Source of the DNA: Ginglymostoma cirratum | Taxonomy: Eukaryota | Assembly: GCA_024137785.1 (NCBI GenBank) | Contig: JAHRHZ010000268.1 | Span: forward strand, 7,913,485-7,977,484 | DNA: 64,000 nucleotides | Reading direction: 5' to 3' | Shown: one piece after another, positions 1 to 64,000 of the stretch | How positions within the stretch are numbered: position 1 is the stretch's first letter | How the letters are laid out: each line of letters starts with the position of its first letter | Translations under genes and position numbers: made by a program | Notes under the pieces: generated by a model | Database searches by the model: none | Told to the model about the DNA's origin: nothing | What the model saw: the letters and a program-made list of their open reading frames with translations, nothing else

Positions 1-34
1 TGCTGTGTTCATCCAGCTCGACACCTTGTTATCT
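1..34 (+). mobile_element. Tail of short Penelope-like element (family A), truncated by window edge
   Basis: TGCTGTGTTCATCCAGCTCGACACCTTGTTATCT matches the distal arm of copies at 29176-29261 and 33657-33820. Confidence 0.7.
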
Positions 35-96
35 TACATTTAAGGGGAAGCTGGATACCTGGATGGACAAAGGACGAAGAGGATGTTTCAATACAA

Positions 97-445
97 ATAG
101 AATCCCTATAGTGTGGAAGCAGGTCATTTGGCCCATCGAGTCGACATTGACTTTCCAAACAGCATCTCACCCACACCCCCCACTGTCCTATCCCTTTACT
201 TTTGCATATCCCATGGTTAATCCACTTAACCTACACATTCCTGGATGCTATGGGCAATTTATCATGGCAAATCCACCTAACCTGCACATCTTTCGACTGT
301 GAGAGGAAACCCAAGCACCCAGAGGAAACCGACACAGACACTGAGAGGATGTGCAAACTCCACACAGACAGTCACTCAAGGGTGGAATCAAACCATGTCC
401 CTGATGATGTGAGGTGGCAGTGCTAACCGCTGAGTCACTGTGCCA
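97..445 (-). mobile_element. tRNA-derived V-SINE (HE1-like, elasmobranch)
   Basis: The minus strand reads GGCACAGTGACTCAGCGGTTAGCACTGCC...GGTTTGATTCC (A/B boxes), then the V-domain TGTGTGGAGTTTGCACATCCTCTC...GGTTTCCTCTGGGTGCT, then a CR1-type 3' tail. Confidence 0.85.
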
Positions 446-1209
446 CTGTATGAATGGAATGGAGGAGACTCATGTGAAGCACGAACATCAGCATCAACCA
501 CGTGGGAAGTGACACTTTTCAGTGTTTTGTACATTAAGCAATTGTATTTAACAATACAGCCCTCGAAGTGAGGATATAGGATTTGGTACATGCTTGGGAA
601 AGCGGTGCGAAAGTCATGATTTATTGCAATTATCCAATTGCGTCTACATGCATCTGTGCCACAAAGACCCGATTACCTGGCATTGGCACAGCCACACACA
701 AGCATCAAGCAGGCAGGTGCCAACATTTTATTGATAGCAAGTAAAAGAAGAAACAGAACGGGACAAAATTTTCTCAGAACTGTCTGTCTGAAACACGTAA
801 AGGAAACATCAGAAAGGCAAACACACTCTGAGATGAATCCTTCACTCATATTCCTTCTGTAGGATATGATGTAGGAATGGTAAAACAAAAAGAAAACTCG
901 TACAGATAATGTGCAGCTGTACCGTACAACAAGGGCTCACATGAAAGGTATCCCACACATAACTCCTTTGCAGTTTGTGAGATTATCAATGTCTTTTTTT
1001 TAAATTGAAAACAAATAGTTATGTTTCACAACAACTGAACAAAAAAAAGACTTGTGAAACAATGATAACCGAATCAGGGAAATGTACTGGCAACATTCTG
1101 CTCTTTGCTTGCAGAAAGCATCACTTGCAGAACTTGAGGAAATGTAAATGTGCTGTGAGATGTCATAACTTTTTTCCATTTGAGACATTGACCAGTATAC
1201 TCTCCACGT

Positions 1210-1655
1210 TGGCTCACCCAACTCTCCGAATCACATAATTGTGGATTCAAGTCTCACTCCAAAGACGTGAGCACGTAAGCTAGTGGTTATTCCAGTACAA
1301 TACTGGGGGAGTGCTACATTGGTACAGGTGCAATCTTCTACATGTAAACGCTAAAATGAGTCTTCATCTCTCCCCTCAACTGGATTCAAAGGAGACCAGG
1401 GCATTATTTCTAAGAGCACTGGGGCTCTTTCTGGCATCCTGCCCAATATTAACCATTCAAAAAAAAATCTCGAAACTAGAACATCTGGTCACAATTTCAT
1501 TGTTATCTGTGGGTTCTTACATTGTGCAAATTGGCTGGCACACTTCTTGTATCGTAACAACAACAGTACTTCAAAATAAAATACTTTGTTGACCATAAAG
1601 CATTTCAGGTCATTCTCTCGATACGAACAATACCATATGGATGTAAGATTCTTTT
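1210..1655 (+). mobile_element. Deu-domain SINE (SacSINE1/AmnSINE1-like), decayed
   Basis: tRNA-like head GGATTCAAGTCTCACTCC, central GTGCAAATTGGCTG motif and tail are shared with copies at 18760, 24200, 40090 and 58445. Confidence 0.7.
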
Positions 1656-2269
1656 TTTTCCCTTTTTCAGGTATTAATTGTCAGCCCCAGCTGCATCTGG
1701 AGCCTGGTGTATTTGCGTCTCCTCTTTGATTAGCATGTATAAATTTCCCTCAACATTATATTGCACAGTGTACAACATCCATTCAATATGCCAGCTCTTT
1801 CTGTGTTCAATTATATGACATCAGTGTGGCAATCAAAACATTGCCAGAATTGTTTCATTGAGTAATAAACTGTGCTATTGGATCTGTAACATCTAGTGAG
1901 TAACATAGAGGTTAACATGAGTTTAAAAGTAGTCAACCGTGGATTACTACCAGAGCCACATGTAAATTTACACAGAGTAAACAAGGTTCGTGAGATTATT
2001 GGTGTGAGAGCAGTGGATTGCAGTTTGTAGAGTACTAGCACCAATATTGGGAAAAGTGAGATCTGTACCTTTAGGATGGTCTAACACCTGGTGTTCTTGC
2101 AAACTGCATAACTAGAGTGTGTTTTAAACTAAGTGGTGGGGGACAGAGCGCAAATTTTGGAAATTGTGTTGAATCAAAGAATGGGAAAAAGGCAACAGAG
2201 GAAGGAATTAATGTGGGAAAAATTTCTTCAGTTCTTCAAAATTGAAAGGAGTTAACAAAGTAAGTGTTT

Positions 2270-4285
2270 AGCTAGAATAAATTGAGAATAAGGAATTTGT
2301 GTTGACGGGTAAGGAGACGGCAGACAAATTGAACAGACATTTTATGTCAGTTTTCATTAAAAAAAAATACAAGTAGGACCCTGGAATTGGCTGTAAATCA
2401 AGAACTGAAAATTTGGGAGGAACTCAAGAAAATTACAATTACCGGGGAAGTAGCATGCAGTAAATCAAAGAAACCATGAGTTGACAAATCCCTAGTTACT
2501 GATCACATTCCTTGTAATTTTCTTACCAATTGCATAGGCCTCTAATGCCTTCTACAAGTCAATGCCAGGATCAGTGTGCCAAAGCAAATTGCCCTCTGCA
2601 GAGCTCCAGAGCTTAGAGTGAACATTGGACCTGATAGATTTCATCCTAGAGTCTTAAAAGAAGTAGCTGGTGAGACAATTGATGCATTGGCTTTAATTTT
2701 CCAAATCTCACTAGATTCAGGAAGGTTCTTTTAGATTGGTAAAGTGCGAACGTAACTCCTTTATTCAAAGAGGGAGGCAGAGGGCGGGAAACTACAGGTC
2801 AGTAGGTTTCTCATCTGTCATAAGGTAAAATTTTAGAAGCTGTTATTAATGATGTTATAACAGGAGAAGTTCAAGGTAATTGGGCAAAACCAATATGATT
2901 TTATCAAAGGGAAATCATGTTTGACTAATTTAGTGGAGTTCTTTGAAGAAATAACTTGAGCTATAGATAAAGGGGAATCAGTGAATGTTTTGTCCTTAGA
3001 TTTCCAGAAGGCATTTGATAAAGAACCGCATCAAAAGTTATTGTGGAAAATGAAAGCTCATGGAGTTGAGGGTACCATATTTAGTATAAGATTGGCTTTA
3101 TTAACAACAAGCACTATGTTTTTTTCAGGCTGGTAGGAAATACCAAGTGGTGTGTCACAGATGTTGGTGCTGGGTCCTCAGCTCTTTACAATTTATATAA
3201 ATGATTTGGATGAAGAGACTGAAGGTATGGTCGCTAAATTTGCAGATGACGCAAAGATAGGTAGCAAAGAAGAATAGAAGAAGAAGAACATTAGGAGGCT
3301 ACAAAAGGCTAGAACAAAAACAAAGTTGCTAGAGAAGCTCAGCAGGTCTGGCACCATCTGTGAAGGAAAGAACAGAGTTAACGTTTCGGCTCTGGTGACC
3401 CTTCTTCAGAACTACAGCATCCGTAGTTCATCCGGTTTTACAAAAGGATATAGTTTAGGTTAAGTGATTGGGCAAAGATCTGGCAATTGGAGACAATGTG
3501 GGAAAATGTGAAATTTACTATTTTGGCAGAAACAATTAAGAAAGCACATTCCATAAATGGTGAGAGATTATAGAGCTTGGAGATGTAGAGAGATCTGGGT
3601 GTGCTGGTATATGAATTGTAAAAGATCAGTATGCAGCTGCAGCAAGTAATCAAGAAAGCTAATAGAATGTTGTGGCTGACTGTCAGGGACATTGGATGAA
3701 AGAGGAGGGAGGTTTTACTTCAGATACAGTGCATTGGTGAGACAGCATCTGGAGTACTTTGTCCAGTAATGGTCATTACTTACAGAAGGATGTTAATACA
3801 TTGAAGCAGTTCAGAAAAGATTTACTACACTAATATCTGGAATAGGAAGATTTCCTTCTGAGGAAAATCTAGACAGGCTACATCTGCATCCTCTGGAGTT
3901 TAGAAGAGACAGCGGTGATTTAGTTGAAGTGTATAAGGTCCTGAGAGAACTTGACTGGGTGGATGACAAAAGGAGTTTCATCTCATGGGAGAATTCAAAA
4001 TTAGGGGTTATAGTTTAAAAATAAGGGAATGACCATTTCAAACAGAGATAAGGAAACATTTGTTCTCTCAGAAAAATAAGTCTTTTGCATTCCCTTCCTC
4101 AAATGGTAGCGGATGCAGAATCTTAAATATTTTTAAGGCAGAGGTAGATTCTTGATCATCCAAGGAAATAAAAGATTTTTGAGGGTATGCAGGATGTAAT
4201 ATTAAGGTTAAAATCAAGTCAGACATGATCTTATCAATGGCAGATTGGAATCAAAGGGCTGAGAGTCTGACTTCCTGTTTGTATT
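2270..4285 (+). mobile_element. CR1 LINE, 5'-truncated, decayed ORF2 (RT) plus 3' UTR
   Basis: Broken-frame translation gives KGKSCLTNLVEFFEE, LDFQKAFDK, VLGPQLFTIYINDLD and KFADDAK; many stops and frameshifts. Confidence 0.92.
3309..3438 (-). mobile_element. Short Penelope-like element (family B) with minimal hammerhead motif, nested in CR1
   Basis: Minus strand 3413-3376 reads AGTT-CTGAAGA-A-GGGTC-ACCA-GAGCC-GAAAC-GTT-AACT. TSD TACAAAAGG at 3300-3308 and 3439-3447. Confidence 0.8.
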
Positions 4286-5404
4286 TGGAGTGGGTAATTC
4301 ATGTTTACTAGCCACTGAGCTTACATTGGCAATTTATCTTGAACAGTTTGAGAAAACTTGCAGTTTCCTGCTTTCATTTCCAACTAATGAATATCTTTAT
4401 AGTCGTTGTCTTTTTATGAGGTAGGACATAACATTGGGGATAATTCTTTGTGAAAACATGTGTGGCAGATCTATTTAAAATGTCTTTTTTCCTGATGCCA
4501 AGGCACACATATCAAATAAACTGAAGTAAAGTACAAGAGTGCTTCTTAGTTTTTAGTAAAACAATGCTTATTTCCTTTGTTTTGCCTTTATCTAGTCGAG
4601 GTTTACTTGCTGGATTGACACAAAGAATAATGTGAAAGATGAACACTTCCTAAGAGTACATTTGTTAACGTAAACCCATCAGAATTCCTGTTTGGTGTTT
4701 TCTCACAAATAAACACAAGACTTCTTAATATAGTTAATTATTTCACAGAAAAGATCATGAGGCTATTTGTATAGGTTTTAAAACAAGGTTGCAGAGCCAT
4801 GATGGGTGGAATGGTCTCCTTCTCTACTGATGATTCTGTGCAGATGTGTGCACATGGTTGGTCTGGTAAAAACACTTTGCTTCGGATGTGTAGAAAAGGG
4901 AGTGTAGTTGGCCAGTTGGTCCATCAAGCCTGCCCCGGGCTAACATGGTGTGACATGTAGGTATGACTTCTCCTTTGCCCCTCTCTCTAGCACGCTATCC
5001 CATTTGAGAAAGGAAACAACGCCAACAAATTCTCTTCCTACCTGGAAAGCAATCAGGCAGTTCTCTGGAGCCCACATAGTGAATTCTTGACTTGTCATCT
5101 GGGTATAAATCAGGTGTTGGAGACAGTAATCCCTTCTTGAAATTGCCCAATTTTATGGCCACTACTTCATTTGGCTGGATCTGTAATGGGAGGTAGTCAT
5201 CATCACCAAGTGGCCTGCCTATTCTTTACCACATGATGCCCTCTTCCAGGAAATCCTTCAAAGAAAAGGAACATCAGCTGATTGTTTCCAACATTTTCCA
5301 TTTTATTGCTCTTTCAAAGGCCTATTCTCTTGAGAAGTCCTGATAATCCAAATGAAGGATAACCTTAGTGCAATATTTCTGGATCAGAATATGATCTATT
5401 GTGG

Positions 5405-5690
5405 TGAGGCAGTGGCATAGTGGTAATGTCACTGGATTGATAATCCAGAGCACCAGGTTAGTCTCTGGTGACATGAGTTCAAATCCCACTGTAGTAGATT
5501 CCCAAACTTGAATTTACTGCAGTCTGGAATAAAAATAAATTACTCAATTGTTGTTAAAAAACCTATGTGCTTTGGAGAAGGTAATCTGAGCTCCTTGCCC
5601 AGTCTGGCCTACATGCAACTGAAGACCCACAGGAGTGCCTGGACAGCTTATGAGTTCAAGGTCATTCACAGGCAATGAATGAATAAAGAA
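5405..5690 (+). mobile_element. tRNA-derived SINE (second family)
   Basis: A box GTGGCATAGTGG and B box GAGTTCAAATCCC; body shared with copies at 17475, 34170, 42445 and 60650. Confidence 0.75.
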
Positions 5691-6874
5691 TAATTTGAAG
5701 CTTTGCATGTGACTTTGTTACTGGTGATGTACTATTTTAATATTCACCATGAGTGCAGGATGATGTATATAGCTTTAAACTTGTAAAAGGCAAATTTAAG
5801 ACAGATGCCAGAAAGCATTCGCTCACAAAAAGACTGATTTACACAGACATGTCCAGATAGGGAAATGGAAGCAAACACTCTGAAATGATAAACTGAGAAT
5901 ATCATAGCTTCTATGGACTTGGAAATTTGGGACTATTTCCATCAAGAGATTTCAGGATGACAGTACTTATGAATGGGATAGATTAGAGTTGGAAAAGACG
6001 GCATCCGGTGATTAAGTGAACCAGAATGAAGGGTTTGGACAACAGATTAAATATAACAGATTGAGGGAAAAATAATGGGCTGATTTTTGCACAAGACTAT
6101 CAAATCAGGGCTGTTAAGTGGAGCAGGAACCATGCTATGAATTTAGATTGGCTGCTGAAAGCAAGAGAGAGAAAAGGAATTTGGGAACAGATCCCCATTT
6201 TCAGAGAGACTGTGAAGTTGGAGAGAATTGCATAATGCAGGCACTTAACATGTCACTCTTATTGCTTTCAGAATCCAGGGCAATACTGACAAGTCCAGGT
6301 TAATAAATGGACAGGTCAGAACTGGTTGAGTGAGTCAGACAACAAACGGGCTACATTAATATTTTCACTCCAAGTAAATAGTTCTCTGGACATGACAATA
6401 AAATTCAGAGGAACAATGATTAAGAATGTGACCATACCTGAGAGCTGAATTTCCCACAGAACTGGAATCTGTGCTGTATTTTAGCCCCAGTCTCAACCTA
6501 ATCGAAAACTGATTAAAGTGAGAATGTTCACACAGTGAGTCCTTAATTGGCAAGGAGCTGGTTTCTGTGTCTGATTAAAGGTGGTCAGCAGACTCTGGGA
6601 GCTGGATGGCCAATCAAAGGCTCTCCAGTTTCTGAGGACCACATAGCTGCAGTAAGAGGTAGGTAACTGGGAGGGTTCTTCAACAAGAAGGTACACTCTT
6701 GATGCTTCCGAAAAGCTTTAAATCAAAAAATAAGTAAAATAAATAGTCGATCAACATAGTGCAGGAGGATAGAGAATGGGGAAGCCCATCCACAGAGCAG
6801 GTTTTAACATATTAGCTGGGGTTATCATCAAAGTTAGGAAGATTGGTCAGTGGACCCGAAGGGAGAGCAGATAG

Positions 6875-7500
6875 ATGGTGTTCCCATGCTAACATCTCTG
6901 TCGCAGGCCTGCTGCAGTGTTCTATTGAGCCTCAGCACAAATTTGGAGAACAACATCTCATTATCCATTTGGGCACCCTGCAGTCTCTCGGACTAAGTTT
7001 CAAGTTCAACAGCTTTGGAGCCTGATTCCATCATTCTATGTTTGTTATCCACCCCACCCCTGTTGTGTCATGGGTTTCTTTGAGCACAGTCACCCATGCT
7101 CAGGTAGTCCTAGACCTATTATCACATTATATGGGTTGCCTTCACTACAGCTCACCCATTTCTCCTGCTTTTAGATATTATTATCACTTATTCAGCTTTG
7201 CTTTTTTTCTATACTGCTCTTCTAACCATAATCTCCTTTTTTGCCTACCCCTTTTCATATATCTCTCTCTGGGCTCAGTCCCAACTATCCACTCACCTCT
7301 CCCCTTACCCTTGCCCTTCCATCAACCTTGGCTTTAGCATAAATACCACATTTTCTGAGCTGCTAACTCTTCTGCTAAAGAGTCACTGGACTCGAAACAT
7401 TAACTCTGCTTTCTTCCCACCAATGCTGCCAGACTTGCTGAGTTTCTCCAGCAATTCCCGTTTTTGTTTCACATCTCTGGAATCCGCAGTTCTACGTTTT
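6875..7500 (+). mobile_element. Penelope-like retroelement 3' remnant: GIY-YIG C-terminus plus terminal repeat with degenerate hammerhead
   Basis: ORF 6843-7025 ends SHANISVAGLLQC...EQHLIIHLGTLQSLGLSFKFNSF*, resembling PLE endonuclease C-termini. A pyrimidine-rich UTR follows, then the family-B terminus GAGTCACTGGACTCGAAACATTAACTCTG...ATGCTGCCAGACTTGCTGAGTTTCTCCAGC. Confidence 0.75.
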
Positions 7501-7689
7501 ATTCAAGTTATTATTCTTGTGTCAATCTGGCCAGAGCATGTCAGCAAACTAATGAATTTTTGGGGAGCCACATAGGCAATGCAAGTATTATTGACATTCA
7601 TACTCGCATAATAGAACTATGGATAATTTCTCCTCTTCCAAAGCCAGAAACACTGAGGCCAGCTCTAGGAGGAAATAACTTTAAAATGT

Positions 7690-7900
7690 TGTAGCATAGT
7701 TCAGTCTGTCCTTGATTGTCACTGGGACAAATTTCTGGAGCACCCTCCCTCAACAGCACTGTAGATGTACTTACACTCCCACATGGTCTGCAGCAGTTCA
7801 AGAAGGCAGCTTGCAACAAGCTCCTCAGACTATTAGGATTGATCTGCAAACACTACTCTGGCCAGCGGCACTACATCCCGTGGAAAAATAAGAAAAATGC
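7690..7900 (+). mobile_element. 3' end of CR1/L2-group LINE (same family as 11125-12420)
   Basis: CTCCCTCAACAGCACTGT...CTGCAGCAGTTCAAGAAGGCAGC matches the reverse complement of about 11200-11290. Confidence 0.65.
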
Positions 7901-7914
7901 TTCATAGGAATTGA

Positions 7915-8260
7915 GAACTTTTGAAACCCCGTGATGCGGGTAAAATGTAGCAGCCAATTTATGTACATCAAGATCACAAACAATCAATTACCAAATAGTC
8001 TGCTTTAATAATCTAAATTGACAGATTAAAAATGGGCCAGGACAGAGTGAAAATGATTTTGCTTCTTTGAATGAAGCTTATGATGGCATCTTCAAAGATG
8101 GCACCTGTGACAATATAACATGTCTTCAGTGCTGCGCTGAAGTGTCAGCCTCGATGTGTTCACATGGGAGGGTTGAGCCCACAACTTTGTGATAATGGTT
8201 AGAATGTTGCAATCAAGCTGAAGCTGATACCTTAACAGTGATATCAATGTTTCCATAAAT
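7915..8260 (-). mobile_element. Deu-domain SINE, decayed
   Basis: GCAGCCAATTTATGTACA and downstream blocks are the reverse complement of the 1210/24200 family. Confidence 0.6.
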
Positions 8261-8384
8261 AAGATCAAGTATCTCTGCACGCCTTCCTCCACTGAATAAA
8301 TACACCATGGTGTGGTGGAGTCTTTTTATCATCCTGATGTGATATGTATAAAGCCATAGAAGTCTGAAGCAAGAAGTTTCAAAA

Positions 8385-9135
8385 ACAAAGAGACCAATTT
8401 GACCCTTAAGCCTCCTTCACCATGCAGCAGAACCATGGCTGATCTTCCAAATGCAGTTCTTCTCATTCTGCCCCCAAAGTCTTGGGGACCTAAATACTTA
8501 CTGACCTCTACCTTGATTATACTCAATGACTGATCATCCACTGCTCTCTGGGGTAGAGATCCACAAAGATTCACAATTCTTTGGGTGACAATGTCTTTCC
8601 TCATCTCAGTCCTAAATTGCTGACCCCTTACTCTGAGACTGTGACCTCATGTCCTGGATGAAACAGCTAGAGGAAACATTCCACAGCATCAGCCTGTCAA
8701 CTCCCTCCAGAATCTTATACATTTCAAGTAGATCATCTCACATTGCTCTGAGCTGGCGGAAATACAGGCCTTGTGTATTCAAGCTCTCCTTAATGAACAA
8801 TCTCTTTTCCTCTCACAAAGACTTCTTTGCTCTTATAGTCTAATCCTTATCTGACCAAAACATTTGCTTTTCTAATTGTTTTCTGTACCTTCATGTTAAC
8901 TGTTCGAGATTCAGGCTGAATTGGTATTCAGGTATGTCTGAATGCAAACATTTCCCAGTCTCTCACCATTGAATTTATATTTTGCTTTATTTTCATATAT
9001 TTCTTACAAACATGTGTAACTTCACACTTGATCACCTTGTATTCAGTCTGCCTCATTCTGTTCCAGTCACATAATTGGTCTATATCATCTGCAACCTTTT
9101 CGAATACTTCTCACTGCTTCCTTTTCCACCTAGTG
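8385..9135 (-). mobile_element. CR1 LINE 3' fragment
   Basis: Minus-strand translation TQRIVNLCGSLPQRAV resembles the CR1 ORF2 C-terminus (compare FSQRVVGLWNSLP at 38208-38942). Confidence 0.8.
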
Positions 9136-11124
9136 TTATCACAAATTAAGCAGAGTGACTATGACACAACCTCCATGCTCCACAGAGAATTAAAATAGCT
9201 TTTAATTAAAGAATTATGTAAGTCCTATTTGGTATTCTTCCAATGTTATTTTGTTAATGAATGCTTAATTCAAGACATCCAGGTCCTTTCAGGTCACAGT
9301 TTGGTATTCGGTACCACATATGCTCCTGGGAGTATTTGTCAGCTTGTAATTGAAGTCTGCAGCAGAATACATTATATGTTTAATATCCCTTATTCACCAT
9401 AATCCTTTCCCAGGACTTAGTGGACTGCGGGGCACAGTCAATGCAACCAGAACAGTTTATTATGACACGAACAGGAGAACCAGCAGGTAACTGACATTGC
9501 AGAATAACCATCTGTCATTCTTGAGTTCTTTGCATGATAATATGACAAATATAAATGAGGGACAATGGTCCTCACATCCAGAATTACTTTTCAAATTCCC
9601 CTCCCCCCTTCAACTGCTACCTATTCGTATGATCTCATCAAATTCTGAATGAATCTAAAGTTGTTCTATGCCCAGAGACCACCCCAAGTACTGATTATAG
9701 TTTAACCTTCTGACTGATCTCCACTGCAAAAGTATCTTTCATCAATTTTTTTTGTTTTCTCATTGCCCTTGTCCTAATGTCATCTACTAATGCTGCAAAT
9801 ATACCTTGTTTCTGAAGTTTAAAATCTTGCATGCTTCTGTAAAATCCCCATCTATCAGCTCTATGCAAGTCCAAACAACACATGGCTGAACCTATTCTAA
9901 GTGGAAGTATTCTCAGGGAGAACCATTTCAATTCGAAAGGTGCATGGACATGTCTTATGTTTGCAATAGACAAAGGCAGAAAGCTCATGGATCTAAAACC
10001 ATTCACATATCCTCCCAACTCAATCAGCATTTTCACTCATTACAAAGAGTCATTACAAAAAGGAATTATTATCATTGTGGAGTGATTAATGTTGGATTTC
10101 ATTTCCAAACCATGGTCAAAATGCTCATTTTTTTTCTTTGATGACTGTTAGCTCAAGCATAGTGGGAATAGCCATGGTGATAACCGAGGCTCACGGTTGA
10201 TTTAGTGAACCCATCAATTACTGTACCAACTTCTCCTTAGCTGTGCACTATGACCTTATTCTGTCCCCTTTAATTGACTGTTAAATACAGGTAGCAAGAT
10301 CCACAAACTCCTACTGTTAACCCTTAGAGATTTGATTACACTTGCTTAATCCTGAAGTATAATTCTATTATTTTACATTTGAATTTAACTATCCAGTTAA
10401 AATTGACTTAAAATAGATCAGGAAGAAAAGCATACAATACTTTGATATTGCACAATTTCAACAAGGAGATAACTTGACTGTCAGTGTCTTAAATGAAGCC
10501 CCTACTATAGTACAGGATGGGTTTCAAAACATTACCGGCAACAGGCAAATAATTGCATTCACCCAACATCATTCATTTGGAAATCAAATGAGATCATGTT
10601 GGAAGCTTGCAGACCAGATCAGACAATGTCTATGTAAAGCAGATATAAATCTTGCACTAGAATTGAAGCAAATGTTTAGTTCTTTTGCTGGGTCTGCATC
10701 TAAAATGTCAGCCCAGGATATATTATAACTAGAGGGGTGTGGTTCAGGTTCATAAGACTAATACTCAATATAAAAGAGATAGATCTTCAAATCTGAAGTT
10801 TTGTTTTTGGTTAAGCCAGTACTGAAGATATTGACTAAAGGCAAACATGTGGAGTTACACTAGAGAGTAGCCAGGATTTCATTGAATGTTGGAACAGGAT
10901 CAATGGGCTGAATGGCCTCCGGCTATTCTTATTGTTCATATAAATTATGAAAGCAGGTTCCGTAGGCACTGCTAAAAAGAGGCGCAAAGTGTTCCATCGT
11001 GCACTTATCAGGACTGGGAAGCAAGAATTCAAATTAGAAATGGAACAACAGTCAATACCGCATGAGAAGAGGGCACTGATTGGCTGGATGATGGTTGGCA
11101 TGCAGCTGGAACTGTTAACTGTCA

Positions 11125-12420
11125 ATCTTTTCATTTGACAATGGGATGTAGGTGTCCTTGACTAGGCTAGCATTTATTGTCTACCCTTCTTCACTCTTGA
11201 GAAGGTGGTGATAACCTGCCACCTTGAACTGCTGCAGCTCATTTGCTGCAGGTAGACCCACAAAGCCACAAAGGGGTTTCCAGGGTTTTGACCCCAGTGA
11301 CATTTGAAAGAATGATCATATATTTCCAAGTGAGGAAGAGTGAGCAGCTTGGAGGGGGATTTCCAATGGTGCTCTTCCCATATATTTGCTGTCCTTATCT
11401 TCAAGATGGTCATGATTTTGGGTTTGGAAGGTGTAGTCAAAGGTCCTTTGGTAAATATCTAACGCTCTGCTGCGGTGGAGTCAGTGGATATTTGTGAACT
11501 TGCTGCCAAAGCAGGCTGCTTTATCCTGGATGGTGTGAAGCTTCTTGAGTGTTGTTGGAGCTGCACTCATATCAGGAAACTAGGGAGTATTCCATTACAC
11601 TCGTAACTCGCGTCTTGTAGATGGTGAACAGGCTTTGTGGAGTGAAGTGGTAAGTTAGTTGCTGCAGTATTCCCAGCCTCACACCTGCTCTTGTAGTCAT
11701 TGTGTTTATGCTGCTAATCCAGTTCAATTTCTGATCAAAAGTAACCCCAGAATATTGGTCATTAGGTATGTAGTGATGGTAATTAAATACCAGGGGTGAT
11801 GGTTAGACTTTCTCTTGTTAGAGATGGTAATTGCCTGGCCTTTGTGTGATGTGAACATTACTTGCCATGTGTCAGCCAAAACCTGGATATTGTCCAATAT
11901 TTGCTGCATTTGAACATGGACTGCTTCAGTATCTCAGGAGTCAGGAATGGTGCTAAACATTGTGCAGTTATCAGCGAAGATTCCCATTACTAACCTTACG
12001 ATGGAGGGAAATTGTTGATGAAGCAGCTGAAGATGGTTGAACTGAGGAAACACCCCTGTGGGACTCCTGCACAGATGTAATAAAGCTGAGATGACTGACT
12101 CCAACAAGCGCAAGCATCTTCCTTTATCCCAGGTATGACTCCAGTAGAGAGTTTACCCCCTGATTCCCATTGATACTGTTTCTGCTGGGGTTTCATAAAA
12201 CCACAGTCAGTCAAATGCAGCCTTGATGATGAGGGCTGTCACTCTCACTTCCCCTCTGGAATTTAGGTCTTTGATCCACGTTTGAGCCAGGGCTGTAATG
12301 AGGTCAGGAGCTGAGCAGCCCTGGCAGAATCCAAACTGAGCATCAGTGAGCAGGTTATTGCTGAGCGAGTGCTGCTTGATAGCACTGATGATGACACCTT
12401 CCGTCACGTTACTGATGGTC
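11125..12420 (-). mobile_element. CR1/L2-group non-LTR retrotransposon, RT to 3' end
   Basis: ORFs give LLTDAQFGFCQGCSAPDLITAL...VTALIIKAAFD, AGVPQGCFLSSTIFSCFINN and MQQILDNIQVLADTWQVMF. Confidence 0.88.
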
Positions 12421-12429
12421 TTAATTAGT

Positions 12430-12880
12430 TAATTAAACTCAGACCTGATAGGTCAACTCTGTCTGGACAGAGCGTTGACATGGGAAATGTAGCAGGGTCT
12501 TCCTTCCTTCAACAAGAAAGGTTAAATGTGTGGACAAAATCTTCTTGCCGATGAACAAAAGGTCCTGTGTGTGAATGTGTGCAGCTTCTAACTCACGCAA
12601 ATGAATCACACTGCAAGAAACCCTGCTGCATTCACCCTAACCAGTCAGAGTCTGCCTACCTTGTCTGCTTTTAATCAGACAACTGAGATTGAGAGTTCAC
12701 AGTACCTCATGTATCTCATTCACTAGACCATGGTTGGCAATCAACAACCTCACCTCATATTGCATAAATTGTTGTTTCCCTTTCTAAATTTGGTTTCTTG
12801 CATCCCAGTCCTGATGAATGCAAAATGAAGCGCTTCATCTTCACATCTCTTTTTGACAATGTTTAAATCTTTTACTACGA
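12430..12880. mobile_element. Penelope-like fragment with internal inversion (third family)
   Basis: Minus strand about 12610-12520 encodes HLRELEAAHIHTQ (GIY-YIG C-terminal-like). Plus strand 12750-12880 resembles the arm at 14570-14690, including GTCCTGATGAATGCAAAATGAAG. Confidence 0.55.
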
Positions 12881-12929
12881 AGCAATTTGAAATGTTCCTT
12901 GGACTAGACTTGATTTATTTGAGCAAAGG

Positions 12930-13300
12930 TGATTGAGGAGTGATATTTGTGAAATGATTTAAAGATTTGACAGGATAGATAATGTGAAATAATTTCCTCT
13001 GATGAGCAGAAGAAGTCAGAATGAGGGATCATGGTCTTAAAATTACAGCTATGTAATTCGGGATGATGTCAGGAAGAATTCTTCACACAAAGAGTAGAAA
13101 CATCCATCTCTCCCCAAAATGTTGTTAAGTCCAGGTGTTAATTGAAACTGGCCAAACAATAATTGATAGATTTTTGTTAGCCAACGGTTTATATCTTTTG
13201 GACCAAGGAGAGTGACAGAGTTAAAACAGAGATCATTTATGATTAAATTGAATCTTGGAATAGACTCATGCGTTAAAAAAGCCTACTCCTGCTCCTCATG
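12930..13300 (+). mobile_element. CR1 LINE 3' fragment, old
   Basis: Decayed GGATAGATAATGTGAAATAATTTCCTCTG...TTCTTCACACAAAGAGTAG...GCCTACTCCTGCTCCT, as in the other CR1 tails. Confidence 0.7.
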
Positions 13301-14407
13301 TGCCACATTTTCTTTAAAATATTGACAGGTCCAATGTATATTGTCATGCCCACGTAAGGAGAGGTGAATTAGTTCCCCTCTTTTCGTCATTCTTGGTTGG
13401 TTACAACAAATAAATTTTAATTGCAAAGAATTCAGGATAATAAAACTGTAATTGAAAAATATTGATAGTGATACCACTGAAATCCCCTCCCCAATCTAAG
13501 GACCTCCCCAACATTCCAGATTAATAAAGCCTCAAATCAATTGCAAATTGTTAACTTCCAAGGAACACGTCGGCTACATGAAGCATTCTGACCACTGAAG
13601 ACTGCCGTGACAGCCACTTTAAGTAATTTTTCTCTCACACCTACACTCTATCTCTAGGGTAAGTGGGAAAAAAATGTTTTGGCCATATTCATTCAGTAGT
13701 TTCATCTTGATATTTACAAAGTAAACATAAATCACTTTGAGATTCACCTTCATGGTGTATGAAACCATCGAATGTCCTGTTGGATTTACAGCCTTGTATT
13801 CCCTCTTGAGTTTATATTATCCCCTGTACACATTGCCTGAATTCTTCAATTAATTTGCATCCTACTAATTGCTGTTAGTTATTTATTGTTCGACACGTAA
13901 CCAATCTCAACTGCTTGATTAAATTGGTGATTTGTAATCAGCCCCAGCTATTCATTGTTGTGCACAGAAAATATTTGTACTGCTCAATAAGACGAATGTG
14001 ATGTATTCATTATTGTTTTAATCGTGGAATTTTCTCATTGCAGTACTCATTGCTTGTCTGAAAATATTATTTCAAAATGACAGCTTTCCGCTTAGTTGAC
14101 AATGTTCAAATTCCTGCTTTTGGAAGGTGTTTCACAACAAGGATTCTGTCATTTCTAAATGCATGTTCAGACTAGCAAATGCAAAGATACATCGAAATAC
14201 CAAGTAGTGTAATAGCCTAAAAGATAGGAGCGCTTTCCCATGAATGCCTAGGCAACTAAAGTTATTCATGAGCTTTTACAATTCAAGTCAATGAACTACA
14301 GTGTGATTGCAAATGTATAACTACAGATTCAGAGCCAACAAGGTCAGTGCTGAATAGTTATGGAGTTATTGCACAATGAAAATGTTTTTCAAATAGTCAT
14401 CAAGCCA

Positions 14408-14690
14408 TGCAGAGCTTGAGTATTGCTGTAAAGTGAGACATTTAGTCTGTACTTTTCATCATGCACTCATCAGGACAGTTCACAAGAACACTAACGTAAG
14501 GGGAAAAGCAATATTTATACTGTATAAGATTATGAGAATTGTTCCGATGAGTGCATGGAACAATTCTCATAATCTTATACAGTATAAATATTGTTTTTCC
14601 CCTTACGTTCGTGTTCTTGTGAACTGTCCTGATGAGTGCATGATGAAAAATGGTGACAAAATGTATTCTTATTCGGCAAAAATCAAACAG
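14408..14690. repeat. 93-bp-arm inverted repeat formed by PLE terminal repeats, with hammerhead-like cores at both outer ends
   Basis: 14453-14545 is the reverse complement of 14557-14649 with 2 mismatches and an 11-nt loop. GTCCTGATGAGTGCATGATGAAAA occurs on both strands. Confidence 0.9.
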
Positions 14691-15906
14691 TTTTACTCTG
14701 TTCTAGGCGAAATTGGCTTCTGGATGCCCAAAGGCAAAAACAGTAGACAGAAAAATATGTTTCAGAAGTGCACCAAATATTTATTGGTAAGCACCAAGAG
14801 GATATGTTGATTGAGATCATTTGATGTGCACAGCAGTGTTAACGAAAAAGCTAGTTCAGAGGCTTAGCTCAGTGTTTCTTTGTTGTACCCCTGGCAATAA
14901 CCTTCTTGGCTGCACAAATGTTTCTGTGACCATACCCTCTTGGTTATTGTTTGTACATTTCTTTCACTATAATTGTAGGTAGCTACTTTTTCCACTATGG
15001 CTAGATCTCTTTACACCTGCAGTAGATGGTGTTAAGCCAGAAGACATCAGACGGCTGTCTACGGTAAGATTTCATTGATTTATTAGGGTAATCGGAGGGC
15101 CAGAACTTTCCGGGACCATTGGAAACAGTCAGGGAGTCAAAATGACATTGGAAAGGCTTGGATGAGAGGGGCTACTCAATGTCTTCCTCTCAACACAGCA
15201 TTTTACTTGGGGTGGTGAACGTGCCAACTGAACTGCCTGCCAGCAGCACAGACCCTAATTGAACCAGTTAAATGTTTCGGTAAGCATATCTTCCCTCTTC
15301 CACTGGCATATTGTGGATGGGTAGACTGCCAGGTAAACACTAGCAGCCTCCAAGCAAGCTCCAGGATTGTGATTCCTCTGTGTAATCCATGGCCCACAAA
15401 GGGCCTGGACTCCCTCTGTCCCATGGAACCATTGTAATAGAACCGACAGCTCCCCACAACAATGACCTCATTGACCTATGCCCACTCTCAATCCTACTAC
15501 CAGCACGAGACTAACTGACTCCAACAGCTCTGACTGCCCTTCCCTGACTATGCAGACACATGGCCATCAATGTGCCTCATCCGCCAGATGCAGACCCAGC
15601 AATGGCCACTGCTATTGGTGGCGCTACTGAACTAATAGTGGTACAGCAGAGCTGCTGGTACTCTGAACCTGGAAGTTTCGAGGTATGGGCCATCATCTTT
15701 TGTACAATTTAACAACTTGATCAATTGCCACCAGCAAAATGCAACCTGGATCCGGCCATCTACCAAAGTGATGTTGTCCCCTCCCCTCAACTCTGGGAGC
15801 AGGACCCCTTCCTCCTCCCTACAATCCAACGAAGGATGTCAACTGCACTTTCTAATTGGACTGAGAGCTGTGTGCACCTCACTGAGTCTGACTGCTTATG
15901 TCCCTC

Positions 15907-16123
15907 AGAGATAGTAAGAACTGCCGATGCGAGAGTCAGAGATAACACATTGTGGAGTTGGAGGAGCACAGCGTGCCAGGCAGCATCAGAGGAGCAGGAA
16001 AGTTGACGTTTTGGGTCGGGACGCTTCTTCAGAAATGGGTCCCGACCTGAAAAGTCAACTTTCCTGCTCCTCTGATGCTGCCTGGCTCGCTGTGCTCCCC
16101 CAGTTCCACAATGTGTTATCTCT
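15907..16123. mobile_element. Family A PLE fold-back element
   Basis: Arms at about 15938-16021 and 16040-16123 are reverse complements; the centre holds the CTTCTTCAGAAA hammerhead end. Confidence 0.85.
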
Positions 16124-17299
16124 GCTTATGTCCCTGGCTGACGGAAAGGGTTAACTCGCTGAAAAAGGCACTTGAACTTTCGAAAAGGCCATTGTCCTTT
16201 GCTTCAAAGGAGATTAGCAAATGATTGTTTTTGAATGTCTATTTCCTAGTACGCAGACATTGACCCAAAATACCTTGTATTCGTGATCACTGGCAGCCAT
16301 GTAATGACGAAATAAAACCCCTCTCAATATTTCCAGGCTGGGGTGTTATAGCCACATAGAAATCATCTGTGGTCTCTCTGCACTTGTAAATCCATGAATG
16401 TAAGAAGTGCTGTCGTTGCTGTTGTAGCTGTTCAATGGGAAAATCATCATGCTGCAGAATACATCAGTCACCTGTTTGATGCATCAGGGTAGTGCATATT
16501 GATTCAGATTGCAGATGTTCCCTGTGAGAGCCTCAAAATAAACAGATGCAGAAAAGTTGAGGATTGTTGGCATACCATCAGACTGTAGTCTACTCGCATG
16601 TAAAAGCATAACTCTGTAACCGTGTCCCTGGTGATCCTAATATGATCTCTGACATTGGGCCTGTTGTCACAGTTGCTTAGTTGACAGTCCCATCATGAAA
16701 ACTCAGGAGGAGGGAGCACCAGGTATCATTACAACTTTTAATTCAATTCCAACAGCCATCGATTGACCAGCCCAACTGTTTAAACAAAGCTACTTGTCAA
16801 AGGGCAAAATGTAACTGGCTTTTAATGCCCATTATAAATGGACCACCCGAGACCATTCTGGGGTGTTACCATGTGGAGCTAGAGTGTTGCAGTAATTATT
16901 CACTCATTTCAATATCAGGCATTTAACAAGTTGTGGTACTTTCTGCAGGACAGCGATCAATAGCTGAAGCTCCTGATTTCTTGGTCCCTGCTCACACATT
17001 TATTGCCAGGGAGACAACTCACACTGATTAAAAACTCCAGGCTACGTGATGATAGCCAGACTACATTCTAAGTTAATGTACAGCTGAGATATTGGGAAGG
17101 CATTCTGGGCTGTGAGTTGAAGTGCTAACCAGTGAGTTAACTTCAAGCATTGTAATGAAATTTGAAATGAACATTCACCTCTGTCTATCCACTGACTAGT
17201 ATTATTGTGGACGATTACCTGTGTCAAGCGATATTGAGGTAGTGAATCCAAGTCATACAGCCACCTGTGCTGTTTCTTATACTAACTTCAATGACATGC

Positions 17300-18660
17300 A
17301 GAGGTCATGTCCCTAATTAGATTCTGGGTCACAGTGTGATACAGGTATCAGTGCTAGGGCAACAATTATTTACAAGATATAACTGCTTTGGATGAAGAAA
17401 GTGAATGTACAACAGTCATGTTTCCTCGTACAAGAATAGTTGGAAGGAAAGTGGTAAGAACAACACAGAGACTTTTTTTAAACTATTCATTCACAGGATG
17501 AGGGCGTCCCTGGCTAATCCATCATTTATTGCCCACATTGCTCTAGGTCTGGAGTCACATGTAGGCCAGACCAGGTAAGAATGGCAGTTTCCATCCCTGA
17601 AGCTCATTAGTGAGCCAGGTGGATTTTTTTCCAACAATCAGCAAGGGGTTTATGTCATCATTAGACTCTTAATTCTAACTATTTATTGACTTCAAATTCC
17701 ACCATCTGCCGTGGTGGGATTTGAACCCAGGTTCCCAGAACATTAACCGGGTTTCTGGATTAACAGTCCAGCAGTAATAATATTCGGCCATTGCCTCCCA
17801 CTACAGATGGATATAGACCGGTTAAGTCAGTGGGCAAAAGCTTGACAAATGGGATATGATGTGGGAAAGTTTGAGGTTATACACTTTGGCAGGAAGAATA
17901 GATGAGCAGAATGTTATTTAAATGGAGAAAGGTACAGAAAGCTGCAGTAAACAGGGATTTTGGAGTCCTCATGAATTAATTACAAAATGCTAGCATCCAA
18001 GTTCAGCAGATCATTAAGAAAATAAATGGAATGTCTGACTTTATTTCAAAAGAGACTGGTGAATGAAAATAAGGAAGACTTTTAAAACTACAGGTCCTAC
18101 CACAGCTGGAATCCTGTGGACTGTTTGGTCCTCTTATTGACAGGAAGATATATTAGCATTGGAAGTCGTTCAGGGAAGATTCAGTGGGCTGATCCCAGGT
18201 ATGGAGGGACTGTCTTATGAGCAGAGATTTGAATGGGTTGGGCCTTTAGCCATTGGAATTTAGAAGAATGATAGGTGGCTTTACTGAAACGTACAAGATT
18301 CTTTGGGAATTTAACAGGGCAAATGTGGAAAGGTTGCTTCCCTTGTGGGAGAGTCTAGGACCAGAGGCCATAATCCCAGAATAAGGAGTCGCCCATTTAT
18401 GACTGAGATGAGGGATAATTTCTTCTTTCAGTGGGCAGTAAGTCTGTGCAATATTTTACTGCAGAAGTTGTAAAGGCGGGTTTATTTAGTATATTCAAGG
18501 CTGAGATAAGAAGATTTTTAATAAGTAAGACAATCAAAGGTTATGAAAAAAAGACGGGAAAACAGAATTGAGGATTATCAGGTCAGCCATGATCTTATTG
18601 AATGACAGAACACACTCGATGATCTGAATGGCCTGTTTCTGCTCCTACATCTTATGTTAT
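17300..18660 (+). mobile_element. CR1 LINE RT-3' fragment interrupted by a SINE
   Basis: LQMDIDRLSQWAK, EVIHFGRKNR, LEFRRMIG-like segments and a CR1 3' UTR ending CCTACATCTTATG. Confidence 0.88.
17475..17800 (-). mobile_element. tRNA-derived SINE (second family) nested in CR1
   Basis: The minus strand has GGGTTCAAATCCCACCACGGCAGATGGTGGAATTTGAA and an A-rich tail at about 17475. Confidence 0.8.
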
Positions 18661-18759
18661 TATTAAACAGAGCTTTTCTGATTTATACAATGGGCAGTCA
18701 TGAGCAAGTACATTCTGTGTGTTGTTTGCAAATTATACTTGAGCTATTACTCTGGGTAT

Positions 18760-19060
18760 CTGTGGCTTAGTGGGTAGTAGTCTTGTCTCTGAGTCATAAA
18801 GTTCCAGGTTTGAGTATTACTCCAGCGCATTGGATACAAAACTCACAGCTAACACTCCAGTGCAGTACTGAGTGACTGCTGCAATGTTGGAGGTGCCTTC
18901 TTTCAGGTGAGACATTGAACCAAGGCCCCTTCTGCCTACTTGGGTGGCTTTAAAGATGTCATAGCATATTTCCCTAAGATCAAGGGAGTTATAACTGGTG
19001 ATCAGGTCAATAATTGTATCTCCAGCAAAAGTAGGTTATCTGGTCATTATCATAGAGCAG
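18760..19060 (+). mobile_element. Deu-domain SINE, 5' part
   Basis: GTGGCTTAGTGGGTAG (A box), GGTTTGAGTATT (B-like), ACTCCAGTGCAGTACTGAG...GGAGGTGCCTTCTTTCAG. Confidence 0.7.
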
Positions 19061-19460
19061 AAGTTTGGAAGAAATCTGGGTTTACTGTCACCAATATCTT
19101 ATATAATCCTAGTAAGACTCCTTTATTCCTGCACTTCAATCTCCTTGAAATAAACACCAACATGCCAGTTACCTTCTTGCATTACTTGGATTGTAAGGAC
19201 ACCCAAGGTATTGTTTGGCTCAGGGCATCCAGGGTTGTGACCCTGTGACAGTGAAGGGATAATGATATAGTTCCAAGTCAGGATAGTGTGTGATTTAGAG
19301 AAGAACTAGCAGGTGGTGGCATTTCCTTCCAGGTGGTGGATGTTGCAGGTTTGAAAGGTGCTGTCGAAGGAGCCTCGGTGCATTACTCATGTGCAACGCG
19401 TCGTTGGTACATGCTGCTGTTACAATGTGTCAGTGGTAAATGGAATGAATGTTAAGCTTA
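19060..19460 (-). mobile_element. Adjacent LINE fragments (CR1 piece, then 11125-family 3' piece)
   Basis: 19230-19400 is similar to 11285-11460 (GATATAGTTCCAAGTCAGGA...GGTTTGAAAGGTGCTGTCGAAGG). Confidence 0.6.
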
Positions 19461-21346
19461 GTGGATGGAGTGGCCGCCCTCTCGATCATCCCCAGAAGTC
19501 CTTGGCTCTTTCCCTGCCCTGCACAATTGGAGAAAATCGGTGCAGTTGATAATGCTGTTGAAGGTTAGAACAAAGTTCAACACAGCACAACCAAGTGGAA
19601 GGAGCTGGATGCTGCTTGTGGAGCCCTGAAATAAAGAAGGAAGGTCTGAAGATAATTGTGGTGAAGAATAGAGCTCTGGCAGGACTGGCTCCCTGTAGCA
19701 AACTGGTGATAGCGGGCATCAAGAACTATCAAAGTGGTTGAAAACCTGAGAAGGGTGACAAGTGAAGCTGTGAATCAGGCAAAGAATCCTTGAAGATGGT
19801 TTAAACTAAGTTCAGTAATACAAGGTGAAAGTGGGTCTGCCTGGATAACCTGAAAAGAACTTCAGGTAGAAATAGGCAACCCAAGGTTTAAGAGCAATGA
19901 AGTTGGCTTGAGATATATTTGAATCATTTGCAATATTTTTCTTTTTCATAAATTATTCTCCTTCAAGGCCCTTGCTTCTTTGTGACTGAGAAATAAAAGA
20001 AATACACAAAAAAAAATCCTTTCATGGAACCCACTTGCAGCAGAAAACAGTGCAATAAGAAGAAAACCAGAATGATATCTTCGAAAATCACCTTTTGGAA
20101 TGGCAGTAAGCAATAGCTCACTGTCTATAGTCTGAGTGCATTTGCAGGCTGACTTTAGGTGGCCTTTCTGTGTAGGTGGTCTTGGAGACAGGTTAAATTT
20201 GTTTGGTTTTATTTTCCACTCAGTTTAACTGTGGCATCTTGCCTACTTGTCGGTCGCTTTGGCTGCTGTTAGCAGTAATTAAGATACTACAAAAATCCTA
20301 CATCCACATACATATTACCTTTATCATGCGTTCAATGCAAAATGCCAGACTACAGTATTTTCACTCTCTGTTTCCTGCCTTTTATTCTCATAACTTGCAG
20401 CCTTACAAAACACTGTCAAGAGCAGACTTTTACTTGAAGAAGGAGCAGTTATAAGATTTTTGGCAGAAACAGAAAGCACTGAATCAATGCAAGTTCTTCG
20501 TTTCTGTTTGAACACAAGGGCGGGAGGATAGAATTGCTGTGAGCAGTATTTTGCTCTTAGCAAATTGGCACTTGATTTTCACCACACCTGATCTTCACAG
20601 TACAATAGTTCAAACTGTTTCTGGAGTCTGGATTTCTAACCTCACTGTCTCTTTCTCATTGAAATTTTTTTTTAAAATCCTGGCAATATTTTCCACATCT
20701 ATGGAAAATAAAAACCAGAGCAGTGTAAAACTGATGGAGGCCAATTTCATTCCAAGCCATTTATACAATGTCCTCTCACTTCTTCTAGTTTTTTCAGAGG
20801 ACGGTAGTCCAAGCTGGAACAAAACTCCACAAATGTCAACAGCCTTCTGCTGTATCCTGTCCAAACAGACTTTTTCTCTCTTGTGTCCTCATTTATTTTC
20901 TACGTTTTTCTCCTGCAGGCCCAGTTATAACTCCAGTGGCTTCCAATGTAAGATAATTACCGAATTGGGCATGCAATTCCGAATGGTGAGTGCCAAAAGG
21001 GGACTGGGAGGGTGTGGATGTCCAGATATCCAATTCTGTCCTCAACCAGTACTCATTCCCATATGACACACATTCCTGTACTTTCAGGAAGGAGTTGTCA
21101 GATGCCATGAGCACTAAACATTATCCTCTCTTAAAGTCAGACAATATATATGGTTAAAATTGTTAGTATTAGAATTGTAAATAACATGCTGAGTGCCATG
21201 TTAATTTTACAGCGCCATTTAATTTGACTGTTTCACTTCATGGGGTATCACAGTTTAATGTATCTTATTTACATTTTCACAGAATGCTGCTTTAGATCAT
21301 GCGGCTAATCACGGATACTGCATGATAGATCCCTAATCCACTGCTG

Positions 21347-21600
21347 TGGACCTGGTCAAGGGGCTGCGCACCGACGACTTGCAGTTTCACATAAGCCTGT
21401 TGGACTATAACCTGGTGTCGTGTGGCTTCTGAGCTAACAAGGTGCAGAGCTGGCTGAACACAGCACGCCAAGCAGCATCAGAGGAGCAGGAAAGCTGACG
21501 TTTCGGGTCTAGACCCTTCTTCAGAAATTTTCTTCTTCAGAAGTCGTGTGACTTTTGACTTTTTCCACCCCAGCCCAACACCAGCACCTCCACATCATGA
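21347..21600 (+). mobile_element. PLE-type short element (family C) with degenerate hammerhead
   Basis: CCTGGTCAAGGGGCTGCGCACCGACGAC (decayed CTGA..GA/stem/GAAA) followed by CCTGTTGGACTATAACCTGGTGTCGTGTG...CCCCAGCCCAACACCAGCACCTCCACATCAT. Confidence 0.55.
21433..21542 (-). mobile_element. Family A PLE element nested in the family C element
   Basis: Minus strand CTGAAGA-A-GGGTCTAGACCC-GAAAC-GTC. 16-bp TSD (14/16) at 21417-21432 and 21543-21558. Confidence 0.85.
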
Positions 21601-23542
21601 CCTAAATGAATTAGAGTTAGGTTTCTTATCACATGTTCTCAAGTAAAGGAGTAAAGTGAAATGTTTACAATGTTGGTCCACACGTTGCCATCTTAGGTAC
21701 CTTGGTACTTGGCTATCAGTAAACACAGCAGAGGCTGAGGATTGAATTTGGCATTTTCCTGCTCTGCATGGCTCAGTAACACAATAGACAATGTAATTGT
21801 CTGATTCACAGATCCATAAGAGGCCACTTTACATTTACAGATCAGAACAAGTTTCTTCACACAGCAGGTGGTAGAACTGTGTCAGACATAATACCGTTTC
21901 AGATTCATTTTATCAAAGAGACTTTTCTTCTTGGTGTGACAGGGTGGGGGAGAGTTGACACCTCATGAAGGAGAATGTAAGAAAGTTTTTTTTTTTCTGA
22001 ATCTGTTTGCATAATTTTTACATTGAATAATTGTGCGAGCAAACCAAATGATGGTATTCTGAGCCATATTTTCTCAGAGACATGTATTGGAGTTGAAGAA
22101 GCATAGGAAATTTTCTGAAGCGATGCTTTGGGTCCTTAAATTGTGGGAATTCTCAGTCAAATAGCTGTTTCATTAACCAAAATATTTCAAGCCTTTGTAA
22201 GGTAGCTGTAATTGGCAATCTGAATAAGAGGTGTGCATTGTGAGAAATGTTTTATATATTCAAGTATTCTTTTATTAAAGAACTTAACTGTTAAAAGAGA
22301 GAATATATATGGTTAAAATTGTGTTAGAATTGTCATAACATGCTGAGTGACTTGTTAATTTTAATGCGCCATTTAATTTGACTGTTCACTTTGTGATGTA
22401 CCACAGTTTAATGTCTTTTATTTAAATTTCCACAGAATGATGCTTTAGATTGTGCTGCTAACCATCGACACTGCACCATAGATCCCTAATCAACTACTGA
22501 AGCCTTGTTTTATGTTCATCAAACATCCAATGAATAAACAGTAAATAAACCAAAGTTTGGACAATTTTGGAGAAAGTCCCATGACAGTCTATTAGTATGC
22601 AAATTCTCAAGTCCAGCATCAGACCCAAATCTTTGATTTGCATTGGTTTCCTGGCGACCAAAGTATTACACACAAAATCCTTAATCTCATCATAAAGCTC
22701 TCTCTGCAACCTTTTTCCAATTGTTTTTCAATTTGCTATACCCCCAATCAGCTTGGATTTCAATTACCTTGGTCTACACATTGAAATGTCACTTGCTGTC
22801 TCTCATCTTCTCTTTCTCCATCTGAAAATCTTTCTCAAACTTTTTGACCAAGCACCCTGTCACCTCTCCCAAGATGGTTTAGTATCTGTTTGTTATTTTT
22901 AATTGCATTTCTTCTCTCATTTCCCAAATAAGTCACTTAGGAACAAAGTCTATGTTCAAGATGACAGATTAATGCCAATTATGTCAGATTATGGTAGGTA
23001 TTTTATACATCTTTGGATAAAGGATGATGTTGTGTTATGCCTCAGTCAACATGTTAGCATGTCTTTAAGAAATATCATCATTGCATCATAAAATGTGCTG
23101 TGAAATTACAATGGATCCATATTTTATAATGCTTGCATCACTTGAAGCACGACATGGTACTTGAAACATGCTCATCGTTACGATTTATTTAGCTTTATGG
23201 TAGCCCAGACACTGATGTACCCATGAATATAATATTTGTATGCAATGATTGTTGAATTCTTCAATATCATCATATCCATGTCCAGTTTCTTAGGTTACAA
23301 GTGAAACTTAAACATTGCTGCGTCAGTTGAAATATGCTACTGGAGGGAAAACTCACATTATTGGAGATTAGGCCGGGCAATAAATAGAGGTGACAATTGA
23401 AAAGTTGCGGGAATTCAGAGGTGAATCACTAGAGCTGATAAAGATTAACAAGCGCCCATCTCATGTCTTCCAGACACAATTGCATCTTCCATTTCCTGGC
23501 AGCAGGTGCTCCACATCTTTTAAGGGAGTAATGAATCATTAT

Positions 23543-23803
23543 AACAGATAACAAAGTGTGAAGCTGGAGGAACACAGCAGACCAGGCAGCATCAGAGGAG
23601 CAGGAAAGCTGACATTTCGGGTCGGGACCCTTCTTCTTTCTGAAAGTTGACATTTCAGGTCAGGACCCTTCTTCTTTCTGAAGAACAGTCACGACCCAAA
23701 ATGTCAGCTTTCCTGCTCCTCTAATGCTGCCTGGCCCGCTGTGTGCCTCCAGCTCCACACTTTGTTATCTCTGACTCTAGCATCTGCAGTTCTTTCTACC
23801 TCT
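23543..23803. mobile_element. Family A PLE fold-back element with tandemly duplicated hammerhead segment
   Basis: Inverted arms; 38-bp tandem repeat at 23604-23641 and 23642-23679; TSD TAATGAATCA(T/C)TAT at 23529-23542 and 23804-23817. Confidence 0.85.
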
Positions 23804-24199
23804 TAATGAATCACTATCTTGTTTCACAAACAGAAGTTGCCAACTTGCTAAAACTAAGTATCTATTCTGTGGTAAGCAAAAAATACAGGCAGATCTGGGA
23901 CAGATCATTGTCTAAATAATATTTTGGGTCAGAAACAACAAATGTTGGCAGTTCGTTTATTGCTATATAATGAATGCATCCTTCTACAAAACATATGAGA
24001 CATTTCCGAACACAAAAGAATATGTGCTTCCTAGTCCTGCACCATTTCCCAATCCTGCTAAACATGAATCTGACTATTTTTCCCTTGGTGCATCCAAGCA
24101 AGAAAGTAGATGATAGGAACAGAAACAACTGTATAATGTGAGCAATCCTTTGTGTATTTTCTATTGCACTGCAATATATATTCCTTTGGGATGGATCTA

Positions 24200-24650
24200 G
24201 CTGGTAGCTTGGTTGAGTCAGCAATGGTTGAGTGGGTAGCACCCTTTTCTCTGAGTAACGAAGCTGCAGGCTTAAGTCTCAATAAAGACCTGAACATGAA
24301 GAATCTAAGCTTACACTTCAGTGTTAACACTGAAGGAGTACTTCATTTCAGGAGTTGTATCTTTTTTTTAAGATGAAACTTTAAACTGATACTGTCTTAT
24401 ATGAACATGAATGATTCTGTGGCACTATTTTGAAGAAAAGCAGTGTGGTTCTCCCCAGTAGCCTGCCTGGTATTTATTACTTAACCAGCATCATTAAAAA
24501 AACTTGTGGCTGATAATGGAACTTGCTATAAGCAAATTGTGTTGTCTCCATTATAACAGTAACTGCACTCCAAAATTACATAATTGGCTGTGAAGTATTC
24601 TGGATATCTAAGGTCATGACAGTACTGTATAAATGCTCGGCTTTTTTTCT
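24200..24650 (+). mobile_element. Deu-domain SINE, near full length
   Basis: GAGTGGGTAGCACCCTTTTCTCTGAGT head, AAGCAAATTGTG core and tail GGTCATGACAGTACTGTATAAATGC. Confidence 0.72.
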
Positions 24651-24859
24651 GATTTCCCATCTCTCCATTAAATCGATTGACTACTGCTGGCTCCTGTTAG
24701 AGACAGACTGAGAGAGAGGGAGAAAGCAACAGACAGGGAAAGAGAGAAGAACTATGAGTCACTTCTTCCAACTCAGTGGGGTATCTGAGGGTGTGGAGAA
24801 GTTAGGTCCATTGCTATGACAATCTCTTCAGAGAGGAGATATCATAATGACGGAGCCAA

Positions 24860-26000
24860 AGCACCCCTTTTATATTGGATAAATGACACTAAACACCTCC
24901 TTCCCTGATCGGCAAAGTGATATCTTGTCATTGGTTTCCTTTCAGTTTCTATCAGAAAACCAATAATCAAACGGAAGACATTTGGAGTTCAGTTCCACAT
25001 TCTGAAACATTTTACTCACCTTCAACCAGCCACTCTGACAACAGAAGTTTTCTGTTCATCTGCAATATTGAAAGGCACCTTTTCAGACACTACTTCGCAA
25101 CTTCGAATTGGAACCAAAGAAACATCTTAGATAAGGCTGTTATTTTTCAATGCCTTGGGTTCCAATAGCTGTTCTCACACCCTGTCACCTACCAAGAATG
25201 CGCACATCAGCTTTGACAAGAAAGCCTTTCGTTTTATTTATATACCCGCAGAACATGATGTACAATAATATTATTGTCAATGTTGATGTCCATCGTATTG
25301 GCGAGTCCTGCAACAGTTGACCTTGCCAATTCTGGATTGGATGGTAGGCTCGGTAAAAAGAATTGATTGGTGGATGGGAGCCAGGTGAACGTGAATCCGC
25401 ACCTTTCAACATCTCTGTTCTTTTTCATTCATGTCAATCTCTTTTTGCCAAGTATCAGAGGCAATGATCTGAAGACCTGGCTCATGGTCCAATGCCAAAT
25501 CTACAAATGAAAATATCAAGAGAGATATGATACCGTGCAAATATTCGTAATGATAGTCAGAGAAGCCAATGTTGGTATTTCCAACGTTAAAAAATGTTAT
25601 TTTGCTTCACAAATAAGCAGATTAAAATATTACAGACTGCAAGAAACGTTATTGCTTGTTCAATTCCACATAATAAGGCAACCCAGTTCCTGAGAATCTG
25701 GGCAGCCTATTTAACATCGGAAGGTCTCACAGCAACTCCTATAGATGTTGTCAACAGACATTCGCATGCATTTGTTAGATAGTGGATACCAGCAATTAGC
25801 TGGAAGCAGATACCAGGGATTGAACATGTGAGACTTGTCCAGTCTCTGCATTGAGTTACACATGAAACACGAAGCCATTGGAAATTTTTACAGCATAATT
25901 GTAAAGGTGACATGCACGAGGTGTGCAGGAACTTAGTAATGTCAGTAGGAGGAAGGTTTATTTCCTCATTACCTATATTTACTTTGCCACAATGGTCAGT
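24860..26000 (+). mobile_element. Possible highly decayed DIRS-like (tyrosine recombinase) retrotransposon
   Basis: Weak motif echoes, by eye, in DIRS order across frames: HILKHF / HSDNRS / FRFIYIPAEH (RNase H-like), ATVDLANSGLDGRL (methyltransferase-like), FTNKQIKILQTARN...FLRIWAAY...IPAISW (recombinase N-terminal-like). Confidence 0.35.
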
Positions 26001-26429
26001 GGGCACAAATATTACATGATCTATTATAATGAATCAGTATGATGAGTACAACATGTACATGATCTCATTTTTCTGAAGCTGTTGAGGGGGCAGGTAATAT
26101 TGTTAGTGATACCATCTGCACATTGAAATTAGTGTTTGAGGAGGTGATGACAGAGAAGTAATGCCAATGAAAGAGATGCAATAATGGAAATGACAAAGCA
26201 CAAAAGAAAAGAATGCAATCTTTTACTCGACATCATTCGTTCACATAATAAATGCCAGGTAACACATCAATCATGACATGAGGAAAAAACACTTGCGTTA
26301 CTCCGGAATAACTGCTAATGCTAATGTGTAGAGAACTGCTGCCTGGATAAACAAGGGCAAATTTAATGTTTGGTAACAGGAGAGTTCATTAATCCTGTGC
26401 AGAAAAGTTGATAGTTCCACACGGTCAGG

Positions 26430-26720
26430 GGTGAGCTGCAGACACCCTTCCCAACCAGCTGTAAACACAGGTAATATTACACAAGCAGCATTTTCCCACA
26501 AATGGTAATGATCTTTTGATAAGATAATTTTTTTTTTAATCAGAAATAAATATTGGCAGAGTAGCCCTGCTTCCTTCAGAGAGTGCCACAGAATCTTTTC
26601 ATTCATCTGGCATGTAGGCAGGACCTCAATATGGCATTTCATTGAAAAAAAGTGCCTCTAAACTGTCAGCCTCGTTTCAAGTCTCCAGAGTTGGACCAGG
26701 ACTTCCTGACTCCAACCAAC
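26430..26720 (-). mobile_element. Deu-domain SINE fragment
   Basis: GAAATAAATATTGGCAGAG...CCTGCTTCCTTCAGAGAGTGCCACAGAATCTTTTCATTCATCTG is the reverse complement of the family body. Confidence 0.6.
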
Positions 26721-26729
26721 TGTTTAAAG

Positions 26730-27100
26730 CCTCAATTTAAAAATCTCATTCTTCTACTGAGATATCTCCAGGACTTCATCTCTCCCTACCTCCATAACTT
26801 CCTCCCATTCTCCCAGAAACCTGCCTTCTAGCTCCTTGTGCCTCCTTCAATTCCTTCATCCACGACATGTGGCTGGATATGCCTTGAGCTATCAAGGTTC
26901 AAAATTCTGGAGTTCCCTTCCTGAACCTTCCTGTCCCTCTGTCTCTCTCTTCTCCATTATGACACTCCATGAACTTGATCCCTGCACAGATATTGTAATC
27001 TTTGGCTCAGTGTCAACTTTTGACTGACGATATTTCTGCAAAGTGTTTTGGAATATTTTACCGCACTAAAGGCATTATATAAGTGCATGTTGTTGTAAAT
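26730..27100 (+). mobile_element. L2-type LINE 3' end
   Basis: TTTAAAAATCTCATTCTT...CCCTACCTCCATAAC...TTCTGGAGTTCCCTTCCTGAACC...AAAGGCATTATATAAGTGCATGTTGTTGT; similar to 50460-50800. Confidence 0.65.
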
Positions 27101-29175
27101 ATGAAGAGTGTCTGTGTGAGAAATGGACTGCCATATGTTATAGCCATCAGTGAAATGTGTCTGCATGCCACGCACAAGGCAGTGAAGTGGTTTTGTAATC
27201 AGTGGCCTGTACAGACCTTCCCCTCTTTTAAAGAACATTGAGCCAATAGTTAAATGATACAGTTAGAAATAATTGCAGGCCGTAAAGCTGAAATATCTCA
27301 AGTTCAGACCATCCTGCAAAAGGCCTAGAATCCAGACTTCAAAAAGTGATCTCACTATCAGCGTAACCATTGATGTTGGAAAACAAGCATAAACCCTAAG
27401 AGGTGTTTCTTTTGCACATTTTTGCTTCACTAGAGATACATCAAAATTATCAATTTTGAAACTGGTAGCTTTTTCATCCTGTGTGTCATTAACACTTTTC
27501 AGCAGAGTTTAACTAAGAGCAATGAAGAGACTGGCAAAAAAATGGAAACCACATTTTTCATGTGACTGGAATCTAAAGAGTGCTGAAATGTTTCATTTGC
27601 ACAAACACAAATCAGATGGGAACACATTCAATGACGTGCAATATATCCAACAACTCAGAATGCAAAATGTAATCAATGGCAGGAAAGCAATACGCTCAGG
27701 TTATGAAACAACTACACGAGCATACCCTTATTTCATCTTTCTTCAAACTGGGTCAATCTCTGCAAATTTTTCACAAAATATTTTTAGTTTTATATTCAAC
27801 CTAATATACTTAAAGTACATGGACTTGCTGTGCTAAGTAATTTGAGCTGGGCTTGGTCAAAGTGAGTCAGGAATGCAAAGATCATCAACCTCTCTAATCA
27901 TCAATAAGTTCAATTATAAAATCCTGTAACTCCTCTAATGGCTTTGTGTTAAATCTTTTTATGTTATTAATAATCTATCGAGGCTGTGTAGGTTCAAGGT
28001 TTTACTTTCTGCTCTGAACTTAGTTAGCTGATCTCAAACAGGGAAGTAGTGGAGACAGTGTGCAATTTGCTTCAACATCCTGTGGAAAATAATTAGCCCT
28101 GGATTACATTTGTGGTATATGACCCAGTGATTCGTTTTAGAACATGTACATGTGGAGGGTGCTATTTGAGTTCACAATGTGGAGTGGATGTGGTGAAAAG
28201 CTTGCCTACATTCGAAATCAAGACTCATCTGTTCAAAGACACTAGCTTTAGGGCAGTGAGTGCACAGGGAAATAAAGGGACATGGTATACTTTGTCCTGG
28301 AGAAAAGTTCTCATTAGTCTGCTGTTTTAAAATGTAACCAAAAAAAGAGAAACTCATAGAGGAATTTAAAATATTAAATGCTACAGATTAAGAAAAGCCA
28401 CAAAGTAACTTCAAGGTAAATCATTGTAGAGCCAGAAGCTGTACATTATAAATTAATGAAGATTACATCTTGAAGTGAGATGCATTGAGGAAAATATGCC
28501 CCTCAAACATCTTGAATAATCCAGCAGGTCAAGTAAAGTTAAGTGCAATGACCTGGATTTTAGAGTCAGAAATGAAAGAACGTCACTCACCACTCTCACA
28601 TTCCTGAACGCTCCATGTAAAGACTCAAGAGGATATTTACACTCTCACCAGTATTCAGGAAACAATGCAAGTTTAGAAACATTCTGATTGGCACACAGCT
28701 TGAAGTGTTTACCAAGTGGAACCCACTCAAATACTTTCAAATATCTGCCCAATCTGGGAGCGAAAGAGACCTCATGAGACCACTGAACTCATGCATTTTT
28801 GATTCCAGCTCAAGTGAAAGTACTGCAAATGCTGATGCCCTTAGTCAAAAGAGTGACCACAGGAGGAAACCTACACCTACCAGCTGGAGGGGGCAGTGGC
28901 CAATGCCATGCCCATGCCCCAAATCAAAGGCAGCATTACCACCCCAATCTCCTGTGACTTTTGGACTAAGATTCAACACAGTGTCACCTGTTTCCTTTTG
29001 AGTGAGATCCACACCAGGTCCGGATGTGTAGAGCCAATTCTGGTTTCAACTTTTCCATGCATCTCAAAAGAGGACCTCACACGTCTTCAACTGATTTTGG
29101 ACATCAATAAACTCACCATTATAGGGAAACCTAACATCCATGAAATCAGTGCCAGATGATGAAGTAATCCTAATA

Positions 29176-29261
29176 GGTCTAGGCCCGAAACATCAGCTTT
29201 CCTGCTCCTATGATGCTGCTTGGCCTGCTGTGTTCATCCAGCTGTACACCTTGTTATCTCT
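29176..29261 (+). mobile_element. Family A PLE half element
   Basis: GGTCTAGGCCCGAAACATCAGCTTTCCTGCTCCTATGATGCTGCTTGGCCTGCTGTGTTCATCCAGCTGTACACCTTGTTATCTC. Confidence 0.8.
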
Positions 29262-29949
29262 AGGCATGAAACTTGGTGAGGTACTGGAAAAAGATTATGG
29301 AGTCCTCTATCGACTGGTTCATGACAAGGAGAAGGAGGAAGCAACTTACCCGTCACCTCTAGTGTCAATTGTTGGGAGTCGGACACAGAACGAAAGAAAA
29401 AAAATGATTGTCCTGACCTGACAGCCGTAGTACTGACCTGGGTAGCTGCTGATTTTGGTGATGACTGTCATCATTGTGAGAGATGTACTTTGTCATAGCA
29501 GGAAAGTGACTTCACCAGCCCCCTCCTCCCTCCTCCCCCAGCACAGATTCCTGGTCACTAAGGGACCTCTAGACCTGATTAGTCCATTGTGGGTCCAGTT
29601 GTCAATGAAAAAGGCCTTCAATGAATCTTCAGGTCCTTAACCCCAGTAGTTATGGGACTGAGCACATTCACATACTCTCAGGTGTCTTCACCAAGTTCCC
29701 ACAGGCCATTCCCACCCATGACCGAAATGTCTCAACAATAGATAGAGTAATAGGGAGGATGGTGGTGAAGTCACTTTCCATATTGGATTCACTTTGATCA
29801 GGGTTGGATCTTAGAGGACAAGCTTCTACAGGGGCTTTGCAATGTCCATAGCAGTACCAAGAGGCACACCACCCCCTCTCGTCCAGAGGTCCATGGACAG
29901 TGCAAACAAATCACCCGTACCCTGCACGACCGTCAGTGTACCATGCCTC

Positions 29950-30180
29950 CTGAGTGACTAAAAAAGTGGCCTGAATACTTTCCGGAGCTGGATTATGCTT
30001 GTAACCATGCTCATCTCTCTTCCCAGACTATGCTCCATACTGGCTCTTCTTGGAGGAGACTTTGTCTGTTGTGTGGACCATTTCCTTCGGCTCAGCACAC
30101 CTTCAGATGGAAATAGCCAGGTCAGTGAGTAGATCACTGAGCACTGCACGAGGCTAAACCACACATTCGAGCTGGTGTCC
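29950..30180 (-). mobile_element. Possible PIF/Harbinger Myb/SANT-like ORF relic
   Basis: Translation LFPSEGVLSRRKWSTQQTK...TSIIQLRKVFRPL echoes LFP..G.RR...TK.AW...RT..QCRK.F.DL of Harbinger-associated Myb/SANT proteins; weak. Confidence 0.35.
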
Positions 30181-32734
30181 AATAAGACTGAGGAGAACCA
30201 CTGAGAAGATAAACATAAAACAGATCACAAGGCTGACAGGGTTGACCTTCCAATTGGCTCAAAGTCTTCCTCTGAAATGGGTATATTAGGGGATGGAATA
30301 AGATACAGGATGCATCAGACCCTGAATATCACAGAGTTGTCAAACAATTGGACACACCTGTATTGGTGAATAATGGGAGGGGGATTGGGGGGACCAGTGT
30401 CAGCAAACGGTACCCGAAGAGGTGTTGTACGATGTAAGGAGTCTGCTGGATGATGTGAAGGCAAGCAACTCACTCTGTGGCATGATGGAACCTGTACACA
30501 TGCGTGTGCGATGGCTCCAGCAAGGGAGAGTCAGATCGTGATGCATATTCCTGAGTGACCTGTGCCTTGTGAATGCAGAGATACACCTGGTACACAAGAC
30601 TCCCACCTTGGAAAATGGTGCAGGGAGGACCTGGCTGGAGGCAGAAACTGAATCAACCAGTGCTGGCCATGAAATGATGACGAGATCTTTGACTGACCAA
30701 TGTGGGTGATTGGGCACACAACCTAGCTCATGTGGAAGGTACCAGTACAGTTAAGAGGCTGAGAACACTCCTATGAGCAAATGCTGGATATTACCCTAAC
30801 CCTGACCAATTGCCCAGATCAGTAATGCAAGAAGAGAACGTAGCCAAAAATGTGGACTTCAATATTCTGGCCATCGTTGTATAATTGAACCGACTAATCA
30901 TGCTCTTGCTTAGCACATTGTGTCTCTGTGTTGCGTGTCATTGCCAGAATGGTAGGTTTCAAGCAGTGTGTAATTGGACTTCCAGCTGCAGGTGGCAGCA
31001 GTTAAACAGACTCTCACTGGGTAATGAAAGAGTTTCTTTGGAGTAATGAGTGTTGATGGGAAAGGAGAGTAGCTAGACAAAGGAATTCCTCAATCCAATG
31101 TAAACTGTGGTCATTCCATGCACATGGTGTAGTGTTTGTACCTTATTCCCCTTGTTTTTTGTGACCTGATGCCATTTGGAACAAAGAACCCTTGCTCCAT
31201 ATTTTGTGGGCTTTCTGTGCAGTCAAATCTCATGTTACACTCTGAATAGTTAATGGTATTTTTCTATCTTTCAAATTATTCTAACAGAAAAGGCTTTCTA
31301 TAAATTTCATGTACTGAATGTAATTATAAATAAATATTGTGCAACAGTAGAATTTTATTTGGTTCAAAATGTGTGTGCTTTTTCTTCCTAGATTTGTCCT
31401 GTCCTTCCTAACAGGATTGATACTTCCTTCAGTTAGCAATTGAAGAGTGTGAGATTTCTTCTGGCGCCTTTCCAAAATGATCATTTTGCCTTTTGGAGCT
31501 ATTACTGGAAGGATAACAGGTCTTTCAACACCAACAGCATCATGACCAAAGCTAATTCTTCCCTCATTTGATTAGGGATGAGGATTAATGGTTGGACATA
31601 AATGGATTGCATTTGAGTCTCGGATTCTGTCCCTTTCTTTAATCAAGGTGCTAAGATGATTTGTTATGTCTCAATTAGATAGCCCAATTAACATCAACTG
31701 ATAGGTCGCAAATTAAAGATCTTTCCAGGAGCCGCCTTGTTGAGAAAGCTTCAGAGTCTTCAAGGGAACACTTAATTTAACCTTCATTACAAATGTCGAC
31801 AAAGTAAATAGGTGCTACATTAACACGGTCAGCAGTTGCTCTATTTGACGCCTTTAGCTCACAAATCAGTGGAAAACAATTTCTCAGCTTGAACATTCTA
31901 CATACAGAGCTCCTGTCCACATCATCCTAGCTTCATTGGAGCTGAAAGACCACCTTAGAATGCTCCTCTCCTCACATCTGAATGTCGATAATAATCAGAC
32001 AGCTTTACTCCTCTATCAGCTGTGTGCTCTTTATTAAATTGTTGTAGAATGGTTCTAGGACCATAAGACATTGGGGCAGAGGTTGGCCATTCTGTGCATT
32101 GAATTCCATCATTCAATGAATTCATGGCTGCTCTGATAATCTTCAAGTCCACTTTCTTGCTTTTCTCCCATAACCCTTGATCCCCTTACTGATTAAAGAT
32201 CTATCTTAGACTTAAATACGTCAACAACCCAGCCTTGACAGCCTTTTGTATTTAAAGAGTTCCACAGATTCACAATACATTAAGAGGAGACATTCCTTTT
32301 AATTTTTGTCTCATATGGGTGACAATTTTACTGAGATTACCCCGTGGTCCTAGACTGTCTCACAAATGGAAACAACCCTTCCATATATACTCCCCAAAGA
32401 ATCTTGTATGTTTCAATAAGATCATCTCTCATTCTTCTAAATGCCAATGATTACAGGCCAAACCTACTTAATCTCTCTTCATAAGACAGTCCCTCTATAT
32501 CCATGTTAGCCAAGTGGACCTTCTCTGCACTGCTCCAATGCCAGTATATCTTTACCTAGGTAAGGGCCTAAAACTGTTAACAGGATTCCAGCTGTAAAGT
32601 TTTAGCAAAATTTCCTGACTTCCATACGCCTTGTAATAATTGAAATAACGGCCAACATTGCATTTGCCTTCCTTGTTACCTGCTGAATTTTTATGCGAGC
32701 TTTTTGTGATAAATAGGCGAGGATTCCCAAGGCC

Positions 32735-32857
32735 GGCCAGGGAGGATCAGAGGAGCAGGAAGCTATCCTGCTCCCTGATGCTGCCTGGCCTGCTGTGTGC
32801 CTCCAGCTCCACACTGTGCTATCTCTTACTCCAACATCAGCAGTTCTTACTGTCTCT
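32735..32857. mobile_element. Family A PLE fold-back element with hammerhead deleted
   Basis: GAGGAGCAGGA-AGCTA-TCCTGCTCC hairpin; TSD GATTCCCAA(G/A)GCC at 32722-32734 and 32858-32870. Confidence 0.8.
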
Positions 32858-33129
32858 GATTCCCAAAGCCGTCTGTGCTAGAGATTTCTTGAGTCTTTCT
32901 TCATTTAAATAATATTTAGCTGCTTTATTCTTCCTACCAACATACATAACCTCACATTTCTCCACGTGATATCGAATCTGCCAAGTTTTTGCCTACTCAC
33001 TTAACTCGTCCCTGCCCCTCTGTAGACTTTGTGTCATTTTCATCGCTGGCATCCCCATCTATTTTTGTGTCATTTGCAAACTAAAATACATTCACTTTCC
33101 TCAGCCAAGTCATGAACATATAATATCTT

Positions 33130-33820
33130 GAGGTAGAGCTGGATGAACACAGCAGGCCAAGCAGCATCAGAGGAGCAGGAAAGCTGATGTTTTGGGTCCC
33201 AAGGGTCTAGACCCAAAACGTCAGCTTTCCTGCTCCTCTGATGCTGCTTGGCCTGCNNNNNNNNNNNNNNNNNNNNNNNNNNNNNNNNNNNNNNNNNNNN
33301 NNNNNNNNNNNNNNNNNNNNNNNNNNNNNNNNNNNNNNNNNNNNNNNNNNNNNNNNNNNNNNNNNNNNNNNNNNNNNNNNNNNNNNNNNNNNNNNNNNNN
33401 NNNNNNNNNNNNNNNNNNNNNNNNNNNNNNNNNNNNNNNNNNNNNNNNNNNNNNNNNNNNNNNNNNNNNNNNNNNNNNNNNNNNNNNNNNNNNNNNNNNN
33501 NNNNNNNNNNNNNNNNNNNNNNNNNNNNNNNNNNNNNNNNNNNNNNNNNNNNNNNNNNNNNNNNNNNNNNNNNNNNNNNNNNNNNNNNNNNNNNNNNNNN
33601 NNNNNNNNNNNNNNNNNNNNNNNNNNNNNNNNNNNNNNNNNNNNNNNNNNNNNNNNCAGCATCAGAGGAGCAGGAAAGCTGACGTTTTGGGTCTAGACCC
33701 TTGGGACCCAAAACATCAGCTTTCCTGCTCCTCTGATGCTGCTTGGCCTGCTGTGTTCATCCAGCTCTACACCTTGTTGTCTCAGATTCTCCAGCATCAG
33801 CAGTTCCTACTATCTCTCTC
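33130..33820. mobile_element. Family A PLE fold-back element spanning the assembly gap
   Basis: A hairpin is present on both sides of the N run, and the two loop sequences are reverse complements of each other. Confidence 0.8.
33257..33656. other. Assembly gap (400 N)
   Basis: Run of N. Confidence 1.
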
Positions 33821-34169
33821 GCTACATATATATACATACTGTAAATAATTGCAGTCAAACTACAGATCCCTGTGACACACCGGTAGTTATAGGTTGCCAT
33901 CCTGAAAATGCCCTGTTTGACCCAGCTCTGTATCTTCTATTAGTCTATCAGTCCGGTATCCATTTTCATGTACTAGCTCCAGCACCAAGGGCACTGATTA
34001 AGCAGCTTGACACATGGACCTTATGAAACATCATCTGGAAATCTAAATATATTGCATTATCTATCTTTTATCCATTCCGTATATTACCAACTCAAAGAAT
34101 TCTAGTAAATATGCCAGGTTTCTTTTTCATGAAGCCATGGTGACTCAACTTCATCAGCTTATGTATTAC

Positions 34170-34655
34170 TGGGTGACAGCCTCGTGGTGCTATCACTGGA
34201 CTGTCAATCCAGAGATTGAGGTAGTGTTTTGGGGACTTGGGTTCAAATCCTCCTGTGGCAGAGGGTGGAAGTTAAATTCAAATATTTAAAATCTGGAATT
34301 AGGAATGTGATGATGACTATGAGTCAATTGTCAGAAAAACCCATCTGGTTCACTCATGTCCTTTAGGGAAGGAACCTGCCATCCTTGGAGATAGTAAGAA
34401 TGGCCGATGCTTGAGTCAGAGATAACACAGTGTGGAGCTGGAGGAACACAGCAGGCCAGGCAGCATCAGAGGAGCAGGAAAGATGACATTTTGGGTCAGG
34501 ACCCTTCTTCAAAAATGCCTGCCATCATTACCTGTTCTAGCCTAACTGTGACCCACAGCAAAGTGGTTGACTCTTAACTGCTCTCTTGCCAATTAGGGAC
34601 GAGCAATAAATGCTGACTTAGCCAGCAATGCTCTTGTCCTGTGAATGAATTTTTA
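34170..34655 (+). mobile_element. tRNA-derived SINE (second family) nested in CR1
   Basis: B box GGGTTCAAATCC, body AAAAACCCATCTGGTTCACTCATGTCCTTTAGGGAAGGAA and tail GCAATAAATGCTGACTTAGCCAGC. Confidence 0.8.
34387..34517 (-). mobile_element. Family A PLE element nested in SINE
   Basis: Full arm GAGATAGTAAGAA...GGACCCTTCTTC; TSD CCTGCCATC(C/A)TT at 34375-34386 and 34518-34529. Confidence 0.85.
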
Positions 34656-37600
34656 AAAATTCTAAATGCTCTGCTATTAGTAGACTCTAATATTTTCCCA
34701 ATAACAGATAATAATCTAACTGGCTTATAGTTTTTTTTTCTCTTTTTAAGTAAATGTGTTTCACTTGTAGTTTTCCAATTCTCTGGGACTTTTACACTGT
34801 CTGAGGTTTCTTGAAAGATTACTAGCTGTGCATCCACTACCTCTGTAACTAATCTTTTCATATCCCATCAGTCCAGGAAATATGTTAAGATGCATCCTAT
34901 CAGCCCAGGCAAGCTTTCAGCCTTTAGCACCATTTAGTTCCTGAGCACTTTTTCTCCAGTGACAGTTGTTGTATTTAATTCCCCTCCTCCTTTTGACCCT
35001 TGATTATTTTGTAATTTTGGAACACTATCTTCACGGTCTTTTACTGAGAAGACTGATGCAGTGTATTTATTCAACTTTTCTGTGCCATTTCCTGGTTTCT
35101 CATTATTTCCCCAGCCTCATTCTCTAAGAGGCCAATGTTTGCTTTGGTCTCTGATCAGATTAATGTCAGAGACTGCTTTAAACTATATCTAATCTGATTA
35201 TGCCATAAGGGACTTGTTTGAGGAAAGACAGAACAACTTAGGATCTTGAACAGGGCAGACCTGTTGTTGCAGGTCTCCAGTGTTCTTTGCAACAATGTCT
35301 AATTTACTAATGTAATTAGTACCTGGTTGGTATCATACAATAAACTGCATTTTGTTTAAGACAATAGCCTCATCTCATTAAGGCTCATTAGTGGTTTTCG
35401 CCTACAACTGTGAACCAATTAGGCTATTGCACCCAATTAAGTAATAGAGGACAGAGGCAGCATACTCGCTCAAGCACAAGCTGGTGATGGTTGGCATTGC
35501 ATTACATACGACATAAATTAGCAACAATTTATTGCTTTAAGCGGATATATATTTGACTTGATTCCTCTTTTCCGTCTCAATTTTGTACCCTACTCCCTTT
35601 CTTTTCCACCCTCTGTAAATATGTTGGTGGAGTCATGATCACCTCAGTAGCACTGCGAATCCCTCTCTGAGCTAGTTGAGAGGGAGTCATTTGGAATACT
35701 TACATGAATTCCCTCTCTCGTAGCCACTGAATGTCCCAAATATGGCTGATAGTAAATGGAATACTGTACATCAAAACAACAAAATAGTTGTGGGTAATTG
35801 TTAATCTTGCTGCCTTGATTTGCATCAATTTTCAAAGCCCTGTGCCTCATTCAAGTTATTCTGAATGTCTGCATGAACATATTCTGGATGTTATAATAAT
35901 TAACTTTGCATTGACAGTGACCGAATGCAGTGCGATTTAATATGAGTCAGCCAAGCAGCATTATTCTTCTCAGAGATATAGAGCTGAATTTTTGTATTCT
36001 TCCACTGGTGTGTTTTCTGCGGGGGTGGTTGTGGAGTGGGTATAGAATTCCCTGTATTAGTTTCACAGCTACTGTAATCAGTCCACAATTTTACAGTGGC
36101 ACAGGTGAGATTGCTGACCCGACTATTTTAACCCCACCTGAGGCCAGTAAGTGTACAATTCATGATCACATTCAGGCCTTTCACCGCCCAGCTCAATTTT
36201 CACGCTGGTGGGAGCTGTTCAGAGGAGGGAAAGAACCCGGAAAGTCAACCTGTTCAAGCCTTGGGTGGAAAGGGGCCTTTTCTCAAGTTAGCTAACACCC
36301 CTTCCAACCCCAACACAAGATCTGGCCCCTGCAGGTTCTTCCTCTCACCCAGCCACCACACCAGCCTCTCCATTGAGGCCCCATCTCTCTAAGGCATCAC
36401 ATCCTCTCCATGCTTTGAGACCACCAGGATGACAAGATTTGTAATCTGGAGCCTACTCGTAGTCCTAGTCCTGTTCGCTATGGCTATTGTGGCTGCTGGG
36501 ATGAGTAAGAAAGGTCTTCTTCCTGGGTGAGGTGCAGATAACCCTACCCCTAACCCTAACCCTGCTCCAGCCAACTAACATTCCAAATAACCGATACCAG
36601 TGGGCATGCACACTCTGCTGACTCTTCTGTTTTCCAACGCCACCATCTGAAAAATCCTGCCCAGTTGTAAAACCACTGTAAATACTTAGTAGCTTCCCCG
36701 GTGCTTGAAAGAAGAAATGGTGCTGTTTGTTGCAAAGTTTTCCCTGAAATAGCAACTTTTCATTGTGTCGATTGATGTATGTATTTCCAACATTTATTGA
36801 TCACTGGAGCACTTACATTCATATAGTGTCTTTCAAAACCTCAGGATTTTACAACACTAATGACAACCATTCAAGAATTTGGACAAGTTGTCATTGTTGT
36901 GATGTAGGAAATGCTGCTGCCGGTTTGAACACAGCAAGATGCCGGAAATGGCACTGCAATATTGGCTGGATTATTTGGCCTTTAGTGATTTGGCGGAAGG
37001 ATAAACGTTGGCTACAACGCTGGGGAACTCCTCTGCTCCTGTTTGAAAAATGCCGTGGGATATTGTAGCGGGCAAAACTCTGGCAATTGACTAAATTATT
37101 CCCAATGTGATTAAAGGGTATAGGTATGTATTGGAGAGTGTGCGGGGAATGGCAAGAAAACTGATCTTTCATGTCAATGGCGCTCAAAGTTGAGCTCAAA
37201 CTTATGACTTTGAAAGATGATGGTTAAGGAATAAATGTATCAAGTGTGTAGAATATTAAATTATGCACATAAAGTAATTATGGAATATCACCTCAATGTA
37301 AACTGGAGAGCTTGGATGAAGAGGAAACAAATTCAAATTATTGGGAAGTAAATTTAAACTGGATATTAGGAGTAAAAATTCTTTATGCAACAACAAACAG
37401 ATTAAATATTAATTCTGTTCGTGAAACTGCATGATAAATAAATAAATAAGCAATGAATAGAGTTGTAATCTTTGTGCAGGGCAAGTATACTTTTCAAATG
37501 ATCAGTACTGAATGGGCATGTACTTTCAATACATTTATATTGTCCCTCAAGCTGATTACTTGGTATCAGTGCTGCCCTCACTAGGACCGCTGGGTACTAC

Positions 37601-37924
37601 AGCATCAATACCGCACAGCCAATCAGCTCCCCCGATTCTTTTGCATAAATCATTTGTGTCACTGACATTTATTGACGAAAACACTGTTAAGTGGGTGTCA
37701 TATAAAACAAAAAAAAACAATGTTTCCATTCAGGATTGATTAATCTGCTGTGACCAGCTGGTGGTTATCAGATAAACAAAGTCCAACATAACTTGAAATA
37801 TTGACATTGTTCATGGTGGTTTGGAGGGTACAAGAGAAGTTAGAGTGAGAATTTGGGAAAGATCATTGGTGTCAGGGAAATCTGGCATGAGAAATGGAGG
37901 ATAGGGACAGGAATTCAGTGGTGT

Positions 37925-39200
37925 GAGCCTTTTGTGCCATTTCTTCGTATTAAAACTGATTCCTAACTTACCTCCATTTCTCCAGCAATGCTTCAAATCA
38001 TTTCAGAATAGAAACTATCAATATCAGTCTTTTAAATCCCAATTGAGGCAGCTTCCCCAGCCATTTAGGGCTGAGAGCTCCAAATTTTTACACCTTTTAT
38101 GTCAAACTGAGTGATCTGCACTTACTGATTACTTACATACTTTCTCCTTTCTTATATAATGTGATGATATTTCCAGTCTTCCAGTGAAAAGACAACATTC
38201 CTGAGTCGTGAGAGTTTTTAATGTATATAGAACCTTGGAAAAATTGCACCTTGGGAAAAAGAATATAGGCATGGACTATTTTCTGAACGGTGAGAAAATT
38301 CATAAAGTTGAAGTACAAAGGGATCTGGAAGTGCTAGTCCAGGATTCTCTAAAGGTTAACTTGCAGGTTGAGTCTGTGATGAAGAACACGAATGGAATGT
38401 TGTCATTTATCTCAAGAGGGTTGGAATACAAAAGCAGCGATGTATTTCTGAGAGTTTATAAAGCTCTAGTTAGGCCCCATTTAGAATACTGTGTCCAATT
38501 TTGGGCCCCACACCTCAGGAAGGACATACTGGCACTGGAGCGTGTCCAGCGGAGATTCACACGGATGATCCCTGGAATGGTAGGCCTAACATACGATGAA
38601 CTGCTGAGGATCCTGGGATTGTATTCATTAGAGTTTAGAAGGTTGAGGGGAGATCTAATAGAAACTTACAAGATAATGCATGGCTTAGAAAGGGTGGACG
38701 CTGGGAAGTTGTTTCCATTAGGTGGGGATACTAGGACCCGTGGGCACAACCTTAGAATTAGAGGGGGTCAATTTAGATCAGAAATGAGGAGACATTTCTT
38801 CAGCCAGAGAGTGGTGGGCCTGTGGAATTCATTACCACGAAGCACAGTGGAGGCCGGGACGTTGAATGTCTTCAAGGCAGAGATTGATAAATTCTTGATC
38901 TCGCAAGGAATCAAGGGCTACGGGGGGAGTACGGATAAGTGAAGTTGAAATGCCCATCAGCCGTGATTAAATGATGGAGTGGACTCGATGGGCCGAATGG
39001 CCTTACTTCCACTCCTATGTCTTATGGTCTTATGGTCTTATAGAACACAGCTATTTCTCTTTATACTCCGTGGAACCATCAGGTTCTGGAAATTTGTCTA
39101 TCATATTTTCTATATTAACATACCATTATCTCCAGTTAATCCACTAAATTCAAACTTTTAATTTATTTTAGGTTCCTTTCTACCCACTGATGCTTTTCCT
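37925..39200 (-). mobile_element. Old CR1 LINE remnant (host of the younger CR1)
   Basis: Minus translation IKNSHDSGMLSFHWKTGNIITLYKKG before the insert and DKFPEPDG-like sequence at about 39075-39100 after it. Confidence 0.6.
38234..39038 (+). mobile_element. Young 5'-truncated CR1 LINE with open ORF2 C-terminus
   Basis: Uninterrupted frame 38208-38942 (YKALVRPHLEYCVQFWAP...RRLRGDLIETYKIM...FFSQRVVGLWNSLP), CTTATGGT tandem tail, and TSD TATAGAAC at 38226-38233 and 39039-39046. Confidence 0.95.
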
Positions 39201-40089
39201 CTTCAGAAAACGAGGCTTCTATTTTCAAGGAAATAACATATTGGAGAAAGACAACGGATGTCTCACATGCTTATAAATACACACACACAGTCTTAGTCTT
39301 GGCTACAACTATGACCATGTGGCATTCCTTTCTTTGTGACAGCCAGTATTTATTAACCGGTGAGCCATATTGGGGATGATTCCACTCGTTTGGAATGTCT
39401 AAAATGTGTATCTATTTCCCACTTTCTTAGAATAAATGTGATCACCCTGCTTGAATTATAGGACCTCTTCAACAGTAAATTGTGCTGAACCCCATTGGGA
39501 TACCACAAGTAGGTTCAGTGCCTACGGGCTATGGCGGGAGTTAACTAACCAGCTCTCCCACTCCTGCGGTAATCTTTGCTGTATCAAGATGCTACTGAAC
39601 GTTGGTGGCAATGATTTTCTTCGGCAACATTTTCAATAAATGGAACAAGACTTCCTAAGGGCAGTATTTGCAGTGAAATCGTAAATACATTGAGAGGAAC
39701 GTGCTTATAATTTTGCTGACAAAATCAACCAGAGAAAAACCTTGTCTTTATTTAGGATGCCATCATGCATAGTGACAGGAGGCAATTTTCCCCACAGCTA
39801 CAGACGGTGATGAGATGCAGTGGTTAAAAATGAAAGTTGTGAATGCTGCTTCTCTTTCAGATTTCCATAATCATTGACCTGTAAACTTCAGTCCAACCTT
39901 TGTCCGCAATTTTTTTCCATGCAAGTTTAAACTTGTATTCCACCTTCCTACTGCAATCATTCTTTTTTTTTAAATTGCTGTGGGAAGGGGTAGGGGATAC
40001 AAAGAACCTTTGTATATTTCTCACTGGTAACAGTGTCCTCCCTGATTCAGAAGATTCTAGGTTCTATTTTCCATCCCACAGACGAGGTT

Positions 40090-40440
40090 GGCAAACTAGT
40101 GAAATGTCAAGGAACTGCTACACTGCTTGAGGTGCTGCTTTTGGATAAGATGATAAATAAGGACCCAGTGTGCCCTCTTCTTGGAGTGTAAAAGATACTC
40201 AGTTTCAAGGTTAGAAAAGGGGCATTCTGCTTTCTCTCCTGGCCACTATTTTTTTCCCTCACCTTCTAAAATCTCATTTCCTTTTATCACGTTGTTGGAG
40301 CTCACAATGCACAAATTGGTTGCTGTTTGCTGACATTGCAACAGGTTACACTTCAGCAAAGTACTTAATTGACTGTAAAAATGTTTTGAGACATGCCAAA
40401 GTCATGAAGGATGCAATTTAAATGATCTCCCTTTTTCCTT
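40090..40440 (+). mobile_element. Deu-domain SINE, decayed
   Basis: GAGGTGCTGCTTTTGGATAAGATG...TGCACAAATTGGTTGCTG...ACTTAATTGACTGTAAAA. Confidence 0.65.
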
Positions 40441-42444
40441 TAGACAGTGACCAATTATTTGATCACAGTGGCCTCACGGCAAATTAAGAACAGACGTGGG
40501 ACTAGCAACCGACCTGGAAAAGGGAAAGAAATATTCTGGGATGTTTCATCACATGACCTCCAATCACCTCTGCCATTCAGTCCTTAACTCCACGTTTTAA
40601 AAAAAAACTGGTGTTTTGAAATGAAATGCAACATTTCTTTGTTAATTGCTCCATGATATTTCTCCTAGGTTGCTCACAACATTGTCCAGGAGATTATATT
40701 TCAATTCATGGAGACTCCTACAAACTCATGGAAGATGGAAGCCCTCGACCTGGGACATAGCTAGTTATTATGTCCCAGACCCACACCAGGCAGTGAACCT
40801 GTCTCCTAAAGGGATCAATACATTTCTTCATTGAATGGTGCTTGCAAGATAAATGGAAAGCTGAAGTATTGGAGCTGTTGGTAACAGATGCTTCTTTGCC
40901 CTTGGCCACAAATGCTTGTTTTCCGTCCCACCCGCTCTGCCAGCTGATTTCCTGTAATCCTTTCCTGAAGAGCTGCAAAGTGGGATTGAAAATAATGTAC
41001 AGAATTGGGGATAAGAAAACATATTAACCTTGTTACATATTAAATTCAGAAACTTCTACTGGAGCCCTGAAAGGATTGCACACTAATCCTGAAAGTGATA
41101 TATTACTTCTCTCAGTTATTAGCTGTGCTGCCCCAGAGTATAAAAGTAAGAACCGACAGTTACACTGACTTTTCCTGTCCAACGTCTTCAGTTATTTTGT
41201 TTCCTTTCCCCTTGTTGCAGGTTATGTGGCATTCACCAAAGTAGCAACCTGCTTCCAGGCCGCTACTGCTGATGGAGGAGAAAAATGAGACTGATTAAGG
41301 TGACTTGCCTCCTACTCTGAAGGATAATATCGAGCCTCTTCTGAATGCCATCCCCACCTCTCCTAAAGCGCTGCTGAAATTTCCTGTATGCATTGTTCCA
41401 TAGGCCTGCATTAACAGAGATCCCCAAACTTTTCCTCTGACAATCCCAAAGGTCCCACCTTCCCCTTTGGGAGACTCAGTCCTCCCCAAAGTGTGTGCCT
41501 CGAATTGAGTCATTACATCAAGGCCATTTGGCCCATCAACTCAGCAGCAATATGCACAGAATGAGGTCCATTAGCAAAAGTCTTCAAGTCAGCATGAAGT
41601 CAGGCAATGTTAGTGAACTTTGTCATCAACTGTACCACAAAAAGAGAGTGTCAGAATTTTTATATATATTATCGCTGCACAGAATTTACTTCCCGCTCAC
41701 CAGGTGGAGGGCTATCAACAAAACCATAATGCTTTTACAAAAACAGTACCAAACTGCTGATATCAGGGGAGCCTCTCTTTCCACAGCTGCTGTGGAAAAC
41801 TACTGCTACTCTTAGCCTAATCAACCTCATGATCAGTTAAATTCTTATCAAGCTGTAACCTGGTTTAATAATGGGCGGTTTTATACATGACGACTGTGTA
41901 AAAATTGCTCATTGAGTCAAGATCCAGGAAATTCCTCCCTCACAACATTGTCAGAACACGTTTGACGTACAGAATATGTGTATTCACCAAGAAAGTCTCT
42001 CACTTCTCTGGATAGCTTTGAATGGTCAATGAAGTTTTACCAGTGAAATAATAATCCAAGCTTGCTCTGAAATTATATATATAATATATATGTATGGCCA
42101 GCAACATTGCATTCTTCTTGCAGTTGAGGCTGTTCTGTGATTATTGAACTGGGAACTCTAGCAATGCAAGTGATTTTTTCTGTTTGGATTCAATCTGACT
42201 ATAATATTTGTTGTTGCATAACATTGGCTTGTGTATTCTTGAGGATTGGGGATCAAGGGGGTCACCTTGATCGTGGTGTTTAAAATTTGAAAAACACTTG
42301 ATCAGGTAAATATACACCAATTGTTTCTTCTCATGGAAAGTGAAAAGCAATCAGAAACCATTTTCAAATTAGAATTAGGCGATTCAAGATCAACATCAGA
42401 TAATAACTGTACACATCTGCCCAAGTTTCTATCTTTTTTTTAAT

Positions 42445-43190
42445 ATGGTGGGCAGATAGTAGTCCAGACCTCAGGCTACTATTCGGGGGACTTGGGTTCA
42501 AATCCCGCCATGACATCTGCTGAAATTTGAATTCAACGCAAATCTGAAATAAAACGGTCATGAGGATAGATTGAAGAAGTTGGGACGGTTCTCCTTGAAC
42601 AGAAGAAGGCTGAGAGGAGATTTGATAGAATCATGAATGAGCAAGATAGGGTAGATAAGGGAAGCTGTTCTTGCTCGTAAAAACAAAGTCAAGAGAGCAC
42701 GGATTTGAAGTGATGTGCTGAAGAAGCAAGGGTAATGTGGCCAAAAGAAAGACTTTTTCACACAGCAAGCAGTTGACATATGGATTGCACTACCTGGAAA
42801 TGTGGTGGAGGTAGGTTCAATTGAGACATTCGCAAGGGTATTGGCTGATTATTTGGACTGAAATGGTGTGCAGGGATATGGGAAAAAAGCAGGAAATTGG
42901 CACTGGAAATGTGCAGTCATGATGAGCCCAGTGGCCCCATTTTGCACAACAATATAGTGATTCTTATGGCAACTATGTAACCACTGTTGATTATTGTGGA
43001 AACCCATTTGGTTCAATAATGGCTCCGATATCCTTTCAGGAAGGAAATCTGCCATCCTTACCTGGCCAACATGTGAGTCCTGACCCACAGCAGTGTGGTT
43101 GACTCTTATCTGCCCTCTGGGCAATTAGGGACGAGCAATAGATGCTGGCACAGCCAACGACTCCTACACCCCATGATCAAGTAAAATAAA
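42445..43190 (+). mobile_element. tRNA-derived SINE (second family) split by a CR1 3' fragment (about 42556-42960)
   Basis: Head GGGTTCAAATCCCGCC at about 42495; CR1 piece RRLRGDLIE...FFTQQAV; SINE resumes AAACCCATTTGGTTCA...GGGCAATTAGGGACGAGCAATA. Confidence 0.75.
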
Positions 43191-44354
43191 ACGACAAGTA
43201 ACTGTTGCCAAAAGGATTGACCTTGGCACACTATCTCAGAAACTCTGGCCCAGGAAATTACTGAACCACAATTATAATACCTGACTCATATCCACACCTG
43301 GCCAATTGCAGTTTACACTCACTGTCGTCTCTTCTTGATTATTCAATCCGCAATTATCAGAGGCTTAGTTACTATTTAAGACATTTGTCACATATTAACA
43401 GCATTGTAGCAACTTAATATAAACAAGAAGAGAGAGTTCAAACCCCCATTTCAGTGATCAAACAAGATTTTGGGCCCTTCTGAGAATGTACAGAAGTGTC
43501 ATGTAGTCCAAATACTTTGCATTCTCCAATTTTAAAAAAAGTCTTTTTGGTGTTTGCAAAAATTCTGAGTTATGTGGGAATACAACTGCTTGTAAAGACT
43601 GTGTGAAGAAGCAGCCTTAACATTATCCTGTGGTGTACCATGAGGAATTGGGGCCTACATTTCTTTCTGTCCATTGCCTATAAGGTCAGCTCTGATGTGT
43701 CACCATACTTTGGGGTGGGTGGTGGTGGTGGCTCTTTGGGTGAAAGATGGAGCAACTTAAGAAGCAAGAGCAAAGCAATCTAGCACTGTTTACATGCACC
43801 CCCTAGTGGGTAATGGCAGCAATGGCTTGGGAGAAGGTGAGCTGCCCCGACTCACTACAAGAATACTGTAGAGTTCATGAGTGAGGGAGATAGAAATGGG
43901 AAGAACAGGACAATGGTAAACATAGGGTCACCAAATGACTAGCAGTATGTTACACTGCCTTTGTTCATGTGTTCATGCCATCAATGCCAGTTGTGGATAT
44001 TCTCTGCATCTGGGCTGTTTGGTGGTGACACTGGGCTGACAGCTTCCACCATTGATTCATGTGTGTCATTCTTATGAGGGAAAGAATGAATTTAGTGCCA
44101 CTGATGTAATATCTAATTATCCAGAAACTGGCTGGAGTTTACAATCACACTGCCTCCAAATCTGTCTCTCTCACACACAGACACACTCACCATAAGAAAT
44201 AAAGCTTCTCTCCAAAAAGCTCCGCTGATTTGAAAAAAAAACGAAAGGCTTGCATTTATTTGATGCCTTTCATGACCTCAGGATGTTCCAAAGTGCTTTA
44301 GGACCAATTAATTGCCTGTTGAAGTGTAAATCACTGTTGTAATTCAGGACATTG

Positions 44355-44600
44355 CTCGGCTACACAGGCCAGGGAGGTCCTAGATTTGACCCCTGGTTTA
44401 TACTGACTTAATTCATTTGAGTCAGACAGTTCACTGCTTCCAATCCCTAGTGAGAAACATTGCAATGCTGTTTGTAGTAGAACAGATGACACTGTCTCAA
44501 TTTACACTTGAGAATTGATCACTTGGACATATTGCTGAAGCTCTACTGGCACTCACAGAGCTGAACCTAAGCAAGGACTCAATGCATTCAGGACAAGATG
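44355..44600 (+). mobile_element. Ancient tRNA-SINE, LF-SINE-like
   Basis: CAGGCCAGGGAGGTCCTAGATTTGACCCCTGGTTTATACTGA head and GGCACTCACAGAGCTGAACC...TTCAGGA distal block; family recalled from memory only. Confidence 0.4.
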
Positions 44601-45272
44601 TAGGGAGAAAATGATAATGAAACAAAAACCACTGAAGCAAATCCATATTACAAATTTAATTTTTAATTGATATACACACAAAGGACTAACACTGATGTGC
44701 AAGACCAACAGCTATATACAAGTCAAATAGCTTGTGAAAATATCTTTCCAGAAATATCTCCTTGCTTGGTGTTTTCAAGATGACTGTCAAAGCAAGCAAA
44801 CTGATTGATGTTAAACATGATAAAATGAAAAGAGAAGAAAAATAATGAGGCCAAGGTGCCAAGAGCTGGAGATTTTGGAATGCATTGTGAATTGTGGTAT
44901 AACTGTAGAGATTCTTCTGGCAAACATCCTATGCCAGCATAATAAATTGGTCCTCCAATTCTCTACACGTGAAGTCAATGCGAATGGGAAATTCAACCAT
45001 ACAAGCATTAAAATGTAGCAGTGAGGGGCAATGCAAGAGAAACGTTCCGATGTATCTTGCAGTGTCTAATGGGAGAGAGTGAGTGGCAGTTAGTGGGCAA
45101 CAAGACTGCAGGCCATCCACAATGCAGTTAGAAAACTGTGTATAGTGATTCAACGGGTCCTGGTCAAAAAAGTCCATTTTACTAGAGGCAATCTATAAAA
45201 AGAAATAATGGTTTCAAATGTATTCTGTGTTTCTGCTTTGTCTTCATTTACAAAAATGGATCTCCACTAGGT

Positions 45273-45424
45273 AAAAACTGAAAAAACTGCAGATGCTGGA
45301 AATCAGAACCAAAAACAGAAATAATTGGAAAAGATCAGCAGGTCTGGTGGCATCTTTGGAGAGAAATCAGAGCTAATGTTTCACGCCTGGTGACCCTTCC
45401 TCAGAACTCAGCAATTTCTATTTT
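45273..45424 (-). mobile_element. Family B PLE element
   Basis: Perfect 16-bp TSD TGGATCTCCACTAGGT at 45257-45272 and 45425-45440; minus strand AGTT-CTGAGGA-A-GGGTC...GAAACATT. Confidence 0.88.
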
Positions 45425-46114
45425 TGGATCTCCACTAGGTGCATGAGAGAAATTATAACATGCTGGAGATTTTTAGTTTATTTTTTCATGAAATGTGAGC
45501 ATTGCTACTTGGCCAGCATTATTATCCATCATAAGTTGGTGTTAAGAGGGTGATTTTTGAGCCACAGTGGGAATAAAGTGGGAAATTACCTTGTGTGGTG
45601 CCTATTACTACGCAAGAGTATGATGGATTTCACTCCGAAAGATTGTGAACTTGTCTGCAGCTCATGATTATGTCACAGTAACCATGGGAGCTTACAGCTT
45701 TCAGGTAGGGTGGGAAATGTGTGTATTATCAATATTTTTTAATCAACCTGTTCAGACAGCTATGACATCTCTAGAGAATGTGGGATTTGAACCCAGAACT
45801 TCTGGCCTCGAGGTAGGGATGCTTTCAGAAGAGCCCTCTGTGTGGGTATGATATGGAACAGAGTGGAAATACACTATTTGAGATTCTCTTGTCCGTTACT
45901 TTAAAAAAAAATATCCATTTACATAGCACCTATCACAGACTGAGGACACCGCATGTTGTTTCACTGACAGCACAGCATTTTATTTTGATCCTGCGACATA
46001 AATAAAGCTGGTTAAGAACCCAGGCTGGTCAGCAGAAAATAATTGGAGATTACGTCCTGGTGGATTCAATATCCCCGTGTCATTGAAGTTGATAAGAAGT
46101 CATCCTAAATGTGC

Positions 46115-46215
46115 AACATTAAATCTGTTTCTCTCTCCACAGATGCTGCCAGACCTGCTGAGTTTCTCCAGCATTCTCCACCTTTGTTGCAGATTTCTAG
46201 CATCAGCGCTATTTC
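46115..46215 (+). mobile_element. Family B PLE tail fragment
   Basis: AACATTAAATCTGTTTCTCTCTCCACAGATGCTGCCAGACCTGCTGAGTTTCTCCAGC. Confidence 0.7.
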
Positions 46216-46352
46216 ACTCCTGTTCCCCATGTTAGTGGCCTACCGCACATTCTCGATTGGCTGTCTGATGGTTTCAGGAGCTCCGCCTCAAGTTCAGAGA
46301 ATTCCTGTCCTAAACCGCTCGGTTTCCTCCTTCCATCCCTCCTTGATACTTA

Positions 46353-46488
46353 GGAGCAAATCACTGCAGATGCTGGAATCTGTACTGAAAGCAAAACAAC
46401 AAATGCTGGAGATCACAGCAGATCAGATAGTATCCATGGAGAGACAGCAAGCTCACGTTTTGAGTCTAGATGACTCTTCATCAGAACT
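46353..46488 (-). mobile_element. PLE short element (family B-related variant) with hammerhead motif
   Basis: Minus strand AGTT-CTGATGA-A-GAGTC-ATCTA-GACTC-AAAAC-GTG-AGCT; stem II has compensatory changes relative to GGGTC/GACCC. Confidence 0.75.
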
Positions 46489-46947
46489 TTAAACTTCATA
46501 TCCTTAGGTCTCTGGTGAGAACCCTATTGATAACACTAAAATGCTAAGCGTGCCAAATAGACATGACAGTAAGACAGATGGCTACTGTCCTGCTTCACAC
46601 GTGGAATATTTTATGTTTTAACCCAGCGATTTTCAAATTTGCAACATTTCCATTCCTGCTGTTTATCCTGGTTGGAACATATTGTTTGGTGTGCAAACTG
46701 CATGGAAGATCGCCTCGACCTGAAACCTTCGACTTTCCACAGACGCGTCAAAATCTCGTCCTCCTGGCTGAGCGTTCCCCACTACGTTTTCGGTTCCCAC
46801 CTGGTTGCGAGGCTTTTGTCTCGGGGAATAATTTCTGCCCTCTGCACCGTCGATCTAATACATACATACAACCACATTTTACCTAGTTGAAGGCTGCCTG
46901 GGTGCAAGGTTCAGAACCAGGAGCAAAGCAGTTTGCCACTTTACAAC

Positions 46948-46985
46948 GGTTCTGAGGAAGGGTCGCTGGACCCGAAACGTTAACT
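46948..46985 (+). ncRNA. Minimal type-I hammerhead ribozyme motif (intact fold), head of family B element 46948-47070
   Basis: GGUU (stem I) CUGAGGA A GGGUC-GCUG-GACCC (stem II) GAAAC GUU / AACU (stem I'). Palindromic AACGUU at helix III; predicted cleavage after 46981. Activity untested. Confidence 0.7.
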
Positions 46986-47099
46986 CTTGATTTCTGTCCA
47001 CAGACGCTGCCGGACCTGCTGAGCTTTTCCAGCAATTCCTAATTTACAGCATCCGCAGTTCTTGTGGTTTCCAGTTAACAATGGTCTGCAATTCACTCT

Positions 47100-47830
47100 C
47101 TCCCTTTGTGTGTGAGAGAAAGACACACACACACACACACAAAGTATCAGAAAGGGAGAGAGCTCGAACAGTCTTGCCTAAACAAACTGTCTGTGGGAGA
47201 GGGGTGTGCGTGTGTTGTAATTTTCCCGCAAGCTCGGAGCGGCCGTGGATAGCAACCTAAGTGTTGGTCTTTGCTATTGCTTCCTCCCCCTTTGGCTCTC
47301 TCTCTTGTTCCTTTCTCTCTCTCTCTCTCTCTCTCTCCCCTATCAGGTTGAAGCTGGGGATGTGAATGTGTGGTCGCTGTGCATGCTGGGCTCAGATTGC
47401 AGACACACACAGAGACAGAGAGAATGGTGGTACTGTTCGTGTTTCTAGTGTAGATCGGAGCTGCAGGAGGAGAGAGGAGGGAGGGAGAGAGAGAGAGGCA
47501 GAGGGAGAGATGCTGCCTTGTCTGAAGTCTGGCTCTGTCTGAGCCGCCACTCTCTCCTCCCTCTCCCTCCCCTTCTCTCAGGTCAGTTTCACTCTGGTTA
47601 CTTTCAGCGACGTTGTAACCAACGCATCACAGCCCTGGCCACGCCGGGAGAGTGCAGTTTGATAATCTTTCTCCTGTATTCCCCTCCGCCCAAGAGGAAG
47701 AAGAGGAAGAAAAAAAGAAGCCAGGCTCTGGAGGGGGTAAGCATTTGCTAGCAAGTTTGGGGGGGAAAGAGAGAGAGAGGAAAACAAAAAGCCTGCCTTT
47801 CTCTGCATCTCCTCAGTGAGATGGTAACCC
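47100..47830 (+). promoter_or_regulatory. Putative HS6ST1 promoter / 5' UTR region
   Basis: GC/CpG-richer than flanks, free of recognisable TEs, with (CA)n, (CT)n and (GA)n tracts, immediately upstream of the first coding exon; TSS not determinable. Confidence 0.55.
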
Positions 47831-48354
47831 ATGAAGCTCACTGTCAGGAACATGGTTGAAAGGACCAACAAATTCATTCTGATTATTGCTGGCTCCGCAA
47901 TTTTCATGATAATCATTTTCCAGTACGTGTGCCCGGGGACCAACTGCAGGATCTCGGCACCCCGGGGTTTCCAACACGAGCAGGAGGCAGTGGATATATT
48001 CCCAACGCCCGACCCGCACTACCTGAAGAAGTATTACTTCCCGGCGCTGGATCTGGACAGGACGGTGGATTTTGACATCAAAGGCGACGACGTGATCGTC
48101 TTCTTGCACATCCAGAAGACCGGCGGCACCACCTTCGGCCGGCACCTGGTGCAGAACGTCAAGCTGGAGGTGCCGTGCGAGTGCAGGGCCGGCCAGAAGA
48201 AGTGTACGTGCTACCGACCCAACCGCAAGGAGACCTGGCTCTTCTCAAGGTTCTCCACCGGCTGGAGCTGCGGTTTACACGCCGACTGGACCGAGCTGAC
48301 CAACTGTGTGCCCGGAGTGCTGAACAAGAAGGAAAGCAAGAACAGAACTCCCAG
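47831..48354 (+). CDS. HS6ST1: Heparan-sulfate 6-O-sulfotransferase 1, coding exon 1 (partial CDS)
   Basis: MVERTNKF N-terminus, TM segment ILIIAGSAIFMIIIF, FPTPDPHYLKKYYFP, PAPS-binding VFLHIQKTGGTTFGRHL, WLFSRFSTGWSCGLHADWTELTNCVP, ending RTPR. The MVER..KF start and RTPR end match HS6ST1 rather than HS6ST2/3. Phase-2 donor CAG|GTAGGC at 48354/48355. Alternative in-frame ATG at 47852. Confidence 0.95.
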
Positions 48355-48530
48355 GTAGGCGAGGCTCGCTCTCACTTTACACTCACTCACTAACATAAGC
48401 TGCACCGGGAGGTTTGTTTGTTTATTAATTAATTCTAGTTCCTCTCTGCCTTGCTCGCAGCAGAGCGTCCGATCTTTCGCTTTGACTGGGTCTCCAACAC
48501 TACCCCCCCCCCCCACCCCCCGTGCGTCTC
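47920..48530. promoter_or_regulatory. CpG-island-like segment over exon 1
   Basis: Dense CG dinucleotides compared with the CpG-depleted remainder of the window. Confidence 0.65.
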
Positions 48531-48691
48531 TGTGTGTGTGTGTGTAAGTTGTGATTTCTATCCAAGGCCTTATGGTTAAGGCAAACTTTTCTTTTCGTTT
48601 TTGAACACATTGCTATGGAACCATAGTCCCTGGCCGGTTGAAATCCGACGGAATTGGTTCACCAAATCATCTGTGACATACCCAGACAGCC

Positions 48692-48716
48692 GGTTCAGTT
48701 CAGTTCAGTTCAGTTC
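48692..48716. repeat. (GTTCA)n pentanucleotide microsatellite
   Basis: GGTTCAGTTCAGTTCAGTTCAGTTC. Confidence 0.9.
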
Positions 48717-50459
48717 GGAGGTATGTTAGATGTTGGTCACATCTGGGAGCCTGAACTAGAGATCCTTGATTCCCTCTTGCACAGGAACAGTTTGTACAAA
48801 AACGTGTCCCTGTGCTGCTGACACTGCCAAGGGGCAGTGTTTCCATCTTAACAGACCGTTTCAAAACCAAACACCGTTCAGTAATACGATAATATGGGCT
48901 ATTTTTTCCCCATTGCTATATGTCTACTTGATATTGAAATGTAAAGAGAGTGTAGCGTTGTCTCTGTGCCTGCTGTCTTTACCAGGCAATTTAACAGTTT
49001 ACTGACAGAGGGTACATGATGCTGCACCAGTGGCTGTGCCTTTCACCAGGTCACTCAAACACTCACAGCAAGAACATAGGATGCCTCATTCAGGATGGTG
49101 TTGCTGATTAATCCTGATTCACATGATTAGGGATGCCAAACAAAGCAGGTTACCTAAGGACCGGTTTGTGTGCAGACTTTACATTGGGGAAACCTCTTCA
49201 GTGCACCCTTCTTGTTTTGTGTTCCTCAGCTGCCTGTGGCTGTCTCTACAGCAGCAATGATGCCGATATTAGAGCTACTGCTTCTGTCGTCCTGGAGACC
49301 CACCTCTCGTGTCTGATCCCTCCCCATCCCAACTGAATAAAGATGCAGCAGCGCATTTACCTGCTGCAAGTGTTAGTTGCTGCGATGTGGGAAGCAAAAC
49401 ACACAGATTATTTTACCCAAAAGTGCTCAAGCCACCCTGGGACCCATCAAACTCCTGTAGGGGCTGACACTGGAGTTTTGAGCATTGTCAGCCTTTTAAA
49501 GAGAATTCTAGGGAATCAGAAAAAGGTCAGTAGTCAGCAAATCTGCTCAAATGTACAAGTCTGTTTCGACATGCATTATGCAGTGCAGACGAGTGGGTTC
49601 CTGAGTACCAGGAGCCCCAGGTTCGCTAAGGAGCTCTGTTTCTACAACTTCAGGCAGGCATAATAACCCTCACTTGTCTGTCTCTGAATTATCAGTTCCT
49701 TCCACCTCTCCACAGCCAACTCCTCCCTTTTTGTCTAAGTTAAAGATAGTCATAGCAGAGGAAAGGCATACCATATGCTGATGGCTTTACTTCACATGTT
49801 ACACTACCTTTTGACAATGGGCTTTACATATTCCTGTATTTCAGCGGATTGTTATAATTTACTTTCTTCATGTACTTGGTGAAAACATGCTTTACATTTT
49901 CTGTAGTGCCATAAATTTGATTTCATTAAGTTCTACCAGTGGGGAGAATCTCTCATTCCTTCTGCCTCATTAGAAATTGGTGATAATTTTTGTTGCAGTT
50001 TATGTATTTCCTCTTAGTCTGTATAAAAAAAAACTGTGATATTCTCTCACATAGGAAGGGTTATAAACAGCCGCTTTCCAGCTGGAAGAAGCTTCAGACA
50101 CCCTCCTCTTTTCCTGAACCAGCTGCAACCCTCGCAGTTTCACATCTTTTGCAGCAGTTTCCTTGAAAGGTGCTGTTCGTCTCCTTGCTGCCGCCTCAGT
50201 TGAGATCAGCTAATTTAGGACTGCAACAGGGATTTTTCTAATTCCTTGCATCTTCATTCCACACACAGGACAGTGTGCTTGCCAGTGAAGCCATTAGGGG
50301 AGCTGTTTCTTTTCCAATAGAGTTATTTCCCAAATTAAATGACAAATGTTTTATTATTATAACCATTTTTTTCCTCACTTCATATAAAAGAGAAGGGCAG
50401 GGAACGTGGTGGGGTGGAGCCAAATGGAAATAATGTGATAAATTTACATTCCAGTGCCT

Positions 50460-50800
50460 CATTTTTAAAGTTCTGTCCCTGTTTTCCAAATATCTCCGTG
50501 GCTGCTTGCCTCCCCACCTTCTCTGTCTTTATAACACTCCAGGACCTCTGCTCATCTAATTCTGCCTTCAGGTACATTGTGGGTTCTCATCGCTGTGCTA
50601 TTCAGGCCTGGGCCCTAAGTGCTGGATTTCCCTCCAAAATGTACCTCTGCCTCTCTCTCCTCCTTAAAGAAGACCCATATTTGAGCAGCCATTTAAACAC
50701 CTCCATAAATGGCTTGACATCAGCATTTCATGTTAATGCAGCTGTGGAGTACACTGGGACAGTTTTCCCCGGATAAAGGTGCTCAGTGCAAGTTGTCCTT
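50460..50800 (+). mobile_element. L2-type LINE 3' end
   Basis: Similar to 26730-27100 (TTTTAAAGTTCTG...CTGGGCCCTAAGTGCTGGATTTCCCTCC...TAAAGGTGCT). Confidence 0.6.
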
Positions 50801-51084
50801 GTTGGAATGAACAGGATGTGCAAACCCCATCTTGTTTGTAGAGAGTTCCGACAGTGACCCGAACAACCCCACAAGCCAGTTGATACAATAAGACATCAGA
50901 ACCAGTATTTATGTGAAAAAGAATTAATCCCAGAGTGAAAAATGGGGCAGGTATATATCACCTGACTCTATTCCTGTGTCAAAAGTATTTGTTTATATGT
51001 AGTCGAGTAATCACCCATTCATTCATTGTGTTCCACCAGTATAATTAATCCCACTTGTATCTCACTTGAAACAATTAACAGTGA

Positions 51085-51260
51085 ATGGTCAGAGTTCCGT
51101 CTGAAGAGGGGATTCTAAGCCAGTGTGAGAGGGTCAGCTGGACTTGGCCGAAATGGGTGTTCAGCAGAGGAGTTTTAAAGGGCCGTGACAGATGGGAGAG
51201 AGGTACAAACAAATTGAACAGAAGCTCTGGCCTGAGGAGCGAGGAAAGCTGGTGGCTGGC
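51085..51260 (-). mobile_element. L2-type LINE 3' fragment
   Basis: Minus translation ELLFNLFVPLSHLSRPFKTPLLNTHF resembles the L2 ORF2 C-terminus. Confidence 0.45.
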
Positions 51261-51669
51261 TATTATCCAAAGCAACAGGGAGTCAAAACAAAAATATGAT
51301 GGTTGCTCGTGTGACTTTCATTTTTTATGTTATGCTGGAGAGATGAGATGAGAGGGAAGACTACGGAGCACAGTATTATCAAGCCCAGCAAAGAGATTCT
51401 GAAGTAAAAGCAAATCTCATGAGGCCCACAAAATCTGAAGGTTTCTGAAGTTATAAACAATATTTACATTTCATTGTGTCTTTTGCTGTCCTCAAAGTGG
51501 GAATTTTATCCTGATTTGCCAAGCAGTGATCCAGGTGATTTACCCAAAACTCACTTTGCTAGCCATCCATTTCAGAGGAGGGTATAATCTATTGTCAACG
51601 AAACTCAAAACCAACATTTTACCCGATTTTATTAGACATCCCTGTTGACAGGATGAGATAAAATTGCAA

Positions 51670-51785
51670 GCAAAGGCAGAAATTCCTGGGAAAACTCAGC
51701 AGGTCTGACAGCACTGCGTTCAGTGACCCTTCTTCAGTTTCTGTTTTTGTTTCTAATTTCCACTAGCTACAGTCCTTTCGCTTTT
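51670..51785. mobile_element. Family B PLE element, degenerate
   Basis: GCAGAAATTCCTGGGAAAACTCAGCAGGTCTGACAGCA...GTGACCCTTCTTCAG, followed by an inverted tail. Confidence 0.65.
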
Positions 51786-52559
51786 TTAAGTTAAAATTGC
51801 ACCCTGTTTGGCCCTCCATGTGTCAAAGCAGGGGCTTTGCAGTAGAATGACTGGAATATTCAAGGAGATGACTGGAGTCAGGATTGGTGCATGTAAAGAA
51901 ACAATTAAGTGTACCTTTTAAAGTATGGCTATTGACTGGGGAATGACAGTTCAAAGACTGAAAGCCAGTAACCTTGAATATTGCACAGATCCACAACTGT
52001 GTACAAGTGTGCTAATGGCTGGCAAATATTGGTCCATTACCTTTAGGATTTAGCTGGTTAAATTGCTTGTTTTATTTAAAAGCAACGGAGTCCCTGAGTA
52101 AACAGATTTATCTTTTGAGTCTGCCAGTTGGAAAATAGATTACACGCAGTAAGTTTGTGATAAAACATAATTTAAATGCAGTCCAATAATCAGCTTATAG
52201 GCAGACTCACTCTGAAATCTGTCCAAGTGCATTGAGGTCACCAGCTTGTTTGTATTGAAAAGAAATATGCCTGCAATTGGCCAGAGATTATTGGGGAAAA
52301 AAAAATTACCATAACCCACTTTCTTCCAGCTCCCTCCTCTTGCCCCCTCCCCCAGTCCTCCCACTTCACAATGAATTAGTTAAATTGCAGACCTTGTCTG
52401 GACATCTTTGGGGTAACAGAAAGGCAAAAGGCGTAACCAAACAAATAACTATAATCTTGGTGCTCTGAAGGGGATCATCAGTGAGGTTGAAACAAGATGC
52501 AGATTGTAGGCTAGTAAAATTTGGAAGGGGTGCATTAATACTAAATATTTAGAGTGAAA

Positions 52560-52910
52560 TGTTGCTTTTTCAGTTGCATTTCAGGGTGTTCAGTTTCAAC
52601 TTAAATATTAGGTGAACGTAAGATCCCCCCTCTCCGACCGCATGTTATTTTCAGAGTATTGGAAGAATTCTCCCCTGTGTCTTTGTAAACATTTACCCTC
52701 TATTAACATCACTAAATAATCAGGTTTTTTGGGTCATCATTATTTCAATGTTCTTTATGGGACCTTGCCTTCCTCAAATTACTGGCTGTATTTCCGACAT
52801 TTCAAGCATAACTACTTTGCAAAAAATGTTCACTTTGTTGACATTATTAAAAATGAACTGGCATAACTTGAGGGAACTTAAAGATACAATGTAAAAAAAA
52901 GGTTTCTTTT
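52560..52910 (+). mobile_element. Deu-domain SINE, decayed
   Basis: AGGTGAACGTAAGATCCC...TGGGACCTTGCC...AAATTACTGGCTGTATTTCCGACATT. Confidence 0.55.
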
Positions 52911-53764
52911 CTTCCTCCTCTCAGTTTGAATATTGGTTTAATTTTAATAATTATCTGCGAAACAGCCTTGAAACAATATGACTAGTATGTAAAAATGTTG
53001 TGAGCAAAGCCACTGCTTTTAGCTTCTATTTAAAAAATAGGTGGAATTGTGGAAGGCTAATCACATGGAATTGAATAAAACAAAATTCCAGAAATCCATG
53101 GAATGGAAATGGGACAGTTAATCCCATAGCCTGGTGACCCTTGAATGCAGAGAATAACAAACCCTTCATAAGTTTAGAGAGAGGCCACTAATTGTTCCAT
53201 TTAAAAAAAAAGCAATCAGAGTGTATGATTTCGGAATTCTAAGCAGTTCCATGGATTGAAACCAGTATTCAGAACACTGTCGATTTTGACAAATGCAGTC
53301 ACTATAAACCAGGCACATCCTAAATCAGCACTCTGAGCTGAATCTAATGGTGAGCTGACCTTTAAGTTCCCTCCAAGTTCATTTCAATTCGAACATTGCC
53401 ACAATGACAGGAAATAGTAATTTAGAATTTTGTTAACAAGTCACAGCTTAATAAGACTTGTCCCATAAATGGTACAATGTACAGTGATACAACACCTCTT
53501 GGGTTGCTAAAAAAAATTCTGTTGTGTCATACATTGCTTAGTGATGATATGTGTGACAACTGTTGCAGTACCAGTGCTCATTGAAGTTCTTGTTTTCACC
53601 TTGTGCATATTGGATTTGGGCATTGTCGTTAGTAACTTGTCTTTCTCCCCTTGTCCTTCTAAGACCCAAGGCAATTTTAATGAGGCCTATAACTGTCATT
53701 GCTTGAAGCTTTATTGGTGGATCGAATGTAATGGAAATTTCACACACCAGTAGAAGATCTGAAA

Positions 53765-54070
53765 AGGCGCACACTTATCCAGAATCTTTCATGACCGTGG
53801 ATCAACCCAAAGTGCTTTACAGCCAGCGAGATACTCCTGAAAAATAGCTGCTGTTTCGATGTAGGAAACACGACAGCCAATTCGAGTACAGTAAGCTCCC
53901 CCAAAACCGCAATCAGATCTGTTTTATGAACAGTGTAAGCTGAGAAATAAACGTTGGCCATGGTCCTGTGGTAAACTCTCCTGATTATCTTTGATTAGAG
54001 TCAGGGATCTTTTACGTCCACCTCTGAGTGTAACTGTGGCCTCAATGTCTCATCTTGTAGAAAGTGCAGC
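53765..54070 (-). mobile_element. Deu-domain SINE, decayed
   Basis: CTTTCATGACC...CCCAAAGTGCTTTACAGCCA...GTAGGAAACACGACAGCCAATT...GGGATCTTTTACGTCCACCT. Confidence 0.7.
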
Positions 54071-56040
54071 AATTGGATAATCCAAGAAAACAATTATGAT
54101 TTTTAAGAGGAAAAGCTCATAATAACGTTGAATGGAATCTTACTGTGGTTCAATGGATTGTTGGTGTCACATTGTATATCTTGGATACAACAATGTTTAG
54201 TGTTCAGGAACTGGCTTCTTATGCTGAGTGAGCCCCTTTTTATAGAACTCTGGAGTCGTTGCACATGCGTCTAGTTAGGAAGGTGATATTTGCCTGTGGG
54301 ATTGGAATGGGAGAACCTGCAAAAGAGATTACCTTTATTTTGCTGACATCATAAACCAGAAGGGTGATTCTGTACAAAAGTTTATTCCCATAGTTGTGCA
54401 AATGTAGTTTTTGTTTCACTTGGGAATAACGACTTCATTGTGCCATTTCTCAGTCATGTGACATTGATTCCCACTTGCAATGTTACTGTATATTTTCATG
54501 ACACAGCTCAGTAGACCATTCACTGCATTGCTTCCTCGCTGCATTGAACAGTTAACAACGGCAAGTCATGGAATTTCAACCTGTTAGTTAAAAATCTGTA
54601 TGTGTTAGCTGGGTTCCATGGTGATGCACTGTTCATCAGCTTGCACACAGGATTGACAAGTACTTGGAGCCCCGACAATGGAGCTTCCTTTGAACAGCTT
54701 CTCATTTCATCATTTTCAGTAAATGTTTTGTTAAATTCTGTGCACTTACAGTTTTTTTTCCGTCTGGTTTTATTCTGAAACAATTTCACTGCTGCAAGTA
54801 ACATTTCAAAGAAATGTAATATTGTCGATTTCTGTTTTTTATCGTGTGTTGACTTGGACTGTGAAGCTAAAAAACACTCAGCAGTGTGATTGACTTTGCA
54901 GTTTTAATCACAGGCTGTGTCTGCACAGAGCAATTTGAGCTGTCGAAACAGAAAAGTGAAACAGTCGTGGGTGTGGGTCTGTCACTGGTGGTATTAAAGA
55001 GAGCAGTTTGAGGTGATGAATTAAAGATGCTTTTACATTGCAGAAGGCCCACGTTGATGCCACTAGTCCCCAGAAATACAGATCTTAAGACATATTGTGT
55101 GCTCAGTGCCTGGAAGGAACACTGGACTTTGGAGCTTATGGATCCCAGAGCTCTTCCATCACTGGGGTTTCTCCTTGCTTCATGTCTGGATTTGTTGTAG
55201 ACTAATTGCTAAAGATTGATTGCCGTGATTAGTCAAGCACTCCATCATCATACCAGGATAGGAGAAGGTGAAGTAAATAGGCTGTGGTCTTTTTCTCATG
55301 TTGTAATTCCTGTGTCTTGAGTGTTGGCTGTGAGCCAAATACAAAGCTGCCAGAGCTCACCAAGATGCATTGCTGGGAAGAGCATCTTGTGGCTCACTCA
55401 GGCAGCCAGTCTGGTAATATTTTTAAAGTTTTCACTTTCGTGAATTGTGCTTTTAGAAACCACTGGAACAAGCTTGGATCTCACATCAATCTACGTACAA
55501 ATTCAGAGTGTCTCGCACATTAAGTGGAACAGTTCTGGCATCTATGCTGTGGTGTATTGTGCCAAGTCCTTTCAAATCACTTCACTAATAAATTACCCTT
55601 TCTAGGATGGAGAAATGTATTGGATTGGGCACACTTCACTTTCCCATAATGTGGTGAGCAGCTTTGGGACCATATCGCCCTGCTGACCCATTGAGCTGCC
55701 GGAACAGGTTGTCTCTGGTTTGACACCATCTGAATGTCTACTTAAAATTCTTTTGAAGAAAATTGAACCTGTTAAAGGCAAAGGGTTTTAAGGAGAAGAT
55801 TCCTTCTTGTAAAGTACCCTGGCAGGATGTTAAACTCAAAGAATGTGATCATTTAAGTTTGAGAGCCACTGCTGTTCGGAATCAATGATCTCTCTAATGA
55901 TGTTAAGATCAGAGCAGCACAAGTCCACCCAGGTTTCATGGTCTTTGTGGGCCACTTTTGTACCTATGTAAAAGCCTGTTGTCCACATGTGAGGCACACA
56001 GCAAGATTCCTTAGAACACAAGGAGATAAATATCCAGTTA

Positions 56041-56171
56041 AGAGATGGTAAGAACTGCCGATGCTGAAGTCAGAGATAACACTGTGTGGAGCTGGAGGAA
56101 CGCAGCAGGCCAGGCAGCATCAGAAGAGTAGGAAAGCTGAGGTTTTGGGTCGGGACCCTTCTTCAGAAAAA
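56041..56171 (-). mobile_element. Family A PLE element
   Basis: Full arm ending GGGACCCTTCTTCAGAAA; TSD ATCCAGTTA at 56032-56040 and 56172-56180, with a third copy at 56183-56191. Confidence 0.85.
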
Positions 56172-56309
56172 ATCCAGTTACTATCCAGTTAGTCTGTTTT
56201 TGCTCGTGATATTTGGAAGATAAATGCTGCCCAGGACATGCGCAAAATTTCACTCCCCCTTTTCCAAGAGTAGCAAAGGATCGTTGTCAGACAGTTTAAT
56301 ATCTGGTTG

Positions 56310-56522
56310 AAAAAAAAATCCGAAAGAACTGCGGATGCTGTAAATCAGGGACAAAAACAAAGTTGCTGGAAAAGCTTAGCAGGTCTGGCAGCATCTATGA
56401 TGGAGCAAACAGAGTTAATGTTTCAAGTCCGGTGGTCCTTCCTCAGAACTAACCCAAAATCTTAACTCTGTTTTTTCCTTCACAGATGCTGCCAGACCTG
56501 CTGAGCTTTTCCAGCAACTTTG
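56310..56522. mobile_element. Family B PLE fold-back element
   Basis: Perfect 14-bp TSD TTAATATCTGGTTG at 56296-56309 and 56523-56536; inverted arms; hammerhead end CTTCCTCAGAACT. Confidence 0.88.
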
Positions 56523-58444
56523 TTAATATCTGGTTGGATGCACAACAACTGCAGAAGTGCAGTATTTCCCTGAGTGTTCTACCTACTGTTAACCCAGATT
56601 ATGTCAAGTCTTTTGAATGGGGCTCGAATTCTTCAACCTATTGGTTAGGCCTCTCAAAGTGAAACTTCAACCATTGGTGAAGTAACGGCAATGAAAACAG
56701 CTGTTTAGTTCAGCATGTGAAAAGTTTGGATGCAATTTGAACAGAACTGCCCGGGCCTCTGTCACAAGATTGTCACTGCACGTTTGCGTGAGCTGGCTTC
56801 TGGGTGTGCTGTTTAATACATGACAGCAACAAACAAATACTTGTGGACTCTCGAATATATCTGCTGCTGAAGTACGTGCTCCTGTTCGGCTCCCCATGTT
56901 TGTGGTGTGGATGGAGGACCATGTGATGCACTTGAAGCTTCCAAGATCCTGTGCTGCATGCTGTAGAGGCAGGCTGCTTGCTGGTGAGGCTCTCAACTTG
57001 TCTGCTTTCAGGACTGGAGGACAGCCATGATGATTTACAACCTCCCTCTTAAACAGAATGAATAGTGACTGTTCTTAGCAGGAGATAAAACATATGGTTT
57101 ATTAGCTTTTGCTAGGCTTTTATCCATGACTTTCCTTTGCCCCCTTGGGCATACATGTGCCCTGAATCCTCAGCCTCACCTCACAAAAAATAACCAGCTG
57201 CGTGGATTCTACGAGCATGAACTTCTGTAAAATTACACTTTCTGCTGATTATATCTCTTCCTGTTCCTTTAAATTTTCCAATGGTTCTTTTCCATAAGTT
57301 TCCATCACATTGTTCATCATCACTTGCAGCCAAACACCTTTCCAGCAAGCATGCAGTTTATCTGTATAATTTAATCTGTATGTTAATCGCTGAACCATAT
57401 GGGTAGTGTGGTCAAAATCTGCAGTCACTAACAGTCACTTCAGTGCTGACTGACTTTATTTTATGGGGGTTGGACAGTGTACTTGTGTTAAAGAGTTGCC
57501 ATTCTCCTGTATTTTGTTGACACTTCTGTCAAGTAGCCACTCAATGCGGTGATGTGGTGTATTCTGTAATATTTAAAGCAGTTGGGAATAAATGGCACTT
57601 TGTAACAACAACAGCAAGGTACGCTGCCTTTTGCAGTGAGGTGTCTGTTACCTCGTACTGCTCTGCAGAGCCGGGGACCAATTCACTGTTGTCTTGTAAT
57701 CTGCCTGAAGACAGGTTGTTTAAATGCAGATATACTTGCTGTGATAATCGCTCCAGGTTTACTGTGCAGAGTGGCACAGAGGCCTGGAGCAATAGTGAAT
57801 ATTCTTTATTCCTTAAAAAATAGTGCTTGGGGAACACAAAGGTTCTAATGAGCTTTGAGGTATTCTATTGAAACTGGCCAAACTCCATAAAACAATTCTC
57901 TATGTTGCAAAAGGGATAACACATCAAATGTACTTCATTACCTTGTAAAGTACTTTGGAGCAGCCAGATGTCATGAAAAGGGCTGTCTGAAACCACATGT
58001 GTTATCCTCAAACTTATTTCTTCATCTGTAAATACAAAATGCTTCTTCTCACCCAATGCTTTGCACTTCAACTCTCATGAAGGGAGAGTGGGATTGCTTT
58101 TTGAAAACCTTTTAAACAGCAGCTTGATATATTCAGAGTCGTGTAGTGAGATCTATTCCTGTGCCTTTGTGCAAAAAACAGTAAAACCTTTTCCACTTGC
58201 TAGTAAGTATGCGAAGAAGCACTGCTAGTAACTGCCACCACATCCCCATGTGATGCCCTTAATTAAAGGGAACATGTTGCAGGTCGTCCTGTGGCTTTTC
58301 TGTCTGTTCAACCCTTTTTCTTCTGGGAAGATGGTGCCTTCTGAAATCCATGGTGTCATCCTTGAAACAGCAGTCTCGGTGCTTTTACATAGAGGTACAC
58401 TACCCACCATTGGCAATGGTCGCAGCCAATTTACTGTATGTATC

Positions 58445-58750
58445 AACTCAGTTGGTAACACTCCAACCTCTGCACCGGATGATTAGAGGTTAGGTCCTAC
58501 TCCAGGACATGAGCACAAAATCAAAGCTGACATACCACTGCAGCACGACACCCCCTTAATCAACATCACAAAGCTTAATTTCTGAGCATTATTGCATTGC
58601 TGGTTGATGGAGCTTGCTGTGCACAACTTGACTGCTGTGCTTCCTACATTACAACAGTGACTGCACTTCAAAAATACTTGACCAGCTGTACGGTACTATG
58701 GGAATGTCCTGAGGTCATGAAAGGTGCCATATGAATGCAGATCTTTTACT
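58445..58750 (+). mobile_element. Deu-domain SINE with internal deletion
   Basis: CTCAGTTGGTAACACTC head and GGAGCTTGCTGTGCACAACTTGACTGCTGTGCTTCCTACATTACAACAGTGACTGCACTTCAAAA core. Confidence 0.75.
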
Positions 58751-58887
58751 TTCCATCTCTGATCACCATTGGAACAAAAATTAATTGATACAAATACTTG
58801 TTTATGGTAGAAACCTTTTTCCCATCTTAATATTGTGTCACCCAGAGGCTTACAGGCCCCTTCTTATTTGTAGCTGTTGTGTTTTGA

Positions 58888-59563
58888 CCACAAGACCATA
58901 AGATATAGAAGCAGAATTGGGCCATTGCCTCCATCGAGTCTGCTCCACTATTTGATCAAAGCTAATCTGTTTCTCAACCCCATTTTTCTGCCTTCTTCCC
59001 ATTACCCTTGATTCCCTTACTAATCCAGAACTTATCCCTCTCTGACTCAAATACACTCCACGTCTTGGCCTCTACAAGCTTCTGCAGCAATGGGTTCTAC
59101 AGATTCACCACCATCTGGCTGAAGAAATTCCTCCTCATCTCAGTTCTAAAGGGTTGTCCCTTTACTCTGAAGCTGTACCCTCGAGTCTTACTCTTGCCTG
59201 TTGTGGAAATGTATTCTTTTCATCCTCTCTATCCAGGCCTGTTAGTGTTCTGTAAGTTTCAATCAGATCCGCCCTCATCCTTCTAAACTTGAGAATGGTC
59301 TAGAATCCTGAACTGCTCCCCACATAACAATCCTTCATCCCTGGGATCATTTTTTATAAACCTCCTCTGGACCCCTCCAACACCAGCACATTCTTCCTTC
59401 GATACAGGGCCCAAAACTGCTCACAATATGCCAAATGCAGTCTGACCACAGCCTTATACAGCTTCAGCAGTGCATTCCTGCTTTTGTATTCTAGCCCTCT
59501 TGAAATGAATGCTAACATTGCATTTGCTTCCCTAATTGCCAACTGAACCTGCATATTAAACAT
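58888..59563 (-). mobile_element. CR1 LINE 3' fragment
   Basis: Minus ORF QVQLAIREANAMLAFISRGLEYKSRNALLKLYKAVVRLHLAYCEQFW; GACCACAAGACCATAAG tail. Confidence 0.92.
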
Positions 59564-60649
59564 TTGCTATACATTTACAGCTTGCAAACTTAATTTTAGG
59601 CTGGGAGAGTCATTGGGGACTGGGAGGGAGTGCAGAGAGAGAGAGGGACTTTTGCCCTTTAATTACTGTGAAGACCTGGAACTATTAGATTAGAATTGCT
59701 GTAAATTCAGAGCTTGGGCCAAAAGTGATGACAGTACTGATCTTACAGAAGGGAGTTGAAGCTGAACAGCCCTGCAAAATCTGTCTTAATCTAATACAAA
59801 ATACAGTGCCCTGCTAAGTTGGGCTGCAGTTGCCCCTATTGCCTGGTGACATCATAAAAAATATGTACAAGCTGTGTAGAGGTTAATTTAATAGTAAGGT
59901 GAGGTCATGCTGAAAATCAGAATGCTACACTTTAGTTGTAGTGGTGGATTTCCTAGAATTCCAAACGGCACTCGTGCATCTCAAAAATCTGTGCAAGAAA
60001 TTGTTGTGAAGGTTCCGCACACTCTCTGTTTAATGTATCTGAAGGACTCGGGGGAGGGAATTGGTATTTTAATGTGAAGCTACTGAAGGGGCAAAGCATC
60101 AACAAGTTGTTCTTTGTATGTGAAGTGTTACATGAGCAAGGCACCAAGGTCACAGACCTAAAAACATGAGTTTTATTTGAAATTGAGAAACAAAGGTCAA
60201 GGCCTTTGTTCTGCAAAATGTAACCACAGTCAAAAAAGACAAAGGCCTAAAAAAAGTGATGCTTAGGTGGTGCCAAGCTTGCCTTCATATGCAGCGTTGA
60301 TTGGAGAAAGAAGGGATCGCAGAGGGAGGTGAGGCATGGTTGTCTGCTGCGAAATGATGGGCTTGAATGAGAGGTTGAGTGCTTGCTTGAGTGGTTTTGT
60401 GTGGTCTTTGAACCGAGTTATGGAGATTTTCCCCTGAATATGTTGTATGGGGGTGTTTTACGTTATGGTGAAAGGAAGTTTAACAGTGTAGCAGTCAGCA
60501 ATTATCTGAAGGGGAAGTAGAAAGAGAGAAATCCAATGGGCACTTTCAGATGTACAGACAAGGAGCTCAGGTCAAGGGGAGGAAATCCCCATCCCCTTCA
60601 TGACCCTTGGGTTTTCAACCAGAAATAAATTTGGCCAGTCTATGGGTGA

Positions 60650-62420
60650 AGTAGCTTTGTGGCTCTGATACTGGATTTGTAATCCAGAATTGTGGATTAA
60701 TGATTCTAAAATGTGAGTTCCAGTCCCAGCACACTGACTGGGAAATTACATTCATTTTAAGCAAACGTGGAATAAAGAGCTGGTATCAGTAATTGTGGAA
60801 ACTGCCAAACTGTCTCTCAAAACAAAACTGGCTTATTAATATTCCTTAGGAAGCAAATCTGTCGTCTTTTCCTGGCATGGCCTTGTGTCACTCCTGGTTT
60901 ACAGCAAAGTGGTTGTCTCTGGAATATCCTAGCAAACCACTCCGTTGCATTAAACTTCTTCAATAAAGTCTGCGCTAAAGATGAAACCAGATGAACCCTG
61001 CCTGAATTGACCTCAGTATCGGATTTGACAATGGTATGCTAAGCCCAGTCAACCTTGTTATGTGGCTTATAAACCTCTGGGAGCATGTATCAAAAGTGGC
61101 TGAGTCGTCCGACAGACTGTTTAAGCCACAGTCTAATGTAGTCATGGACTCCGAGGCTGCCTCTCTGCTGTCATCCAGGACTTTCTATCAGTGTCTGTCT
61201 TGTGCCATAAGCAGGCAGCCAACCAGAGATGGTGACACCATATGGTATAGTTGTGGGAATGGATTGTGTGGCCCAGGAACCCTCAACATTGACTATGGTC
61301 AGCATGAAGTCTCATGTCATCATGGAACAAAAAAAAATCTTTCCACTCTCCTTCACCTGAAGAATCTTCATGTTGAAATCCAGTTGGAAGAAACACTGAG
61401 TATAGCAAGGGCACACAATGAGCACTGGATGGCGACTTCATTGTCCATCACTGACTACTGCATGATATCACAACAACTTACTGATCTGGTGAAGTCTGCA
61501 AAGGACTTTGTAGCTACACTGGACCCAAGGCAGATGGTGAGAGAACCAACGAGAGGCAAAAACCTTGTCTTCACCAACATATCTGTTGCTGCTGAACTGC
61601 ACATGACAGTAATCATCCTTGCAAAAACAAAATGCCATTTTCAGACTTGAGGACACCCTTCATCAAGGTGTGCAAACTACTGTGCTAAGTAAGATAAATT
61701 CAGAGAGATCCAAAACTGGCATCCACATGGCGACCTGGGCCATCAGCTCTGTTGAAATGTCCCTGTAACCTCATGGTCTGGCATATCCTTCACAGTGTCA
61801 TTGCCATCAAGCCAGAGGAGGAGCCCTGCATTAGTGATGGGTGCAGGAGAACATGCCTGTTGTGGCTATGGACATACTTAAGAATGAGCTGCCATCCTGG
61901 TGAAGCTCCAACAGACAACTCGGCATGCTAAAGAGTCGACATGATAGATTGAGATCATAGAGCAGATCCAAGTCATTTCTGGTTACAGACAATTAAACAT
62001 CTAACGGTAGGAGAAGATTCTATGATCATCCCCATTCTCAGAGATGACAGAAGCAACAAATGAGTTCAAAAAATCAACACAGAAGCCGTTGTGACAAACT
62101 TGACTCAGAAATGTCAAGTGGATGATCTATCTCTGCTGCCTTTCGAGATCTTAACTTCACTAAAGGCAGCTTTTAAATCAATTAGATTTATCCATGCAAT
62201 ATTAAGAAATAGTTGAGTGAAGGGGACACAGGAAAGGTTTTGGGCACTGGCTGTTGTGCTGAAGATTTAGGATCCAGAACAAGCTGCACCTCTATCTGAA
62301 CTGTTCCAGTAAAGCTACAACACTAGCGTTAACAGCAATGGACTAATCCAATCTGGCCTATTATCAGTCAATTGCAAAGAGATGCTAGATGTTATTTGAC
62401 GGTGCTGTCAACCCAGAAAC
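60650..62420 (+). mobile_element. 5' half of CR1/L2-group LINE (APE endonuclease region) headed by tRNA-SINE-like sequence
   Basis: ORF 61036-61650 has LRQMVREPTRGKNL-like and other decayed endonuclease motifs; the 3' end overlaps the start of 11125-12420; 60650-60930 aligns to the second SINE family. Confidence 0.7.
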
Positions 62421-62489
62421 ATCACTCTGAAACAAGATGTCATTAACCAAGTACAGATAAAGATATTTTCAATTTAGCATTAGAATATA

Positions 62490-63435
62490 GCATTGTGCAG
62501 TCATAGAATTGTTGCAGCGCAGAAGAAGATGCTTGTGCTCATGTCTGCTCTGGCTGTCTGACTAATTCACATAGTCCCATTCTTCCGTCTTCTCCCTGTA
62601 AACCTACCAATTCTTCTTTTTCAAACAACAGCCTAAATCCCTTCCAAATTCCTTGATTGAACCTGCCTCCATCACACTGAGGCAGTGCATTCCAAACCTT
62701 AAACACTTGCTGTGTGACAAACGTTTTTCCTCTTGTTGCCTTTTTTGTTTGCAAATTATTTTAAATCTGTGCTGGCCTGTTCTTGATCCTTTCATGAGTT
62801 GGAATAGTTTCTCCTTGTCTACTTTGTCCACATCCCTCATAATTTTGAATACCTCTATCAAATCACTTCAGCTTTCTCTTCTACAAGAAAAACAGTCCAA
62901 CATTTGCAATCTGCCTTCATAACAGAAGTTATTGATCCTTGGAATCTGCCGTGATAATCTGCTCCTGCACTCTTTTCAATGTCTTCACATCCTTCCCAAA
63001 TTGCAGTGCTCAGAACTGGATACATTCCTTCAGCTGAGGCCAAGCTCATCCCCTGCACAAATTCAACATGTTTTTGTCTCCTTTCACTTGTACTCCATCC
63101 CCCTAATGATAAACCTAGGATGCAATTTGTTTTATGAGCCTCTTTCTCAATATCATGCATCTCTAATATCTCATTCATATATGCACCAAAGTTCTCTGCT
63201 CCTGAATCCCTTTTAGAATTGAGCATTTTATTTTATGTTGTTTCTCCACATACTTATCAAAATGAATCATATTACATTTCCCCCTGTGTAAACTTCATCT
63301 GCCACTTCTCTGCCCATCCTGGTTGATGACCTTTTGAAGTCCGCACTATCCTCCTTAGAGTTTACAGTGATCCCAATTTTCACATCAGCTGCAAGTTTCA
63401 AATTGTGCCTTGAAAGCCTAGATCATTAATGTATT
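62490..63435 (-). mobile_element. CR1 LINE 3' fragment, old
   Basis: Minus ORFs MIEVFKIMRDVDKVDKEKLFQL and FVTQQVFKVWNALPQ. Confidence 0.85.
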
Positions 63436-64000
63436 TCATTGAGACAGGTTTAATTAGTAATCTTATAAGTGAAGGATCCTGTAGGGAAAAGTATTCATTG
63501 TACAATTAAATTCCATATGAAGTTTAAGAGGAGCGTCCTTTAATCTAGTCCCAAGCAAGTAATGTGAGCAAAGCCGTGTGTGTATGTGTGTGTGCACGCG
63601 CGCGTGGCATGTGTGTACACAATGGACGGAGTTGCTTGAGATTGTTTGGATCACGAGATTAAAAGGTAGCTGTTAAATAAACAGTGAAAAATGTTTTGCA
63701 CGTAAAGATTCAAAACATTCAGCAAAAATGCTTTCTGCTAAAAACCACCCATGGCTTATAGGGAATTTAAGGATAATAAAAGAACAGATTTCTAATGTTG
63801 TGAAGAATAGAAGCCTGACGATTGTGAAATTTAGAAATCAGCAAAGGGGGACCTCAAAAATTAATTACTGCAACAACAAATACCTACATCCATTGTAATC
63901 TCTCCATCTGGAATTCAATTGTTTGGAAACACCACTTGCCCTGAAATCTATTGGAGCAAAAGCAAGCATGTCCTCTACATGAGCATGATTTAGAGCTGCA

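Follow-up and report, generated by a model that had tools for sequence, protein, structure and literature searches.

Short hammerhead-bearing Penelope-like insertions with a hard 5' boundary in a 64-kb window of Ginglymostoma cirratum: possible run-off copies of the element mRNA

The window analysed here, a stretch of 64,000 nucleotides from Ginglymostoma cirratum, contains short hammerhead-bearing units that we interpret as insertions of a Neptune-type Penelope-like element (PLE), most of them being run-off copies of the first 100-135 nt of the element mRNA, a reading to which we give a probability of roughly 0.6. The anatomy of the units, their target site duplications (TSDs), their link to a PLE, their two classes of 3' end and their hard 5' boundary are directly seen; we infer that this boundary is a transcription start, as we do each of the catalytic steps proposed below. 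As annotation, the short units are dead-on-arrival PLE insertions and mostly ordinary. Head-to-head pairs, found at 8 of the 16 loci, and the hard 5' boundary are features missed by an earlier note on this DNA.

The units (hammerhead followed by an arm) were detected with a profile built on 16 arms from the window, using a score threshold of 19 bits. The search returned 37 rows, 24 of them at 19 bits or more (16 of these 24 are the seeds themselves), and the top score in five shuffled windows was 7.7 bits. Matches below 6 bits (e.g. 46705-46745 and 35950-35994) were discarded because they fall inside the shuffle range; the weak pieces 3405-3435 and 32732-32761 were retained as inverted pieces because they lie inside TSDs. 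One superfamily thus defined occupies 16 loci within 3309-56522, with a further one at the window edge (1-34, forward strand; the 3' end of a family A arm, truncated by the window start and matched by the profile). A second, separate hammerhead-like lineage is present at three loci (10968-11098, 12722-12859 and 14438-14664). The figure of about 20 insertions given in the earlier note is reached with the three second-lineage loci and a double count of 33133/33657. The segment 33133-33256 matches the reverse complement of 33657-33816 at 114 of 114 bases, with a 400-N gap between them, so that 33133-33816 is one palindromic locus displayed twice by an assembly artefact. Units measure 86-261 bp, with a single exception of about 655 bp, and 15 of the 16 loci are devoid of any coding body. 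They belong to several sequence families (identity between families about 61%), and PLE end fragments take up about 4.7% of the window. A 26-nt arm motif searched against metagenome contigs gave 0 matches, and a look-up of 21200-21800 listed no RNA source, which says nothing about expression.

TSDs of 12-16 bp with at most one mismatch were found at 10 of the 16 loci versus 2 of 58 random pseudo-loci, which bears out the duplications reported previously, among them an exact one of 16 bp at 45257/45425 and another of 16 bp with a single mismatch at 56296/56523. A wider search gave nothing convincing for 7370, 29172, 33133, 46111, 46363, 46949 and the three second-lineage loci. Head-to-head pairs, to which no single strand is assigned, occur in family A at 15906-16121 (a microhomology of GGG joins the arms at the hammerhead; only the left arm has a tail; TSD 15892-15905/16122-16135), 23543-23803 (a defective core forms a 38-bp tandem repeat across the junction; only the right arm has a tail; TSD 23529-23542/23804-23817), 32736-32857 (core absent, both arms starting at the AGCT that directly follows the predicted cleavage site; right arm with tail; TSD 32722-32735/32858-32871; located at the end of a ~700-bp repeat) and the young locus 33133-33816 (arms joined in stem II; tail on one arm). 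Family B pairs are found at 51669-51788 (decayed; one arm, with core, internally deleted, the other consisting of arm end and tail; TSD 51656-51668/51789-51801) and 56312-56522 (tail on the left arm only; TSD 56296-56311/56523-56538). Two family B units on the reverse strand carry shorter inverted pieces: 3312-3438 (hammerhead and arm, tail absent, 5' end fused to a short inverted tail piece; core boxes intact, stem II imperfect; TSD 3300-3311/3439-3450, in a LINE-like repeat) and 45273-45424 (arm and tail, with a 16-18 nt inverted arm end on the 5' side; TSD 45257-45272/45425-45440).

Single family A arms lie at 21429-21542 (reverse strand; tail absent; core intact, stem II perfect, stem I weak; 14-nt partial core repeat at the 5' end; TSD 21417-21428/21543-21554), 29176-29261 (forward; 5' end within stem II, at +9; neither tail nor TSD found), 34387-34517 (reverse; with tail; start -5; TSD 34375-34386/34518-34529) and 56041-56179 (reverse; with tail; start -3 to -5; TSD 56029-56040/56180-56191 plus a short extra duplication of target bases). 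TSDs were likewise not found for a heavily decayed family B/C unit with a partial tail (46086-46216, forward), a family C unit with tail (46358-46488, reverse; stem II GAGTC/GACTC; start -4) and a family B unit with an intact minimal type I hammerhead (46949-47067, forward).

Counted from the core, 3' ends fall into two classes, about +95 (tail absent) and +125-135 (tail present), and the tail of about 30 nt is carried by exactly one arm in 8 of 8 inverted loci. The inverted junctions are different at each locus, so they arose during insertion and were not inherited from a palindromic master. When the two arms of a pair were compared for a common template, left and right arms were mutual best matches at 15905, and best matches one way only at 23542 and 56315; 33133 was left out of this comparison because of the assembly artefact. 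The one-sided tail together with the inverted copies is the published signature of PLE insertion, since endonuclease-positive PLEs insert as a pLTR, an inverted 5'-truncated copy and a 30-40 bp tail (PMC8557442; PMC3846280). Head-to-head pairs, the tail at one end, TSDs and a hammerhead in the pLTR are shared with these elements (PMC8557442, PMC3846280), as are a putative ORF start lying in pLTR and tail, TATA/Inr-like motifs (PMC3846280) and a putative RT-GIY-YIG partner, whose database relatives have the Cys linker known from Neptune and Nematis (PMC8557442). By contrast, nearly all loci here have no coding body and their 5' ends stop sharply at the ribozyme, whereas the available portions of those descriptions give 5' truncation without a hard boundary (PMC8557442, PMC3846280).

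The link to a PLE is provided by the long copy 6879-7500, which reads in order on one strand (forward) endonuclease end, UTR, hammerhead, arm and tail. The RT/GIY-YIG remnant previously suspected near 6875 is real: 6879-7025 holds the last 48 codons, with the stop, of a probable PLE GIY-YIG endonuclease, making this a 5'-truncated long copy, preceded at 6846-6878 by 15 nt of stem II and a weak UTR piece in inverted orientation. It is followed by a pyrimidine-rich PLE 3' UTR/pLTR body (7026-7367) and ends with a decayed hammerhead, arm and tail (7368-7500; core mutated, stem II GAGTC/GACTC). A phmmer search with the 48-aa C-terminus gave 6 matches (E 1e-5 to 8e-4), 5 of the 6 being gene models named from elasmobranchs, and tblastn leads back to 6879-7016. 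Relatives of these fragmentary matches contain RVT_1 (24.6 bits, under the 29.6 cut-off), PF26215, a Cys linker and a GIY-YIG-like motif. The linker (C..C..C) is present in database relatives such as P0007, P0014 and P0027, the window itself holding the last 48 codons only. Pfam gave no match on the 48-codon fragment, neither the fragment nor P0001 yielded a longer relative in word-index searches, so that a full-length protein was not retrieved, and all ESM Atlas scores were below 0.9. The segment 7368-7500 is common to two related organisms, in which contigs (runs X2 and X4) pass from unique flank into the element. The long copy belongs to family B, and a long family A copy is absent from the window. 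Sequence comparison thus supports a Penelope-like origin of the units, as the pLTR end of an element with a GIY-YIG C-terminus, and by the Cys linker of its database relatives the partner looks like a Neptune-type PLE, although Nematis has such a linker too.

The hammerheads themselves are mostly decayed. Of 20 arms, 10 keep CUGANGA, only 5 retain both core boxes, and 3 have the palindromic ACGU as well. The only fully intact minimal type I hammerhead in the window, 46948-46986, has a 4-bp stem I, a 5-bp stem II, the palindromic ACGU and a GUU triplet. A descriptor including the stems passes 2 sites versus a mean of 0.075 over 40 shuffles. The hammerhead family is absent among the 46 Rfam matches obtained for the window at E up to 5 (hairpin-driven miRNA entries, all under gathering scores). 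The stem II change GGGTC/GACCC to GAGTC/GACTC noted earlier is real but concerns 2 cells out of 101 and a single one of the 10 pairs, which changes on both sides; the covariation score of the 11-row alignment is matched by 97 of 500 shuffles. The stem register is supported, with 85% of cells pairing versus 8-44% with the partners slid; stem I of family A is weak (third pair unpaired in 5 of 10 rows). The fold of 46948-47070 is no more stable than shuffles (z -0.53), and a designed dimer is not favoured by nearest-neighbour energies (-18.3 versus 2 x -10.1 kcal/mol), a comparison that is uninformative on cleavage because it leaves out tertiary contacts. Like the minimal hammerheads of metazoan PLEs described by Cervera and de la Pena in 2014, they have a minimal core of type I with an additional base ahead of stem II, G10.1-C11.1, a palindromic 15.2-16.2 and a short stem I, and they occur mostly as dispersed single motifs, with many families per genome; they differ in a stem II of 4-5 bp, and sharks are not among the genomes named in the available text (PMC4209133).

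The earlier note saw in these insertions a retrozyme-like system, and in metazoan non-LTR retrozymes head-to-tail repeats with one hammerhead per unit give rise to circular RNA (PMC7229834; bioRxiv 10.64898/2026.07.22.740005). Tandem hammerhead repeats would then yield self-cleaved circular RNAs that reinsert, which we consider very improbable here. The units are non-coding, pLTR-related and dispersed with a type I hammerhead and TSDs longer than 4 bp, as retrozyme monomers may be (PMC7229834, bioRxiv 10.64898/2026.07.22.740005); retrozymes derive from PLE pLTRs, with one chondrichthyan case (bioRxiv 10.64898/2026.07.22.740005). A 38-bp core tandem is present at 23604-23682, 2 of the 15 joints shown, out of 234, are go-back joints in single contigs, and 32761 begins at the cleavage site. 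However, both cores of the 38-bp repeat are defective, without the CU of CUGA, and there is no tandem of intact hammerheads in the 64-kb window, whereas retrozymes have a complete hammerhead in at least two consecutive units. Paired units are inverted, giving a hairpin and not a dimer; the cores are minimal and lack the loop contacts of a canonical type I hammerhead; and the units begin ahead of the core, 32761 being the sole start at the cleavage site (1 of 16 loci) and permutation at the cut site occurring at 0 of 16. The retrozyme reading is therefore not supported.

Among 25 arms, 12 start at -7 to 0 of the core, 1 is longer, none starts at -8 to -500 and the remaining 12 start 3' of the boundary. 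By locus, 12 of 16 start at -7 to 0, as do 9 of the 11 with an end fixed by a TSD or inverted partner; if truncation were uniform over 70-200 nt, P would be about 1e-6 to 3e-10. The ends were set by manual curation, with an uncertainty of 1-4 nt caused by microhomology. In 4 of 4 contig runs, loose ends (in 143-956 contigs per run) give a consensus in which about 13 bases are kept, to roughly -7, followed by A/T noise; in run X1 this consensus retains UTR-like letters farther upstream, indicating a minority of longer copies. Joints between opposite strands in these runs are located in the hammerhead-arm region. Plain random 5' truncation, with the boundary an artefact of lost homology upstream of a conserved ribozyme, is hardly credible. 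PLEs are strongly 5' truncated, single minimal hammerheads elsewhere have been attributed to truncated PLEs, UTRs diverge quickly, and the true 5' end of four short loci lacks an independent anchor because they have no TSD. At 11 loci, however, a TSD or inverted partner bounds the 5' end and leaves no room for hidden UTR, and 9 of these 11 still fall at -7 to 0. The proposal that the units are the usual truncation product of their partner is thus half right: they are PLE-derived, but their 5' ends are not spread at random.

Since the stubs stop at one fixed point before the ribozyme, this boundary probably marks the start of the element RNA. The pLTR body was compared with the familiar TATAWAWR and Inr consensus motifs. 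A TATA-like box at 7338-7345 precedes the commonest 5' end among the short copies by 30 nt and is the sole TATAWAWR match (at most one mismatch) in 7023-7371, with a background of 0.0044 per position; this single site, known from one old copy, has one mismatch, and its chance probability is about 0.017 for a 4-position window. The Inr position is mutated in the long copy, the Inr-like match coming from other copies and the contig consensus. Of 19 arms, drawn from the different families, 17 retain an ATG, which lies at about +46 to +52, is followed by 14-27 mostly open codons and may be the start of the PLE RT ORF; a rotifer pLTR contains the first 12 codons (22 including the tail) and TATA and Inr-like motifs (PMC3846280). 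D. virilis Penelope, by contrast, has a TATA-less internal promoter and an intron between start and ribozyme.

With the same PLE origin, the boundary could instead be the place where reverse transcription halts, or where the RNA is processed, at a ribozyme that is folded or bound by protein, the template having been primed in its 3' pLTR; a 3' splice site and the 5' strand of stem I are the candidates. We regard this as unlikely, even though in family B the boundary falls exactly where the 4-bp stem I begins, protein assists the PAc ribozyme (PMC11167929), the D. virilis intron terminates at helix I and the contig consensus has CAG just 5' of the core. Family A ends at the same place despite its weak stem I and has no AG there; a splice site predicts a cut at -2 and added exon 1 sequence, whereas family B copies retain AG at -4/-3; and the TATA-like box at -30 is not predicted.

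Under run-off copying, the pLTR promoter (TATA-like at -30, Inr-like) would start the RNA about 4 nt 5' of the core, so that the RNA would open with the hammerhead, the ATG and the first 14-25 codons. The element protein would nick the target with a stagger of 12-16 nt, and RT would prime within the RNA at about +95 or +125-135, giving ends without or with tail. Priming in the 5' copy would lead to run-off at the RNA end after about 100-135 nt. Both nicked strands would be extended, one from each start site, and the two cDNAs would join through microhomology in the palindrome-rich ribozyme, producing a head-to-head pair with one tail. Long copies such as 6879-7500 would require the much rarer priming in the downstream pLTR copy of a read-through RNA. 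In vitro, PAc (Anolis, Poseidon; Frangieh et al. 2024) likewise uses two internal RT start sites 3' of the ribozyme, which define the tail, extends both target strands and uses uncleaved RNA as template (PMC11167929); by this analogy, the cores retained in copies suggest uncleaved templates here. PAc is however a Poseidon element with another geometry, unlike the Neptune-type partner suggested here, its ORF begins in stem II rather than downstream, and the available account does not discuss short run-off insertions (PMC11167929). If the boundary is the transcription start, the stubs would be a fossil record of the PLE cycle that locates, to the base, where the RNA begins, the two RT start sites and the priming on both strands, and would explain the abundance of solitary minimal hammerheads in genomes; uncleaved RNA would be the usual in vivo template and cleavage products (32761) rare, which bears on what the PLE ribozyme is for.

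Short copies are probably inert, neither transcribing themselves nor serving as templates, because they lack both the TATA box upstream and whatever sequence follows the tail. A self-propagating, non-autonomous unit, with short masters transcribed and mobilised in trans by PLE protein in a SINE-like, circle-free manner, is accordingly doubtful. Its size and ends are uniform, several sequence families exist, rotifer pLTRs are sufficient in cis for mobilisation in trans, and summed contig depth of the arm is about 90-160x that of the endonuclease end in 4 of 4 runs, a weak hint as depth is not copy number. Against it, copies begin downstream of the TATA-like box and stop at RT start sites, yet PAc requires RNA 3' of these sites (PMC11167929), and no 5' transduction between TSD and unit was seen at the window loci. 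The same doubt applies to its form as an independent Pol II mini-retroposon, in which pLTR-only masters (TATA, hammerhead, ORF start, tail) would give a short RNA copied by PLE protein from the internal start sites to the cap. If true, this would be a SINE-like class needing no 3' end, poly(A) or circle and, in elasmobranchs, about two orders of magnitude more numerous than coding PLE copies.

The window is vertebrate DNA with many repeats (GC about 41%, one 400-N gap), in which self-BLAST delimited one repeat cluster of 19 intervals. A profile built from 16 arms of short, hammerhead-bearing Penelope-like (PLE) insertions, run with a shuffled-window control, returned 24 matches of at least 19 bits among 37 rows, 16 of them the seeds; the best shuffled score was 7.7. 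These resolve into 16 loci inside 3309-56522 and one truncated by the window start. Families A and B have mean identities of 0.87 and 0.73 and are about 61% identical to each other, and family C is a single copy. TSDs of 12-16 bp with at most one mismatch flank 10 of the 16 loci, versus 2 of 58 random pseudo-loci, and include both pairs named in an earlier note (45257/45425 and 56296/56523). Two matches flanking the gap are one palindromic locus (33133-33816) read twice, 114/114 identical to its reverse complement. The gap itself (33257-33656) is an artefact that arose when a nearly perfect, young palindrome was assembled; loci of this kind may be counted twice or under-assembled across the genome.

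The units are real, and their hard 5' boundary is the one testable mechanistic lead. Junctions were read by eye and counted from the first C of the hammerhead core. Of the 16 loci, 12 have a longest arm that starts at -7 to 0. In three others it starts within the ribozyme, at +6, +9 and +28 (the last being the cleavage site, at 32736-32857), and in the remaining locus its start is some 500 nt upstream. Considering all 25 arms, 12 start at -7 to 0, 12 further 3' and one beyond the boundary. At the 11 loci where a TSD or an inverted partner fixes the 5' end, nine lie at -7 to 0 (P about 1e-6 to 3e-10 if truncation were uniform across 70-200 nt, with a correction for the placement of the -7 to 0 interval). 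Contigs of four runs from four studies have 956, 701, 180 and 143 loose ends before window position 7378; their consensus holds about 13 bases, to roughly -7, before A/T noise, in agreement with the boundary in the window. UTR-like letters continue upstream in one contig run, X1 (among 24 of 1463 rows listed), and therefore some copies extend beyond the boundary. Among the 15 of 234 contig joints listed, six switch strand, touching the ribozyme-arm region, and two go back. Summed contig depth is about 90-160x higher over the arm than over the endonuclease end, depth not being copy number.

The simplest reading of this boundary is that the element mRNA would start at -4 and that an RT primed near the mRNA 5' end would run off that end. 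The sole TATA-like octamer in 7023-7371, within the long copy (6879-7500, +), starts exactly 30 nt before -4, with one mismatch (chance about 0.017); it is one site, in the long copy only. Around -4 the contig consensus has TCAGTT and the family A locus 15906-16121 has CCATTT; both fit the initiator consensus, the A falling at -4. Of 19 arms, 17 retain an ATG near +46 to +52, a candidate ORF start, whose frame runs for 14 codons up to the main 3' end, or for about 25 if the tail is included. These lengths resemble those in a rotifer pLTR (12 and 22 codons), which carries TATA and Inr-like motifs as well (passages of PMC3846280). However, Penelope of D. virilis runs against a TATA-driven start at -4, its promoter being described as TATA-less (excerpts of PMC2377424) and an intron preceding its ribozyme (excerpts of PMC4209133).

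The best hammerhead copy (46948-46986) is predicted to be a complete minimal type I motif. Its stem I spans 4 bp, its stem II spans 5 bp and is preceded by an extra base, and a palindromic ACGU stands ahead of the GUU triplet; at the level of sequence it matches the PLE description in passages of PMC4209133. The earlier note placed hammerheads, some of them decayed, in most insertions. Most copies are decayed, often at CpG: CUGANGA is kept in 10 of 20 arms, both boxes in five, and both boxes plus the palindrome in three. Rfam returned no hammerhead family. In 11 cores, 85% of cells are paired; sliding the partners lowers this to 8-44%. As for the claimed stem II covariation, one of 10 pairs does change on both sides (G-C to A-U, loci 7368-7500 and 46358-46488), but 97 of 500 shuffles reach the score.

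Unit 3' ends cluster near +95 or +125-135. Half of the loci (8/16) are head-to-head, either with two long arms or an arm plus tail (15906-16121, 23543-23803, 33133-33816, 51669-51788 and 56312-56522) or with a short inverted piece (3312-3438, 32736-32857 and 45273-45424). All eight have a one-sided tail and share the published PLE signature, an inverted truncated copy with a 30-40 bp tail on one side (parts of PMC8557442 and PMC3846280). The inverted arm could come from extension of both target strands, as reported for the anole element PAc, where two internal RT start sites define the tail, RNA 3' of them is required and the main template is uncleaved RNA (passages of PMC11167929), or from self-priming on an antisense template, as PMC3846280 proposes for such palindromes; the two fit the data alike. 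At 32736-32857, both arms start at a palindromic AGCT directly 3' of the predicted cleavage site, a single possible trace of ribozyme cleavage in vivo.

The suggested PLE partner remnant near 6875 is real. The stretch 6879-7022 encodes 48 residues followed by a stop, and a full phmmer scan gave six matches (E 1e-5 to 8e-4). Protein relatives of this remnant belong to gene models of the whale shark and to a ray, so the host looks elasmobranch-like. A search with the N-terminal portion of the top match yielded 23 proteins among 41 candidates, with RVT_1 in one and PF26215 in five. Other relatives, whose ends align back to 6879-7016, combine a Cys-rich linker with VYCIRC...LY.G.T, presumably the PLE GIY-YIG motif. 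The linker marks the Neptune and Nematis clades (passages of PMC8557442). The long copy encloses, on one strand, the endonuclease end, a 340-nt UTR, hammerhead, arm and tail, and the short unit is therefore the pLTR end of such a PLE. Contigs from two related organisms cross from unique flank into this copy, making it an old, shared insertion. Two database proteins contain PLE sequence, probably as annotation artefacts: a ray neuromedin-U receptor gene model ending in the endonuclease C-terminus (P0003, residues 454-499) and one whose end resembles the arm in another frame (P0026).

Non-LTR retrozymes are defined by tandem hammerhead-bearing units and circular RNA (parts of PMC7229834 and bioRxiv 10.64898/2026.07.22.740005). 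The sole tandem in the window is a 38-bp repeat with two defective cores, paired units are inverted rather than head-to-tail, and no permutation of units at the cut site is seen; the retrozyme-like reading of the earlier note is not supported. Published work already covers the class of element, its motif, the tail and the inversion. Full-text searches, judged from listings and from passages that include PMC6765202 and PMC8969392, gave no paper on shark PLE stubs or on a 5' boundary fixed at the ribozyme (subscription journals, Repbase and Dfam lay outside the search).

A second hammerhead-like lineage (14438-14664; 10968-11098, -; 12722-12859, +) has its core (CUGAUGA, very short stem II) at the arm 3' end; no TSD was found around these three loci. 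The first forms a palindrome of 227 bp (91%); its 11-nt loop duplicates a portion of the core, and each arm has a perfect match to TATA, 46 nt ahead of the core. An open frame at 47855-48355 (+), in a GC-rich 46-50 kb stretch, matches Sulfotransfer_2 (25.7 bits, cut-off 22) and resembles the first coding exon of a heparan-sulfate 6-O-sulfotransferase. At 0.8-2.6 kb upstream of it are four units, one of which holds the sole intact hammerhead; three more are downstream. A diverged, AT-rich 200-bp direct duplication (21139-21346 / 22298-22499, 1.16 kb apart) drew no match from Rfam up to E = 5. Other repeat families (8598-8658, 17959-18656, 32059-32730, 38356-39037 and 58886-59559; 3150-3540, 5394-5498, 17334-17931 and 34184-34659) are presumably CR1/L2-type LINE 3' ends and a tRNA-headed SINE, with a weak Rfam tRNA match at 5406-5466. 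The units at 3312-3438, 32736-32857 and 34387-34517 lie inside or beside these repeats.
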